Assembly (NCBI GenBank): GCA_976226885.1 | Contig: OZ320322.1 | Span: 27,218,001 to 27,282,000, forward strand | Reading direction: 5' to 3' | DNA length: 64,000 bases | Source: Iphione sp. A-MEVVRFRX5 | Taxonomy: Eukaryota | Shown: positions 1 through 64,000 of the stretch, one piece after another | How positions within the stretch are numbered: position 1 is the first letter of the stretch | Layout of the letters: the number at the start of each line of letters is the position of its first letter | The notes under the pieces: model-generated | Told to the model about the DNA's origin: nothing | What the model saw: the letters and a program-made list of their open reading frames with translations, nothing else | Database searches by the model: none | Program-made: the position numbers and the translations under genes

Positions 1-50
1 TTTATCGTTGAGTGCGTAGGCTTTGGTGGTATTTTGTTCGCTACATTTAT

Positions 51-115
51 TTCGTATACAATGCACGATTAAAATTCAAGCTTTTCGTATACAATGCACA
101 ATTAAAATTCAAGCA
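51..115. repeat. Tandem duplication, ~33-bp unit
   Basis: TTCGTATACAATGCAC(G/A)ATTAAAATTCAAGC occurs twice. Confidence 0.9.
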
Positions 116-749
116 TGCAACATGTACAGTGTATATACATGTACATGTATATGCGAAGTGTATGCATCCATGCGTGCGTCCATGAATTGGTACATGCAAG
201 ATACTTTCCATACATGTTTTCGCTAAAACGGATCTGGTTTTCTACACAATTAATATGCAATGTGTAGGGGTGAACACACAGAGGAAACCCGCAAACAAAA
301 TTTATGCATATGGTTTTCCATGTATACATGGTTTACATACCTACATCCTACAGCATTTTTCTGGTTTGGATGGTCTTCCATGACAATAATTGACCTTAAT
401 TAATCACAGATGGTCACCAGATGTCCAGGTCAATTGAGAATGTACAGAGTTTTTATGTGCGTATCCCGATTAACCTCAAAATTCTGCATTTAATTCCCAT
501 ATATCCATGAACGTGCAGGATTTATGCACCCAAGGGAATGGACCAGTACATCTACTTGAAAATTATGTCTTGGTTTATGCCAGATGTCCCGGACACACAC
601 CCATGTGTATAAATACATGTACAAGGAAAAACCACCACATCCATCTTGCAGTTGAGCTTTGCAGTAATGCGAGAAGGGCGGTCAGGGCCACTGGCAGGAA
701 TCGGTTAGGAGAATCTTATTAGCAGCAGCAAAGATAAATATGATACCGG

Positions 750-1820
750 AGCGGTTATCGCCAGGGCACACACACCCTCACCCGCACCTACTCAGTCATC
801 AACCCGACACGGCTGGACGGCGCTGTCACAACCCCAGGTGGGTGGCAGCCGGGTTGGAGGTGGTTAAGGTCGTTAGCGGGGGGGGGGGGGAGCGAGTGGC
901 TGTATGGAAGGCCTTAAGGGCATGACCTAAATTCGTGGTCACAACGTGAGCTACTCGTAATGCGGAGGTCAGAGGTGAAAGGCGCTCACGGCAGAAAGCA
1001 ACCGCCAGCCATTTGTAAGAACAAGCAACGATGGTCCCGGCCCTTCGTCTTTAAACTAGCTCTTTACGCACTCACAGACTGAAGGGATATATACGCCTCG
1101 GGGTTAGCATATAGGGCTCAGGTCCAACCCAAACTTGGACGGAGCATTACGTCGGCTGCTGCTGTTCTTGGCATTCCACCGCGGCTCGTGCTGCCGGAGG
1201 GCTACAATCACGTTCCGGTCAGAGAAGCCCTCCGCCGACCACTCTACTCTCCGGAGAAGCTGCCACTAAAGAGGTCTATCTCTCCCCTTCTACACGGGCG
1301 TCATTAAGTACCAGCAACGGTCGAGGGCGAAGACGCCGCCACGACTGAGCGCAGCAGCCGTTTAGGAGCTCCTCTCAGGGCATCTACCCACTACCGCCAC
1401 GGAGGGGATATTATCGCACGCAAGACAAATAGGAGGCAGTAGACAGCTTATGTATCTTGGATAGGACAGCGGACTTTTAAAGCAAAGGAAGGGCAGAAGG
1501 TCACGTAACTACTGGGAGCTCGCGAAGTACCTTTTCTCACTGAATTATCGACGACAGGATCGATTGCAGATAACGGATAACTCGTTTTGTAGGTGTTTCT
1601 ACCATATATGTGCATACGTGTAGCAAACGCCGGATATTAGGCGAAGGAGACAAAAGCAAGGAGCAACGCACTACTTAACATTCTGAGGCAATCATAGACA
1701 ATGTGAGGTTGCGACGTTTCCCTGTTTACACACTGAGAGATCTGTTCGCAAATCATTCTTTGAGTGAAGGAGAACAAACAGTACCTCTGTACTAAAAAGA
1801 ACTCCATCCGCTCTCCCATT
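750..1820 (-). mobile_element. Highly degenerate Tx1/L1-clade LINE reverse transcriptase fragment
   Basis: Ordered decayed motifs across frameshifts: SPLSYPRYISCLLPP (~GCPLS..LY....EPL), Y.NDARV (~YADDVTV), HEPRWNAK (~ARVNWAK), KFGLDL (~KYLGV.L). Confidence 0.4.
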
Positions 1821-2449
1821 GGATACGTTTTTTTTTCTTTTTACACATTACATCCAATAGAAACTCGACAGAATCATATGACCTTTGGGTACACAATGTG
1901 TAACCAATTAATGCTATATTAGCAGACGGACCTACATGAAGTTTGTTCAGTCTGTACTCAAAAGGGATTAACAGCTCACAAACACCCGGTGTATAAGGAA
2001 ATGGAGGATAGTCACTAAACCCATATCCGACCTAAAACTACAGCGGCTGACGCAGGCTTATCCACCAAATTCGTAACTATGGCAACTGTATTGAGGGTAA
2101 TCCAGGGCCAGGAAGCCATCTTCCGCGTAACCATAGTTAAGGTAGGAGCTACCCATCTTACTTGAAAGTGCATCTAGACTGGCTGGGAGTTTCACTTTCT
2201 CAGAGAAAAATATATGAATGCCGTTGTATATGTTATCGACTAAAAGTATGTGCTTGATTTTTATTTATTATTTACGATCACAAAGATTTACAATGAGGAC
2301 TATATCTATCATTTGTAGGTTAATTATTTCACTTCTAATCAAAAAAGAAAATCACCACATTCCTCTTTTACAGCTTGACTATGTTACACTCTGATAATGA
2401 ACTACTAATTAGAAATATATTCATCGTGCACAAGTCAATTGTCACAAAA

Positions 2450-5250
2450 TTAACTCATACGTAGGACTATATATGTAGCTCCCTGGTATATGTGTTGTTG
2501 CTACTTATACCACTGTTTTATTGTAAAGCATGGATACCTCTACATATACGGTAGAGGTTAGGCCATAAATATTCTTTTGAATTCAGAGCTTATTTCCACC
2601 CAGCCAGATGAAAATCTAATATATATGTATACGCATATAACTTCCTTTAGGTTTTGTTACAGTTGTACATCGAAAAAGTAACCTTATAAATATGATTATT
2701 CGATTATGTATATGCAACATTCAATAATTAATATTCAGTGGAAACAACAGCATAACAAGTGATATCGTCTTCTTCTATAGCAACGATAGACTGCAAACTC
2801 CTCTTATCAGTGAAATAAAAGTTGTGTGGCTGGCAATAGTAAAAACATGAAGTGGAATCGGTACTTCTGCAAGTGTGCTGATCATCTTTCCAGGTTTCCT
2901 TGGAGCCGAAAGGCTGAGGATACAGACTGTTTAGATACACATCTAGGTCTGGTAAACAACGGCAGGTGTCAGGTCGAACCCCACTGAGGCTGAGAACCTT
3001 TCCTGGAGATAACTAACCTCAGGAAGTTTTTTTGTTGTGCGTTGACTGGTAACATTCGATATATAAGAGCGTGTTCGGTGACCTGCATTGAATTGAAGGG
3101 CATTCGATAATATGTTTTATGACAATTAAATTGATAGTGATCATTCAGAAAACGTAAGATTACGTTTATGTATACAAATGATGTATATGGCGGCAGTGCT
3201 GGCATTGCAAATGATTAGTCTGGCGATAAGATAGAACGTCTTCTCCATACAATCTCCTAGCTATTGCCAACTTTCTACATGGACCAGATTTTTGTACGTT
3301 GGTGGTCCTTAGGTGTAGATTAGGTAACATCTTGTGAAGCAGGACCTGATTATAGAAAGAGACGTTCCCTTGGGGAGAATTTCCTACCAGCAGGCACTGA
3401 GGTGAAAACAGCTTGCGAAGCAAAAATTGCTGGATATCACTGGAAGTTTATATCTCGGATAAAAAGTGCTGACGTTTGTCCTCAGTGTTTACCTTTGGGA
3501 AGTGTATTATGCCAATGGAGCTTCTCCCTCATATACATGAACAGTCAGACTCTGACATCGATACCCTCCTGCTCTCGTCTACCGCACCGAAGTTGATGTA
3601 ACTAGATTTTTGACACTCTAATTGTACGGCGCCATCCAAACTTCCATAGTCGTGATCCATGTGCCTGTATTCCAATAGTATCTCGTTTTAACAGACTTTT
3701 TAACCCGACGTAGATAACTTAAGTGAATTGCTCAACCGCATTACTGACAACTTATGCCTCGATGAATTCCCTGTGAGACCAACTGCTGGTTACACGCTCG
3801 AATCAGAGCCACGTTCGGAAGATGCTTGGAACATTTTATGCTTGTCTCCTTCAAATGTAAGTCCATATCAATTTTTATTGTAACCCATCTCTGCTGATAC
3901 AAAGATATTATTTGTTACAATGTAAAGGAAGTGCAGTGAAAAATATAGTAGAAAAGATGTGTCCAGGTATTTTACCATGGACCGAATAACTGACCCATCA
4001 CTCTGCAACAAATGGAATCTACAATTAAACATATTTGCAACTCTTCTACAAACTAAATTTTTCAAATACACGTGTTACGCGCATGCCAACAATGAAAGAC
4101 ACATATGAAAGCTCGACAATGTCCAAAGTTCTCCCTTATTCACAGGATTGGGTTGGGGGGGTCAAAGTACACCCAATAATGCCTCACCAAGAATGCACAT
4201 CACCCATAACGCTGACAGAGGGAGCAGATCCGCTTCACCAAGAATTGATTCTTTGATGGCGCTTCACCAGTAACTGTTCCTTACCATTTAGCGCCATTTT
4301 CAGACAGCCAATTATGGTTCGTTGGGAATCCATGTACCCAATGACGGTTTATCAAAATAATGTCCCCCTCCCCCCGCTTACTCAACTAAGTAAGGTCTAC
4401 AAGAATGTATAGCATGATAACACGGTCTCAGGAGGATAAGTATATTGCCCGTGTTTGAAATACTCTGAGGTCTTTACAGTTCTACTATCACACTGGACTG
4501 TTGGACTTGAACCCGGCTCTTCGTTATTTACCCATACATTATCAAAACATAGCACCAATTAAAATGACATCAACTGAAGGCGACACTGTTTTGTAGGTAA
4601 GCCACGCCTGTACAATATGTATAACGGTTCTAGTGAAACTGTTCCATTTCTATCCCCATAAGTTACACTTCGATAAACCACTTCAATATTAGTCTAAAAA
4701 TAATCTTAAAAATTTCGAGCATACATTCGAGGTCAAACACTTAGGGTCCAAGACATATAAGGGCAATGGGAATCACCGATGAAAAAAAAACTAGAGTCTG
4801 CGACATGTAGAGAGAGTTAGAAAACCGAGATGATTTGGCGCTGCGTGAAATGCTACGGAGATTGACTGACGTTTGACATTTGCTCTCCGAGGTCGGGCAC
4901 CATGTGGCTCCCGTGATTACTTGTCTTCTGTCCCTCTGTTAGATCCAGTTCCTCTGCAGCAGCACACGTTTCGGCTTTCATCGAACGCCGTCCGCCGATG
5001 CGAAAACAGGGTGTGATCTTGAAATTCTGTTTTTTTCCCGAGATTGGCTTTGAAAGACAAGTGCATGTCTTAGTTGCAAAAAAACCCGGACACATCTGAT
5101 TATAGCCCCGGTGGAATAGATGCTGGCTATAGTTACGAGAAACTGATTTACAGAGAAGTCTTCCATGATACGTTCCAGGTGCTCCTGGATAAAAACGAAA
5201 TCACTTCAAAAGAATTACGACTGTTTCCTCTATCAAATACGTTTCCAATG
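2450..5250 (-). mobile_element. Highly degenerate CR1/L2-group LINE ORF2 (EN + RT)
   Basis: LLRKL, GPP.RTKI (~GVPQGTKLGP) at ~3300, YGEDVL (~YADDT), FLNDHYQFNCHKT (~W..DN.LQLN..KT), CRST...YCQ...FTDKRSLQSI (~CIRS.LEYACQ..LTD.QS..LE.IQ), with weak EN traces at ~5000-5100. Spacing fits a ~1000-aa ORF2. Confidence 0.55.
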
Positions 5251-6349
5251 TATTTAGCAGGAGATAAATGAATACGTTGTGGCGATGGCCATAGATAATG
5301 CTTTTGCGAATTATCCCACCAGAGAGTTCCTGACAGCTGCTATATCACTGCCAAATGTGTAGTTGTGCTCTTTTCCATCAGGCTTCACACGTACATTGTA
5401 CTCGCTTTAAAGTTGCACATTAGTATCTATTAAAACTGTCTTCAGATTCTGTCATTATGGAGTAGCAATTTTCAAGCCTAGTTTCTGTAGGTCGATGAAA
5501 GCTACCAGTATAATCAAAGTGGTCTGTAAATCATACAAATATTTCCTATGAAGAAATAATAGGTAAGAACACTCTAGACCACTGTAGTCTGACCTGTTGG
5601 GCATATTATATAATGCTTTGCACAGATGCCCAGGACGAAGGAATTTGTCACAGTGCTTTGTCACCTTAACAAAACATTAATACAACGTGCTTAGTGTTCT
5701 AACAATAAAAAGCATGTAAATTCGCTTAACAAATTATCCCGGTGCTTGGTCCTTGTAACAAATGCACCCATTTTCAAGATTGCAGAACAGGTACTAATTA
5801 AACATGAATATTATGTGTTATAGTTGTATACAAGTGCTTTTGTATATGAAAAAGTAATTCCGTTCGCGTACTATCCAGACAGGTGAAGTTACATAGGGTG
5901 ATCTCGGTCTGATTCAATGGACATCTCTTGCTTGACATACCAAAGGAAACCAAAGAAGTAAGCTATGACCTTCTGACCCTGTATGATGTCTCGTGTAAAA
6001 GTGATATTCCACATATCCGCTGCATAGGGGCAAGCTACCCGTGGGTCGTTCAGTCTACCCTCTCCCCCTTCTCTAGAGAACTGTTGTCTTTGGCAAGCTA
6101 GACTACAGATATTCTGCTTGCCTTGGTTACTTCGGTTTCTATAAAATAATATCACAGCTACACTGTGTGGCAACTTGCCCGATAGAGTTGCCCCTCTAGC
6201 AAGGTGGCTCACCGCAGCCCGCTGATTTGAATCCAAGAAAATAAGGCTTACAAAACATTGATACATATAAAAAAAAGTTTGCCTCAGATGTTTACAATTA
6301 AGGCCTGTTCCAACTGTCTGTGCTGATTTAGGTCGGGCAGCCAGAGAGA

Positions 6350-9300
6350 GAGAGTTTCTGGTAGCTAGTAGAGGAAACCTGTCAACGCAGCGATACAGCC
6401 CTTAATGTATGATGACTGACAAAAAGTGGCATTAAGCTTATTGCTCCATGCCTCATTGTCACCGAACGCACTCTCTGGGGGGATTTCAGAGAAAAGGCCG
6501 CGTTTTCTAGTTGATTTGAAATGACAAGTCGGTGAGGCACGGGGCTGCGCACGGTGTCTTTTGTGTAAGGCTCGATGTTTAGATCCGAGGGTCTGTGTAG
6601 ACAAATGGTAAACAAGAGGCAGGCCCTCTCTCTCTGACAGGTGAGGCCCCAGCAGGTGCGAGCGACGTCCAGAGCATGCGCCACCAGACGGCCACTCGTC
6701 GCACCAATCGCCGCCGGGTTAGATCCTCCCCTGCCCACCAGGTGTCTCCCTGCTAGGGGGCGGGCCCTGCGTGCTGCCAGCTAGTGAGAAGGCGGCCGTC
6801 GCCATGGCGACACCATCGTGCTTCCTCGTCATGGACTGAACTCCAGCGCTGTTTCCATGGATACGCTTCGCAGCGCCAGGACGCATTTCGGATCCCTCAA
6901 GCTTCCTCAATGCATGTACTCGCTACCGTCGACTTTCGTTTTTAAACGTCCAGAAAGACGGAGTCGGGCAATCCTTTGGAAGGTCGAAAAAAAATTAGTT
7001 TGACAGCCAAGCAAGAAGTACAGAGAAACAGGTGGAATTCTCGGCGCCCAAATAACGGCGAAACCTCCAACAGAGACAAGTGGGATATACGTATGCAGGT
7101 GGACTGTAATTCACCCTGTAAAAACTGAGGGCCCAGACAGGGCCAACCAGGGAAAGAGGCTCGGGAGGCAGAGTCCATCCGCATTGACCTAGGCATCTAG
7201 GAAGAATACGAGGCAGGACACGTCCACCCTTTGCACCCAGGCTCGCCTTCGGCATCCAAAGATAATGCTTGAGGTCGCCGTTGAAGGAAGGGGAAAGTGA
7301 AGGTTTAATTCAAATCACAAGGAAGTACCCCGAACTGTTTTATACAAGAGTAACGACAGACGTATGCAGGTCTAAAGCCTCAAGAGACCCATCAGTACTG
7401 CCAGCAGTTGAGACTGGAAGAAGTTAAATATGTAGCACCTCACAGTAAAAGAATAACGTGGGCCTGTATGCATGTGTCCAGTGGCACCTGCGTGACAACC
7501 ATTGGCTAACACTGTCATTGTTTATTGACCTTCGCAAACTGCAAGGGAAACGTGTGGACTGAGACGGCCACAAGGCAGGCCATAGAGAACCTGAATTGGA
7601 TCATTTAAAGTGCTCCCTAGAACGGTGGGGGTAGTCTTTACGACTGTTATCGCTTAGGTTGAGGCGTTATCCATCCGGGCGGATGCACCTCTTCTCCAGG
7701 GCAAGATAAGGAAGACGGAGTAGTGGTATCCGATCCACTCCTCACCCTCGAAATGTGCTGAGATCCCCCTATGTGTAAAGTCTATGTGTGGTGCGGGTAC
7801 ATCAAAGTACCGGATACGGCCCATATCTACACCTCCGAACTAACGTACGCACGTATGTACACAGGTGCCTCGTCCAGGCGTCAGAGGACGTCGATGAGGT
7901 ATAATGTGTTCCGACAGGTAAAGGCGTTCGCTAAATTGCCCCGTAAATAGGCCATAAAGTTTTCTAAGCAGTCATCAATACCGAAGCTATCGGTCTGAGA
8001 CGTCATTCACGCCGATGTCAATGTGGGGACCGCGGCGAACTGACCAGAGAGCTCTCTCTTGCACGTGTTTATGTTAGAAGTTGCACGTCGCTCGAGACCT
8101 GGGCACAAACAATAACAAGCACAAGCTCCACTTCACCTGCTTGCCGGGAACATCGACGCGCACGATGCTCGAGAGCAAAGCGTTGCCGTTCCTATGAGAC
8201 GGGAGGCATGGTGTTTAGATTCTGTGCCTCAAAAGCTCAAAATATCCTTGTGATTTACCTCGCACCTAAACAACTGAAAGGCAACATGAGCGGTCTCTGA
8301 AATTCAAACGTCGGGCCAGTAATGGAAGGCTGGGGAAGGGATGTATAAGCTACACATGAAACGAAGCTCAGTGCAGACCTGGTGCGTTTCCGGCGTTTCT
8401 GGATGGCGCATCTTCATCTGTAATAAGCATCTACCTCGAGCATTTTGACATAGAGGAGTCAGTCAATTCAACTGGCACCAGCTTTTCTCGTACTTCTCAA
8501 CGTGTGTGTTCCATCTGGTGCTTGCAGCAGCTTGCGACCTGAAGTCGACACACGAGATAATAGCAAATATCTCCGGTAAGATGATTCCTACTGCCCCCTG
8601 ACGATAACTCGGATAGTCTTCGTTGCCACTGGTGCTAGAATGACGTAGCCTGCCCCGCAGCTGACAGAGAAATCTCAGTACGTCATCTAAAGTACTCAAA
8701 ATACTACCAGTATTCCCCAGATTTTTAAGGAGCCCGTTTCTTAGGAAACAGAGGTTAAGACAAACATCCGCTCCATGTGTTTTAGATAACAGACGTTGAA
8801 AGTTTTATTCAAATGGAGTATGAATTTTAATTATGACTAACGTATAGCGCCAGGTTTTGTGCACATTTTAGAAGAATACCAGAAGCACTAAAAACACTGG
8901 TTGTTGGCCGAATGTGCTCAGCTGGCCATTTTCAACTAAGATTCCTGCAGGCGTGGTTACGTATCCCAAATGGATGCATTCAATGTAGACCTCTGAACAT
9001 TACTATATCACTTTCCACAGCAACGGGACAGAGGAACACGTGGTCGTGTTTTTTGTGGTGGTGGTGAATGGAGTTAAAAACGGCCGGTCCTACTCTTCAA
9101 CAAGGCCACCGAGATACATGAAGGCTTGACTTGGTTGTTTTCTCCAGTTGTGTTGTACTGGTGGGATCTGACAACCGTCGCAGACAAGTGAGGGCCCCCG
9201 TATCATCCCGGCGCCCTTTAGTAGCTTATCTTCATGTGGGTGTCATCTGTCGGCCCCCTTTTTTATCGGAGATAGAGCAGAGCAGTGAAGACTTGCGTTA

Positions 9301-10900
9301 CTCAAAGTAAGGAAAGCAAACACATTGTCAGACTCCTCCAGGTGTGAGCAGAAGACGATACAGGCCTGAGGGGGTTGAGAGGAGCTGCTCGCTGGGCGAA
9401 AACCCTCGCTCGTTCTGAGCAGCTCTATAAAGCAACCAAGCGATCGCACCAATGGTCAGTCTGAGAAAGCTTTCTACCGGTGACGTTCAATAACGCGCAC
9501 CAGGACATCAGCCACCACTCATGTGATGATAGAATACCAGTTGTAGTAGTCTTCAAAGTTTGGGGCATTTGATTCGAGTTCGACTGCTTGCAACATTCCA
9601 ACAGCCTCGGTAATTGGTCTAACCAGTATCGACACTGCAGTCAAAGGATTCTCAAAGGTGAGCGATCAACAGTCCCCGTGGACACATATTTGACAAGAGT
9701 CTCATACTGCTTCCACCCTCCTCCCACCTGCTGAAGTGCCGCGCTCAGAGGACGAGGAGGACCCTGGAGGAGTGATGTGCGGATTGTGATGCCTCAACCG
9801 TATTTATAGCTTCTGACTCCTGTCTTTTTCTTGCAGATGTCTGGAAGCTCTGTCGGTAATAACCTGGCGCAAGACAAGGCTACGTCTGATATCGAGCGAA
9901 CTTAACAGCCCCCCCCCCCCAACTTCAACCTGTAGCAAATGACGTCAAGAGACGGAGAGGGAGAAAAAAACTTGCTGTCTGGGCCACGAGGTGGTCTCTG
10001 TGACAATGAGCTGCTCAACAATGGAGACACAACCGGAATCAAGGAGAGTGTGTTGAGAGAGCGGATCGCCGCTTGCTCGACTTAGGTTCCACGCGCTAGA
10101 AGTAAAGAGGGAAAAAGGTGGCGATGATTCATCACCCCAGGTGGGCATTTAGCGCCCAGTGGTTGTGACTTACCCCCTCAAGAAACCTAGCCCTAGGAAG
10201 GACGCAGCCGACAAGTGCTACAAGACAGCCAGGCGCCTCCCATACCTGACCCTCAGAGCCCATTCTCGCAACTGCTTCTCCTCTAATATGGAGTTCGTCA
10301 TGTGACAAATATGCTAAAAGTATCGTTGCATTCGTTCTTTTAGCCCTGGTAGGATAATGTCAGGGCCACTCTATGTAAAGTAGTCTCCCGGAAAAAATGA
10401 AGATTTGAAGAAGAAGAAGAGGACGAAGAAGAAGAAGATGAGGAAAGAGAAAAAATCGACCATCGCCGCTGAGTGGCGGTGATACAGACTGGCGTGGGTG
10501 TTTAGTATCTCACTTGCCCTCAACAGTTAGAGAAGAAGCCTGTTGGCCTCCACTAAATGAAGGCGTGCTTAGGGTGCCACTCTGCAAATGTCACACACAA
10601 CATGACAAAGACCCGGCCGAAGTGTCTTGCTTGAAAGTGGTTTAAATTCGTCTCGCGGTCAAAATTGCGGTCACCTCACCGGCTTTTGAGTCGTTTTCGT
10701 CTTTTCTGGAGGACAGCCGTCTCGTTTTCGTCGACCAAAAAGACGAAAAACCACATTTCAACTCCCAATTCACACGAGTAGTGCCCATTTCAACTGCCTT
10801 ATCGATACCCTCCAATCGACAGGAACAAAAAGAAGGGGACAATAATAAAGATTCCAAGGACCTGACATATGTATTTATTATACACATCATTGCCATCCAC
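6350..10900 (-). mobile_element. Highly degenerate, near full-length Tx1/L1-clade LINE
   Basis: Motifs in correct order on the - strand: PDIIL (~10350, EN), VGGG..S.LD (~9910), KCSR*MLIT.E (~KSPG.DGL..E), VNHKDIL (~DYKIL), SKHHASRL, VPGKQVKW, MT.Q..SFGY..LLRKLY, GGV..G..SG.LMY (~RGVRQGCPLSG.LY), SARMDN (~SAYADD), IGATSGRLVAHALD (~HGAIATNR.VAHLD). The 10400-10900 part (ORF1?) is weak. Confidence 0.65.
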
Positions 10901-11399
10901 TTCTAACCATGCCAACACGTGTGCAGAGTGCACATATACCAGACAGCTTTCGGATCACGTACGTCACTGCACGGCCCTCACGAGTTAGGGTCAGTTATGA
11001 GGTGAGTGGTCACTATCACACTCTAAAATATTGTGTTAGCCAATGAATATAGGATTTTTATACTTTCAACCATTAGGCAAAATTTCCATGTACCCATGTT
11101 TTCATGAGTGCGAGTGTGCCTAAATTGCATATCATTTGAATAAATGCCGCCCATTTCTACACATTATATGACTTATTTGCTCTGTTGTGCATTTTTTTCA
11201 ATAGCTCTTGTACATTTCCATGAGTTATTTATGCTGCTGTACAGTTTTTAATGAGTTATTTGTGCATTACTGCATGAGCATCTATGCTGGGCATTTATAG
11301 AAAACAGTAGAAATGTAGTAGATTTCCGAACAGACTCATCCATGGAGACATGGTCAACGTGATACACTCTATTCCTGTTTCCCAATGTAAACGTGGTAG

Positions 11400-11682
11400 T
11401 ATGCTGGATTAAATGGCGTTATATGGAAATGAGGCGTTAAGTTTTTAACAAGTGTTAAAGAATGACAGATATGTCAATGCAATTATTTCTATTAAAGAAC
11501 GGCGGCCATCTTTTCTCCTCTTTGCGTCTATGTGAGCTACTGTGACTATTTCGCATACAGCACAGACATGGATGATTGCTTTTGGCAATTAAGGCATCTG
11601 TTGGCTTGGGCAGGGTTCGAACCCAGAGCTGAGAGCGATGCTATATGAAATTCAGCACTCCAACGCACTAGACCACTGAGAC
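11400..11682 (-). mobile_element. tRNA-derived SINE head (3' extent uncertain)
   Basis: On the - strand, A-box CAGTGGTCTAGTG and B-box GGGTTCGAACCC with tRNA-like spacing, but no complete cloverleaf. Confidence 0.6.
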
Positions 11683-11764
11683 TGTACATTGTTCAGAGAT
11701 AGAAGGGTAGACTGCTTTAGTCCTTGTTACCTCTATAGTAGTCCAAGCTACCCATTGTCTTCCC

Positions 11765-12270
11765 TGTAAATCTCTGTAGAGGTGTGTGTGTGTGTGTTGC
11801 CTGTTGTGTGTCTCCTGTAACCATCTGTAGAATTGTGTGTCACCTGTTGTGTGTGCCCTGCAATCCTCTGTAAAGGTATCTGTTATCTGTTGTGTGTCTC
11901 CTGTAATCCTCTGTAGAGGTGTTTTTTAGCTGTTGTTTGTGCCCTGTAACCTTCTGTAGAGGTATCTGTTATCTGTTGTGTGTCTCCTGTAACCCTCTGT
12001 AGAGGTGTTTTTTAGCTGTTGTGTGTGCCCTGTAACCTTCTGTAGAGGTGTCTGTTACCTGTTGTGTGTGTCCTGTAACCTTTTGTAGAGGTGCCTTTTA
12101 CCTGCTGTGTGTGTCCTGCAACCTTCTGTAGAGGTGTGTATTGCCTGTTGTGTATGTTCTGTAAACTTCTGTAGAGGTGTCTGTTACCTGCTATGTGTCC
12201 TGAAACCTTCTGTAATAGTGTGTATTACCTGTGGATTTGTCTGTATGTACCTGCTGTGTCCTACCTGTCA
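11765..12270. repeat. Minisatellite, ~39-40-bp unit (CTGTAGAGGTGTCTGTTACCTGTTGTGTGTGCCCTGTAACCTT-like), about 12 copies
   Basis: CTGTAGAGG...CTGTTGTGTGT...CCTGTAA recurs roughly every 40 bp. Confidence 0.9.
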
Positions 12271-12439
12271 GTCCCCATATGTTTCTATATAGAATGAGAC
12301 CACAGAGGAAACCAGACTGTAACAGAGATCAGATTTCTCCAGTCTAGGAGGTGCTCTCCTAAGTGAGAGTGAACTGTATCACATGTGCTCCATTCATATA
12401 CACACACACAGTCATACACAGTGTCAGTTTCCCCCCCCC

Positions 12440-12441
<2 letters not shown>

Positions 12442-12484
<43 letters not shown>
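12442..12484. repeat. (CT)n microsatellite
   Basis: Direct reading. Confidence 0.95.
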
Positions 12485-12487
<3 letters not shown>

Positions 12488-12802
12488 ACCATGTGGCAAC
12501 TGTATTTGCCTGTGCTTTTTGCCACTGATGGTCACCTATGCAGTTGTACTTTGATGGTTGCCTGTGGGACTGTCTAAACTTGAACCCATCTCTTCAATTA
12601 CATGTAAGTACAATCGAACCTCGTCAACTGGATGCCCCCCATTCTTGCCAATTTACTCTGTATACCAGATAATCCACTTGTCAAGCCAAGCACACTAGTA
12701 TCTCTTGGTGGGGAAATTGTTGCATAATAGTAAAGTATACTTAGATTTTTACCTCATGCCTTGTGTTGCCTTTATTAAGAAGTCACAGCCTACTCCCTCT
12801 AA

Positions 12803-13143
12803 GGCCCCCCAAAAAATCGGTGTGTTTCTGGTCACCCACCCTTACTTAGTAAAACCTCACCCTACCTAAACATTTTTTTGCCCCAAAGAGTTCCAATGCT
12901 GAATTTCCTTAGATATGGTTTTTCACAGCACATGTTTTTTTGTGTAAATCAGTAGAAAACAACTAAATCCATGGAAGTCCAGCAAAAAAACTGTAAAACT
13001 CATGCTAATTGGTCAAAATTCTTCATATTGTCTTTATTTTTATTGAAAACCAGAGGAAGAAAGTGGGAAAATTGATTAGAAATACCCCCTCCCTAACTAG
13101 GCTTTTGGCTGGTCGTTACCAGAAACACAGCTATTTTTTTGCC
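12803..13143. mobile_element. PIF/Harbinger (Tourist-like) MITE, ~340 bp
   Basis: Imperfect TIRs GGC..AAAAAA..G.TGTGTTTCTGGT.AC / GTTACCAGAAACACAGCTATTTTTTTGCC, flanked by a TAA duplication (12800-12802 and 13144-13146). Confidence 0.8.
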
Positions 13144-16142
13144 TAATGCTTGCAATATCAAAGCTACCCTCCCCTGTCTGGATGATGCCCTGTGTTGTCT
13201 CTAATGGTAGGAAGTCACTGCCAAGTCACCCAACACCTGCAATATGAAAGAGAATCCCTCCTCGCAACGTTGATGCCTTGTGTTGTCTCTTATGTTAGTT
13301 AGTTGCAGTTGAGCCGCCCTGACCCACCTCCCCTTATTATCCCTTGAGATCGAGCAGTCTGGCTAAAGATCATTACTTCCATAGTAAATTAGTTACTAAG
13401 TCACTAAAATAGTCCAGTCATGGATAATGATATCCAGTTAAACAGTACAAATATTAACTAAAATACATCAGTTCCTCAAGTCAAGTATAATTAATGTGAT
13501 TTTCCAGTTGTCAGGTCTCCGATTAAGGGCTCATTACTGTATATCTATAGATGTGAAATGAGGCAAAGTGCCCTTCTGTGATGTGATCGTGGATGTGACT
13601 GCAGTTTAAATTGAAAGTTTAGATCACCAGAGAGGGCCAACGAGGAGCTAAGGAAATGTACTTCAGTTCAATTTAGGGTCAGTACCAAAGTGAAGGCAAC
13701 CATAGGGAGGTAATGAGAACAAAACACTCGTCAAGTAAAATAAACAGTTGTGTTTAAAGTGCAGATTTCAACTGTTATATAAACATCATATTCTAGAAGA
13801 GTCTTACCATTCTGTGTTATCAGCTGGATAGATTATAAAGACAGCCATGCAGATGTGGGGCTGCGGTGAGCAGCAAAGTTGTTGCAGCTAAGATACAGGG
13901 AAAGTGATCAACATATTAGGTGGTGAGCTTTATGCATGCAGTAGATCACTCTCTACTTCAATTCATGTTATATATACATTTGTTCGCCTAAGGCAGGCTT
14001 TCAATTTACACTTATTTTCATTGTGGGAAGTATGTCCAGGATATGTGGGAAAAGGCCAGATACCCATGTATTTACACAGAGTATATGGATGTTTATGCAA
14101 GAAGTTGATCTGCCAACCACAGGTGTTCCTGGCTATGCATCCGAATGCAGCATATATGATTAGTGTATTTTTACCACCGGTTTTTATGAACTTGGCCCCC
14201 AGGGGTTGGTTTGGCTTTTATATCAAAGATATATGCATTGGTATACCTTCTTACCTCAGGTAACACTTAGCTTCAAATTTCCCAAATTTGTGCCAAATTT
14301 CCGAATTGGTTTTCAAAGGATCGAGCAAATCTGGCCCTTAATATGAGCACGTCCCGGATGTGGTTTAAATTTCAAAATTTGCAACACTTTTACATCAAGA
14401 AGTTGTATGGTTCATTTCAGGATATCCACAGAACGAAAGCATCATGTTTACTCTGTGATTGACGATTATAGAAGGTATAGGGGGGATTTTATCTATCGTA
14501 TCCCACAAGCAGCAGCTAACTCAATATTTTGGTTACTTACCGGTAGAATGTTACACAGACCCTACGGGTCTTTCCTATAATAGTCCTGCGGAGCGCCTCA
14601 GGTTTCCCTAACGGCATTCACCTGCAGGGGCTAGTAGTAATAAGAGCCCCAGAGGAGAGTTGTGTGGGGCGCAGGATTCCCCATTACTTCTGGACCCCCT
14701 TTTGACAGGCGCCCTATACGACACCTGTCCTCAATGATAAGTTAATGCACCCCTCTGCTCATCGCACACTACCGCTTCCGTGACCGCTATCAACACATCT
14801 ACCTACATCGACTTTGCCACTCCCAATTTGTTTCCTGATGCCGTCTACACCTTTGATCCCTGGGGGTTTTTTTTCGCCATCCCGAACCACACCTGAGCTC
14901 AGCCTGCGCTTGGTGTTTTGCACTATGATATCTAGACGTTTTGTTAGCTATAAACCCATATGTATGACATATTGTCTGCATGAAAAGCAGCCAGGTCTTA
15001 CTTCATTTATATTTGATTCTGGTGACAGGTCTGTTTTGTCGATGTGAATATTTTCTCACCTGTACTATCCCAGCTACAGGGCCTTGAGGATTTGCCTCCT
15101 GTCGTTAACCTTTTGACCTCTGGCGCTGACCTCACGTGATAGATTGCGGGTTGCTGCCTCGTCCATCATACACTAATGTCTTCTACCTTGGGTTTTACTT
15201 CCTTATGACCCCACATACAGGCTATGAATGTGAGTTATTCTAGCGATATAATGTTCGGGGTCAAGTCCTATTTGACACATAAGGGAGAATTTACTAACTT
15301 GTTTACAGAGGATGATCGCATTGCATAGTACGTTGTATTTCGTTACATTATGAGAACAGCTGGCTCTAAACAGTTATCTTCAACAGCAGTCAATAATGCC
15401 AATCGAAAAGATCCAAAGCCGGACCATAACGATACAGACGCTTGCAAAACATGTTCGAAATCGTCATAGAAATACCAACATTTCCCATCCTAGCTTAGCT
15501 TATATTCACTTATATTAATTCAAATGAAGGTCATACCGTTTAAAGCGATTTACCGGGAATGTACTTTTACAGTAGCAAAGCAGAGTGTACATTTACAGGA
15601 ACAAAGTAGATTCCTGGTGAGTTTAATGCAGTGGACTACAGTACCATCTTGCTGCAATTGAAGACCTACCAGCACGTAAAGAAAATCAGGGTGCAGGGGG
15701 GGCAAAGGCATCCCGATACCTGCGAAAGATAACGTTTGCCAACGTTGGAAGTCAAAGACTGGTGGCGAGCACCCCGAGGTGCTGGCACCCAGTATACAGG
15801 TAAAACAGAGGCGGGTGGGCCCGTGGGTGACTTAAACAAACCCTGGACTCCCCGTCGTCACCTGAGAACCGACATAAACACGCCTCCGTGCAAGTGACTA
15901 GGAGTGGAAGAATGTTATCCTAGATGGGGCTGTAGAGGGGTGAGTTTGAAGCCTCAGAAAGGACCGGGGGTTAAATGCGTTATCCAGGGTTGTGTGGGCT
16001 GCTCGTCTGCCTGACTTGAACCATTACTGTGGTCCATTACTATTACCTAGTTCCTAATCTAGCCATCAGACACAAGATGGATTAATATACTATGCTCACA
16101 CTGTTATTCTATAACGCAGAGAAAGATGGAACAGTATATACA

Positions 16143-16144
<2 letters not shown>

Positions 16145-16177
<33 letters not shown>

Positions 16178-16189
16178 GGGGAGAGAGAG
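16145..16189. repeat. Compound (AT)n(AG)n microsatellite
   Basis: Direct reading. Confidence 0.9.
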
Positions 16190-16943
16190 AAGACGTACTA
16201 ACCCATAATATGCTGTCTTATCCAAGCACTTGACGAAATGACACAGATGAACATAACAGAGATTTTTCCTTCAGTCCTGAAGGGCAAGCTGATGCTTTCA
16301 GAGACACTCAGTATCAAACTCAAATGCAAGATACACTAAAAACTCGCAATTGTTTTGGACAAGATGGAAACCCAAACCTACTTTTCTGTGTATTGGGTTA
16401 CTCACTATACTGTGTGCCAATCTCGATGCAGACGGCGATGAGCTATGACTTGGGGGAATGATGATACATGAGGGGCTCCTGTATGAGTTAGTAACGTGCG
16501 CCCCAATAGTGAAGGAACCCCAGCTCATGGGTCACCAATTCTTTATGGCCAGGACAAGAATCCGCGACAAAAAACCACCTTCAAGGCATTCTTACATCTG
16601 AGTGACTCGTTAGCTTAACAAGTTTCCAGTTGGTACCTCGTTTACTGGAGAGGAGAGCTCATAGCGTCCTACTGGTGACTTGTGCAAACAAATATCTCTT
16701 AACATCATATGACGAAAAGTCATATGCATATGTATTTCGTTGATTCAAATTCTAGCTTATACGCTTACAATTACTTCAAAGCGATAGATATTGCTCCGAG
16801 AGAGAATGTTACACTAGACCAGGTATGCTTATTCCATTTCAAATGCATGCACTGTGCATATATGGTGGTAACATAGGACACACAACCTTACCTCGCTGCA
16901 TTTCATAAATTCCCATGTTTTGCATGCACTAGTTCCTACACAT

Positions 16944-17236
16944 CAGGCCCGTAGCAAAGGGGGTATCGGGGGTAACGTCCGATACCCCCACAGGACCCAT
17001 AAATTCCACCAAGAGAATAATACATGCAAATTCTGCTAAAAAAATGGAAAGATCCATGCAAATTCAGTCCAAAAACAGTGAAATTCATGTACATTCACCC
17101 CCAAACAGTGTAATCAACATAAATTTGCCTGAAAAATGGCAAAATTCAAGTAAATTCTAACCAGGAGTTTTACATCTCTAATTTCCGCTTACACCCCCCC
17201 CCCCCACACACACAAAATCTGCCGGCTACGGGCCTG
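16944..17236. mobile_element. hAT-like MITE, ~290 bp
   Basis: Perfect 12-bp TIRs CAGGCCCGTAGC / GCTACGGGCCTG. CACAT flanks both sides. Confidence 0.8.
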
Positions 17237-17589
17237 CACATGGACATGCACGTATGTGGGAGAGGAGAGCGTCAGGGGGAGTCGTTCCTGGTTGCACCTC
17301 AACTTAGAGGAGGGTTTCCATTGAGAAGCCAATTCGCGCTGTTTAGTACTCTTAACTTGAAGTGCCTCTGAGTTATTACCGTGAAAATTCATCTTTCAGC
17401 CATACTTGTCTCCCTGTGATCTCTGTAGTCGCTCGTGTATGAACTATCTGTCCCAGGGGACCCCACCAGAGTAGCGTTGAGGGCTTTACATCCTAAGAGG
17501 CTCCATTTGCCATAATCAGCTCTCGGGCATATTTTTGTAAAGTGAAGCCAGTCTTGGCAGCCTGTTTAGTCTATAGGGTCGTCTGTCAG

Positions 17590-17695
17590 CAGCTGCAGGC
17601 GCGCCATCTGCCAGCATCTGTTGACACCTGCTGACATCTGCTTCCATCCGTCAGTCGTGGCAGACACCGCATCTGCCAGCTTCGCGCGACATCTG
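17590..17695. promoter_or_regulatory. E-box cluster (candidate bHLH enhancer)
   Basis: CAGCTG 17590, CATCTG 17605, CATCTG 17615, CACCTG 17625, CATCTG 17635, CATCTG 17670, CATCTG 17690. Confidence 0.45.
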
Positions 17696-19599
17696 CTCGT
17701 TTAGAGGTAAGGGAGTCAGGTTGGGTAAGGTACCGTCTTGTCATCACTCCGTTTCAACACCTGCCAAGCCACAATCGTCTCTCTGCTGACATTCATTACA
17801 AGAACAAGCACACGGTGCCCACTTTATCGCTACTCCTGAAACTTAGTGCCAACACAGAGCAGCCCATGTTGGCAACTAGGGACTTCCTACCTCGAAACTG
17901 AGGAATCCACACTAACTACACTTTTCCCTCCTTGGCCAAACTTTTTTTTTCATTTCAAGCCGTATTTCGCTAATTTTTTGCTCTAGTCTGGATGTTGCAA
18001 AGGTGGCAGCGTTTTTCCTTGCCGCTTTGAAATATGAGCTTTGTTATAGATAGTCCTTGGTAAACAGGATGCTATAGTTTTTATTGTGTTCCACGCCATA
18101 ACAGATAGGCTTATTATTTCTCACAAAAAGCGTTATACAGTACCTCCCGGAGAAGATTGCAGTTATTATTACACGCTCAGGCCAATCAAAAGTAATGGTG
18201 TTTCCATCGGTATAATGCACCAAATTGTGTTATATACCCATTTGACTAAACACGAGCATGTGTTTAGTTATACTTCTCTAATTTAGCCGCAGTCGGGATA
18301 AATGGTACTTGTAACAAGATACGGTGTACTTATGCCCTTTACAAGTGTAAAACACTGTTCTCTTCCCGGGAGATTATTTTGCGCAGGTCTACGTACTTAA
18401 TGATTGGGTGATTGATTTCCCTCCCGAGAGGCAGCTAAGACACTAAGCTGATAACCTCAGCATGCTTCTGCTCTTAGCTGCCGGTATACCTCAGGGTCCG
18501 ATATTGGCTCCTGGCTGTTTCTCGTTATACCAAATTACCTGGAAAAATCTATTATCCGAGAAAACATACCAGAGTATGTAACAAAAGAAATATTGACTTC
18601 AGACTATAGCCATACATCGTTATGTATTGACTCCACTGAAGAGATACGCCATCCCCACCCTTGAAAAGTTCATTTATGTTCTCTAAATTTGGTTTCGGCC
18701 CACTACTTTTAATTTATCATAGATTGGGTGCACTTGGATTTTATGTTTGGCTTCTCGTGAATGTTCAACGTTTTCTCTATAACCCACACATCATAGGTGC
18801 TTCCTATGTGGAATTCCCGGGTTACCTGAAACATTTATGTCCGAGGAACTACATTGATAACGATGTAGAGGAAACATTTTATTCCCCCAAGAATGCCCAT
18901 AGTACTAGACTTCTTTCTGTGATACATCTTGTTCGCCAGCCATAGCATCACATCCTTCTGGGCACATATCAGAACGTATTTATGCCATGCTCTGGTCCAT
19001 GATGGAATCCAAATCATTTCTTGTTCTACAGTAGTGTGTGTTTGAAGTGATAATCCAATTATCACCGGACTCATTTTATCTTCATTCTCCTGACGTGATT
19101 CTTCTGAATTCGGTTCTGACTCCATTCTTTTGCATTCCGGTTAGTCGTACTTACACCACCCTCGTTAGCCACCTCCCTGTCTTATACATGTTTTACATTC
19201 AACAGCATTCATACACTTCTGTGTTTAATTTAATCATTTTGCCCTCGTCCGATGTTACTTAGACAAAGAGGCTTAGTAAAAATGTTCACCTTTCTCTGCA
19301 GGTGTTTTCAGAGAACCCTTAGTGAGAGTACATGCGTCAAATACAGTCAGTTTCCAGGTGTGTGGTCAAGATATTTCTAGCGGTTTGATTACTTGGTGGC
19401 ATCCTGTGTTAAGCGTAATAGTTTTCTAAACCTTTTAAATGATTTTTTTCGTTGAATCGGTTAAGATTAATTTCACGTGATTGTGTTAAATACAAAACTA
19501 TACCTGCACATGGAGATTTTCAAGCTTACATGTACCCAATGTATATCTTTAAATCCTTCCGTAAGGTTTATTTCTCGTCGTCCCTAGTATAATACATGC

Positions 19600-20850
19600 A
19601 TGTTCTTTCTAGCCCGGAAATCCCACATCAATTGGGTAAATAATGCAATAGATTTTCTCCCCATTCAGGACCAATTACCCTCAACCCAAGTGGCCATTGA
19701 CTGTTATGCCGTCTTTCCATGTGTATGTAGATATATGCACCCTCCTGGCCCTGTACGCACCTGCAAATCCCCTATGCACTGTCACGCATTGTGTAAACCA
19801 TACACACATGGAATGGTTGTTGGCCAAACCTCAACTCTCATTATTCATGCACATCCCATTCCGCACTGCTACACACCATGGTGCAAGAGAATGGGATGAC
19901 CCCGATCATCGCACATGTCCCATCCCACAGGGCATAAACTATGCACACACGGGTAGGGCGCAGTTGAAATGTATCCTCTCATTTGTCCCACAGTCCCAGA
20001 ACTGTGTCTGGGTGTGACTCTGTCCAGGTGTGTAAAAATGTACGCACGGAAAGTGCCCCTGAAGAAGATTTTCCATGTGTCCGTACTCATGCTTTCAGAC
20101 ATGTTGCCATTTTGTATTTTCATGTCTACGCCATATGAGTGTCTTTCCATTGATTTATATTCAAAAGAATAGACAAAGCATACCCTGGAGCAATGTTCAG
20201 AACTGATATCGGTTTAAATCAATGTCCCAGCCATCAGGGTTATGCAGCCGTAGTCAAAACAAAACTGGTCACTGTCCGATCAGCATCTCCCTTCACACCT
20301 GTGAGCATAATGAATGCATACATGACAAGGGGAGAGTTTGTGATCAATGTCCGGATTTTTTTTGCATGTTACATCTATGTATTTTAAAGCATAAATGTAT
20401 GCAAGGTGCAAGTACATGTGAACAGGTGTTCCAGAGTCGCTCTGCAAAGTACTAGCTACCTTTCAGCAAGAACTCTGGCAATGAAGGTTGGGATCGATCA
20501 TGTATCAGACTTTGCGGAGTATCAAGGATTGGCTGCATGGCATCCACCGGCAAATGTCATTAGGACTTCTACCGATGACAGCAGCTTCGAAGACCAGATG
20601 TGGAACATCAACGCAGATCAAAAAAGAAAGACCATGCTCCAGAAGGCTTGGGATGTCATTGCGTTATAAGGAACAAGCTACCTCCAAACATGAAAAACTC
20701 AGAAAGACCGAACATCAAACAATAGGTCCAGAACCAACGCCAGACTGCAAGACCATTCATCAACTGAGGATGGGTTTGGCAGACCCCTGATGGGTTGAAA
20801 AGCGCATAATTGTCTGAATTACTCCCACCCGAACCACAGATCACTAATAC
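19600..20850 (+). mobile_element. Degenerate L1-like LINE endonuclease/linker fragment
   Basis: TLLALYAPAN (~TL.NVYAPN), IFMSTPYECLSIDLYSK (~TFFS..H.SYSRID..L.S), TGHCPISISL (~SDHCPISISL) in correct order. Confidence 0.45.
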
Positions 20851-21051
20851 CTTGAAAGGCCCATGACCAACTAAAACCCTTCAGAAGCCCTATTTCACCG
20901 GCTACATATTAGTGCGATATATTAGTCCTATAGACATTTTCTTTTGCTTCAGCAATTTTGTAATGTCAAAACACTATGAAACTCTGAAGTGCTGTAGCGA
21001 GGCATACTATGCTGTAATTAGCTATGAATCAATGTAATTCCATATTGGGGG

Positions 21052-21147
21052 GTTAGTCACTTGTCACCAGTTGTTTTACTCCGAGGAAATAATAACTGGC
21101 GTTAGTCACTTGTCACCAGTTGTTTTACTCCGAGGAAATAATAACTG
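21052..21147. repeat. Perfect tandem duplication, 49-bp period
   Basis: GTTAGTCACTTGTCACCAGTTGTTTTACTCCGAGGAAATAATAACTG at 21052 and 21101. Confidence 0.95.
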
Positions 21148-21773
21148 CTCAAGGTAGTAACTATCAGTTTGTATTATGGTGACTGGTACAGGATGCTGCA
21201 GCAACATAGCTGTAGGAGGAAAAGCAGGTTGTAGTTGACTGTGACGGCATATACATGTACCATCAACCTGACTGCACATCGATATTGATATTAAAGCGTT
21301 ACCTCAGAAGCCAGCATCCAAATGTTGTAAATCAACCAAAATACACATATACAGATAATAAGCAAACCAATAACATGATATCATTCATAGTTTATTGCTA
21401 TATGCTTTAAATTCATGGTGGGAGCATAAAGACTATCTAACACACACAATCTAATGGTTAATGAACACAATCCACTTGTGAGTGCTCCTACTATTGCCAG
21501 CAGGTTATACAGAGTGCTAACTGGACTTATAACGGACTCCAGCGAGTCAAATCCTTGTATTATTGTATGTATATAGTAGCTTCTTGACTTTTCTTCACCG
21601 CTTTTCATCTGCATTGGTCCAATGAACTTTGTGTACAACAAAGATGGCAGTAAAAATATTGATTGATTGGCTGATTGATTGATTGATAAATATGTGTGCA
21701 TGGGACATTCTCCTAAGCGATATCCACAGAGAAGGGTCAGGCTGTCCCCACATACGAACACTCCAAGAAAATA

Positions 21774-21950
21774 CAGTAGAAAGCCACTTTAGGGACACGT
21801 CTCCAAGAGGGACAAGTCTCAAATAGGGACGCTTTCAGGGAGAACAGATTGTCTTTTCTCTAGATGAAAAACGTCTCTAATAGGGATGAGTCTCAATTAA
21901 GGACACTTTGGAAAAGAACCAAGGGAGACCTGATTAGAGGCTTTCGACTC
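21774..21950. mobile_element. Tc1/mariner (pogo-like) MITE
   Basis: TA-CAGTAGAAAGCC ... GGCTTTCGACTC-TA (10/12 TIR match), with internal repeated GGGACA motifs. Confidence 0.7.
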
Positions 21951-22399
21951 TACAGGCTCTATGTACAATGCATTGATTGTTTAGGTACAACACTCACTCC
22001 TCGGAATATCTTGACTAATGGTGTTTTGTCAATCTGGCCATTCGTTCTTTGTTTCAAGCAGAACATATTTTTTAATTCTCTAAGGCTATCATCTGAAGTG
22101 GCAAAAAAAAACCCGCAAATGCGTCGAGATGAATGCGGTAGATATCTCATTGACAGGAACAAAATACATTTGCTGGGAGAGCATGTACCACTATTTCAGC
22201 TGGGAGAGCATGTATCATCATATCAGCCCATAACAGCTGCTGCGTGCTGAGGTAAAAAGATGACAACTGAGATAATTGGTCATGCCACAGGTGTCTGCGA
22301 TAGCACAAGGCGGTTTTATTTAATGTAAATGTCAGTAGGGTGCCGGTCAGTCCTGTCAAATTTTTCGATGCATTATTTTTTCCTGCAGCGTTTGACTGT

Positions 22400-22760
22400 C
22401 ACGAATCATGGCCTGGTCTGTTTTTGTACCGGCGTGAGAGACAAGGTCATGTTCCCAACGAAAATTGTCAATTTAGCGAAATTCGTCGGACGAATGTGGG
22501 GCCCTTGGTCAAAATTACATCCACGGAAATGCTATGATCTGTCAGAAGGTAATGATCTAGGGACCCAAAGTGCGACGGATCTCTTATGTTGACGTCTCTC
22601 CAGGGAAAACTAGCTAAGCAGACGTCACACAACTCAAAGTACCAGAGTCTATACCCTTTATCGAGTGGCCCCATCTTCCTGGCCATCCAGAATATCGGCC
22701 ACATCTATTTCTCGGCGAAAGACGGACTAGATGCGCCCGACCGCTCCGTCTGCACCTGTC
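22400..22760 (-). mobile_element. Possible LINE endonuclease fragment
   Basis: NIRDPSHFGSLDHYLLTDHSI resembles the EPTH..TLDL.LT...SDH region of AP-like endonucleases; single weak match. Confidence 0.25.
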
Positions 22761-22801
22761 CCTTGACCTGTTCAATAAGATCCTCTTTCCAATCTCAACT
22801 A

Positions 22802-22981
22802 CAGTAGAACCTAGCGACACCCAAGACAGCGGACACCTGCAGACTGGGGACGTTTTTTTTTTTTGCTAGAACAACATCATATTTCGGCTATATGTAGTAC
22901 AATTCAGGACAGGGGACACACCCCAAGTTAGGATACTTTTATTTGGGCACAAAGGTTGTCTGCACTTGTTAGGTTCTACTG
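22802..22981. mobile_element. Tc1/mariner (pogo-like) MITE
   Basis: Perfect 11-bp TIR CAGTAGAACCT / AGGTTCTACTG with TA target duplication. Confidence 0.85.
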
Positions 22982-23932
22982 TATGCCATAATACACGAAG
23001 CAGCTGGTATCTCATGTTCTTGTGGACTGAAGGGCTTCTGGCAGTTTGACCAGCCCCTGTGTGCTAATGAGCTTTCCCAGGGAAATATCATGGACAGATG
23101 CGTGTACCTGCTTCCTCGGGGATCTTCCCAGCAACTCGCCTGAAACATTCCTAACCAGACTGTGACATTCTTCCCCGGGCACCTCTCTCCACATACAAGC
23201 AGTAGATGGCTAGCTACATGTGGCATTCGTATTGGTTTTCTCTAAATGGGTTCAGTGAACACGTGTGAATAATATATTCAAATAAATATTCAAATGTTTA
23301 GATGCTAGATATTTATTCCCCTTTCAGGTAACAGTAGTGGGATGCAGTGAGTTCTGCCAGTGAACCAAACGATGAACAAAAAGGAAGAGCTTCAGATAAA
23401 TAGGTGGATATGCATCAAAATGAAAAGTATGTATGAGAGATATGCATACATAGAGAAAAACAGAAACACCAAATTAACAAATGCAATGACTAAATGTGCG
23501 CCAGAAAGCTGATTTTGTTAGAGTAATTGATCTTCTGGATAGGTTTTTACTGAGTTGACCGCATTGACGGATCCAGGAAAATTGTTCCAAGTTATAACAC
23601 TTGGGTACCAGAAACAATTCAGATCCAGTGCGGTTCTCGGACGCTTTAGAACTGTGACATTTCTGTTGCTTTGTCTGGTCAGTTTCCTGTTACCAAGATT
23701 GGTAAGGTCACATTCACAGTTATCGTTATTTTGTTATTACAAAACCTAACGTCTTTATGTTATTCAGAACAAGACAAACAAGATCATATTTGTTACTCCC
23801 ATTGCCACCTAGACAGTACTTTCTAACTTTATGCTGACCTCAGTTTTCTTTATTTACCATATCACTTACATTTGCCTAGCTTACATGTACACAAAAATAA
23901 CTTTCTACAAAATTTATTTTTTATCTTCCGAG

Positions 23933-24166
23933 TAGAGTTAGAATCCGGTCGTACAGAGAGTGGCAACCACAGCACGTGTCCTCCCAATGATCACCTGATG
24001 TATCCGCTGAGAGAAGAGCCTACTTCAGATACTTTTAGCTTTCCACACTGTGGCCAGCCTCTGGGGCGTGCGAGACTCACAATGGCTTCGTATGGTGGAT
24101 ATAGTGGGCGCAGCAAAGCCATAGTTCTGCTGCCAGTGGTCTGCACACTATCTACAGAATTCTGTA
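23933..24166. mobile_element. Possible older MITE of the same TA-CAGTAGAA family
   Basis: Decayed ends TAGAGTTAGAATCC / AGAATTCTGTA and a similar internal layout. Confidence 0.35.
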
Positions 24167-27100
24167 CTAATGTGAAAACTGTGTCCGTGTTTTGATTGAC
24201 TACAACGGCATGGAAAGTGGGGCCCTGGCTAGAGTCGGTTGCCAAAAGGACCCTTCGGATAAAACCACATCGCTAGTGTTAAGAGTTCAGACGCACCCCC
24301 CAAAAAGACACCTCGGACGCACTCGGTATCTCTGTCCCGAATTTGAGTGAAACGTGACGGAATTGTCACTGTTTTCTCTTCGATGCATGGGATGTTGTTT
24401 CGCTGAGCATGGGGATGACACAAATAAGCCAGCCGCCCAACCACGACATAACGCATAAAGTATTTGGTAAGCTAGATAGGATACCCTTTTTCATGCTTCC
24501 CATGATTATCCAAACATTGTATTTATCATATATCTTTAAATAATTTATCAAAATAGGCGTAGGTAGAAGCTATAAAATGTGTCTTCTAATGAGTACCATT
24601 ATTTCCACAGAATGTCAAGGTATTTTGTGGTTAGGTCCTTGAATAGTTTGCTAGGAATATAACATTTTCATAATTGAATCTTTCACGATTCACATGTGGA
24701 ATAGAAAAGTACAATTTGCAGTGTTTTTGCGGTCGAAGAAAGGTTTATTTGTAAGGGTTTCCCAAACCCATATTTCGGTCCAATATTGGTAGGACTACAA
24801 ACACTAGAGGAATTATTAGAATAGTGCGCCTTGGGCTACAGACAACGTTTACATACCGCCCGTCCCAGGGCCAGACGTTCTTGTGTCTGTATCGGCAGGA
24901 TGTTAGTTTGTTATTTGTATCGTTTTACGGCGTCCGACATTCGTCTTCCGCCGTGTATCCCGCCTGTATATGAGACGGTCTCACATGAGCCGCTTCCATC
25001 AAAATTAGCCTCCTCCCGTGCCGCAAAATAGTGGAGATGTAGCTGATAAAAAGAGGAGACCCTTCAGTATCATACCCAACCTTCTTACAGTTCAGTATAC
25101 TTTCTGTCGTTGTACCACCTAACAAAATACATGTATGCAACTATGGATATAGAGAGGAAGGCCTAATACATTGAGACAATATTAAAAGGACCAGGGGTAT
25201 TCTTGTGTGATCAACATCATCATTCCTGATGAGATCTTTCCAGCATATAATTGTGTACATGCACAATACTGTATACATTATGATACGTCTCTTAAGCACA
25301 AATGTATGCTCGGAGAAAGCATAGGTTAAACATATCAGAAAATATATACCCACACTCAATCCACTTTTCTCCCTGTAAATACCCTCTTTCACCCCACCCC
25401 CCCACAATCCTATTACAGTTGGTAACTCTCTAGTGCCCCTCATGTCATTCCATGGCATCAATAATGAAATTCTCACATGAATAGACCTGTATGACGTACC
25501 CTAACTCCTCTTATGCGCCCTCAACTTCCCAAGCTGATAAAGACAAATGTCGAATCAGAAAGCTTTCGAAAATTCTCCAAGTCCAATATTTAGACTGATT
25601 GAAGTAGTAGTAGCTTCAACTCAGGCAGTCGGCTTTGAGATTGGGGGCGGGGGGGGGGAAGGGTACCTTTTAAACATGTTAGAGGACTAAAACGAGCCAG
25701 CTACCGAAGTTTGGCATCTGGCGGCTCTAAGCCTGTCTCGAGCAGGTGCCAAAAGGTAATGAGGCCCCTTTGGCAGTTCAGAAATTGGTGTTAGATCAAT
25801 GTTTAGAGAGCAGCCCTTGGTAGCGGAGCCTATCCCTCTGCGAAGTCACCAGTGCAATGCTATTTAAGCGCTCTTGCTGTATGGTATGTCTAGTTCGAAC
25901 AGTCAAAGTTGTGTGTCCCTCCTCACGCGGCTCCTGCCTACTTTCACTGTACGAGTTCTCTCATACTACCGCGAGACCAAAGTCCACGTGAGTTATGGTA
26001 GCATGAACAAGTCCAACACAGGTCTTCAGTTGCTTTTGTTCGCACAGTGTTGCCTTTACTACGAACATCCATTGTGTGAATGTGTTTTAGCTATTTGTAT
26101 TCTATTATTATTTATTGAGTTTTTATGGATAACGAATGAGTAGTGCAAAGTTGCTACATGTACTTTGAATGTGACACGCACCGAGATACTGCATGGTTGT
26201 GAGAGGGATTTATAGATACCTGTGTTCTTCACGGGTATAGAATTATCAGTGGAGGTCACATCCACTGTACATTTATCAGTGGTAATGGATGATGTGACCT
26301 CCACTTACTGCAAGGATTCGTGCAGTGGTAAAATGGGAGGGGCTCATTCTTTGATGTCTGAGCCAGCATCCAAGGGTGTTACATCACCTTAGGCAGATGT
26401 CAGTTCCCTTTTCCCTTCAATGGGAGAATTAGTGTTAAATTTGAGGTTTGGGATTTGCTTAAAGGTGAGCCAGTGAGTTTGGGTCTTACATGACATTAGT
26501 CAGGAGCTTGAGTTGATTGACAGGCTAGTCATGTCCGACCGGGACATGCACTACGACACGGCGGCAGGTAGGGTGCAAAGGGACTGTGACATTCACTCAG
26601 GTGGGTGGGGGTGGGGGGTTGGGTGGGAAGGTGCTCGTGACAAAGGCTCAGCCTTGGTCAGTGCGTCTCCTCTCCTGAAATGGGTGGACCATAGATGATG
26701 CTGTCACCTACAGTCCAAAGGCTGAACTAAGCATTAATCTGCATAATATCATACATAATCAACCATATGACTGGTGCTATTACCGTGTTTGGACTATTCA
26801 TCCAGTGCAGGTTATGGTGCCACCACCAGAAACATGACGACCAAAGAAATATATAGGCCAACAGCTGTAACGAGTGCAATTGACCGTTTGCCGAGTTGTC
26901 AAGCACCCCCTAAAACAACATAATTTGCTTGCAAAATGACATCATAATTAGACTTTCCTCCCATCCAAATGTGTTGTTTTTCTGACATTCCCGGCCCTTG
27001 TCACAGACTGCGCAAACCTTGCATTGTATCCGGGTAGCTGATACACTGTTGGTACGTATGATATACAGTTGGAACTCGCACAGGAGAACATCCTTGGCAA

Positions 27101-28089
27101 TGGAAGGTCTTGGTCTCTCCCCCACATTAGTCTCCCCTATTGGTCTGAAAGTGGGTGTCTATTATACTGTCCCAACCTGCAGCTCGTTGGTGTGGTAGGA
27201 ACTCTTAAGCCAAAAGGCTTAACACGTGCTAGTACCGGAGAGTGCCTCGGAGTGGTTGAGAGCAGTTCGGATTGCTAGAGACTTTGCATTTCACTTTGTA
27301 AAAAGGTGACTTGAGGAAGTGTGGGAAAACACCCTTCAAAATAACTCTCCACCTGTTTCTTACGCCTACTGCCCAGAAAATATCGCACGTGTACAGTATG
27401 TTTCTTCAATATTAGGTAATATTGCAGGTACCTCCGTTTTGAATTGGCTGTTGCTTTATTCAGAAATTTGTATTTTATACTGATAGTTTATTTATCGGTT
27501 TACAGCTGAATTTTTTTAAACGCTACCCGGTTTATCTGGTTAGTTTTTATACAGGAATAAATGCGTACAAACAGTGTTCTTGCATAATTGGAAAGGTTAC
27601 ACCCAACCCATGTCAGGGGAAAGTGCGCTGGGCTGGCTCTGGGGGCATTGTGGGCGGACAGGGAAAGGAATCTGGGTGACAAATATTTTCAAAGCGTACC
27701 TGTGGTATAATGACATGTTCACTTTGCATGTGAGATTGGCCTATGTGTACAATTTGGGTCTTCATGCTTGAAAAAACAACAATGATCCGCTTTGGTATAC
27801 ATGTACACATGTGCCCGGACATCTGCTAGGGCGTGCAGCTGTTATCACACCCAGAAACCTCACTACTAAAACGATGGATGTTTGGACAATATGTCAATAA
27901 TCTACAATGGTTTCCAAGCACACGGCCACTGGGATTCCTGGTATATAAGTATTATGACGTGGCAAAGCCTCTGTTCTCTCTGTTCCTGGTACATTTGTAT
28001 ATATTAACAAGTCGTATATATTTTCTCAACGATCACTGCAGTTATATTTTTTTCCTGTCTTCTAGATCTAATTTAAAGTGCGAATTTAA

Positions 28090-28117
<28 letters not shown>
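28090..28117. repeat. (CT)n microsatellite
   Basis: Direct reading. Confidence 0.95.
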
Positions 28118-28121
<4 letters not shown>

Positions 28122-29689
28122 AGAAAAGGTCATTCAGCTCTTCCGTTCATCTGTGGTACAGGCCACGTTTATTATTGTGTCTGAACACAGGATGGCATTC
28201 ATGAGGTTGAGACGAAGGTCAAAGCCTGCGACTTGTAACAAACCCTGAACGGCAAAGTTGCACGCCAGCTTCTGTGATGTGGGTTTGATAGCGGGTACGT
28301 TGCAGTTATTTGTGTTTGTTTTAAGTGGAGAGTGCCGCCACCTGGCAACGGAAAGTGGAACACCTTCGGCAAAACTACACGTGTGTGTTATCGAGGCTTT
28401 TTCGCTCGAACCTCATTCCTTCTGCTAGTTGTACTTTTCCCCCTCGACCCGTTAGCTTTATGTAGACAAACGTACTCTACTAAATGACAGAGTTAATCGC
28501 GATCCACACTCGTCTTCTACCATAAGCACATGCACTTAGTCTTCGCTTGCGGTCTCCCCTAATAATTCTCCACTCTACAAGCTCGTTTCAGTTAACATGG
28601 ATAATCTGAAATAGAATCAGCCTCAGAACTGCAAGCCGGTGTTTATGATTTTGGTTTCGTTGCAAGTTGGTCTCCTCTCGTCTATTTTCTCCTGGCCCGA
28701 CATATTCAATCATATTCACACGAATAGTGCCCTAATTAGGTTTCAAACTTCAAATTGTTAAACTTTGAGCATCGTGGTCAACTGCCTGAAGCATTATTGT
28801 GATCAATGTGCTTTTGTGGGCCTCAATGTCCAATTAAGATAGAAGAAATGTTGACCCCCTAGACAAAGATGGAAGATTTTGCACATAAGGCTGACACACA
28901 CGGAAAGAAATTGACCTATGGCCAGGGGTAAGTGTACGATGCAACACCAATATAATGTCTGGTCGACTGTAGCGCCGTAATTAAGCAATACACATACGTT
29001 TTGTCTTAAAGTTTGCGACAATTACGCCGAATATTCTTTTATATAATTTAGCGTTCACAAATGATAATTCGTTTGTGTTAGCACGAGTGTGGTCAATAAG
29101 AAAGAACCCAAAGGAAGGATTATTCTATATCTGAATATTCTTCTGTATTTCTCCCTCCCTCGTTCCCACCCTTTCCCCATCTCCTTCCATTCTCCTCTTT
29201 CTTTCTCATGTGCCGCTTTTGTGATAGTTGTGGCCATATCTCCAAGGGGGCGCCACCACAAACGTCTGCTAATTGGCAAGCTGTACGGATCCAATTTGAA
29301 ATCATAGGCGATCTCAATACAAGTACATGTACGCATAGTTCTTGTGAACCAAGCGAATCGTCTACCTTTGTCTCTCTTTCCTACGAGTATCATTCCGCCT
29401 TTTCTGGCTCGTTTCATTTATATTCCAATGACTCGAGATCAAAGGGTCTACCAGTGTGGTGGGTAGTGTTGTTTAGCTGGTGAGGCGTATCCTCTAATGA
29501 ATACTAACGGGAGCGTTTTACATTGCTAATAGGCCACTGGCGAACGGTACAAAAAGGAGCGGATCGATGCGCTCGATAAAGTAGTTCCGATGAGCCACCA
29601 CTTTCCAATGGTACACATGTCTTTCTCTGTTATTATCTGGCTTGTCTTTTTAGGCTCCTTTGTCCTTACTGTGAATTGTTCATTTAATA

Positions 29690-29718
29690 ATATATTTTTC
29701 TCTTGTTTTCAGGTGAGT
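29690..29718 (+). other. Juxtaposed 3'/5' splice site (candidate recursive splice site)
   Basis: TATTTTTCTCTTGTTTTCAG|GTGAGT with the junction at 29712/29713. Confidence 0.5.
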
Positions 29719-32584
29719 GCCCACAGTATTCTGCAAGGTTAAGGTAGGGGATCAATTTTGTACTGCCTTTTTGGGACCCACAGCACGTAAGAGCAGGCTT
29801 CTGTGATATCTCACCAATGGATATTCACATTATTTTCACAAACAAACCTAGGCTCCATCCATATCTTGTGCGTGCTGTCACCGAAAATCAACCACTCACT
29901 TTTGCTCAGGTCACTACATCAATAAAATATACTCATGTATGTACATGTATATCATTAAGTAAGGTATTCCCAAATTGGTAGATGACCTTTCCTTTGTTGT
30001 TAGTAAAAAAAAATGTCTACCGGGGTTTCTCAACGATTACCATTTTATACGTGAAGACAATTGTGAACGAAGGGGTGCAAGCTCTCACCTCCACGTCCAT
30101 AGAAGCCACGTGGGCCAATGTTGAATCGCACCCTCAGCCAACTATACCATGCAGACACGTCTATTTCTAGCACTGTACTCTAGCTGATGTACACAAAGTG
30201 GTAGAAGCAATTCCAACTGCTTAAATGCTGCATAGACTTTAGAGAACCGTGCTCGAGCACAATCATTTGACGCCGACTGCGTTACAGTTCGTATGTAGGA
30301 GGGGAGGTCTTATCCGTTGAAAACTGTGGTTATGGAATTCATATTATAAGCATAAATTGTCTTTGACCGGCCGGTTTAATATAGTATCGGAAGTATTTTA
30401 TTACCAAAGTAAAGATTGGGTTATATGCACGCATTCTTACCGCCGATCCACTAGGGTCAGTGAGGGTAGACGTTTGAATAGTTAATCCTGATTGATAAAT
30501 AGTGTATCTTAAATTTAACAAGTTGATAAATATTTTATCTCAAATTTAACACTTGGTGTCTGAACTTTATTCTTTTCCGATGACCTTACAAGACTGAGTG
30601 GACTACTCTTACATAGTTGTCCAAAAAACAAGGAGAATTCCCTCATAGGTTTCCCCATAGTGCGACCAAATTTAAAGGGTGAGCTACTGCTAGGCCTAAT
30701 TCACAGGGCCACCTGAAAAAGCAACTCTTGTTTTTCTCCGAGAAAGTGTTTGCTCGCTCAAAGGCGACTCCCTCACTCCAAATGCTAACCGCCTCGATGT
30801 TGTTGCCAAGCCTCAAAGTTAAGATTACATGTTAACCCCTGCTCCTCGGCTTCACCTCTCTAGATAATGCGACACTATGCGGTCAGTGCAAGGCCGGCCA
30901 AACTTTGAATACCGGCGTAGATAATATTTGGAAAGTCACTGGGCGAAAACGTTTAACAAAACAATAGATACTCTCCCCGAGTTCGATAGGTCTGTATAAT
31001 ATTGCCTTCTATATATGGCGATTCAATACTGAAAAGTAGGTCTCGCCCTTTACTGAAATATCGAATTTTAGAGAGGAAATCAATAATTCTACATCGATGC
31101 ACTCTTACTCCGCACTTTGATCAAATATTTTGTTAAAAGGACCTCATCTGTATTTTTTTAACTGGCGGTACAATTCCTTCCTGTCAATACAAAAGAGCCC
31201 ATTAAACATTAAGGGCGGATATGGATTTAGAATTCAAAGGATCCCAGATCGTTTTATTAATTGTGCCATCAGATAAGCCCCCCCCCCCTCGATCGTTTGA
31301 TATACGTTTCTGAAACATTTATTGGTGCATGTGGTATTGGTTTTCCTGAGTGGCTTAAAGAAATTGATCGAAATTTGGGCGAGCACCGCTTCCAAGGTAC
31401 CAGTCCCATTGCGTGGGTGGCCACGTATTTAGTGATTGACTCATTTTTAAGGGGGGCGGAAGCTCACCACAACCTCGGGTATCGTTAAGGCCACCAAAAA
31501 AGAGCCGCCTAAAAACGATTTCTGCCGACTCTGAAAACAAGGCGTTGTTTCGGCGTACAATAAACACAACGGGAGCCAGCTCCCCCTAGTGGAAGCTGAG
31601 CGCACCTGCCCTCCCTGCTCGCTGGAAAGTAAGACGCCGCATCAGGAATGGGTGGAGGCGGGGGGGGTGAATAAGAGGGGGATAAAAAAAAGATTTTCTC
31701 CGGCTGTACTTCTTGGTGAGCCGCTCCCTCCGCAAGTCGTGTCATATCTCGCGGTGTAGGTGGATCCGTTTTTATCTGGCTGGGCGTTCCTCCATCTCTC
31801 GAACCCGCCACTCAACACTGTCTCCAGAAGGTCTGCTGGGCCGACTACATGATGTATTATCGCCCAGCTAGCGTCGGCGTCATCTGATACATCCATCATG
31901 GAGCCATTGAAATACTGAAGTCACTCTGTATTACTCCTAATTGCGATTTCATATCACCGAGGCGTGTGTAGGTATAATTACGTAGTGCTATCAAAAATTA
32001 CTGGTCTCTTCATGGTTTTTTTTGGTTATTTCCTATGCGTGCTTTATTTGCTGAATCACTCTTTCGATATTGTCATTTGTCAGCTGTCATAGCTTTCAGA
32101 TGTGATAATTCTACCATGACGTATATGCATGTACTGTCAAAGGACACTATACAGGCTGACCTTGCTAAGGTTACCCTGCTATTTCTGCTCGTGTCCTCAG
32201 AGTGGCATGCAATTATAAATGCGACAGCACATATAGTACTTCAATGCTTTTACTGTGACAAGTACCTTTGGCGTCTGTTACAGAGCGCGGACCTGATAGT
32301 AAGCATTCAAAGGTCAAGGTTGTTTGTGTATTACTACACTCAACTGAAAAAGTAGCGCCAGAAGTTTGCTTTGCTTTCTTCTATATTCTGTTTTCTATCA
32401 TAAAATATATGGTAGTATCAATTATTCCCAAAAGGATAAAAATATACATATCAGAGAAAAGAAATTATGATGTTTAGGAAGAGTCTCACATTCATGAGAC
32501 CTCTCTCCATGGCCGGTCTACTTTCAGGCAACGTTTTATATAGGTAGTGTAATCAAGCCCAGAGTCCTACGTGGGCATCTTTAC

Positions 32585-32740
32585 CTAGGTGTTTTCGTGT
32601 TGCTTCAACTATAACAGATGCACGCATGAAAATTGGGGCTCGGGCAGCTTTTTACACTACTCTTATAAAACGGCTGCCGGAAGTGAGTCCCATGCGTTAT
32701 GGTCACTGCGCATGCCTGAACGTTGGAGGACCAATCACAG
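32585..32740. promoter_or_regulatory. Housekeeping-type promoter motif cluster, possibly with a - strand first exon
   Basis: TATAAAA 32664-32670, ETS CCGGAAGTG 32677-32685, NRF1-like TGCGCATGC 32707-32715, CCAAT 32731-32735. A - strand donor CTAG|GTAAAG lies at 32585. Confidence 0.5.
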
Positions 32741-32974
32741 ACCTGCTTCCAGAAGGGTTTGGCTGACGGGGATGGTATCAGGTTACTGCGTGGCGGCCGT
32801 ATCAACTCCCAGTGCAAGCGGCGAAGCCGCTTGTTATTGTACACATTCAACCATTTCATATATGTAGCCATTTACTGGGTGGCAAATCTGATATGTGTGA
32901 ATGCCTAAGTTTCTTTTAGATATGTCCACCCATTATGCTTACGGATGTGTTACCACGATGATGATCAGTTTTCT

Positions 32975-33300
32975 TTTCATACAGACTGACTGAGAGGTTG
33001 CAGGTTCAATCCCAGGCCTGGGACTCTTCAGCAGGACCAGACAGATTTACTGTAGCCCCAACCCAAAGTGGCCCACAACTTGTAAAAAGGCTGTGGGTGT
33101 ATAGGATTCTATCCCCTATTCACAAAAAGATCTCAGAAACCTATTTGAAATAAGAGTAGGGGACAACCCCGAGTATTCTGGTCTCTCAATTCTCTATAAT
33201 ACATAGTAGTTTGCTACCCCAGGAGGATATGGAAGACCCCTGTCATGTGATAGGGAATATCTAGTTCCTGGTAAAGGATACAATGAAATGAAATGAAATG
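32975..33300 (+). mobile_element. tRNA-derived SINE with Deu domain (DeuSINE / BflSINE1-like), 5'-truncated
   Basis: B-box GGTTCAATCCC at ~33003. AAAGATCTCA...TAAGAGTAGGGGACAACCCCGAGTATTCTGG at ~33125-33182 matches the remembered Deu/AmnSINE1 core (AAAGATCCCA...TAAGAGTAGGGG..AACCCCGGTGTCCTGG). (GAAAT)n tail at ~33282-33300. Confidence 0.75.
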
Positions 33301-34369
33301 TGTAAGGAGGATGCTTGATAGATTAATGCCAACAGAAGGGGTTCTCTTCCTGGTCATTTGAGGTTGTTTTGCCTATTGTAGTACGCTACATAAGGGTCCA
33401 TAAATCTCTCAGGATAGAATGGGAAACACAATCTACAATATGTACATGGAAAAAGCCGTCTAACGCTAGTTGTGTGCGTGTGCGTATGTCTTTAATGTGG
33501 CACCTCGCTGTATACCACAACTTGAACTAGATATTTCGGGACTACGAAACGGTCGCCATACACACACTCATGATAAAATGTTTTTGAAGCTAGCCAAGGA
33601 CTTTCGAACGCACTTCACTTTTTTAGGGACAGTCATTGAACATTTCGCAGTACAGGTCTATTTTTATAGCCCTGCAAACAATTCAAAGTCGGCCATTATA
33701 TTGACTCAGCGTATTGCCTCGGTATATATTCCATCCCAAATGGGTCCACTTTTAAGTTCAACTCTCTCAGTGTGTTTAAAATGGGACAAAGTGCGTAGAT
33801 AACAACTGTCTCGGTCTGCGTTCTATGGGGCTATTACCGGTGGTGCACATGCCTAGAAGTAGCCGGAATTTCTAGGACAGTCTGCAGATACGGACGGAGC
33901 GGTGGCTTTGGTGAGGCCCGGCCGGCTGCTGGCTATGAAGCTGAAGATGTATAAAAAAAAGAGCAGTACGACTTTTTTTTGGTAGGGACGAGAGATTTAT
34001 AGAGCAATGTTGTTCTTGTTTCCTATACCCCCCCCCCCACTACTCCGCGTAACACCTCTACCGCATGCAGATTTAACGTCGATAAGTGTATGTGTGTGGG
34101 TGTATGTCTTAACATTGTATATAATAAGCCATCCAGAGGCAGGCATGTATCATGTCTTAAATCGAAATGACGCCATCTTCTCGGGGAAATACTCCCAGAC
34201 AAACAAACACGTCACAACCCTGCTCTCCAGAAGACTCCCATTCGGTTGACACTTTTTAGCAGGAACATAACATTTTCTTCCTAGTGCAGCAGGCAGAGCA
34301 ACCTGTACACTACGTCTGCTGCTACCTGGAAATCAGTACCACGAAAATGACCGTAAAGTTCATTCTTAG

Positions 34370-34864
34370 AACGCCCGCCTCCGAGGCGGGAAAATAATTA
34401 ATAGGGTTCGTTTTCTTCAAGCATAAACAGAACCCGGTATACCGGTGCAACACATCCATGTTTACCTATTGCACTGCCCTCTTGGCGTTTGCGCATTGGG
34501 ATTCCCCTGTGTTGGCGGGCACGGAGGTTTTGCGGTATGTATACGGCCGATGTGAGCTGGAGGGAGTTATACGTAGTTAGCGGCGTGAGCAGCTCGCTTC
34601 TGCGGCAGTAGTGGTGGTAGTTACCGCACGGCAAGGGCGCACGGCGAGGCCGAGGTGTCGGACACAAGCTTTCGAAGGAGACCGCGGACACTCTCAGACC
34701 TCATTTCGCAATCAACTTCTCTTACCTGGGCAGGGATTTTAACCTTCGCACGCACTGTATAGCTGATTTTTTTTCATTGCTGCGGCACACGGAGTGCCTT
34801 GTAATCCACGTGGATAGTGTGGACTGATAATAATTCACAGCAGCGCTAAGTAGAAGAGACCACC
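34370..34864 (+). promoter_or_regulatory. CpG-rich putative promoter / 5' UTR of the giant exon
   Basis: Local CpG enrichment, GC-box palindrome CCCGCCTC-C-GAGGCGGG (34374-34390), kB-like GGGATTCCCC (34498-34507) next to ATTGG. Directly precedes the ATG. Confidence 0.45.
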
Positions 34865-36696
34865 ATGTCCCGGGAACTTCCCGACGGAGCGGGAAGTTTA
34901 GGTGGAGCGGGGAGGTCAGGCCCACAGAGGGCCACCGTTTCGCATGCTTCTAAACCCAAAGGGCCACCCCCTCCCCCTCCTCCTACCCGAAGGACAGCCC
35001 CTCAACAACAGCAGCAGCAGCAGCGTCCAGGTATCCTGGAGTCCGCCCCGGTGGCAGCTAGCGGCGGCGGGCCGCACCCCAGAGTGACGCCCACGGCGCA
35101 TCCTTCAGACACGGCTTCTGCATCTTCGGCGGCGTCTCAGGTAGGTCAGTACTCCTCCTTCTCAGCCTCAGGCCCGGTCTCACTAAGAGAGTCGGAAGCC
35201 GAAGCTACTCGGTTACCAAGTGATGTAGTTTACTCCCCCGACTCGGCTCTCACATACTCTTTAACACCTGGAAGAAGTGAGAACGTTGGAGGAGTTGTGG
35301 TGGGGAACACTTCAGTCGGCAGGGCTTATTTTGGAGAAGGACAGGCTACCGGAGAGAGCCGGCAATGGTCCGCTTCTAGAGGTTTCACACAATCGTTTCA
35401 GTCTGATACGTCAGAAAGTCAGAAGCCAGGTGTTTATTTGGCACAGCATGAGGCTGGTGTTGGGACGCTAAAGCAGCCAGTCGCCGGTGCCACTGTAGTC
35501 GATAAGGAAGCCGAAAAAATGTCGTCTGCAAAATCTAAAGCGCCCAAAAGATCGCCGTCCGCGCGGGAACTGGAAAAGAAGTTAGAACTGCAAGGTTTTG
35601 TAGTTGTCTCGGATGAAAGTTTGCCAAAGCAACGTAGAAAAGATGAAATACCCAGTAGTGGTCTAGGTAAACAGCTTTGGCGACAACAGGAACAACATGT
35701 GGTCAGAATGCCGACGCAAGGTCAACTTCATGCAGGGGAAACGCGTCAGCAGGTCCAGATAGAGAGAGAAAGATTCTTTGAAGGCCAAGAAGAAAAACCA
35801 ATCGGAGAAGAACTAAGGAAAGGGACTGGTGTTGGTTCAACAGACAGAACAAAGAAAGAGGAAGAAAGGCCCAAAAGACAAGAAGAAGAGGAAGAAGAAG
35901 AGCCACGCCGGAGTGTCAAGGAATTGATAGCAGAACATAACAAGCAAGTAAGGTTATCCTCCTCCGGTTCAATGTCAGGTTCAGGCTCTGGCTTGGACCT
36001 GTCGAAGCAGACTTGGAGAAGCAGGACGTCGATGTCTTCATCGACGTCATCTCTGACATCCAGTGCTGAACACCTGTCTCAGCGGGAGGGCAAGCCGCCT
36101 TCCACCAGCAGACCACCAAGTGGCTTCGTCGAAACTGGAGCCGTCATGGCCGCAACGCAACAAGTGACAGTAAGCGAGTCCGAGCCACCTCAAGTAATGC
36201 AGGAAGCAGGCCCCGGGTGGGTGCAGCGAAATGTTGCCATGTTCGATCCCTCCAGTAGGGAACGACTGCGACTGTCACAGGTATATTCAGACGACGCTGC
36301 AGGCGCATCGTCGGAAGGCTCTACGTCAACAATAACATCGACATCGACGACAGAGACAGTGCAGCAGACATCGACATCACTCACACTGACAGGGGAGCTA
36401 ACTGCCCCGACAATTGGCGTCGGGCCACAGAAATCGCTCGATCAGAAGAAACATTCACAGAAGGTCACCTCCAGGTCGTCCAGCACGCACAGCGAACAGT
36501 CGCAGCAGGACGCCGAGGAGATTCAGAGTTATCACAGAGGTGTCGCGCCCGTGGGTGTAGGGAACATGGTACAAACGTCGCCCATTGCCATGGCTACAAG
36601 AGACACTCAGACGGACCGGACGCCCAGGGACAGCCCCATGAGTGTATCGTCTCCTCCCACGTCTCAACAACAACAGCAGCTGCAGTCCCAGCAGCA

Positions 36697-36735
<39 letters not shown>

Positions 36736-39700
36736 GCAGTATACCCCAATGGAGGGAGCAACTCAGCAGCAGGTGAGCGACTCAACTGATCTTCCAGGGG
36801 CAGTACAGCCTCCCGCCTCCCAGGCCCCCTGCATGACGAGCTCTGACATTGAGAGAGTAGAGGGCACGGGCCCAGTCAGTAAAGAGTCTCTGCCTCAAGA
36901 GGCCATTGCGGGGCAGACTTATAGCAGGGGAACGGAATACGGTGATAAATTGGAAATGGAATCATCAGCGGTTCCACCAGGGGAAGGGTTGGCACAAACA
37001 GCGCAGGGCGGGGCGCGTAGTGAGGTGGTGTCTGCAATGACTGTTCAGACAGGTGTTCTTGTGCCGCCTCCCAGCAAAATGCTAAAACAGGGTGATGGAG
37101 GGGAACATATACCGGGACAAAAACGTTGGCCGCCTGATGGAGACGATACGGGCCAACACAAAACCACCGCGACGCCTCCGCCTCTTCATGAGCCTCAAAA
37201 ACCTGCCGTTGCCATGGCGATTGGAAGCATTCCCAGTGCACATCAACAGCCGCCCGGCGCGGCCGTTGCCATGGGCACTGTCCCGGCGAGTTATGATGAA
37301 CAAATGAGAACGTTTGTAGGGGAGGATGGAGACGCTTTTCAAAAGGTTAAGGTGTCTGGAACCGTTCCAGATCCGTTAGAAATGACTATTGTCCAGCCAA
37401 AAGCTGACGTTGTTCGCTCTCCTCCGACGCATGGTAAAGATGATGAATTTCAAGCGGACTCCCAAGAAGAGAGACGAAAGATGGAAGCAACTGGGGAGCT
37501 GTCCTCAGAAGGTGTTGGTATCAAAACAAGGCCTATGGCATCGCACCCTTCACCCAGCCAAGAGATGCCCCAGTCTGCTCAGATAGAACAGACATTACCC
37601 ACAAATATGCCACCGCCACCTCCCGTCCCTATGAGAGTTTCATCCAGAACGGCAGAGACAGAATCACCCATACCCCGACCAGCTAAAAGGCCCTCCTCGG
37701 AAGAAAACGTTAAAAGGGCGCCGAAAAGGCCAACAGGTCCACCGCCCCCAATACCTCCTAGAAAGCCGAAGGTCAAGATACAGGACGGAAAGGTCGTTAA
37801 GGTTGAAAGTTCAGATGAGGCTCACCCGCAGGAGACCCCGGTATGTAGCAGCGGAGTGGAGCAAGAGGCTGCTGCCGACGACGACGACGTATTCCTTCCC
37901 CAATCGGCTGTCATCATAGAAGGAAGGACAGGGGCTCGAGTGGAGAGGAAGGATTCGCTGGAGGGCAGCGGTAGTCCCAAATCCAAGTCGGGATTAGATA
38001 TCTGTTGGGTACCTACCGATGTACAGCCGCATGTGCGGCACCCGTCCGACCTTGACAACGTCATCGAGTCCCCAGAGGAAGAAGAGGTCTTGTCTCGGGA
38101 GCACACTGTCACGGGAGCAGACGTTGTCGATGCTATCGAGAGAAAGATTGGCACCCAGAGTCCCACCACAGCGCAGATCATGACGAACGTGCTGGGGGCG
38201 GCCGGAGCGGAGCAATTACTAGGCCTCTCTGTCATCCCGGAGGTCGAGTCAGAGGACGAGGCCAAACTCGGTCGTAAAGCCAAAGGCGTGGGGACTGGCC
38301 TGGATCATCCTAGTGGTGTTGAAAAGCCTCAAGATAAGCCGATCACGGAGGCCGAGCCGAGCACTGCCGAGACGAAGTCGGCGCCGCAGGACGTCCCCGC
38401 ACCTGAGATGACTTCTAGCCTCGTGAGATCGGAAGGAGCGGCTTCCGACGACTTCGAGGTGGAGATCACCGGCGCCATCGAGGAGATGGCTCCTTTGCTG
38501 TCATCGGAGGACGACGGGGACGTCCTGGACGGCATGGACGACGAGCCCTACGTGGAAATCCCGGAGACCCCTGCAACCGGGGAGCAGGCCACTCGGCGGC
38601 AGTTCAGTCGCATCTGGGAGCTGCAGGGCCAGCCCAGCAGGGACTATGATGAAAGCAGCGCCTGTGTGGTCGACGAGCCGTCGTCACCGCTCGAGGCGGC
38701 TGCTAGCGAGGGCGTCAGGTACCACAGGCGGGAAAAGCTGCAGCTGTCAGGGCCAGGGCTACAGGAGGTAGCAATGGATGCAGCTGACAGTCTCTCCGCC
38801 GAACAGGCTGCCAGGGAGACTGCCTTGTATGAGGAAGCCATGGAAGTAGGCGACACGATCGGTGCTGATGCTCTACCCCCACCCAGACGGGAGGAGTCGC
38901 CTGAAGACGTGAAGAAGAAACCAGAAGAGATGGACATCGACTTGTCCACTGAGATGGGGAGAATGCAGGAGAAATTAACGGAGGAGCTTCAGTACACCAC
39001 CAACGAGAACAGGGATACCATGGAAGCTGAACCAATTGGCTACGACCAACCTGCACGGGACATGAAAGAACCGGACGATCGGTATACATTAGATGCAAAG
39101 TTAGAACAGGAGCTAAGGTCAGCGTCAGAAGAGTTGATCTACCAAACGAACAACGGGGTTGGTCCTCCTCACCCTCGTCCTCCTCAACGGGAGGATACTC
39201 AGGACATGAAGACGCAGGTGGTGGAGATAGAGGAGCAACATGAGGTGGAGAACGTGCACATAGAATACGTGCACTACACACCGGTAAAGAGCACACAGGT
39301 GCCACCAGCAGAACCAGCGAATGTCCTCGAACCTGAGAGTGCTCAAGGGGTACAACAGACGGGCCCTGATATTCCAGTGATACGCCATGACGAAGTATTG
39401 GACGACTCTACGAGAGAATATGTCCCTGCGTACGGAGATATGAATTTCTCTTATTTTTATGATGTATTAGCTGAGGATATGAGAATAAAAGCGGAAATTC
39501 TTTCCAAAAGCCGCGAACAGCTGCATTTTGTGGAGAGATCGGTGTATGAGTTAGATGACGAGGATTTGCCTTCCGAGCATCTCCTGTATCCGAAATCCAC
39601 GATGAAAGTCTCCAAAAGCGAAGAGGTTTTACTGGACATTGATGAAGAGGAAGACGTCAGAGGAAAAGACAGGCCAAAGGCAGACTCTACAAATGCGCTG

Positions 39701-42700
39701 AACTTGGAGTACACATTGTATAACATACCGCATTCGTTATCTGAGGATAACATCGTCTCACTTTGTAACACGGGATATAAAAGTGTGGAAGAACTCCGAC
39801 AGGAGATCGAAGACGAGAACCTGCCAGTGGAACGCCTGGAAATCGAGACGGGTACAATGAAGATTGCCAAAAGTGAAGAATTGCTCAATGTCAATGAAGA
39901 GGAAAAAGTTGAACATCTCATTTACGAACAATCTGTTATTCCGTACGAGGACTATGCCAGTAGCAGCGAGGATGCTGGTGCCGAGAAAATGGCTAAACCT
40001 GTTAAGCCAAAGATAGCAAAACCTGGTCGACTCACAAACGAAGAGAGGAGGAGAGAGCGAGTACTACGGAAGCTAGACGCCTACCGTCTGGCCCAACTTC
40101 GTCCCGTTCGATTCGTTCGAGGCGTTCCGGAAAGATTGACCGACAGTTTTTCTACCCTGGAAAAGAAGAAAAAGCCTAAGAAAAAAGAAGCTGACAACAG
40201 TACAACACCATTTCACGAGGTTGACCAACAAGTGCTGGAAAAGACTCCTCATCAGGAGATAGAACGGCTACCCGAGTATGGTAGGCCTTTACCTCTATCT
40301 ATTGACAGGCCCACAGCAGGGATGGAATTGAAGGACGAACCACATAAGATCATACAACAAGATCAGGCAGTACCTGAGCGGCCGACCTCCTTTGCCGCTC
40401 CGGCCAGGATCTCCGGGGTTCCTGACCCACGGTTCGTATCTGATACCCTGCAGCGGGAGAGCGATCTTAGAATAGAGCGGAGTCGATTAGAAGAAAGATC
40501 GAAGGAGTATTCACAATTACCAGAGGAGAGAATAATACAGCAGGAACAGGCAGTACCTGAACGGCCGACTTCCTACGCTGCCCCGACCAGGATCTCCGAG
40601 GTTCCTGACTCAAGGTTTATAACTGATAACCTGCAGCGAGATATTGACCTCAGAATAGAGCGGGATCAGCTAGAAGAAAAGCCAAAACTACCAGAGGAGA
40701 GAATAACTGTGGAAGATAAATTAGCTGCACCTAAACAAGATCAACTACAAAGGGAAAGAATAGTCCAGGGTGAAGTGGAGAGAATAGCATTAGATCGTGA
40801 GTTTGGGGTGATAGATAGGTCAAGGAGTGTTTCTCCACAGACAACATCAAAACCTAGTGATATGGACACATTCGAAGAAGCACTTCCCGGTGATACGGAG
40901 GAGGATTGGTCTGAAGTAATCGAGTCGGTAATCGACAGTCTTGAAGAAGACACACTGGATACCCATCTCAGGAAGCCTGTAGACAAAAAGGGCACACTAG
41001 TTGATCAATCTGACATGCTAGAAATAATTTCTGCTACTCCAGTATCACCAGATGATTACAGTATAAAGGGAGACACAGAACTATCAAAAGGTATCGAGGA
41101 AAGACCAGTAAGTTCACTGCAAAGACGAGAAGATGAAAGGACAATAGAAACAACGGCTGTTGGGGACATGATGGACGTGGACCTTGAGTTATCGAAACAG
41201 ATTGGACCAGTACAGGACTCCCTAGATGTACGCTTCAAAGAAAGGGGAGAAGACCAGGTATACGAGGCGAAATTCAAGGAAGAATCCTTATTACTGTCGA
41301 GAAGGGACGAAGAGCTTCCCATGAAACCAGTAGAGGCGGACCAAAAACCACCGTCCGATGTCATTCAGTCGCAGCCCGAACTGTATCAGGCCGGTTTTAA
41401 AACAGAGACATTAGCAGGTGACACACCAACGGGTGGGTTTTTACAGCTAGGAGGGCTTCACACACCACCAGCAGTCGACAGGCTCGAACAAGTCGGGGAC
41501 ACTGAAAAAGATCAGAGGGTAGAGGAAACAGACCGTCCCGCTGGGGAGGGTGACAATATGATTTCTAGTGTACCAGAAGCTACACTGATAGGGAGGACAA
41601 CAGAAGAAGGAATGTTGCTACAACCATCTAGGCTGGAACAGTATGTTGAAGATCCACTGGAGAGGTCGGGCATCATTTCTCCCAGACCCCATTCAATGGT
41701 AGTTGACGAGTATGTTGTAGACAGTCCTATCGTACCGGTGCTGGAATTGAAGGTGACACAGCAAGATCAGGCCATAGATGAACGACAGCCAGCGCCATTT
41801 GCTTTTGTAATGGAGGAGGAAAGCGCAGGGGAAGCAGACGTACTCGAGATTGAGCCTTCAACTGAACATCTTCAAACTGATGTTGAAAAATATCAGCCCG
41901 TACAAATTGTCCAGGAACAAAAGTCATTCGACGACGAGGAAGACGTCTTGATTAAGGAAGTTTTAGACGAGCAACAGTCAAAATTATCAGACGAAACGAA
42001 AGGGGAGGAGATAATTATCACTGAGGTACAGCCGCAAGATATTGACACGACACCCGACGGAGAAATACAAGTGACACGACCGGAGCTGTCCACGATGCAA
42101 CAGGAGCTTGGTGTTCCGATGGAGAAATCCGAGTTGATTTCTCCCCGGCCAGTGTCTTTGAATGTGGAAGAATCGGTGATAACATACCCGATCTCTGCAG
42201 GGAGTGACCTACAGATAAGCCAGGCTGATCAGTCCGCCCTTGAACAAAAATCATCTCCCATGGTATTAATGGAAGGAGAAACTATGAAATGGCCAGAGGC
42301 TTACACGGTACACCCATCTCTGGATGTACCAAAAAGGGACTTAGGTGCAGCTGAGGAAATCATTCAGACTAATAAAGTTCAGTTATCATCGCCAAAACAA
42401 TTTGCTCTGGAGCAAGATATTACCACTACAGTTGAAAGGCCAGCCACCATTCCCGGCAGACCCCCTTCAATGAATGTTGATATTCATATAGACAAAGACG
42501 TTTCTCAGGGAAAGGAAGATGTTATTGAAGGCAAGACATCGCTAGAGCAACTGGACAGTACAGCCGAATCAGATCGTATGATTCCTCACATTCCAATGGA
42601 AGACAAAAATGTTCCATTTCCTGAAACAGTGGCACTCTCTGCTGATAGTCAGACTGACGATATTCAAATACCTAAACCAGACCAACTCACTATACCAAAT

Positions 42701-45700
42701 CAGGAGGTAGTAATAGTACACCAACCTGATCAGTCTGTTTTGGCTCAAGAAGTGACACCAATCCAAACAACACAGGAAGAAATTATTAAAGAACCAGAGA
42801 CCATTCAAGTACAGCCATCAGTCGATACACTCGAGAAAGATGTTTTGAAGTATCAGCCTGAACAGATTACAGAAGAATTAGTTCCTGAGAAAGAGGATAT
42901 CCCAACTGAAAAAGTGGAGGACATTCCTTCTCCTGGTTTAAGCCAAGTTGATGTCAAGAAGGATGAGCATGTCTTAGATGTTGATCAATCTGAGCTGGTA
43001 ATAGAAAAAGTCTTTGAGACAGAAAAAGTGGAAATCAGTTGGCCTGAACAATCTGCTCTACAACAAGAGATGAGAGCCACAATTGAGAAATCAGAGATGA
43101 TTGCTCCACAGCCTTCACCTCTTCATCTCGATGAATCTATCATTCAACCTCCTGCTCCACAAGATAAAGATATCAAGATTAGCCAACCTGATCAGTCTGT
43201 TATGGCACAAGACGTGACACCCATCGCAACAACACAGGGAGAAATCATTCAAGAGCCAGAGACTACTGAAATACAGCCATCAGTAGATACTCTTGAGAGA
43301 GATGTTTTGAAATATCAGCCAGAACAAATTGCACAAGAAGTAATCCCTGAGAAAGAGGAAGCTGTTAGTGAAAGGTTGGAAGATATACTTCAGCCTGATT
43401 CAACAAAGGTTGATGTTACTGAAGAGGAGCTGCCACCAGTTTTAGAGGATAAGGAATTGCTCATAGCAAAACAAGCTGAACCTCAGAAGGTGGAGATCAG
43501 TTCACCTGAACAATCTGCACTTCCACAGGAGATGGGAGACACTATTGGGAAATCAGAAATGATTGCTCCACAACCTACATCTATTCATCTGGATGAATCA
43601 ATTGTTGAACCTACTCTTCCACAAGATAAAGATGTCAAGATCAGTCAACCTGATCAGTCTGTTGTGGCTCAAGAAGTGACACCAATCCAAACAACACAGG
43701 AAGAAATTATTAAAGAACCAGAGACCATTCAAGTACAGCCATCAGTCGATACACTCGAGAAAGATGTTTTGAAGTATCAGCCTGAACAGATTACAGAAGA
43801 ATTAGTTCCTGAGAAAGAGGATATCCCAACTGAAAAAGTGGAGGACATTCCTTCTCCTGGTTTAAGCCAAGTTGATGTCAAGAAGGATGAGCATGTCTTA
43901 GATGTTGATCAATCTGAGCTGGTAATAGAAAAAGTCTTTGAGACAGAAAAAGTGGAAATCAGTTGGCCTGAACAATCTGCTCTACAACAAGAGATGAGAG
44001 CCACAATTGAGAAATCAGAGATGATTGCTCCACAGCCTTCACCTCTTCATCTCGATGAATCTATCATTCAACCTCCTGCTCCACAAGATAAAGATATCAA
44101 GATTAGCCAACCTGATCAGTCTGTTATGGCACAAGACATGACACCCATCGCAACAACACAGGGAGAAATCATTCAAGAGCCAGAGACTACGGAAATACAG
44201 CTATCAGTAGATACTCTTGAGAAAGATGTTTTGAAATATCAGCCAGAACAAATTGCACAAGAAGTAATCCCTGAGAAAGAGGAAGGTGTGAGTGAAAGGT
44301 TGGAAGATATACCTCAGCCTGATTCAACAAAGGTTGATGTTACTGAAGAGGAGCTGCCACCAGTTTTAGAGGATAAGGAATTGCTCATAGCAAAACAAGC
44401 TGAACCTCAGAAGGTGGAGATCAGTTCATCTGAACAATCTGCACTTCCACAGGAGATGGGAGACACTATTGGGAAATCAGAAATGATTGCTCCACAACCT
44501 ACATCTATTCATTTGGATGAATCAATTGTTGAACCTACTCTTCCACAAGATAAAGATGTCAAGATCAGTCAACCTGATCAGTCTGTTGTGGCTCAAGAAG
44601 TGACACCAATCCAAACAACACAGGAAGAAATTATTAAAGAACCAGAGACCATTCAAGTACAGCCATCAGTCGATACACTCGAGAAAGATGTTTTGAAGTA
44701 TCAGCCTGAACAGATTACAGAAGAATTAGTTCCTGAGAAAGAGGATATCCCAACTGAAAAAGCGGAGGACATTCCTTCTCCTGGTTTAAGCCAAGTTGAT
44801 GTCAAGAAGGATGAGCATGTCTTAGATGTTGATCAATCTGAGCTGGTAATAGAAAAAGTCTTTGAGACAGAAAAAGTGGAAATCAGTTGGCCTGAACAAT
44901 CTGCTCTACAACAAGAGATGAGAGCCACAATTGAGAAATCAGAGATGATTGCTCCACAGCCTTCACCTCTTCATCTCGATGAATCTATCATTCAACCTCC
45001 TGCTCCACAAGATAAAGATATCAAGATTAGCCAACCTGATCAGTCTGTTATGGCACAAGACGTGACACCCATCGCAACAACACAGGGAGAAATCATTCCA
45101 GAGCCAGAGACTACTGAAATACAGCCATCAGTAGGTACTCTTGAGAAAGATGTTTTGAAATATCAGCCAGAACAAATTGCACAAGAAGTAATCCCTGAGA
45201 AAGAGGAAGGTGTTAGTGAAAGGTTGAAAGATATACCTCAGCCTGATTCAACAAAGGTTGATGTTACTGAAGAGGAGCTGCCACCAGTTTTAGAGGATAA
45301 GGAATTGCTCATAGCAAAACAAGCTGAACCTCAGAAGGTGGAGATCAGTTCACCTGAACAATCTGCACTTCCACAGGAGATGGGAGACACTATTGGGAAA
45401 TCAGAAATGATTGCTCCACAACCTACATGTATTCATTTGGATGAATCAATTGTTGAACCTACTCTTCCACAAGATAAAGATGTCAAGATCAGTCAACCTG
45501 ATCAGTCTGTTGTGGCTCAAGAAGTGACACCAATCCAAACAACACAGGAAGAAATTATTAAAGAACCAGAGACCATTCAAGTACAGCCATCAGTCGATAC
45601 ACTCGAGAAAGATGTTTTGAAGTATCAGCCTGAACAGATTACAGAAGAATTAGTTCCTGAGAAAGAGGATATCCCAACTGAAAAAGTGGAGGACATTCCT

Positions 45701-48700
45701 TCTCCTGGTTTAAGCCAAGTTGATGTCAAGAAGGATGAGCATGTCTTAGATGTTGATCAATCTGAGCTGGTAATAGAAAAAGTCTTTGAGACAGAAAAAG
45801 TGGAAATCAGTTGGCCTGAACAATCTGCTCTACAACAAGAGATGAGAGCCACAATTGAGAAATCAGAGATGATTGCTCCACAGCCTTCACCTCTTCATCT
45901 CGATGAATCTATCATTCAACCTCCTGCTCCACAAGATAAAGATATCAAGATTAGCCAACCTGATCAGTCTGTTATGGCACAAGACGTGACACCCATCGCA
46001 ACAACACAGGGAGGAATCATTCAAGAGCCAAAGACTACTGAAATACAGCCATCAGTAGATACTCTTGAGAAAGATGTTTTGAAATATCAGCCAGAACAAA
46101 TTGCACAAGAAGTAATCCCTGAGAAAGAGGAAGGTGTTAGTGAAAGGTTGGAAGATATACCTCAGCCTGATTCAACAAAGGTTGATGTTACTGAAGAGGA
46201 GCTGCCACCAGTTTTAGAGGATAAGGAATTGCTCATAGCAAAACAAGCTGAACCTCAGAAGGTGGAGATCAGTTCACCTGAACAATCTGCACTTCCACAG
46301 GAGATGGGAAACACTATTGGGAAATCAGAAATGATTGCTCCACAACCTACATCTATTCATTTGGATGAATCAATTGTTGAACCTACTCTTCCACAAGATA
46401 AAGATGTCAAGATCAGTCAACCTGATCAGTCTGTTGTGGCTCAAGAAGTGACACCAATCCAAACAACACAGGAAGAAATTATTAAAGAACCAGAGACCAT
46501 TCAAGTACAGCCATCAGTCGATACACTCGAGAAAGATGTTTTGAAGTATCAGCCTGAACAGATTACAGAAGAATTAGTTCCTGAGAAAGAGGATATCCCA
46601 ACTGAAAAAGTGGAGGACATTCCTTCTCCTGGTTTAAGCCAAGTTGATGTCAAGAAGGATGAGCATGTCTTAGATGTTGATCAATCTGAGCTGGTAATAG
46701 AAAAAGTCTTTGAGACAGAAAAAGTGGAAATCAGTTGGCCTGAACAATCTGCTCTACAACAAGAGATGAGAGCCACAATTGAGAAATCAGAGATGATTGC
46801 TCCACAGCCTTCACCTCTTCATCTCGATGAATCTATCATTCAACCTCCTGCTCCACAAGATAAAGATATCAAGATTAGCCAACCTGATCAGTCTGTTATG
46901 GCACAAGACGTGACACCCATCGCAACAACACAGGGAGAAATCATTCAAGAGCCAGAGACTACTGAAATACAGCCATCAGTAGATACTCTTGAGAAAGATG
47001 TTTTGAAATATCAGCCAGAACAAATTGCACAAGAAGTAATCCCTGAGAAAGAGGAAGCTGTTAGTGAAAGGTTGGAAGATATACCTCAGCCTGATTCAAC
47101 AAAGGTTGATGTTACTGAAGAGGAGCTGCCACCAGTTTTAGAGGATAAGGAATTGCTCATAGCAAAACAAGCTGAACCTCAGAAGGTGGAGATCAGTTCA
47201 CCTGAACAATCTGCACTTCCACAGGAGATGGGAGACACTATTGGGAAATCAGAAATGATTGCTCCACAACCTACATGTATTCATCTGGATGAATCAATTG
47301 TTGAACCTACTCTTCCACAAGATAAAGATGTCAAGATCAGTCAACCTGATCAGTCTGTTGTGGCTCAAGAAGTGACACCAATCCAAACAACACAGGAAGA
47401 AATTATTAAAGAACTAGAGACCATTCAAGTACAGCCATCAGTCGATACACTCGAGAAAGATGTTTTGAAGTATCAGCCTGAACAGATTACAGAAGAATTA
47501 GTTCCTGAGAAAGAGGATATCCCAACTGAAAAAGTGGAGGACATTCCTTCTCCTGGTTTAAGCCAAGTTGATGTCAAGAAGGATGAGCATGTCTTAGATG
47601 TTGATCAATCTGAGCTGGTAATAGAAAAAGTCTTTGAGACAGAAAAAGTGGAAATCAGTTGGCCTGAACAATCTGCTCTACAACAAGAGATGAGAGCCAC
47701 AATTGAGAAATCAGAGATGATTGCTCCACAGCCTTCACCTCTTCATCTCGATGAATCTATCATTCAACCTCCTGCTCCACAAGATAAAGATATCAAGATT
47801 AGCCAACCTGATCAGTCTGTTATGGCACAAGACGTGACACCCATCGCAACAACACAGGGAGAAATCATTCAAGAGCCAAAGACTACTGAAATACAGCCAT
47901 CAGTAGATACTCTTGAGAAAGATGTTTTGAAATATCAGCCAGAACAAATTGCACAAGAAGTAATCCCTGAGAAAGAGGAAGGTGTTAGTGAAAGGTTGGA
48001 AGATATACCTCAGCCTGATTCAACAAAGGTTGATGTTACTGAAGAGGAGCTGCCACCAGTTTTAGAGGATAAGGAATTGCTCATAGCAAAACAAGCTGAA
48101 CCTCAGAAGGTGGAGATCAGTTCACCTGAACAATCTGCACTTCCACAGGAGATGGGAGACACTATTGGGAAATCAGAAATGATTGCTCCACAACCTACAT
48201 CTATTCATTTGGATGAATCAATTGTTGAACCTACTCTTCCACAAGATAAAGATGTCAAGATCAGTCAACCTGATCAGTCTGTTGTGGCTCAAGAAGTGAC
48301 ACCAATCCAAACAACACAGGAAGAAATTATTAAAGAACCAGAGACCATTCAAGTACAGCCATCAGTCGATACACTCGAGAAAGATGTTTTGAAGTATCAG
48401 CCTGAACAGATTACAGAAGAATTAGTTCCTGAGAAAGAGGATATCCCAACTGAAAAAGTGGAGGACATTCCTTCTCCTGGTTTAAGCCAAGTTGATGTCA
48501 AGAAGAATGAGCATGTCTTAGATGTTGATCAATCTGAGCTGGTAATAGAAAAAGTCTTTGAGACAGAAAAAGTGGAAATCAGATGGCCTGAACAATCTGC
48601 TCTACAACAAGAGATGAGAGCCACAATTGAGAAATCAGAGATGATTGCTCCACAGCCTTCACCTCTTCATCTCGATGAATCTATCATTCAACCTCCTGCT

Positions 48701-51700
48701 CCACAAGATAAAGATATCAAGATTAGCCAACCTGATCAGTCTGTTATGGCACAAGACGTGACACCCATCGCAACAACACAGGGAGAAATCATTCAAGAGC
48801 CAGAGACTACTGAAATACAGCCATCAGTAGATACTCTTGAGAAAGATGTTTTGAAATATCAGCCAGAACAAATTGCACAAGAAGTAATCCCTGAGAAAGA
48901 GGAAGGTGTTAGTGAAAGGTTGGAAGATATACCTCAGCCTGATTCAACAAAGGTTGATGTTACTGAAGAGGAGCTGCCACCAGTTTTAGAGGATAAGGAA
49001 TTGCTCATAGCAAAACAAGCTGAACCTCAGAAGGTGGAGATCAGTTCACCTGAACAATCTGCACTTCCACAGGAGATGGGAGACACTATTGGGAAATCAG
49101 AAATGATTGCTCCACAACCTACATCTATACATTTGGATGAATCAATTGTTGAACCTACTCTTCCACAAGATAAAGATGTCAAGATCAGTCAACCTGATCA
49201 GTCTGTTGTGGCTCAAGAAGTGACACCAATCCAAACAACACAGGAAGAAATTATTAAAGAACCAGAGACCATTCAAGTACAGCCATCAGTCGATACACTC
49301 GAGAAAGATGTTTTGAAGTATCAGCCTGAACAGATTACAGAAGAATTAGTTCCTGAGAAAGAGGATATCCCAACTGAAAAAGTGGAGGACATTCCTTCTC
49401 CTGGTTTAAGCCAAGTTGATGTCAAGAAGGATGAGCATGTCTTAGATGTTGATCAATCTGAGCTGGTAATAGAAAAAGTCTTTGAGACAGAAAAAGTGGA
49501 AATCAGTTGGCCTGAACAATCTGCTCTACAACAAGAGATGAGAGCCACAATTGAGAAATCAGAGATGATTGCTCCACAGCCTTCACCTCTTCATCTCGAT
49601 GAATCTATCATTCAACCTCCTGCTCCACAAGATAAAGATATCAAGATTAGCCAACCTGATCAGTCTGTTATGGCACAAGAAGTGACACCCATCGCAACAA
49701 CACAGGGAGAAATCATTCAAGAGCCAGAGACTACTGAAATACAGCCATCAGTAGATACTCTTGAGAAAGATGTTTTGAAATATCAGCCAGAACAAATTGC
49801 ACAAGAAGTAATCCCTGAGAAAGAGGAAGGTGTTAGTGAAAGGTTGGAAGATATACCTCAGCCTGATTCAACAAAGGTTGATGTTACTGAAGAGGAGCTG
49901 CCACCAGTTTTAGAGGATAAGGAATTGCTCATAGCAAAACAAGCTGAACCTCAGAAGGTGGAGATCAGTTCACCTGAACAATCTGCACTTCCACAGGAGA
50001 TGGGAGACACTATTGGGAAATCAGAAATGATTGCTCCACAACCTACATCTATTCATTTGGATGAATCAATTGTTGAACCTACTCTTCCACAAGATAAAGA
50101 TGTCAAGATCAGTCAACCTGATCAGTCTGTTGTGGCTCAAGAAGTGACACCAATCCAAACAACACAGGAAGAAATTATTAAAGAACCAGAGACCATTCAA
50201 GTACAGCCATCAGTCGATACACTCGAGAAAGATGTTTTGAAGTATCAGCCTGAACAGATTACAGAAGAATTAGTTCCTGAGAAAGAGGATATCCCAACTG
50301 AAAAAGTGGAGGACATTCCTTCTCCTGGTTTAAGCCAAGTTGATGTCAAGAAGAATGAGCATGTCTTAGATGTTGATCAATCTGAGCTGGTAATAGAAAA
50401 AGTCTTTGAGACAGAAAAAGTGGAAATCAGATGGCCTGAACAATCTGCTCTACAACAAGAGATGAGAGCCACAATTGAGAAATCAGAGATGATTGCTCCA
50501 CAGCCTTCACCTCTTCATCTCGATGAATCTATCATTCAACCTCCTGCTCCACAAGATAAAGATATCAAGATTAGCCAACCTGATCAGTCTGTTATGGCAC
50601 AAGACGTGACACCCATCGCAACAACACAGGGAGAAATCATTCAAGAGCCAGAGACTACTGAAATACAGCCATCAGTAGATACTCTTGAGAAAGATGTTTT
50701 GAAATATCAGCCAGAACAAATTGCACAAGAAGTAATCCCTGAGAAAGAGGAAGGTGTTAGTGAAAGGTTGGAAGATATACCTCAGCCTGATTCAACAAAG
50801 GTTGATGTTACTGAAGAGGAGCTGCCACCAGTTTTAGAGGATAAGGAATTGCTCATAGCAAAACAAGCTGAACCTCAGAAGGTGGAGATCAGTTCACCTG
50901 AACAATCTGCACTTCCACAGGAGATGGGAGACACTATTGGGAAATCAGAAATGATTGCTCCACAACCTACATCTATACATTTGGATGAATCAATTGTTGA
51001 ACCTACTCTTCCACAAGATAAAGATGTCAAGATCAGTCAACCTGATCAGTCTGTTGTGGCTCAAGAAGTGACACCAATCCAAACAACACAGGAAGAAATT
51101 ATTAAAGAACCAGAGACCATTCAAGTACAGCCATCAGTCGATACACTCAAGAAAGATGTTTTGAAGTATCAGCCTGAACAGATTACAGAAGAATTAGTTC
51201 CTGAGAAAGAGGATATCCCAACTGAAAAAGTGGAGGACATTCCTTCTCCTGGTTTAAGCCAAGTTGATGTCAAGAAGGATGAGCATGTCTTAGATGTTGA
51301 TCAATCTGAGCTGGTAATAGAAAAAGTCTTTGAGACAGAAAAAGTGGAAATCAGTTGGCCTGAACAATCTGCTCTACAACAAGAGATGAGAGCCACAATT
51401 GAGAAATCAGAGATGATTGCTCCACAGCCTTCACCTCTTCATCTCGATGAATCTATCATTCAACCTCCTGCTCCACAAGATAAAGATATCAAGATTAGCC
51501 AACCTGATCAGTCTGTTATGGCACAAGAAGTGACACCCATCGCAACAACACAGGGAGAAATCATTCAAGAGCCAGAGACTACTGAAATACAGCCATCAGT
51601 AGATACTCTTGAGAAAGATGTTTTGAAATATCAGCCAGAACAAATTGCACAAGAAGTAATCCCTGAGAAAGAGGAAGGTGTTAGTGAAAGGTTGGAAGAT

Positions 51701-54700
51701 ATACCTCAGCCTGATTCAACAAAGGTTGATGTTACTGAAGAGGAGCTGCCACCAGTTTTAGAGGATAAGGAATTGCTCATAGCAAAACAAGCTGAACCTC
51801 AGAAGGTGGAGATCAGTTCACCTGAACAATCTGCACTTCCACAGGAGATGGGAGACACTATTGGGAAATCAGAAATGATTGCTCCACAACCTACATCTAT
51901 TCATTTGGATGAATCAATTGTTGAACCTACTCTTCCACAAGATAAAGATGTCAAGATCAGTCAACCTGATCAGTCTGTTGTGGCTCAAGAAGTGACACCA
52001 ATCCAAACAACACAGGAAGAAATTATTAAAGAACCAGAGACCATTCAAGTACAGCCATCAGTCGATACACTCGAGAAAGATGTTTTGAAGTATCAGCCTG
52101 AACAGATTACAGAAGAATTAGTTCCTGAGAAAGAGGATATCCCAACTGAAAAAGTGGAGGACATTCCTTCTCCTGGTTTAAGCCAAGTTGATGTCAAGAA
52201 GGATGAGCATGTCTTAGATGTTGATCAATCTGAGCTGGTAATAGAAAAAGTCTTTGAGACAGAAAAAGTGGAAATCAGTTGGCCTGAACAATCTGCTCTA
52301 CAGCAAGAGATGAGAGCCACAATTGAGAAATCAGAGATGATTGCTCCACAGCCTTCACCTCTTCATCTCGATGAATCTATCATTCAACCTCCTGCTCCAC
52401 AAGATAAAGATATCAAGATTAGCCAACCTGATCAGTCTGTTATGGCACAAGAAGTGACACCCATCGCAACAACACAGGGAGAAATCATTCAAGAGCCAGA
52501 GACTACTGAAATACAGCCATCAGTAGATACTCTTGAGAAAGATGTTTTGAAATATCAGCCAGAACAAATTGCACAAGAAGTAATCCCTGAGAAAGAGGAA
52601 GGTGTTAGTGAAAGGTTGGAAGATATACCTCAGCCTGATTCAACAAAGGTTGATGTTACTGAAGAGGAGCTGCCACCAGTTTTAGAGGATAAGGAATTGC
52701 TCATAGCAAAACAAGCTGAACTTCAGAAGGTGGAGATCAGTTCACCTGAACAATCTGCACTTCCACAGGAGATGGGAGACACTATTGGGAAATCAGAAAT
52801 GATTGCTCCACAACCTACATGTATTCATCTGGATGAATCAATAGTTGAACCTACACTTCCACAAGATAAAGATGTCAAGATCAGTCAACCTGATCAGTCT
52901 GTTGTGGCTCAAGACATGACACCAATCCAAACAATGCAGGAAGATTTTATCAAAGAGCCAATGAGCACTGAAATGCATGCATCCGTTGATACCCTTGAAA
53001 AGGATGATTTGAAGTCTCAACCTGACCCAATTACAAGAGAATTCGATTTTGAGAAGGACGAAATCCCAGCAATAAAGGACAAGTTGCCAATGAAGACAAC
53101 AGAAGAAGAAATTGTGAAAGAAGCACCTATTGTCAAAATGGAAACTGAAACTAAAGTAACGTCTGTTGAGCCTAGACAGGTTGGTGATGGTTTTCCTCTT
53201 AAGAGTGACAAATCACAGATGGGAATATTAGATGGTCCTATACATAAAAGTCACGATCGAAAGGAGGAAGGCATAGTCCTTCTTGAACAACCCCCTGCAG
53301 TGAGAGATGAAATCATTCAAGGGGAAAAAATTGAAATTATTCGGAGTGAGGAGGTTATCACATCACCAGAATTTGGGACTACCATCGAAATGTCTGGCCC
53401 GATTCTCTCACCGCCAGAAGCAATTTGTCCTCCTCCCTTAGATATGGGTACTACCTGTGAAGCTGTACGTGAAGACGATATGCTCCAGAAGCAAGACAGC
53501 ACTGATATGGAAGCAGCAACCGACAATGTGCAACCTGATCTTGAGCAAATTCCACATCAGACTGTAGAGGAACTGGCTTTTGTCAAACCTTCGTCTCCAG
53601 CAGAGAAGGTAAAACAAGAGGAAATGCCACTGAAGAAAACCCTGAAACCTCTTCAGGACGAGCACACGGCGATGGTTTTAACAGCCCCACCTGAAAGTCC
53701 TGTATGGGTTACAGCTTTTGAGGAACTAGAGGTGCAAACTGAGTTGGCAACAGCAGATGTCAATGTAGAAGACTCAGTGCAAATGGAGACCATCATAATG
53801 CCGCACCAGATGGAACAGACAGTCAATATTCAATGTATGCGCTTGGAGGATCAGCTGGAAACATCTGAAGCAAAATCTGACATAGATGCAGTAGAAGAAG
53901 TGGAAGCAGCTATGGCAGAAGAGGAAGCGGTTCCTTTAAGTAACGCGATGAGCAAGGACAGAGTGGAACAATCCGTTCGAGAGATGCATCTTGATACTCA
54001 CCTTGAAAGGCCTGCAAGTGAACATTCAAGCATTGGGTTCGACGAGGAGGGAGCAAAACTACTCATTTCTGATGATGCTGTGATTGATGTTGCCACGAAA
54101 CATCCACCAGCGGTGCAGTCTGTATCAGAAATCCGTGTAAGCGATCACTATTGCATCACGGAGCAAGATAGAGAGGAGGTTATTTTGATTTTGGAGGAAT
54201 TAAATGCTAATCTAAGTACAGAGAGGGAGAGGGAATTGGATAAGGCATTGCGCAAATCTCCAATACAACAAACAACAATGGAATCCACACTGACTGAAGA
54301 AGAATCCATACAGATGACTGTTACTGAACAGATTCCGAGTGAACAACTCGTGGCACTGGAAACAACGTCAATGCAAGAGGATGAAGCAGTGTTGAAGGAA
54401 AGTGTGAGAAATCTATCATTGGCCGGTATGTCACTTACTGGATCACTGCCGTTAGAAACACCATCGAAGAAAATCGACCGAATCGAACAGTCTGTCAGAG
54501 AACAAGAAGTACACGTGACCCCAGAAGCAACTCCCTCTAATGAGTTTACAGCGGATCAATTCGTTGCAATCGAGGCAAGTATAGATCCAGTCGTTCAGGA
54601 CCACACTTTCTCGGATGAACACAAAGTCGGGGAGGCCAAACTTGATGCAACAGTAATCGAGTCTCATCAGACCGAGGTGGTCAGAAGCACAAGGAGAATC

Positions 54701-57700
54701 GAACAGTCGGTTATTGAGCAGGAATTAAATAACTTTGCAGTGAGCAGCCAAGATGTAAGTGAAGGCTCAGCTTTCCAGGAGTTTGTTGCTATGGAATCCC
54801 ATGTCAAATCTGAAAGCGGCGATGAAGCAGTCAAACAAGAAAAGGCAACTAGCGAGGGCCTCGTCGGCCTTTCTGTTACGTCGAAATCGAATACAGGAGG
54901 TAAGGTTGAAAAGAAAGCAAGGCCTGCTCAGGTCGTCACTGAGCAGACACTTGAGGAGATATTTGCTCTCAGGCCATCCATCAGTGACGAATCTTTGTTG
55001 AAAGAGTTCGTAGCGCAGGTATCGGTGACGGAGGAGGAAGGCCATCTTATCGAACAGGAACAAAGCGGGACGACAACCGACGAAGCGGAGGAGTCGCTGG
55101 TATCAGGAGCAACAGCCAGCGTTGTGAGCCAGCATTCTTCAATGGTCGAGCAACTCACCACGGAACAGTCACTACAAGGATACTTCAAGGAGGAAGAGTC
55201 ACTCCCACTGGAGACTCAGGCGGAGGAGCTGGAGAGCAAGCAGTACTCACCTGACACCAACTACATCAAGCGTATGATCATCCGGGCGATCGAGTTCACC
55301 GACGACCCGCACATGCAGAAACGGTACGAGACCTTCCTCAAGCAGACACCGACCAAACCGGTGAGCCGGAGGAAGTCCCGTAAACAGACGGAGGACGGCT
55401 ACCGGGTGAAGGTGGTGGAAGCCAAGCGGCCATCCGGCGATCTCCTGGAGTTGGACGTCAAGATAGAAACCCCCCCGGAGGAGGTCATTTTCCTGCCGTA
55501 CAAGAAGACCGAGGACATCAGACATGAGATTGCGCGGCCCTTGTCTGCCGTGGAGAGTCTACCCGACGACACTGGCAGTAGCAGCATAGAACCCTCGGAG
55601 CTGATCATGGAGGAATTCCGCTCGCAGAGTCCGCCGACGGACAGCTCCCAGCACAAAATGGAGGCCGTGGCCGTGGGTGATATGGGGGTTCCCGTGGGAA
55701 AGGTCGAGAGCGATCCTGATGAGCAGCTCTTCCTGCCGTACAAGTCGCTTGAAAATCGTCTGTCACAAGTGGCGCTAGACAGCGTCACCGATGGCCTCAC
55801 CACACCGACCATGACCAGCGACTTGGCCAAGTCACCCAGTCTTGTTCGTCCCGGCGTAGAGGCAGAAACGGACGAGGCTGTCGAAGCCGAGGGTTCGTTG
55901 TCCCTCTCAACAGGGTCCTATCAGGTGGACACCCTCGAGACCACATCGGCCGAATTCCGCGGGGATTCCCGAACGGAGAGTGCGTCGAACGTTGCCCCGG
56001 GCGAGCGTTTAATCCCAGGGTTGAACGTGGTGGAGGCGCCGTCATCCGATACAACGGAGGAAGCGGAAGTGATCGACACGTACCGAATGGCCTTCCAGGT
56101 GCATGACCACTGGTGTCCCATCGACGCCGACGCGACGGGGACCCTGTCGTCTCGATCGGAGGGGCAGCTCACCCAGAGTCCGGTCTACAGCGACGAGCGC
56201 TTCCCCCGCTACGGGCCTCCTTCGGAGAAGGACGATATCGACGTGAGTGACATCTCCTATGACATTGACGCCGATAACATATCCACCGACGAGCTGCAGC
56301 TGTCAGAGGTCGCCACAGATGACACCGAGCCGTCGTCGCCTCAGCTACGCCACCTGGTGAAGAGCAACACCTTCAAGGACCAGCCGAGGAAGAAGGCGCG
56401 TTCAGAGGCCCAGACCAGCCCCGGTAAGGAGACGGCGGCTGGGAGCGAGAAGCGCACGGGGACGGGGATGAAGACGAAGCGAATGCGACGTTTCATTGAG
56501 CGATGGGAGAAAGAGAGCGACCACAGCTCCACTTCCGACTCGCTCGACCCCCCGCGCGTGCCCAGTGCGGACGACGACGACGACGAATTCTACGATGACT
56601 CGACCCCATGGCCGTCGGATCCCCTCGGCTTTGGCGGCAAGTCGCTCATCGACCGGCACCTGGAAATGCTGAAGGCGGACGTGCAGCGGGAGACAACGCC
56701 AGAGGTGGAACTGCTCACCGAGGACCAGATGATGGAGGTGCTTAGGCAGGAAAATTATATGGGTAGCTCCAGTATCTCCACGGAAACCCTGGAGAGGAAC
56801 CTGCAGGAGCACCAGACGGACGATAGTTTGGGGGCTGAGTTGAAAACCACAGAAATAATTGGCAGGACATGGGAGCGTTCTATACCTCAGCATCCAGTAC
56901 CGGTTAAGATGGATCTCAGTTCATCGGGGACAGAATGTGAGGCATTCTCTAAGGTATCTCCTACAGTGGTTCTCACAGAAGAAATCCCTCCGCCTGAATC
57001 TTCAGCTGCACAGGCGCCACCTACTAGTACTATTGTAAAGCCAGATGCGGGAAGAGAAATAACGACGCGCTCCCTGGTGGAGCAAGGGGGAACATCGCGC
57101 AAGGAATCCATCGATGTGGAGGTAATGGAAGTCCTTGGCCGTGAGGCGCGTACTGAAACGAGTGGAATTCAACGCCATATATTTGAACCGCGGCAATTTG
57201 AATTCCACCATATTGAGAGTTCGCATATGTCATCATTTAAGACTGCAACCTCAGGCCAGATCGTTCGGCCGTTTGAGTGTTTCGGTCCGCCCGGCAACCT
57301 GCTCGTGGCTCAGCGTTCGGACCTGAGGCCCCTGGTGCAAGTGAGGCGTGACGGGCAGCTCACCGTCGACCGGCTCTATTACGGTTCACCGAGCACTGAG
57401 CGCACTGAGTCCTTCCTGGCGATGCCCTTCTCCCTGCCCGCACTGATAATACAAACCCCGAGGCCCCCACGCCCCAGTCACCCTCCCCCTGATGACGGTC
57501 CAGACCGTCCAGCGCAGCCTGGTCCTGACTGGCGGGACCCGCATGCCGACCGGGGCGGCGGCGGCGGCAGGGGTGGTGACAAAGGAGCACAAGTGGCAGG
57601 AAGGACAGGAGAGATCAGCAGTACTGGTGGTGGCTCATCAGTCTCGTATTCGTATTGTGATGCGGCGGGGGTGAGGTGCGGCCAAGGTGACGTGAGTGAA

Positions 57701-60700
57701 TGTACGCCCGGCCGCGGGGGGTATGCGACCGCCGAGCCCTACGGTCCTGGGAATGGACTGATGCGGCAAGAGAAATCCGAACCCCGGCCCTTCGCGTCTG
57801 CGCATTCCTCAGAAGGGACAGAGGTCACCATGGAAACCCTATCTAGGCCAGGGTCAAGGACGCCAGAGAGGGAGTACTCCGGAGGAAAGGACCAGCCACG
57901 CCGCAGACTGGAGGAGACTGTAGAATCATTACGTGTGGTGGAGGAGAGGAGGAGAAACGAGAAGGGGAAAGGGACGGCAGGATGTAGTGGCAACACTTCT
58001 ACGGATCACAACAAAGGCAACCAAACTGGTCACTCGTCAGGTACTGGCATACCCGCCGATAAGGGCATATCATCTTCGCCGAGTACTCACAGAGAGCAGT
58101 CGCTATTGGCGGGTGGCACGGCAGTCGGTTCATATTATGGCGGTTGTTATGGTAACAACCTGGAAGGAGACCGCCCTAGAAACCCTGGGTGTACTTTGGG
58201 TGTGGCCCTGCCCGGAGGCAGTGCGCAGGTAAACGTGTTACATACACAGTCGGCTACAGGTAAGCCAAAAACAGGAGGCGTGCGGGCCAACACCATGGAG
58301 AAACCGAAGCTGGGGGATCGGCTGGCCGGCCCCGAAGGCGGGAAGGACGAACGGAAGGAGCAGGGCCGAGGAGGAGGGAGGACACCGCTCCAGTATATGC
58401 ACCGTGACAGTCTGTGGAGCGAGGAGGAGGAGGAGCCGCCCGCCGGGCCATCCTCCGTACCACACTCATCCCAGCACCGACAGCAGGGCACGACAGCCAC
58501 CTCCTTCCCACAGGGCAACCAAGGTTACGAACGCCCGAACGTCTACGCCAGTACGCAGGGTAATCGGCCGCGCCTGGAGATAGATTACCCCATACCGCTG
58601 CCGACAGCGGAGGATCAGATTAATCCCCGTGATCCCGAACGTAGACACGGCCCAGAGACTGATAAGTCGCCAGACTCGCCCCAGCCCACTGTGAAATCCG
58701 ACAGCAGGCAGCTGGGGCCGAACGCCGCTGATGAAACCAATAACTTGCCCCTCGAGGGGCCTTATCGGCGTCAATACGAGTACATCGAGACATCGAGCGA
58801 GGAGGGGGACGAGGAAGATGTCATCCTCTATGATGTAAACGACATTGATGAAGAGCTGGAGGATGCTACTGAGATATGTGAGGCTCCTGTGGAAGACAGG
58901 GAGGATCCCAACAGCGGCGATGTAAGTGCCGACAGAGGGAAGGATCGAGGGACAGGAGGTGAGAGTGAGCATGAGGTGTCATTATATAGGACTGCTGTAA
59001 CAGGCTCCGAGCCACGCTATCAGCAGGAAGCCGCGGCGCCTGGAACACCTCCAGCATCTGACCAGGAGCTCTCCCAGGAGGCCTGGGCTGAACTACAGGA
59101 GGACTGCAGGCAGATAGTGTTGCCATGGCTACAATGTGACGAAGCAGGCATTTCTGCCTCATTCCATGCCAATGACCAAGACCATCGACACTGGCAGGAA
59201 GATGAACCGAAGATGGCAGAGAAGCAACAACCGCAGCAGATGGCAGAAGAGCCTAGAAGTGGCCGGCCGAATGGTGCAGATGTAAAGCACTCCACAGGGG
59301 ACCACCGCCCACAACGACCGCGGGCTGATAGTTCGAAAAGCAGACGAAAGATAGCGAAGGGCGCCTCCCAGCATTTATTTACCACTGAAGAGTCGTGCTT
59401 CGAGCCAGGTGCAGGCGCATCGCAAAGGTCACGTCTTCCAGCTCAACTCAGCAGCAGCAGCGACTCTGCAGGCCAGATGTGGACCGCAGCCGCGGAAGAT
59501 GCGTTCTCAATGTCTACAAAATCCCAAACAACCGTATCATTATCGGACGCGTCTCAAATATCAGGGATCAAGGGGAGGAGCCGGAACGACCGGGACAGCC
59601 ACATAGAGAGGCGACGTGCCACAGATAAGCTAGAAATGACGAACGTGTTTGGCAATGATGGGGAAATTCTTGGCCAAGTCAGCGAAGGAATACAATATGA
59701 GAGGGGGACAGATGGTGAGGGAGAAGCCTTTCTTAAAAGGCTTCCATTTCCACACAGCTCATCCGAGACAACTCATTTTCAGTTTTACGAGGAGCAGTTG
59801 ACTAGCAGAGAGCAGTTCCAAGAGAAAGTTACCGAACTATGCGAGGAAACGATGATGATCACGAAAGAATCTTCAGAACTTCATAAAACGGTCGATTATG
59901 ATCAGGTAGCGTTAAGTAGTCATGAAAGTAGCAGAATGGAAGTCCAAAAGACGCTCCACGAAGAAAAAACAACAGAGGCTATGTCAGTTTCCACCGATAA
60001 ACAGTCATTTACTACTGGGTTTACACAGAGTTCGTCCACGTCGAGCCGAGTGGAACTGACAAGTGGAACGAAACTGGCGGGCGGCGAACTACACAATTTA
60101 GGTTCTAGTGTTGATTTGCAGAAAACTGTACAGACAGACTCAGTTCAGAGGGTCTCGTCGCACAAAGACAGCCATGCTGTTGTTGAGGGGTTTGAAGACT
60201 TTGCTGGGGAGATGACAGAAATCACTCCCCGCCGCCGTAAGCTTGGCAGTGATACTGACCTACGGATGCGTATTGATAACGTTAAAGGGGCAGAGGCTTC
60301 GCTATCTGCCGACCGCCCCGTCCACCCGCCACCGTCCACAGGCGACTCCGCGCCGCTCGCCACACTCGACGACGACCTGGCCAGCTCCAGCGCCGCCGAC
60401 GATAGCGACGCCTGTGGACAGAAATCCAAGACGCCGCCAGGGAGCCAAGCCCTGGATGAGCGTGACGTCATTAAGACGTCCCATACCGCCAACAGTAGAA
60501 GGTACGCCGGGCGTCAGGACGCCGCGCGCCGTGACGTCACTGACGTGTCGAGCACTCTAACATCCGGTGACGTCACGATGGACGGCGCTGACGTGCATTC
60601 CGTTGCTTCCGGTTTTGCTTCCCTCCCGCCCTCTAGTGGTTGCGATTCGGGAGCGTTTGGCATGCCCCCAGAGATGGCACATAACCCTGCTTCTTCCGCC

Positions 60701-61042
60701 GGTAGTGTAACTGGTGGGTTGGATGTGCCGCCAGCTAGCGGCCAGTCTGGAACTAACTGCCTTGTTGACGTTGCCAAAGACATGCCTGCTGTTCATGCGT
60801 TTGACACCGTCCCAAATGTTAACCTCAATCCAAAAACTTTTCGAGCAGTGGAACTCCCCCATAGCGTAGGTAACATTGACTCAAACGATGAGGAAGAGGA
60901 TGATCTGAACTGGGAGACTAAATCTTGTGTTTCTAGTTTCTCTACCAGGTCAGGCATCTCTGAAGCCGACCTTGAGTGTGCGGTAAAGAGGCTAAAGGTA
61001 AGAGCTAATTTCGCTAACTTGGCGAGGACCCGTAGACCGTAG
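34865..61042 (+). CDS. Giant single-exon ORF (8725 aa); acidic E/Q/P/D/V/I/S/T-rich, predicted intrinsically disordered repeat protein; probably a giant first coding exon ending at 60997 and spliced downstream
   Basis: No stop over 26,178 nt, about 16 kb of it non-repetitive. ATG in CACCATGT context, with in-frame TAA at 34847-34849. Donor CTAAAG|GTAAGA at 60997/60998 falls exactly after codon 8711 (phase 0). No signal peptide, TM helix or recognisable globular domain. Confidence 0.9.
36663..36733 (+). repeat. Coding CAG/CAA repeat (polyQ: Q5-LQS-Q15)
   Basis: Near-pure CAG run. A second Q7 tract lies at ~35006-35026. Confidence 0.95.
40349..40710 (+). repeat. Coding duplication, 2 x 183 bp (61 aa; QAVPERPTS..AAP.RIS.VPD.RF...LQR..DLRIER)
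   Basis: CAGGCAGTACCTGA at 40364 and 40547, offset 183. Confidence 0.9.
41590..42724 (+). repeat. Diverged flanking copies of the array monomer (5' side)
   Basis: Motifs such as EKSELISPRPVSLNVEESVI, LQISQADQSAL and ERSGIISPRPHSM echo EKSEMIAPQPSPLHLDESII and KISQPDQSV. A partial degenerate copy also follows the array at 52889-~53050. Confidence 0.7.
42725..52888 (+). repeat. Coding tandem array: 11 x 924-bp dimer (A+B monomers, 462 bp / 154 aa each), near-identical copies
   Basis: CCTGATCAGTCT (PDQS) monomer starts at 42725, 43187, 43649 ... 52889. (52889-42725)/924 = 11. The K(D/N)EHVLDVDQ motif occurs 11 times. Confidence 0.97.
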
Positions 61043-62499
61043 ATCTTCTCCGGCTTGGGGAAGGTTCCCAGGAGTCACTTGCTCAAATACAACCATAACT
61101 TACCTACCCCACACTAGGGGACGTCCTAACCTATACTTAGAGAGTTTTTAGCTTTTTGTTATTTGTGTAGAACCAAGACTGATGGCCAGGTACAAGTGGC
61201 TGAGGATTTGTACTGCCCTACACTCAAAGAATACTGTCAACATGGTTTTCTGCATGGTGTGCCGGTTATGTGTGATAAGGCTTAATTTCCATGAGCACGT
61301 GTTTGTGTGCTTCATTGCAGTCCATGGTAGATATTTACGCAGAAGTTGGGGGATACATGGACAGATGTAGATAAAAAACTGTTTTCATGTCCTTGTGTGT
61401 GCGTGTATGTGGAACCATATAACTAAAAGATGCACAGCAGAGCAATAACTCCTGAAAAATAACCCATTCAGTCTGCACAACTGCATAGATATCTCATGAA
61501 TCAATGCACAACAACAAATAATTCATTAATTGTGTGGAAATGCCTGGTTATGTATTATAGAGAGATGCAAATTAGCTACACCTGATTCTCTGGTCTAGGC
61601 CCAGGCCCAGTTTCATGTACTAAGGCTAAACATGGACACATGTGCAATGGAAATTGGGACATGTCCCAATCTGAAACATAGATGAGTGTTTGACTCAATA
61701 CTTACCATTACATGGAAGCAGTCCAATTCCTAAGCAGAGAAGCTGAGAAAAACAGCAACATGGTACCAAACACTGGTATGAAAACACATGTACATGGAAA
61801 TTAAGCCGAAATGTTTCGTGTTGGGTGTTGCAGAAAAACTATATTAACTACAGTTATATGTAATTTGTGTTGTCGGCGTGTTTTGTTCTACTCTCCCCCG
61901 TCCGCGATGTAGACGTATGAAACCACATACTTATCCTGATTTTCCCCATGCTTGCACCAAGAGAAGATCCTGTTCCGTCATGCATATTTCAGTCGAACTA
62001 GACGTCTCAAGTGGTTGACTGGAAAGACCACAGCACAATATGACTGGGTCCCAGACATCGAGGCCTCAATCAATTTATGAAGCCAATGTCAGTCTGGCAT
62101 ATGTTTTTGATAATCATGGTCTTTTTTCGTTCTGAGATCTAGTGGAAAGCTTGAACCTTGCCCACATAGGACCGATCTGACCCGTCTTAGATGAGAAAGA
62201 ATGTCCTTTGAGATGTCTCAGTTATGAGTAGCACCCATTATGGAGCAGTCTGTTTTGCGTTTCGCGGTTTTCGGTGCTTTGCTTGTTCTCCCAGAATCAA
62301 AGTCTGTCGAGTATTGGCGGTGGCATGCCACGAGTGATTTGTTAGTGGGGAGCATGATATATTCCTGTGGCCTTATTTTGGCTCTAAATCAAATTACTGA
62401 CAACTGCACAAAACTGAAACATTGCAAAAAGAAGAGAGGAATTCCATATACAAGTAGATGCCTAGGTTAGTGGGGTTTTTTTTCATACAAACGGATTAA

Positions 62500-63650
62500 A
62501 CACGTATATCATGAACGCGAGAAAATGTTGCACATGCATTATATTGATAAAAATTTAACTTTTGATGCATATCAGAAACCTGAGAACTAACGACAAATCC
62601 AAACAGTTGAACTTGCTGTACTTTCCATTGACCTTCGAAAGAAATTGCTTTCCGTGAGTTCTGTTATTGATGAATGGAATGGCTGCAGACGACGATTACC
62701 AATGACCAGAAATCTCATACAAAAGAAGACTACTTAAATTACATTTTCTAATAAGGTTTCAACACATTTGGCGAAACAAGGCACCCAGGTGCCAATTGCG
62801 CGTCCAGGGCATCAAATTGCTTTACATAACGGTCATGCGTAACAAAAGTTCAGTGCAGTGCACATATATGCGGGGGACCTATGCTTGGACAATCGTGCGT
62901 AATAAACTCCCAGCGGTGGGTCGGAAGAGTGGGCCGGGACCTACAGGAGACGTTTATTTTATGTTTGGGGAATATTTTCCTTCTGTCACCAACCATCTCG
63001 AAAGATTGCCATCTACGTCTCGATGGCCTCTGACAAACTGATAGGAGTCGCCCCCAAGTTATATGCCAAAAATATCCAGCAGAATATCATGTTTCGCCAT
63101 ACTCTCCACAGGGCTGGTCGCCGCTGTCGACGTGAAAGAGCATAGCTTGCATAGTTCGACTTTGGCCCTGTTGTCCTCATTTTTCTTATGGTCTGTCTCG
63201 TGACTGTTGCAGAAGGCTGGACGTAGTCTCTCATCTCGGGTGGATCAATTGTTGCATGCGCCATAGGGTAGCTACAGTCCACGACATATTTCATTAACAT
63301 AAGGGTTGAAGCCGGGAGAATGTACCCATTGGATATTTATAGATCAACAACCCCCCCCGCCCCCGTCACATGATGTGGCTGTTGATTGTTATGCGGACAT
63401 CGAAATTTGATCGCACTACACAGCCTATTAACTCCCTGGATAGAATGACACCCAATTGTTGAATGTAAATAGGTCCTACCATCAGCAAGCCATCTGAACG
63501 CAAAGTCTTTACGAAACGTTGGCTGAAGTAGATTTAATAACACGCTTTTCATTGGCTGATCTGAAATAGATCTCTGTAAATTTCTCTTAATAATAGCCAT
63601 TTCACTTTTTTCAATCACAATCACAATCTTTTTTGAATATGACGATGACA
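62500..63650 (-). mobile_element. Degenerate CR1/L2-group LINE 3' half
   Basis: SVLLNLL...FRWLADGRTYLHS (~LFNLYIND...FADDTTLY.S), YVVDCSYP (~LEYCSPVW), ALSRRQRR (~L..RR). Confidence 0.4.
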
Positions 63651-64000
63651 GACTTTAAAACCCTTTGGGCATGATTAAAGGTAATGTGCTGCTGGTTATG
63701 GAAGGCATCCAATGATTATGACATAAAGGTTATATGTAGGTGTACATATCTTTCACATACTATCTACATTTTTATGACATGACTTCTATTATAAATGTAT
63801 GGGACTCACATTTGTAATATATTTTTTTAATACGGTTCCTTCTAACATGTACATATATACGAAACACTTCTTGTCAGGGATAAGCAAGCTGTTGGGCAAG
63901 AAAGGGCAATAAGGAAAGTAAACAATGTGGCAAATTGTAATCCACATACGTTTTCAACTGAGAGAACAACCCAGAAAAGCATAAACCTATTCGCTTCTTG

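What the first reader, a model, noticed from the sequence alone, without database searches (positions are those of the whole stretch)
34865..60997. A 26.1-kb giant first coding exon adding ~8,700 disordered residues to an unknown downstream protein
Seen: a stop-free frame for 26 kb, an in-frame stop just upstream of a CACCATG, no convincing upstream acceptor, and a phase-0 AAG|GTAAGA donor after codon 8711 with only 14 codons of read-through before TAG. Known: the largest human coding exons (MUC16 ~21-22 kb, TTN ~17 kb) are shorter, and the known giant cytoskeletal exons (ankyrin, titin PEVK) are internal. Inference: an alternative N-terminal ~0.95-MDa acidic spacer or spring appended to a conserved C-terminal module outside the window, in an invertebrate chordate. 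It has no signal peptide or TM segment, so it is cytoplasmic rather than mucin-like.
Basis: partly seen in the sequence, partly recalled or inferred. Interest (0 to 1): 0.9.

Follow-up and report, generated by a model that had tools for sequence, protein, structure and literature searches.

The report
Giant 26-kb acidic disordered coding exon
One uninterrupted 26-kb coding stretch encodes about 8,700 residues of very acidic, apparently unfolded protein with 22 near-identical repeats and no detectable relatives, probably a long flexible spacer like those in giant cytoskeletal proteins, though no RNA data could be obtained and its gene and function remain unidentified.

Summary
A stop-free frame runs 34865-61042 (8,725 codons), and the other five frames of that span carry 286-653 stops. 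An in-frame TAA lies 15 nt before a CACCATG start. An AAG|GTAAGA donor follows codon 8711, with 14 more codons before TAG.

The product is about 963 kDa, pI 4.4, net charge -924. It has no signal peptide, membrane segment, Pfam domain or confident AlphaFold fold. Its core is 22 in-register 154-residue units, arranged as 11 A/B dimers that are 99-100% identical. A versus B gives dN/dS 0.29. Older decayed copies flank the array.

Searches of 1.84 billion protein representatives, a 5.8-billion-cluster collection, the PDB, the ESM Atlas and metagenome contigs found no relative.

The donor is the best of 1,201 GT sites in the exon and sits 45 nt before the stop, so splicing to exons beyond the window is likely. 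Start-of-protein status is likely from sequence logic but has no RNA support, because no sequencing run was listed.

The main rival is an internal giant-ankyrin long exon. No ankyrin, ZU5, UPA or Death exon was found in the flanks.

Exons of this size and style are known (Drosophila Ank2-XL), so this is a large orphan member of a known kind. The scan also noted this array separately (s1-334941).

The parts
34712..34733 (+). Best candidate acceptor upstream of the start (pyrimidine-rich tract then CAG|G). If used, the exon would begin at 34734 with a 131-nt 5'UTR that contains no ATG.
   Evidence: Crude acceptor score in the 99.3rd percentile of all AG sites in the window; sequence read. Inferred, no RNA support.
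34847..34849 (+). In-frame TAA that closes the reading frame 15 nt upstream of the start codon.
   Evidence: the stop-free frame begins at 34850.
34862..34868 (+). CACCATG start context (A at -3); ATG at 34865-34867. The next in-frame ATG is at codon 219.
34865..60997 (+). Coding exon of 8,711 codons up to the donor (963 kDa, pI 4.4, net charge -924).
34865..41626 (+). N-terminal unique region (aa 1-2254). It has poly-Pro runs at aa 34, 916 and 959, PxxPxR/K motifs, poly-Gln at aa 47 and 601-623, a KKKK basic patch at aa 1767, and paired short repeats (MK[VI]xKSEE at aa 1580 and 1665).
   Evidence: no Pfam, NCBIfam or PDB match.
40352..40747 (+). Two tandem ~61-aa repeats (QAVPERPTS...DLRIER), aa 1830-1961.
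41627..42721 (+). Old, decayed copies of the 154-aa unit (aa 2255-2619).
   Evidence: Profile of the A/B units finds aa 2299-2452 at E 9e-15, plus partial copies at 2255-2289, 2453-2492 and 2497-2543.
42722..52885 (+). Tandem array of 22 units of 462 nt (154 aa) in perfect register, alternating A and B types, i.e. 11 dimers of 924 nt.
   Evidence: TRF: period 462, 22.3 copies. A-A identity 99-100%, B-B 98-100%, A-B 75% nt and 66% aa. Dimers differ by 0-12 nt. A vs B dN/dS is 0.29.
52886..53422 (+). Decayed copies at the 3' edge of the array (aa 6008-6186).
   Evidence: E 1e-21 for aa 6008-6069; weaker to 6186; 45-47% nt identity to array units.
53423..60997 (+). C-terminal unique region (aa 6187-8711), GC-rich with GC3 up to 0.75. 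It has three R[IV]EQSV motifs (aa 6366, 6539, 6611), two FLPYK motifs (aa 6876, 6956) and a short predicted amphipathic helix at aa ~6798-6826.
   Evidence: no homolog.
60995..61003 (+). Phase-0 splice donor AAG|GTAAGA after codon 8711.
   Evidence: Rank 1 of 1,201 GT sites in the ORF by a consensus weight matrix, and the only GTAAGA in the ORF. Inferred to be used; no RNA support.
61040..61042 (+). TAG reached after 14 read-through codons if the donor is not used.

Best explanation
This is a genuine protein-coding giant exon of 26,133 coding nt. Most likely it is the first coding exon of a multi-exon, lineage-restricted gene in an invertebrate-type animal genome. Shown: the frame is kept open by selection over its whole length. 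The product is a ~0.96-MDa polyanion (pI 4.4, about one net negative charge per nine residues) rich in E, S, P, Q, V and D, poor in aromatics and cysteine, and without a signal peptide, membrane segment, known domain or predicted fold. Its middle 3,388 residues are 11 near-identical A/B dimers of 308 residues. These were amplified or homogenised very recently from an older repeat that has evolved under purifying selection. Inferred: translation starts at the CACCATG at 34865. The exon is spliced at AAG|GTAAGA (60997/60998) to exons beyond the window, which would supply the anchoring or binding module. The polypeptide would act as a long, flexible, self-repelling tether, spacer or entropic spring, with a contour length of about 3.3 um (1.3 um from the array alone). 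Unequal crossing-over between 924-nt dimers would set its length. This is the kind of role proposed for the Drosophila Ank2-XL repeat array, MAP projection domains and the titin PEVK segment. Proline-rich PxxPxR/K and poly-Pro motifs in the N-terminal 1,000 residues could recruit SH3- or profilin-type partners.
For: A coding frame is beyond doubt: there are 0 stops against 286-653 in the other frames and 97 or more in shuffles, with periodicity in every 900-nt bin. Start: TAA at 34847 lies in frame 15 nt before CACCATG. All well-scoring AG sites (34733, 34762, 34817, 34840, 34843) lie upstream of that TAA, and the four AGs between TAA and ATG score at the 6th-70th percentile. No coding-like segment or Pfam-domain exon was found in the flanks. 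That covers 87 + strand stop-free segments of 60 aa or more over the 34.8 kb upstream, 80 of 40-59 aa over the nearest 18 kb, and 41 downstream. Splicing out: the best donor of 1,201 GT sites lies 45 nt before the stop (chance about 45/26,178 = 0.002), and the nearest AATAAA is 1.86 kb downstream. Disorder and charge: composition, net charge -924, 1.3% aromatics in the array, highest hydropathy 1.24. AlphaFold mean pLDDT is 32.4 and 33.6 with no residue at 70 or above over aa 1480-2679 and 6790-7989. There are no Pfam, NCBIfam or PDB matches. Repeat history. Selection on the repeat protein: A vs B dN 0.215, dS 0.731, ratio 0.29. Precedent for the spacer reading: PMC5135030 describes the Ank2 XL array of 93 x 76-aa repeats as a postulated molecular spacer, and the abstract of bioRxiv 10.1101/2022.04.03.486857 ties long exons to disordered regions.
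Against: There is no transcript, junction or peptide evidence: no RNA run was listed, so neither exon boundary is verified. No homolog was found anywhere, so conservation cannot support function and the downstream module is unknown. Single-sequence AlphaFold models are weak evidence for disorder. Variants among array copies are close to neutral in ratio (21 nonsynonymous to 7 synonymous, against a site ratio of 3.7 to 1), so recent constraint on individual copies is not shown. Copy number of a 10-kb array of 99-100% identical units could not be checked against reads. The donor and acceptor weight matrices were typed from general knowledge of metazoan consensus, not trained on this genome.
Confidence: 0.55

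Rival explanations
1. It is the long exon of a giant ankyrin: an internal exon entered through an acceptor just inside the open frame, lying next to ZU5-ZU5-UPA and Death-domain exons. The ATG at 34865 would then be fortuitous.
For: In Drosophila and C. elegans the ankyrin long exon sits in the largest ORF of the genome, and in Ciona in the second largest. The Ciona exon lies inside a slightly longer ORF. Such exons often carry species-specific repeat arrays and share an S/E/T/D/K/P-rich composition (PMC5135030). Here S+E is 21.9% and S+E+T+D+K+P is 50.5%, or 54.5% in the array, close to their ~25% and >55%. An acceptor within the first ~50 codons cannot be excluded.
Against: No Ank, ZU5, UPA or Death match (best E 0.012, all to unrelated families) appeared in 167 + strand stop-free segments upstream or 41 downstream, and no coding-like segment was found. 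The open frame starts 5 codons before a Kozak-type ATG, with no pyrimidine tract plus AG after the TAA. At 26 kb the exon is 3.7 SD above their mean of 8.1 +/- 4.9 kb. An unchecked scan note (s1-353886) places a 6.5-kb disordered exon behind an ankyrin-repeat module on another piece of this genome.
Confidence: 0.1
2. It is a complete intronless coding sequence of 8,725 residues, ATG 34865 to TAG 61042. The GTAAGA is not used as a donor and there is no downstream module.
For: ATG to TAG is a complete ORF. No recognisable exon was found in the 3 kb downstream. Giant proteins encoded wholly in one exon exist, AHNAK for example (general knowledge, not checked here).
Against: The best-scoring donor among 1,201 GT sites falls 45 nt before the stop, which is expected about 0.2% of the time by chance. 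There is no AATAAA or ATTAAA within 1.4 kb after the stop.
Confidence: 0.15
3. The exon is real but its size is inflated or deflated by misassembly of the 10.2-kb array of 99-100% identical 924-nt dimers, so 26.1 kb is not the true length.
For: Near-identical tandem units are a classic source of assembly error, and no reads could be laid.
Against: The array has 28 distinct variant sites with structured sharing: dimers 7 and 9 are identical, 8 and 10 differ by 1 nt, and others differ by 3-12 nt. It is in perfect register with no frame break, as expected from resolved long reads. Even without the array, about 16 kb of unique open frame remains.
Confidence: 0.1
4. It is a secreted mucin-like or matrix protein whose signal peptide lies in an unseen upstream exon.
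For: It is a large tandem-repeat exon, as in MUC4 (variable repeat domain of 7-19 kb; PMC2360313 abstract).
Against: There is no signal peptide at the ATG and no upstream exon was found. S+T is only 13.5% in the array and S+T+P 24%, far below mucin PTS domains. There are no N-glycosylation sequons in the array, and D+E is 23%.
Confidence: 0.03

Closest known systems
Drosophila Ank2-XL long exon (giant ankyrin, 1,200 kDa isoform)
   Same: It is a single exon of more than 20 kb that forms the largest ORF of its genome. Its core is a long array of highly similar tandem repeats (93 x 76 aa). It is acidic, rich in S, E, P, T, D and K, has no domains, and is proposed to be a molecular spacer organising axonal microtubules (PMC5135030, PMC6703079).
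   Different: The Ank2-XL exon is internal or 3' to ankyrin-repeat, ZU5-ZU5-UPA and Death-domain exons. Here the frame opens at a Kozak ATG just after a stop, and no such exons were found within 34.8 kb upstream. The repeat unit is 154 aa in A/B dimers rather than 76 aa. There is no sequence similarity.
Titin PEVK segment (entropic spring)
   Same: It is proline- and glutamate-rich, low in aromatics, repetitive and unfolded. Extensibility and length are set by repeat number (general knowledge).
   Different: P+E+V+K is 42% in the array, against about 70% for PEVK. PEVK is built from many small exons of ~28-residue motifs flanked by Ig domains. Here it is one exon with 154-residue units and no Ig or Fn3 match.
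Projection domains of MAP2/MAP4/tau and MAP1B/Futsch
   Same: They have a long acidic disordered N-terminal part followed by a small conserved C-terminal binding module encoded by later exons, and they act as spacers between cytoskeletal filaments (general knowledge).
   Different: No microtubule-binding repeats can be seen, because the downstream exons lie outside the window. This exon is 5-20 times longer. The only MAP1B_neuraxin hit was a chance-level E 0.013 in an upstream non-coding segment.
C. elegans ANC-1 and other giant proteins with near-identical long tandem repeats
   Same: It is megadalton-sized, with a few long repeats kept almost identical at the DNA level (general knowledge, not checked here).
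   Different: ANC-1 repeats are helical and spectrin-like, and lie between calponin-homology and KASH domains. None of these features was detected here.

Membership tests
Giant ankyrin long exon | Lies in an ankyrin gene, next to ZU5-ZU5-UPA and Death-domain exons on the same strand. | tested here: inconclusive
   No Ank, ZU5, UPA or Death hit in 167 upstream and 41 downstream + strand stop-free segments. An intron longer than 35 kb, or exons in segments below the 40-60 aa cut-offs, would escape this test.
Giant ankyrin long exon | Internal exon entered through a 3' splice site at or just inside the start of the long ORF. | tested here: not met
   In-frame TAA 15 nt before a CACCATG. AG sites after the TAA score at the 6th-70th percentile and lack a pyrimidine tract. 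This is sequence logic only, with no RNA.
Giant ankyrin long exon | Composition bias: S+E about 25% and S+E+T+D+K+P above 55% (PMC5135030). | tested here: inconclusive
   21.9% and 50.5% overall; 22.6% and 54.5% in the array. These are close but just under, and the bias is shared by many acidic disordered proteins.
Titin PEVK-type spring | About 70% P+E+V+K in ~28-residue motifs, flanked by Ig or Fn3 domains. | tested here: not met
   P+E+V+K is 35% overall and 42% in the array. The unit is 154 aa. There is no Ig or Fn3 match.
Mucin-type giant repeat exon | Signal peptide and PTS-rich, heavily O-glycosylatable repeats. | tested here: not met
   No hydrophobic N-terminus. S+T is 13.5% and S+T+P 24% in the array, and D+E is 23%.
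Alternative first exon of a spectraplakin or nesprin (scan note s1-335026) | Spliced directly onto the exon that encodes the start of calponin-homology domain 1. | not testable with these tools
   The next exon is not within the 3 kb downstream: no CH match in 41 segments. Sequence beyond 64000 is unavailable and no RNA runs were listed.
Intrinsically disordered giant-exon spacer (functional class, not a homology family) | No stable fold, high net charge, low hydrophobic and aromatic content, encoded by one very long exon. | tested here: met
   pI 4.4, net charge -924, aromatics 2.8%. pLDDT is 32-34 with no residue at 70 or above. No domain match. This is prediction only, with no biophysical data.

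The most novel reading that the evidence does not exclude
An orphan, lineage-specific megadalton polyanion that begins with the longest uninterrupted coding exon so far documented in an animal. Its length would be actively tuned by unequal crossing-over of 924-nt dimers, making it a copy-number-variable molecular ruler. The repeat array alone carries a methylation-type CpG-decay signature inside an otherwise CpG-rich exon, which would make the array a distinct epigenetic compartment within one exon.
Probability: 0.2. Interest if true: 0.65.

Novelty: new member of a known kind. Interest (0 to 1): 0.45.

Why it matters
If the boundaries hold, this is one of the longest coding exons described in any animal. 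It also encodes a protein with no detectable relatives among billions of sequences. Three things follow:
- It is a test case for how splicing and transcription machinery define a 26-kb exon.
- It is a natural example of a repeat-length-tunable disordered spacer.
- It shows that automated annotation and homology searches will miss megadalton orphan proteins.

Its biological importance cannot be judged until the downstream module, the expressing tissue and orthologues are known.

Tried and rejected
**Homology and family searches, all blank or uninformative**
- Pfam and NCBIfam on aa 1-2600, aa 6001-8711 and one dimer gave nothing, apart from a TraB match at E 0.17 taken as noise.
- The PDB sequence search gave only an E 0.66 hit, also taken as noise.
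- phmmer of aa 7512-8711 against 1.84 billion representatives gave 0 hits.
- Three word-seeded searches returned nothing. They used regions 1-2600 of the whole protein, 1400-2300 of the N-terminal 2,600 aa, and 187-1511 of the C-terminal 2,711 aa.
- The ESM Atlas, searched three times, returned only generic disordered look-alikes scoring 0.81 or less. These were rejected as leads.
- Metagenome contigs gave nothing, either by protein (last 300 aa) or by an exact 33-nt pattern from the A unit.
- Rfam gave nothing on the whole window.

**RNA and structure**
- One search for sequencing runs listed no run, so read laying could not be used.
- Two AlphaFold jobs gave low-confidence models. No fold search was run on them, because matches to such models are meaningless.

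**Flanking exons**
- A codon-usage and periodicity scan of both strands found nothing coding-like.
- Pfam scans of 208 + strand and 22 - strand stop-free segments found nothing.

**Other points**
- An array-wide third repeat level of 1,848 nt, as in scan note s1-334941, is not borne out. Only dimers 7-8 and 9-10 form such a pair.
- YIKRMIIRAIEF at aa 6800-6811 fits an AKAP-type amphipathic helix pattern. I noticed it from memory, could not test it, and do not claim it.
- The species could not be identified.

Full report

Yes, in every detail.
- The window holds a single ORF of 300 aa or more, at 34865-61042 on the + strand, 8,725 aa.
- Direct reading shows an in-frame TAA at 34847-34849 and CACCATG at 34862-34868. 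It also shows AAG|GTAAGA with the exon ending at 60997, and TAG at 61040-61042 after 14 further codons.
- The coding part up to the donor is 26,133 nt, or 8,711 codons, with no stop.
- The other two + frames of the same span have 405 and 653 stops. The three reverse frames have 286-431.
- Block shuffles of the two unique parts give 124 and 118 stops on average, and never fewer than 97.
- In each of the 29 bins of 900 nt the frame has 0 stops and every other frame has 3-35.
- Codon-position periodicity (chi2 15-164) exceeds the non-coding controls (1-14) throughout. It is weakest at 57365-58264 and 59165-60064.

The frame is therefore held open by selection along its whole length, not only within the repeats. 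The window contains no N.

**2. What does it encode?**

The 8,711-residue product has these properties:

| Property | Value |
|---|---|
| Mass | 963 kDa |
| pI | 4.4 |
| Acidic / basic residues | 1,751 / 827 (net charge -924) |
| Main residues | E 12.9%, S 8.9%, P 8.9%, Q 8.0%, V 7.5%, D 7.2% |
| Aromatic residues | 2.8% overall, 1.3% in the array |
| Cysteine | 0.36% |

- The N-terminus is not hydrophobic, and the highest 19-residue hydropathy mean is 1.24. So there is no signal peptide and no membrane segment.
- Pfam, NCBIfam and PDB sequence searches found nothing on the N-terminal 2,600 aa, the C-terminal 2,711 aa or one repeat dimer.
- Single-sequence AlphaFold models were made for aa 1480-2679 and aa 6790-7989, chosen to include the most order-prone islands. 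Mean pLDDT was 32.4 and 33.6, with no residue at 70 or above and only a few short helices.
- This agrees with intrinsic disorder, although models made without an alignment are weak evidence.

**3. Repeat anatomy**

- Tandem Repeats Finder reports a 462-nt period, 22.3 copies, at 42721-53035.
- Anchoring on the QPDQS motif gives 22 units of exactly 462 nt (154 aa) at 42722-52885, with no indel. The units alternate between two types.
- A units are 99-100% identical to each other and B units 98-100%. A and B are 75% identical in DNA and 66% in protein.
- The real unit of amplification is therefore a 924-nt A/B dimer, present 11 times. Dimers differ by 0-12 nt.
- Dimers 7 and 9 are identical, and 8 and 10 differ by one base. 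That is a local 1,848-nt duplication, not an array-wide third level of periodicity. It only partly bears out scan note s1-334941.
- A profile of the units finds old decayed copies on both sides: aa 2255-2543 (best E 9e-15) and aa 6008-6186 (E 1e-21). An ancient repeat region was thus recently re-amplified or homogenised in its centre.
- A versus B gives dN 0.215, dS 0.731 and a ratio of 0.29. This shows long-term purifying selection on the protein.
- The 28 young variants among copies are 21 nonsynonymous to 7 synonymous. That is near the neutral site ratio.
- Smaller repeats lie elsewhere: two 61-aa units at aa 1830-1961, three R[IV]EQSV motifs and two FLPYK motifs.

**4. The two ends**

*The 3' end*
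- With a simple consensus weight matrix (my own, from general knowledge of metazoan donors), AAG|GTAAGA at 60998 ranks first of 1,201 GT sites in the ORF. It is also the only GTAAGA there.
- It lies 45 nt before the frame closes, which would happen by chance about 0.2% of the time.
- No AATAAA or ATTAAA occurs within 1.4 kb after the stop.
- I therefore think splicing to downstream exons is likely, about 0.8.
- The next exon is not recognisable in the remaining 3 kb.

*The 5' end*
- Any exon start upstream of 34847 meets the in-frame TAA.
- The well-scoring AG sites all lie upstream of that TAA. The best is 34733, at the 99th percentile; using it would give a 131-nt leader with no ATG.
- The four AG sites between the TAA and the ATG are poor.
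- An acceptor within the first ~50 codons cannot be excluded. One further in would need an improbably long chance-open stretch.
- The flanks show no coding-like segment on either strand.
- They also show no Pfam domain in 167 upstream and 41 downstream + strand segments, or in 22 - strand segments.
- I put first-coding-exon status at about 0.7-0.75.
- No RNA run was listed for this sequence (none was listed, which does not mean none exists).

**5. Relatives**

None was found:
- phmmer of the last 1,200 residues against 1.84 billion representatives gave 0 hits.
- Three word-seeded searches over different regions and length classes gave nothing.
- The ESM Atlas gave only generic disordered look-alikes scoring 0.81 or less.
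- Metagenome contigs gave nothing by protein or by an exact 33-nt repeat pattern.

Not even the query's own product turned up in these protein searches. The species therefore seems absent from them, and fast-evolving disordered sequence would hide distant orthologues.

CpG observed/expected of 0.7-0.9 across most of the window argues against a vertebrate-type methylated genome.

**6. What it most likely is and does**

The best-supported reading is a giant, lineage-restricted, polyanionic disordered protein segment that starts the protein and is joined to an unseen downstream module.
- By analogy it would work as a long flexible tether, spacer or entropic spring. This is inference, not demonstration.
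- Its contour length is about 3.3 um, with 1.3 um from the array (at 0.38 nm per residue).
- Recombination between identical 924-nt dimers could readily change its length.
- Proline-rich motifs at aa 34-40, 916-924 and 959-966 are candidate SH3- or profilin-type docking sites.

**7. Rivals**

- *Giant-ankyrin long exon.* This is the most serious rival.
  - For it: Jegla et al. (PMC5135030) show that such exons sit in the largest ORF of the Drosophila and C. elegans genomes and the second largest of Ciona. They also show that these exons carry species-specific repeat arrays and are S/E/T/D/K/P-rich. Here S+E is 21.9% and the six-residue sum is 50.5%, close to their figures.
  - Against it: the stop-then-Kozak-ATG layout, the lack of an acceptor, and the absence of Ank, ZU5, UPA or Death exons in the flanks. 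An unchecked scan note also places another disordered exon behind an ankyrin module elsewhere in this genome (s1-353886).
  - I give it 0.1.
- *Complete intronless gene ending at 61042.* I give it 0.15 because of the donor statistics.
- *Misassembled copy number.* This is possible (0.1) but would not change the nature of the finding.
- *Mucin-like secreted protein.* This is unlikely (0.03): S+T is 13.5% in the array, there is no signal peptide and D+E is 23%.

**8. Comparison with the known, and novelty**

- The closest known system is the Drosophila Ank2-XL exon. It has a 21.2-kb core of 93 x 76-aa repeats, encodes a 1,200-kDa isoform, and has been postulated to be a molecular spacer (PMC5135030, PMC6703079).
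- Titin PEVK and MAP projection domains are functional analogues, but their defining features are not met. P+E+V+K is 42% rather than about 70%, there are no Ig or Fn3 domains, and no microtubule-binding repeats are visible.
However, exons of this size and style already exist in invertebrates.
- I therefore class this as a new, orphan member of a known kind, notable for its size, its N-terminal position and its very young 308-residue dimer array. Interest is 0.45.

**9. Noticed besides**

- Within this single exon, the array has CpG observed/expected of 0.12, with TpG 1.42, CpA 1.33 and GC3 0.29.
- The unique flanks have CpG 0.79-0.88 and GC3 up to 0.75.
- This looks like methylation-type CpG decay confined to the repeat unit.

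Noticed in passing
window 42722-52885 versus 34865-41626 and 53423-60997: Inside one exon, the tandem array has CpG o/e 0.12 with excess TpG (1.42) and CpA (1.33) and GC3 0.29. The unique flanks keep CpG o/e 0.79-0.88 and GC3 0.5-0.75. This looks like methylation-type CpG decay confined to the repeat unit.
   Followed up: partly
window 49190-52885 (dimers 7-10 of the array): Dimers 7 and 9 are identical and 8 and 10 differ by 1 nt. This is a local 1,848-nt duplication rather than an array-wide third level of periodicity.
   Followed up: yes
window 11001-14000: A CpG-poor patch (o/e 0.09-0.35) in otherwise CpG-rich non-coding DNA, with a (GA)n/(TC)n microsatellite near 12300-12530 that reads as RERERE on the minus strand.
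   Followed up: no
window 1-34864 and 61043-64000: The flanks look gene-poor. No coding-like segment or Pfam domain was found on either strand over 34.8 kb upstream and 3 kb downstream. A GC-richer block lies at 6001-11000 (GC 0.47-0.52).
   Followed up: partly
window 55259-55294 (aa 6799-6810): YIKRMIIRAIEF has the hydrophobic-pair spacing of an AKAP-type amphipathic helix, and AlphaFold draws a low-confidence helix there. This could be chance in a protein of 8,700 residues.
   Followed up: no
window 58260, 54900 and 36773: Three further donor-like sites inside the ORF (CAG|GTAAGC, GAG|GTAAGG, CAG|GTGAGC) could serve alternative internal splicing. This is untestable without RNA.
   Followed up: no

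What the first reader, a model, noticed from the sequence alone, without database searches (positions are those of the whole stretch)
42725..52888. Three-level higher-order repeat inside a coding exon (462 -> 924 -> 1848 bp)
Seen: two diverged but equal-length 154-aa monomers alternate strictly to form 11 nearly identical dimers. Shared variants give a further period of two dimers. B3 and B5 share the S->C variant (CIHLD) and B4 and B6 share E->K (EPKTT). A7 and A9 share KNEH and IRW, B7 and B9 share TCTATACAT, and B8, B10 and B11 share QEV. Inference: successive unequal crossing-over of the kind seen in satellite HORs, here tuning the length of a protein spacer in 308- or 616-aa steps.
Basis: seen in the sequence. 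Interest (0 to 1): 0.7.

Follow-up and report, generated by a model that had tools for sequence, protein, structure and literature searches.

The report
Two-level repeat array inside giant exon
The middle of a 26-kb protein-coding exon of an unnamed invertebrate gene is a young, perfectly in-frame array of 11 near-identical copies of a two-part 308-residue unit. It is a real but ordinary product of unequal crossing-over, and the claimed third repeat level is only one or two recent local duplications.

Summary
Window 42725-52888 is 22 gap-free 462-bp monomers. Two types, A and B, 75% alike in DNA and 66% in protein, alternate strictly and form 11 dimers that are 99.3% identical.

The third level (1848 bp) is not a true period. 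Identity at lag 1848 (99.43%) barely exceeds lag 924 (99.31%) and lag 2772 (99.34%). No site separates odd from even dimers. Two of the six shared-variant groups contain no pair of dimers two apart. What exists is one clear recent duplication of a two-dimer block (dimers 7-8 to 9-10, 1 difference in 1848 bp) and possibly an older one (3-4 to 5-6).

The array lies in a 26,133-bp first coding exon (34865-60997, 8,711 codons). The exon has a Kozak ATG and a consensus splice donor, and encodes an acidic protein (pI 4.4) predicted to be disordered. No Pfam domain, signal peptide, membrane segment, paralogue or detectable homologue was found.

Diverged older monomers flank the array, private variants pile up in the edge dimers, and four-gamete violations occur. 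These fit unequal crossing-over and gene conversion. A versus B gives dN/dS 0.29, so the sequence is coding and constrained.

The function (extensible spacer or multivalent scaffold) is inferred. Copy number could not be checked against reads. The scan noted this same exon separately as s1-334812.

The parts
34865..60997 (+). Giant first coding exon, 26,133 nt and 8,711 codons. The ATG sits in an ACCACCATG context with an in-frame stop 15 nt upstream. The exon ends at a consensus donor AAG|GTAAGA in phase 0.
   Evidence: The end was re-read from the sequence print: the last codon of KRLK is 60995-60997. The product is acidic (pI 4.4, about 963 kDa) and falls on the disordered side of the charge-hydropathy line. 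No Pfam family. No signal peptide or membrane segment.
41762..42724 (+). Two old, degenerate copies of the 154-residue monomer upstream of the young array, 33-36% protein identity to A.
   Evidence: Monomer HMM hits at aa 2310-2453 (iE 3.6e-15) and weaker pieces; alignment A1; search of the window's own genome.
42725..52888 (+). Young array of 11 AB dimers (22 x 462 bp, no indels) encoding 3,388 residues, about 379 kDa, pI 4.1.
48269..50116 (+). Dimers 7-8, the source or sister copy of the most recent two-dimer duplication.
   Evidence: Block 7-8 versus block 9-10 shows 1 difference in 1848 bp, against 8-20 for most other block pairs. The only other low pair is 6-7 versus 8-9 (3 differences), which overlaps the same duplicated stretch.
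50117..51964 (+). Dimers 9-10, the second copy of that duplication.
   Evidence: Dimer 7 = dimer 9 (0 differences, three shared private sites 238, 315 and 861). Dimers 8 and 10 differ at 1 site.
52889..53422 (+). Diverged A-like remnant monomer. The first 61 residues are clear and the rest is weak. It continues the A/B alternation past B11.
   Evidence: HMM hit at aa 6009-6069, iE 5.5e-21, and aa 6072-6186, iE 4e-4; alignment A1.
40364..40714 (+). A separate small duplication in the same exon: two copies of a roughly 61-residue unit (aa 1834-1950).
   Evidence: Repeated 6-mers spaced 61 residues apart; seen in the translation.

Best explanation
This is a real in-frame tandem array in the centre of the 26.1-kb first coding exon of an unnamed invertebrate gene. 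An old array of 154-residue repeats existed first, and its worn copies survive on both sides. One adjacent pair of already diverged monomers (A and B, synonymous divergence about 0.73) was then amplified as a 924-bp unit to 11 copies. The mechanism was unequal crossing-over and/or gene conversion in register with the dimer. The amplification is recent: the copies differ by about 0.7%. The centre-right of the array (dimers 5-10) is youngest. The last step was a duplication of a two-dimer block (7-8 to 9-10). These structural and evolutionary statements are shown by the sequence.

Function is inferred. The array encodes 3,388 acidic residues rich in Pro, Glu, Gln, Ile and Val, predicted to be unfolded. 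It most likely serves as an extensible spacer or multivalent scaffold segment of a giant intracellular protein. Crossing-over could change its length in steps of 308 residues or multiples of that.
For: Repeat anatomy.

Coding status: a single 8,725-aa ORF; 180 and 328 stops in the other two forward frames of the array; no indel in any of the 22 monomers; A versus B dN/dS 0.29, with differences falling 53, 36 and 25 at codon positions 3, 1 and 2.

Old flanking monomers.

Edge-old, centre-young gradient: private variants per dimer are 3,5,4,2,0,1,0,0,0,1,4, p=8.5e-5.

Recombination between copies: four-gamete violations at site pairs 489/857, 489/865, 638/857 and 857/865. Dimer 11 combines the 8/10-type 5' part with the 5-type 3' part.

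Two-dimer duplication: block distances.

Disorder: composition and charge-hydropathy; AlphaFold2 mean pLDDT 46.8 and pTM 0.13 for one dimer; no hydrophobic segment.

The array is unique in the genome.
Against: No reads could be laid, so copy number and the shared variants are unverified against raw data. No RNA evidence shows that the exon is expressed or spliced as modelled. Within-array variants are 20 nonsynonymous to 8 synonymous, not different from neutral (p=0.36), so selection on the young copies is not shown. Synonymous divergence between A and B is uneven along the monomer (0.43, 1.77, 0.69), so part of the A/B similarity may reflect past conversion rather than protein constraint. The structure predictions used single sequences, which is weak evidence for disorder. 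Function has no direct evidence, because no homologue or domain was found.
Confidence: 0.72

Rival explanations
1. One reading: a true three-level higher-order repeat in which a 1848-bp unit of two dimers is itself the amplified period of the array.
For: Mean differences are lowest at lag 2 (5.2 against 6.1-6.8 at lags 1 and 3-5; permutation p=0.007). Four of the six shared-variant groups include a pair of dimers two apart. B4 and B6 group together in the tree with 93/85 support.
Against: No site is fixed between odd and even dimers. Identity at lag 1848 exceeds lags 924 and 2772 by only about 0.1%. Shared variants 638 and 865 link dimers 1, 5 and 11. After collapsing linked sites, p=0.12. The signal comes almost wholly from dimers 7-10.
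Confidence: 0.15
2. Assembly or polishing artefact: the true array has fewer or more dimers, and the identical blocks 7-8 and 9-10 come from one extra pass through an assembly loop.
For: A 10-kb array at 99.3% identity is a classic place for copy-number error. Blocks 7-8 and 9-10 differ at a single base. No reads were available to check.
Against: All 22 monomers are exactly 462 bp and the 26-kb frame is unbroken, so base accuracy is high. Twenty-eight variant sites give most dimers a distinct signature. The genome has 89 contigs for 1.18 Gb, which suggests a long-read assembly (inferred), and such reads could span 10 kb. No second copy or haplotig of the locus exists in the assembly.
Confidence: 0.1
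3. The repeats are a multivalent binding platform rather than an inert spacer: each monomer carries conserved short motifs that dock a partner, so copy number sets valency.
For: A and B are 70-90% identical in two blocks (aa 1-56 and 99-154) but only 30-50% in the middle. Motifs around 'KYQP.QI' and 'EKSE.I.P.P' recur in the old upstream copy. dN/dS is 0.20-0.25 in the two blocks.
Against: Synonymous divergence is also lower in those blocks (0.43 and 0.69 against 1.77). dN/dS in the middle (0.30) is about the same. The block pattern may therefore reflect conversion history rather than motif selection. No partner or known motif class was identified.
Confidence: 0.3
4. The open frame is not a functional gene: either a decaying or never-translated sequence, or a satellite that happens to be open.
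For: No homologue in any search, no domain and no RNA data.
Against: An 8,725-codon open frame cannot arise by chance. The other two forward frames of the array hold 180 and 328 stops. dN/dS is 0.29. The exon has a Kozak ATG and a consensus donor. The array is unique in the genome.
Confidence: 0.03

Closest known systems
Alpha-satellite-type higher-order repeats (dimeric HORs)
   Same: Monomers are about 25% diverged within the unit and the units are more than 99% identical. The order is strictly head to tail, the array edges are older than the centre, and there are signs of exchange between copies.
   Different: This array is an in-frame coding sequence under purifying selection, present once in the genome, with only 11 units. 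No established third level exists.
NBPF/Olduvai triplets: three-monomer higher-order repeats inside human protein-coding genes (PMC9584774, PMC10475015)
   Same: A higher-order tandem unit is amplified recently inside a protein-coding gene, so copy number changes protein length.
   Different: Olduvai units are about 1.6-kb exon-plus-intron modules encoding a folded domain. Here the whole array lies in one exon and encodes a sequence predicted to be disordered. There is no sequence relation.
Titin PEVK, and the elastic segments of fly Sallimus and worm TTN-1 (PMC6469411 for PEVK; the fly and worm proteins are from my own knowledge)
   Same: A long, proline- and glutamate-rich, low-aromatic repetitive segment predicted to be unfolded, inside a giant intracellular protein. 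Repeat number evolves fast.
   Different: P+E+V+K is only about 42% here. There is no 26-28-residue PEVK period and no flanking Ig or Fn3 domains. PEVK is split over many small exons. The resemblance is in likely behaviour, not membership.
Repeat-length-variable structural genes with near-identical long coding repeats: filaggrin, spidroins, caddisfly H-fibroin (PMC13267644 for H-fibroin; the others are from my own knowledge)
   Same: Hundreds of residues per repeat at more than 95% identity within one giant exon, evolving in concert. Allelic copy-number variation is known in those genes.
   Different: Those are secreted or granule-forming proteins with known roles. This protein has no signal peptide and no known role, and allelic variation is untested.

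Membership tests
Higher-order repeat array (two-monomer HOR) | Monomers within a unit are clearly diverged while whole units are nearly identical | tested here: met
   74.9% identity at lag 462 against 99.31% at lag 924. The A and B clades each have 100% support.
Higher-order repeat array (two-monomer HOR) | Strict head-to-tail order of monomer types, without indels | tested here: met
   The identity matrix and HMM hits show 22 consecutive 154-residue units, ABAB....
Higher-order repeat array (two-monomer HOR) | Diverged monomeric copies at the array edges and a homogenised centre | tested here: met
   Old copies lie at 41762-42724 and 52889-53422. Sixteen of 20 private variants fall in dimers 1, 2, 3 and 11.
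Third-level HOR (1848-bp unit) | Diagnostic differences that separate odd from even dimers along the whole array | tested here: not met
   There are zero fixed odd/even sites. Lag-1848 identity is only 0.1% above lags 924 and 2772.
Third-level HOR (1848-bp unit) | Shared variants recur at a spacing of two dimers more often than chance | tested here: inconclusive
   p=0.007 for mean differences, p=0.055 for shared alleles, and p=0.12 after collapsing linked sites.
PEVK-type elastic segment of titin-like proteins | Composition dominated by P, E, V and K, with 26-28-residue motifs | tested here: not met
   P 10.6, E 15.5, V 8.7 and K 7.2 sum to about 42%. There is no sub-period: lags 154, 231 and 308 nt give about 25% identity.
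PEVK-type elastic segment of titin-like proteins | Flanking Ig or Fn3 domains in the same protein | tested here: not met
   No Pfam family at E<=0.1 in the 2,620 residues before the array or the 2,717 after it, nor at E<=0.01 in the downstream exons.
Calponin-homology linker (nesprin/spectraplakin), lead from note s1-335026 | A CH domain encoded just downstream of the exon end | tested here: not met
   A genome-wide six-frame search with PF00307 finds 34 matches. The nearest on this contig is 12 Mb away. The downstream exons have no Pfam hit.

The most novel reading that the evidence does not exclude
The exon belongs to a lineage-restricted gene of about 1 MDa with no detectable relatives. That holds even for the species that keep the neighbouring exon X3 at 45% identity. 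Its central 379-kDa segment would be a very young coding macrosatellite that is still expanding, now partly in two-dimer steps. Individuals would then carry protein alleles differing by about 34 or 69 kDa, giving a natural series for studying how the length of a disordered linker is tolerated or selected.
Probability: 0.2. Interest if true: 0.55.

Novelty: new member of a known kind. Interest (0 to 1): 0.33.

Why it matters
The locus shows satellite-style concerted evolution acting on translated sequence, and the steps can still be read. There is an old array, then amplification of one diverged monomer pair, then a block duplication. All of it stays in frame and all of it sits in a single exon. 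If copy number varies between individuals, the locus would offer a clean case of protein length changing in 308-residue steps. By itself it adds an example rather than a principle, because in-frame higher-order and near-identical long coding repeats are already documented in other genes. The more unusual fact is the host gene: an 8,711-codon first exon with no recognisable domain or relative.

Tried and rejected
Searches to name the gene:
- Pfam on both non-repeat parts and on one dimer found nothing.
- PDB sequence searches of both parts found nothing.
- The ESM Atlas gave only sub-threshold scores, 0.78 and 0.77 for 'Dendrin' on X3. I reject both as chance-level.
- The search for homologous proteins found nothing for the C-terminal part at full length or for two dimers.
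- An exhaustive HMMER search of aa 6794-7993 against 1.84 billion representatives gave 0 hits.
- An exact look-up showed that neither the ORF nor X3 is in the protein collection.

Other checks:
- The CH-domain lead (nesprin/spectraplakin) is rejected: there is no CH match near the locus.
- No paralogue or second copy exists in the genome.
- No sequencing run was listed, so read laying was never used.
- AlphaFold2 on aa 7230-7560, which looked the most foldable by eye, gave pLDDT 39.4, so no fold search was run.
- A sub-repeat inside the monomer (two segments beginning '..IS.P[DE]QS') is only weakly supported (z=3.4 and 2.2) and is left as a hint.
- The idea that the conserved blocks prove binding motifs was weakened, because synonymous divergence is low there too.

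- In several calls I set the exon end at 61003 instead of 60997. Those queries carried two extra residues, which does not affect any result.
- The spliced joining of the giant exon with X1-X3 was deliberately not done. Each exon was searched separately.
Full report

Yes for two levels. Tandem Repeats Finder reports a single array at 42721-53035 with period 462 and 22.3 copies. Ungapped self-comparison of 42725-52888 gives these identities:

| Lag (bp) | Identity |
|---|---|
| 154, 231, 308 | about 25% (random) |
| 462 | 74.9% |
| 924 | 99.31% |
| 1848 | 99.43% |
| 2772 | 99.34% |

- The 22x22 monomer matrix alternates between about 99-100% and about 75% without exception.
- All monomers are exactly 462 bp.
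- A maximum-likelihood tree puts the 11 A copies and the 11 B copies in two clades (100/99 and 100/100). Inside each clade the tree is star-like.
- Among the 11 dimers, 28 of 924 columns vary.

**2. The third level.**

- Eight of the variable sites are shared by two or more dimers, and they form six independent carrier groups:

| Sites | Dimers carrying the variant |
|---|---|
| 238, 315, 861 | 7, 9 |
| 489 | 8, 10, 11 |
| 535 | 4, 6 |
| 638 | 1, 5 |
| 857 | 3, 5, 11 |
| 865 | 1, 5, 11 |

- Four groups contain a pair of dimers two apart. Two groups do not.
- No column separates all odd from all even dimers. A real 1848-bp unit would require such columns.
- Permuting dimer order gives p=0.007 for mean differences at lag 2, p=0.055 for shared minor alleles, and p=0.12 once the three fully linked sites count as one event.
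- Block 7-8 against block 9-10 differs at 1 of 1848 positions. Most other block pairs differ at 8-20. Block 3-4 against 5-6 differs at 9.
- I read this as one clear recent duplication of two dimers and a possible older one. It is not a period of the array.

**3. What surrounds the array.**

- The array sits in one open frame, 34865-61042 (8,725 codons).
- The ATG at 34865 has the context ACCACCATG, with an in-frame stop 15 nt upstream. The frame meets a consensus donor, AAG|GTAAGA, after codon 8,711 at 60997, and a stop follows 15 codons later. So 34865-60997 is best read as a first coding exon of 26,133 nt ending in phase 0. This agrees with a separate first-reader note, s1-334812.
- The other two forward frames of the array hold 180 and 328 stops.
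- The exon product is about 963 kDa with pI 4.4. It has 12.9% Glu and 2.8% aromatic residues, and lies on the disordered side of the charge-hydropathy boundary in every part.
- It has no 19-residue window with Kyte-Doolittle hydropathy above 1.6 (maximum 1.24), so no membrane segment or signal peptide.
- AlphaFold2 without an alignment gives pLDDT 46.8 for one dimer and 39.4 for aa 7230-7560. This is weak evidence, but it is consistent with disorder.

**4. How the array arose.**

- An HMM of the monomers finds worn copies on both sides. Upstream, aa 2310-2453 scores iE 3.6e-15, with fragments nearby. Downstream, aa 6009-6069 scores iE 5.5e-21 and is A-like, so the A/B alternation continues past B11.
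- The young array was therefore amplified from one AB pair of an older array.
- A versus B gives dS 0.73, dN 0.215 and dN/dS 0.29, with differences mostly at third codon positions. Dimers differ by only about 0.7%. The amplification is thus roughly a hundred times younger than the A/B split.
- Private variants per dimer are 3,5,4,2,0,1,0,0,0,1,4. Sixteen of 20 fall in dimers 1, 2, 3 and 11 (p=8.5e-5). Old edges with a young centre are what arrays that exchange unequally are expected to show.
- Four pairs of shared sites show all four allele combinations. Dimer 11 looks like a mosaic of an 8/10-type and a 5-type B monomer. This needs exchange between copies or recurrent mutation.
- Within-array changes are 20 nonsynonymous to 8 synonymous, which cannot be told apart from neutrality (p=0.36).
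- Synonymous divergence between A and B is uneven along the monomer (0.43, 1.77, 0.69). Part of the block-wise A/B similarity may therefore be old conversion rather than motif selection.

**5. What gene is it?**

It remains unknown.

- Nothing was found in Pfam, PDB sequences, the Atlas, two word-indexed searches or an exhaustive HMMER pass over 1.84 billion representatives.
- The repeat and the non-repeat parts occur only at this locus in the 1.18-Gb, 89-contig genome.
- Notes by other agents call this genome an annelid. I did not test that.
- The suggestion that the exon end precedes a calponin-homology domain is not supported. The nearest CH match on this contig is 12 Mb away.
- Fifteen kb downstream on the same strand lie three more large open exons. 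X1 (L005:2085-2726) has a good acceptor and donor, both in phase 0, so it is compatible with the giant exon's phase-0 end. X2 runs from L005:3002 to about 4822. X3 (L017) has 1,856 codons and ends in a stop.
- These exons have no Pfam domain. A glycolate-oxidase-like (FMN_dh) gene follows them.
- X3 has unnamed orthologues in two other public assemblies, 45% identical over its full length.
- Whether X1-X3 belong to the same transcript as the giant exon is open.
- Relatives keep X3 at 45% identity, yet nothing matched the giant exon. It may evolve much faster or be lineage-restricted.

**6. Mechanism and function.**

- Shown: the array is in-frame and constrained, with a dimeric higher-order structure, old edges, exchange between copies and a recent two-dimer duplication.
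- Inferred: it evolves by unequal sister-chromatid or homologue exchange and conversion in 924-bp register.
- Inferred with less certainty: the 3,388-residue acidic segment acts as an extensible spacer or a multivalent scaffold in an intracellular giant protein. Its composition is reminiscent of PEVK-like springs, but it fails the composition, period and domain-context criteria for membership.

**7. Comparison and verdict.**

- Higher-order tandem units inside coding genes are documented for NBPF/Olduvai triplets (PMC9584774, PMC10475015).
- Near-identical long coding repeats with length alleles are known in silk and epidermal genes (PMC13267644, and my own knowledge).
- PEVK repeat turnover is described in PMC6469411.
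- This locus is a new member of that kind in an unnamed gene. The two-level structure is confirmed, the third level is not established, and the length-tuning idea is untested.

Noticed in passing
L005:2085-2726, L005:3002-4822, L017:1-5571 (G000:C22:27294085-27304424): Three further large disordered coding exons lie on the + strand 15-25 kb downstream. They are basic and rich in Ser, Arg and Gln. X1 has phase-0 borders compatible with the giant exon's donor. X3 (1,856 codons) ends in a stop and has 45%-identical unnamed orthologues (P0001-P0004) in other public assemblies. They may be the rest of the same gene.
   Followed up: partly
L003:7821-9998 (G000:C22:27309821 onward): Exons of an FMN-dependent dehydrogenase (glycolate or hydroxyacid oxidase-like, PF01070, E 2.8e-25) lie about 5 kb after X3 on the + strand. 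This is the next gene.
   Followed up: no
window 40364-40714: A separate tandem pair of a roughly 61-residue unit (aa 1834-1950, sharing 'QAVPERPTS' and 'DLRIER') in the N-terminal part of the same exon. A motif 'R[IV]EQSV' recurs three times at aa 6368-6616.
   Followed up: no
window 36560-36640 and 34990-35020: Long polyglutamine runs (about 14 Q and 7 Q) and polyproline tracts (PPPPPPP; PPPPIPPRKPK) in the N-terminal part of the exon. The polyproline tracts are possible SH3 or profilin-type ligands.
   Followed up: no
window 34001-42000 and 54001-60000 versus 42001-54000: The exon's two ends are GC-rich (0.52-0.59). The repeat region has the background GC (0.41-0.42). The whole exon shows a strong A-over-T skew (0.21-0.28) on the coding strand.
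   Followed up: no
window 42725-43186 (any monomer): There is weak internal similarity between the first ~40 residues of the monomer and residues ~105-145. Both begin '[VI].IS.P[DE]QS' (z=3.4 for A, 2.2 for B). This hints at an even older sub-repeat.
   Followed up: partly
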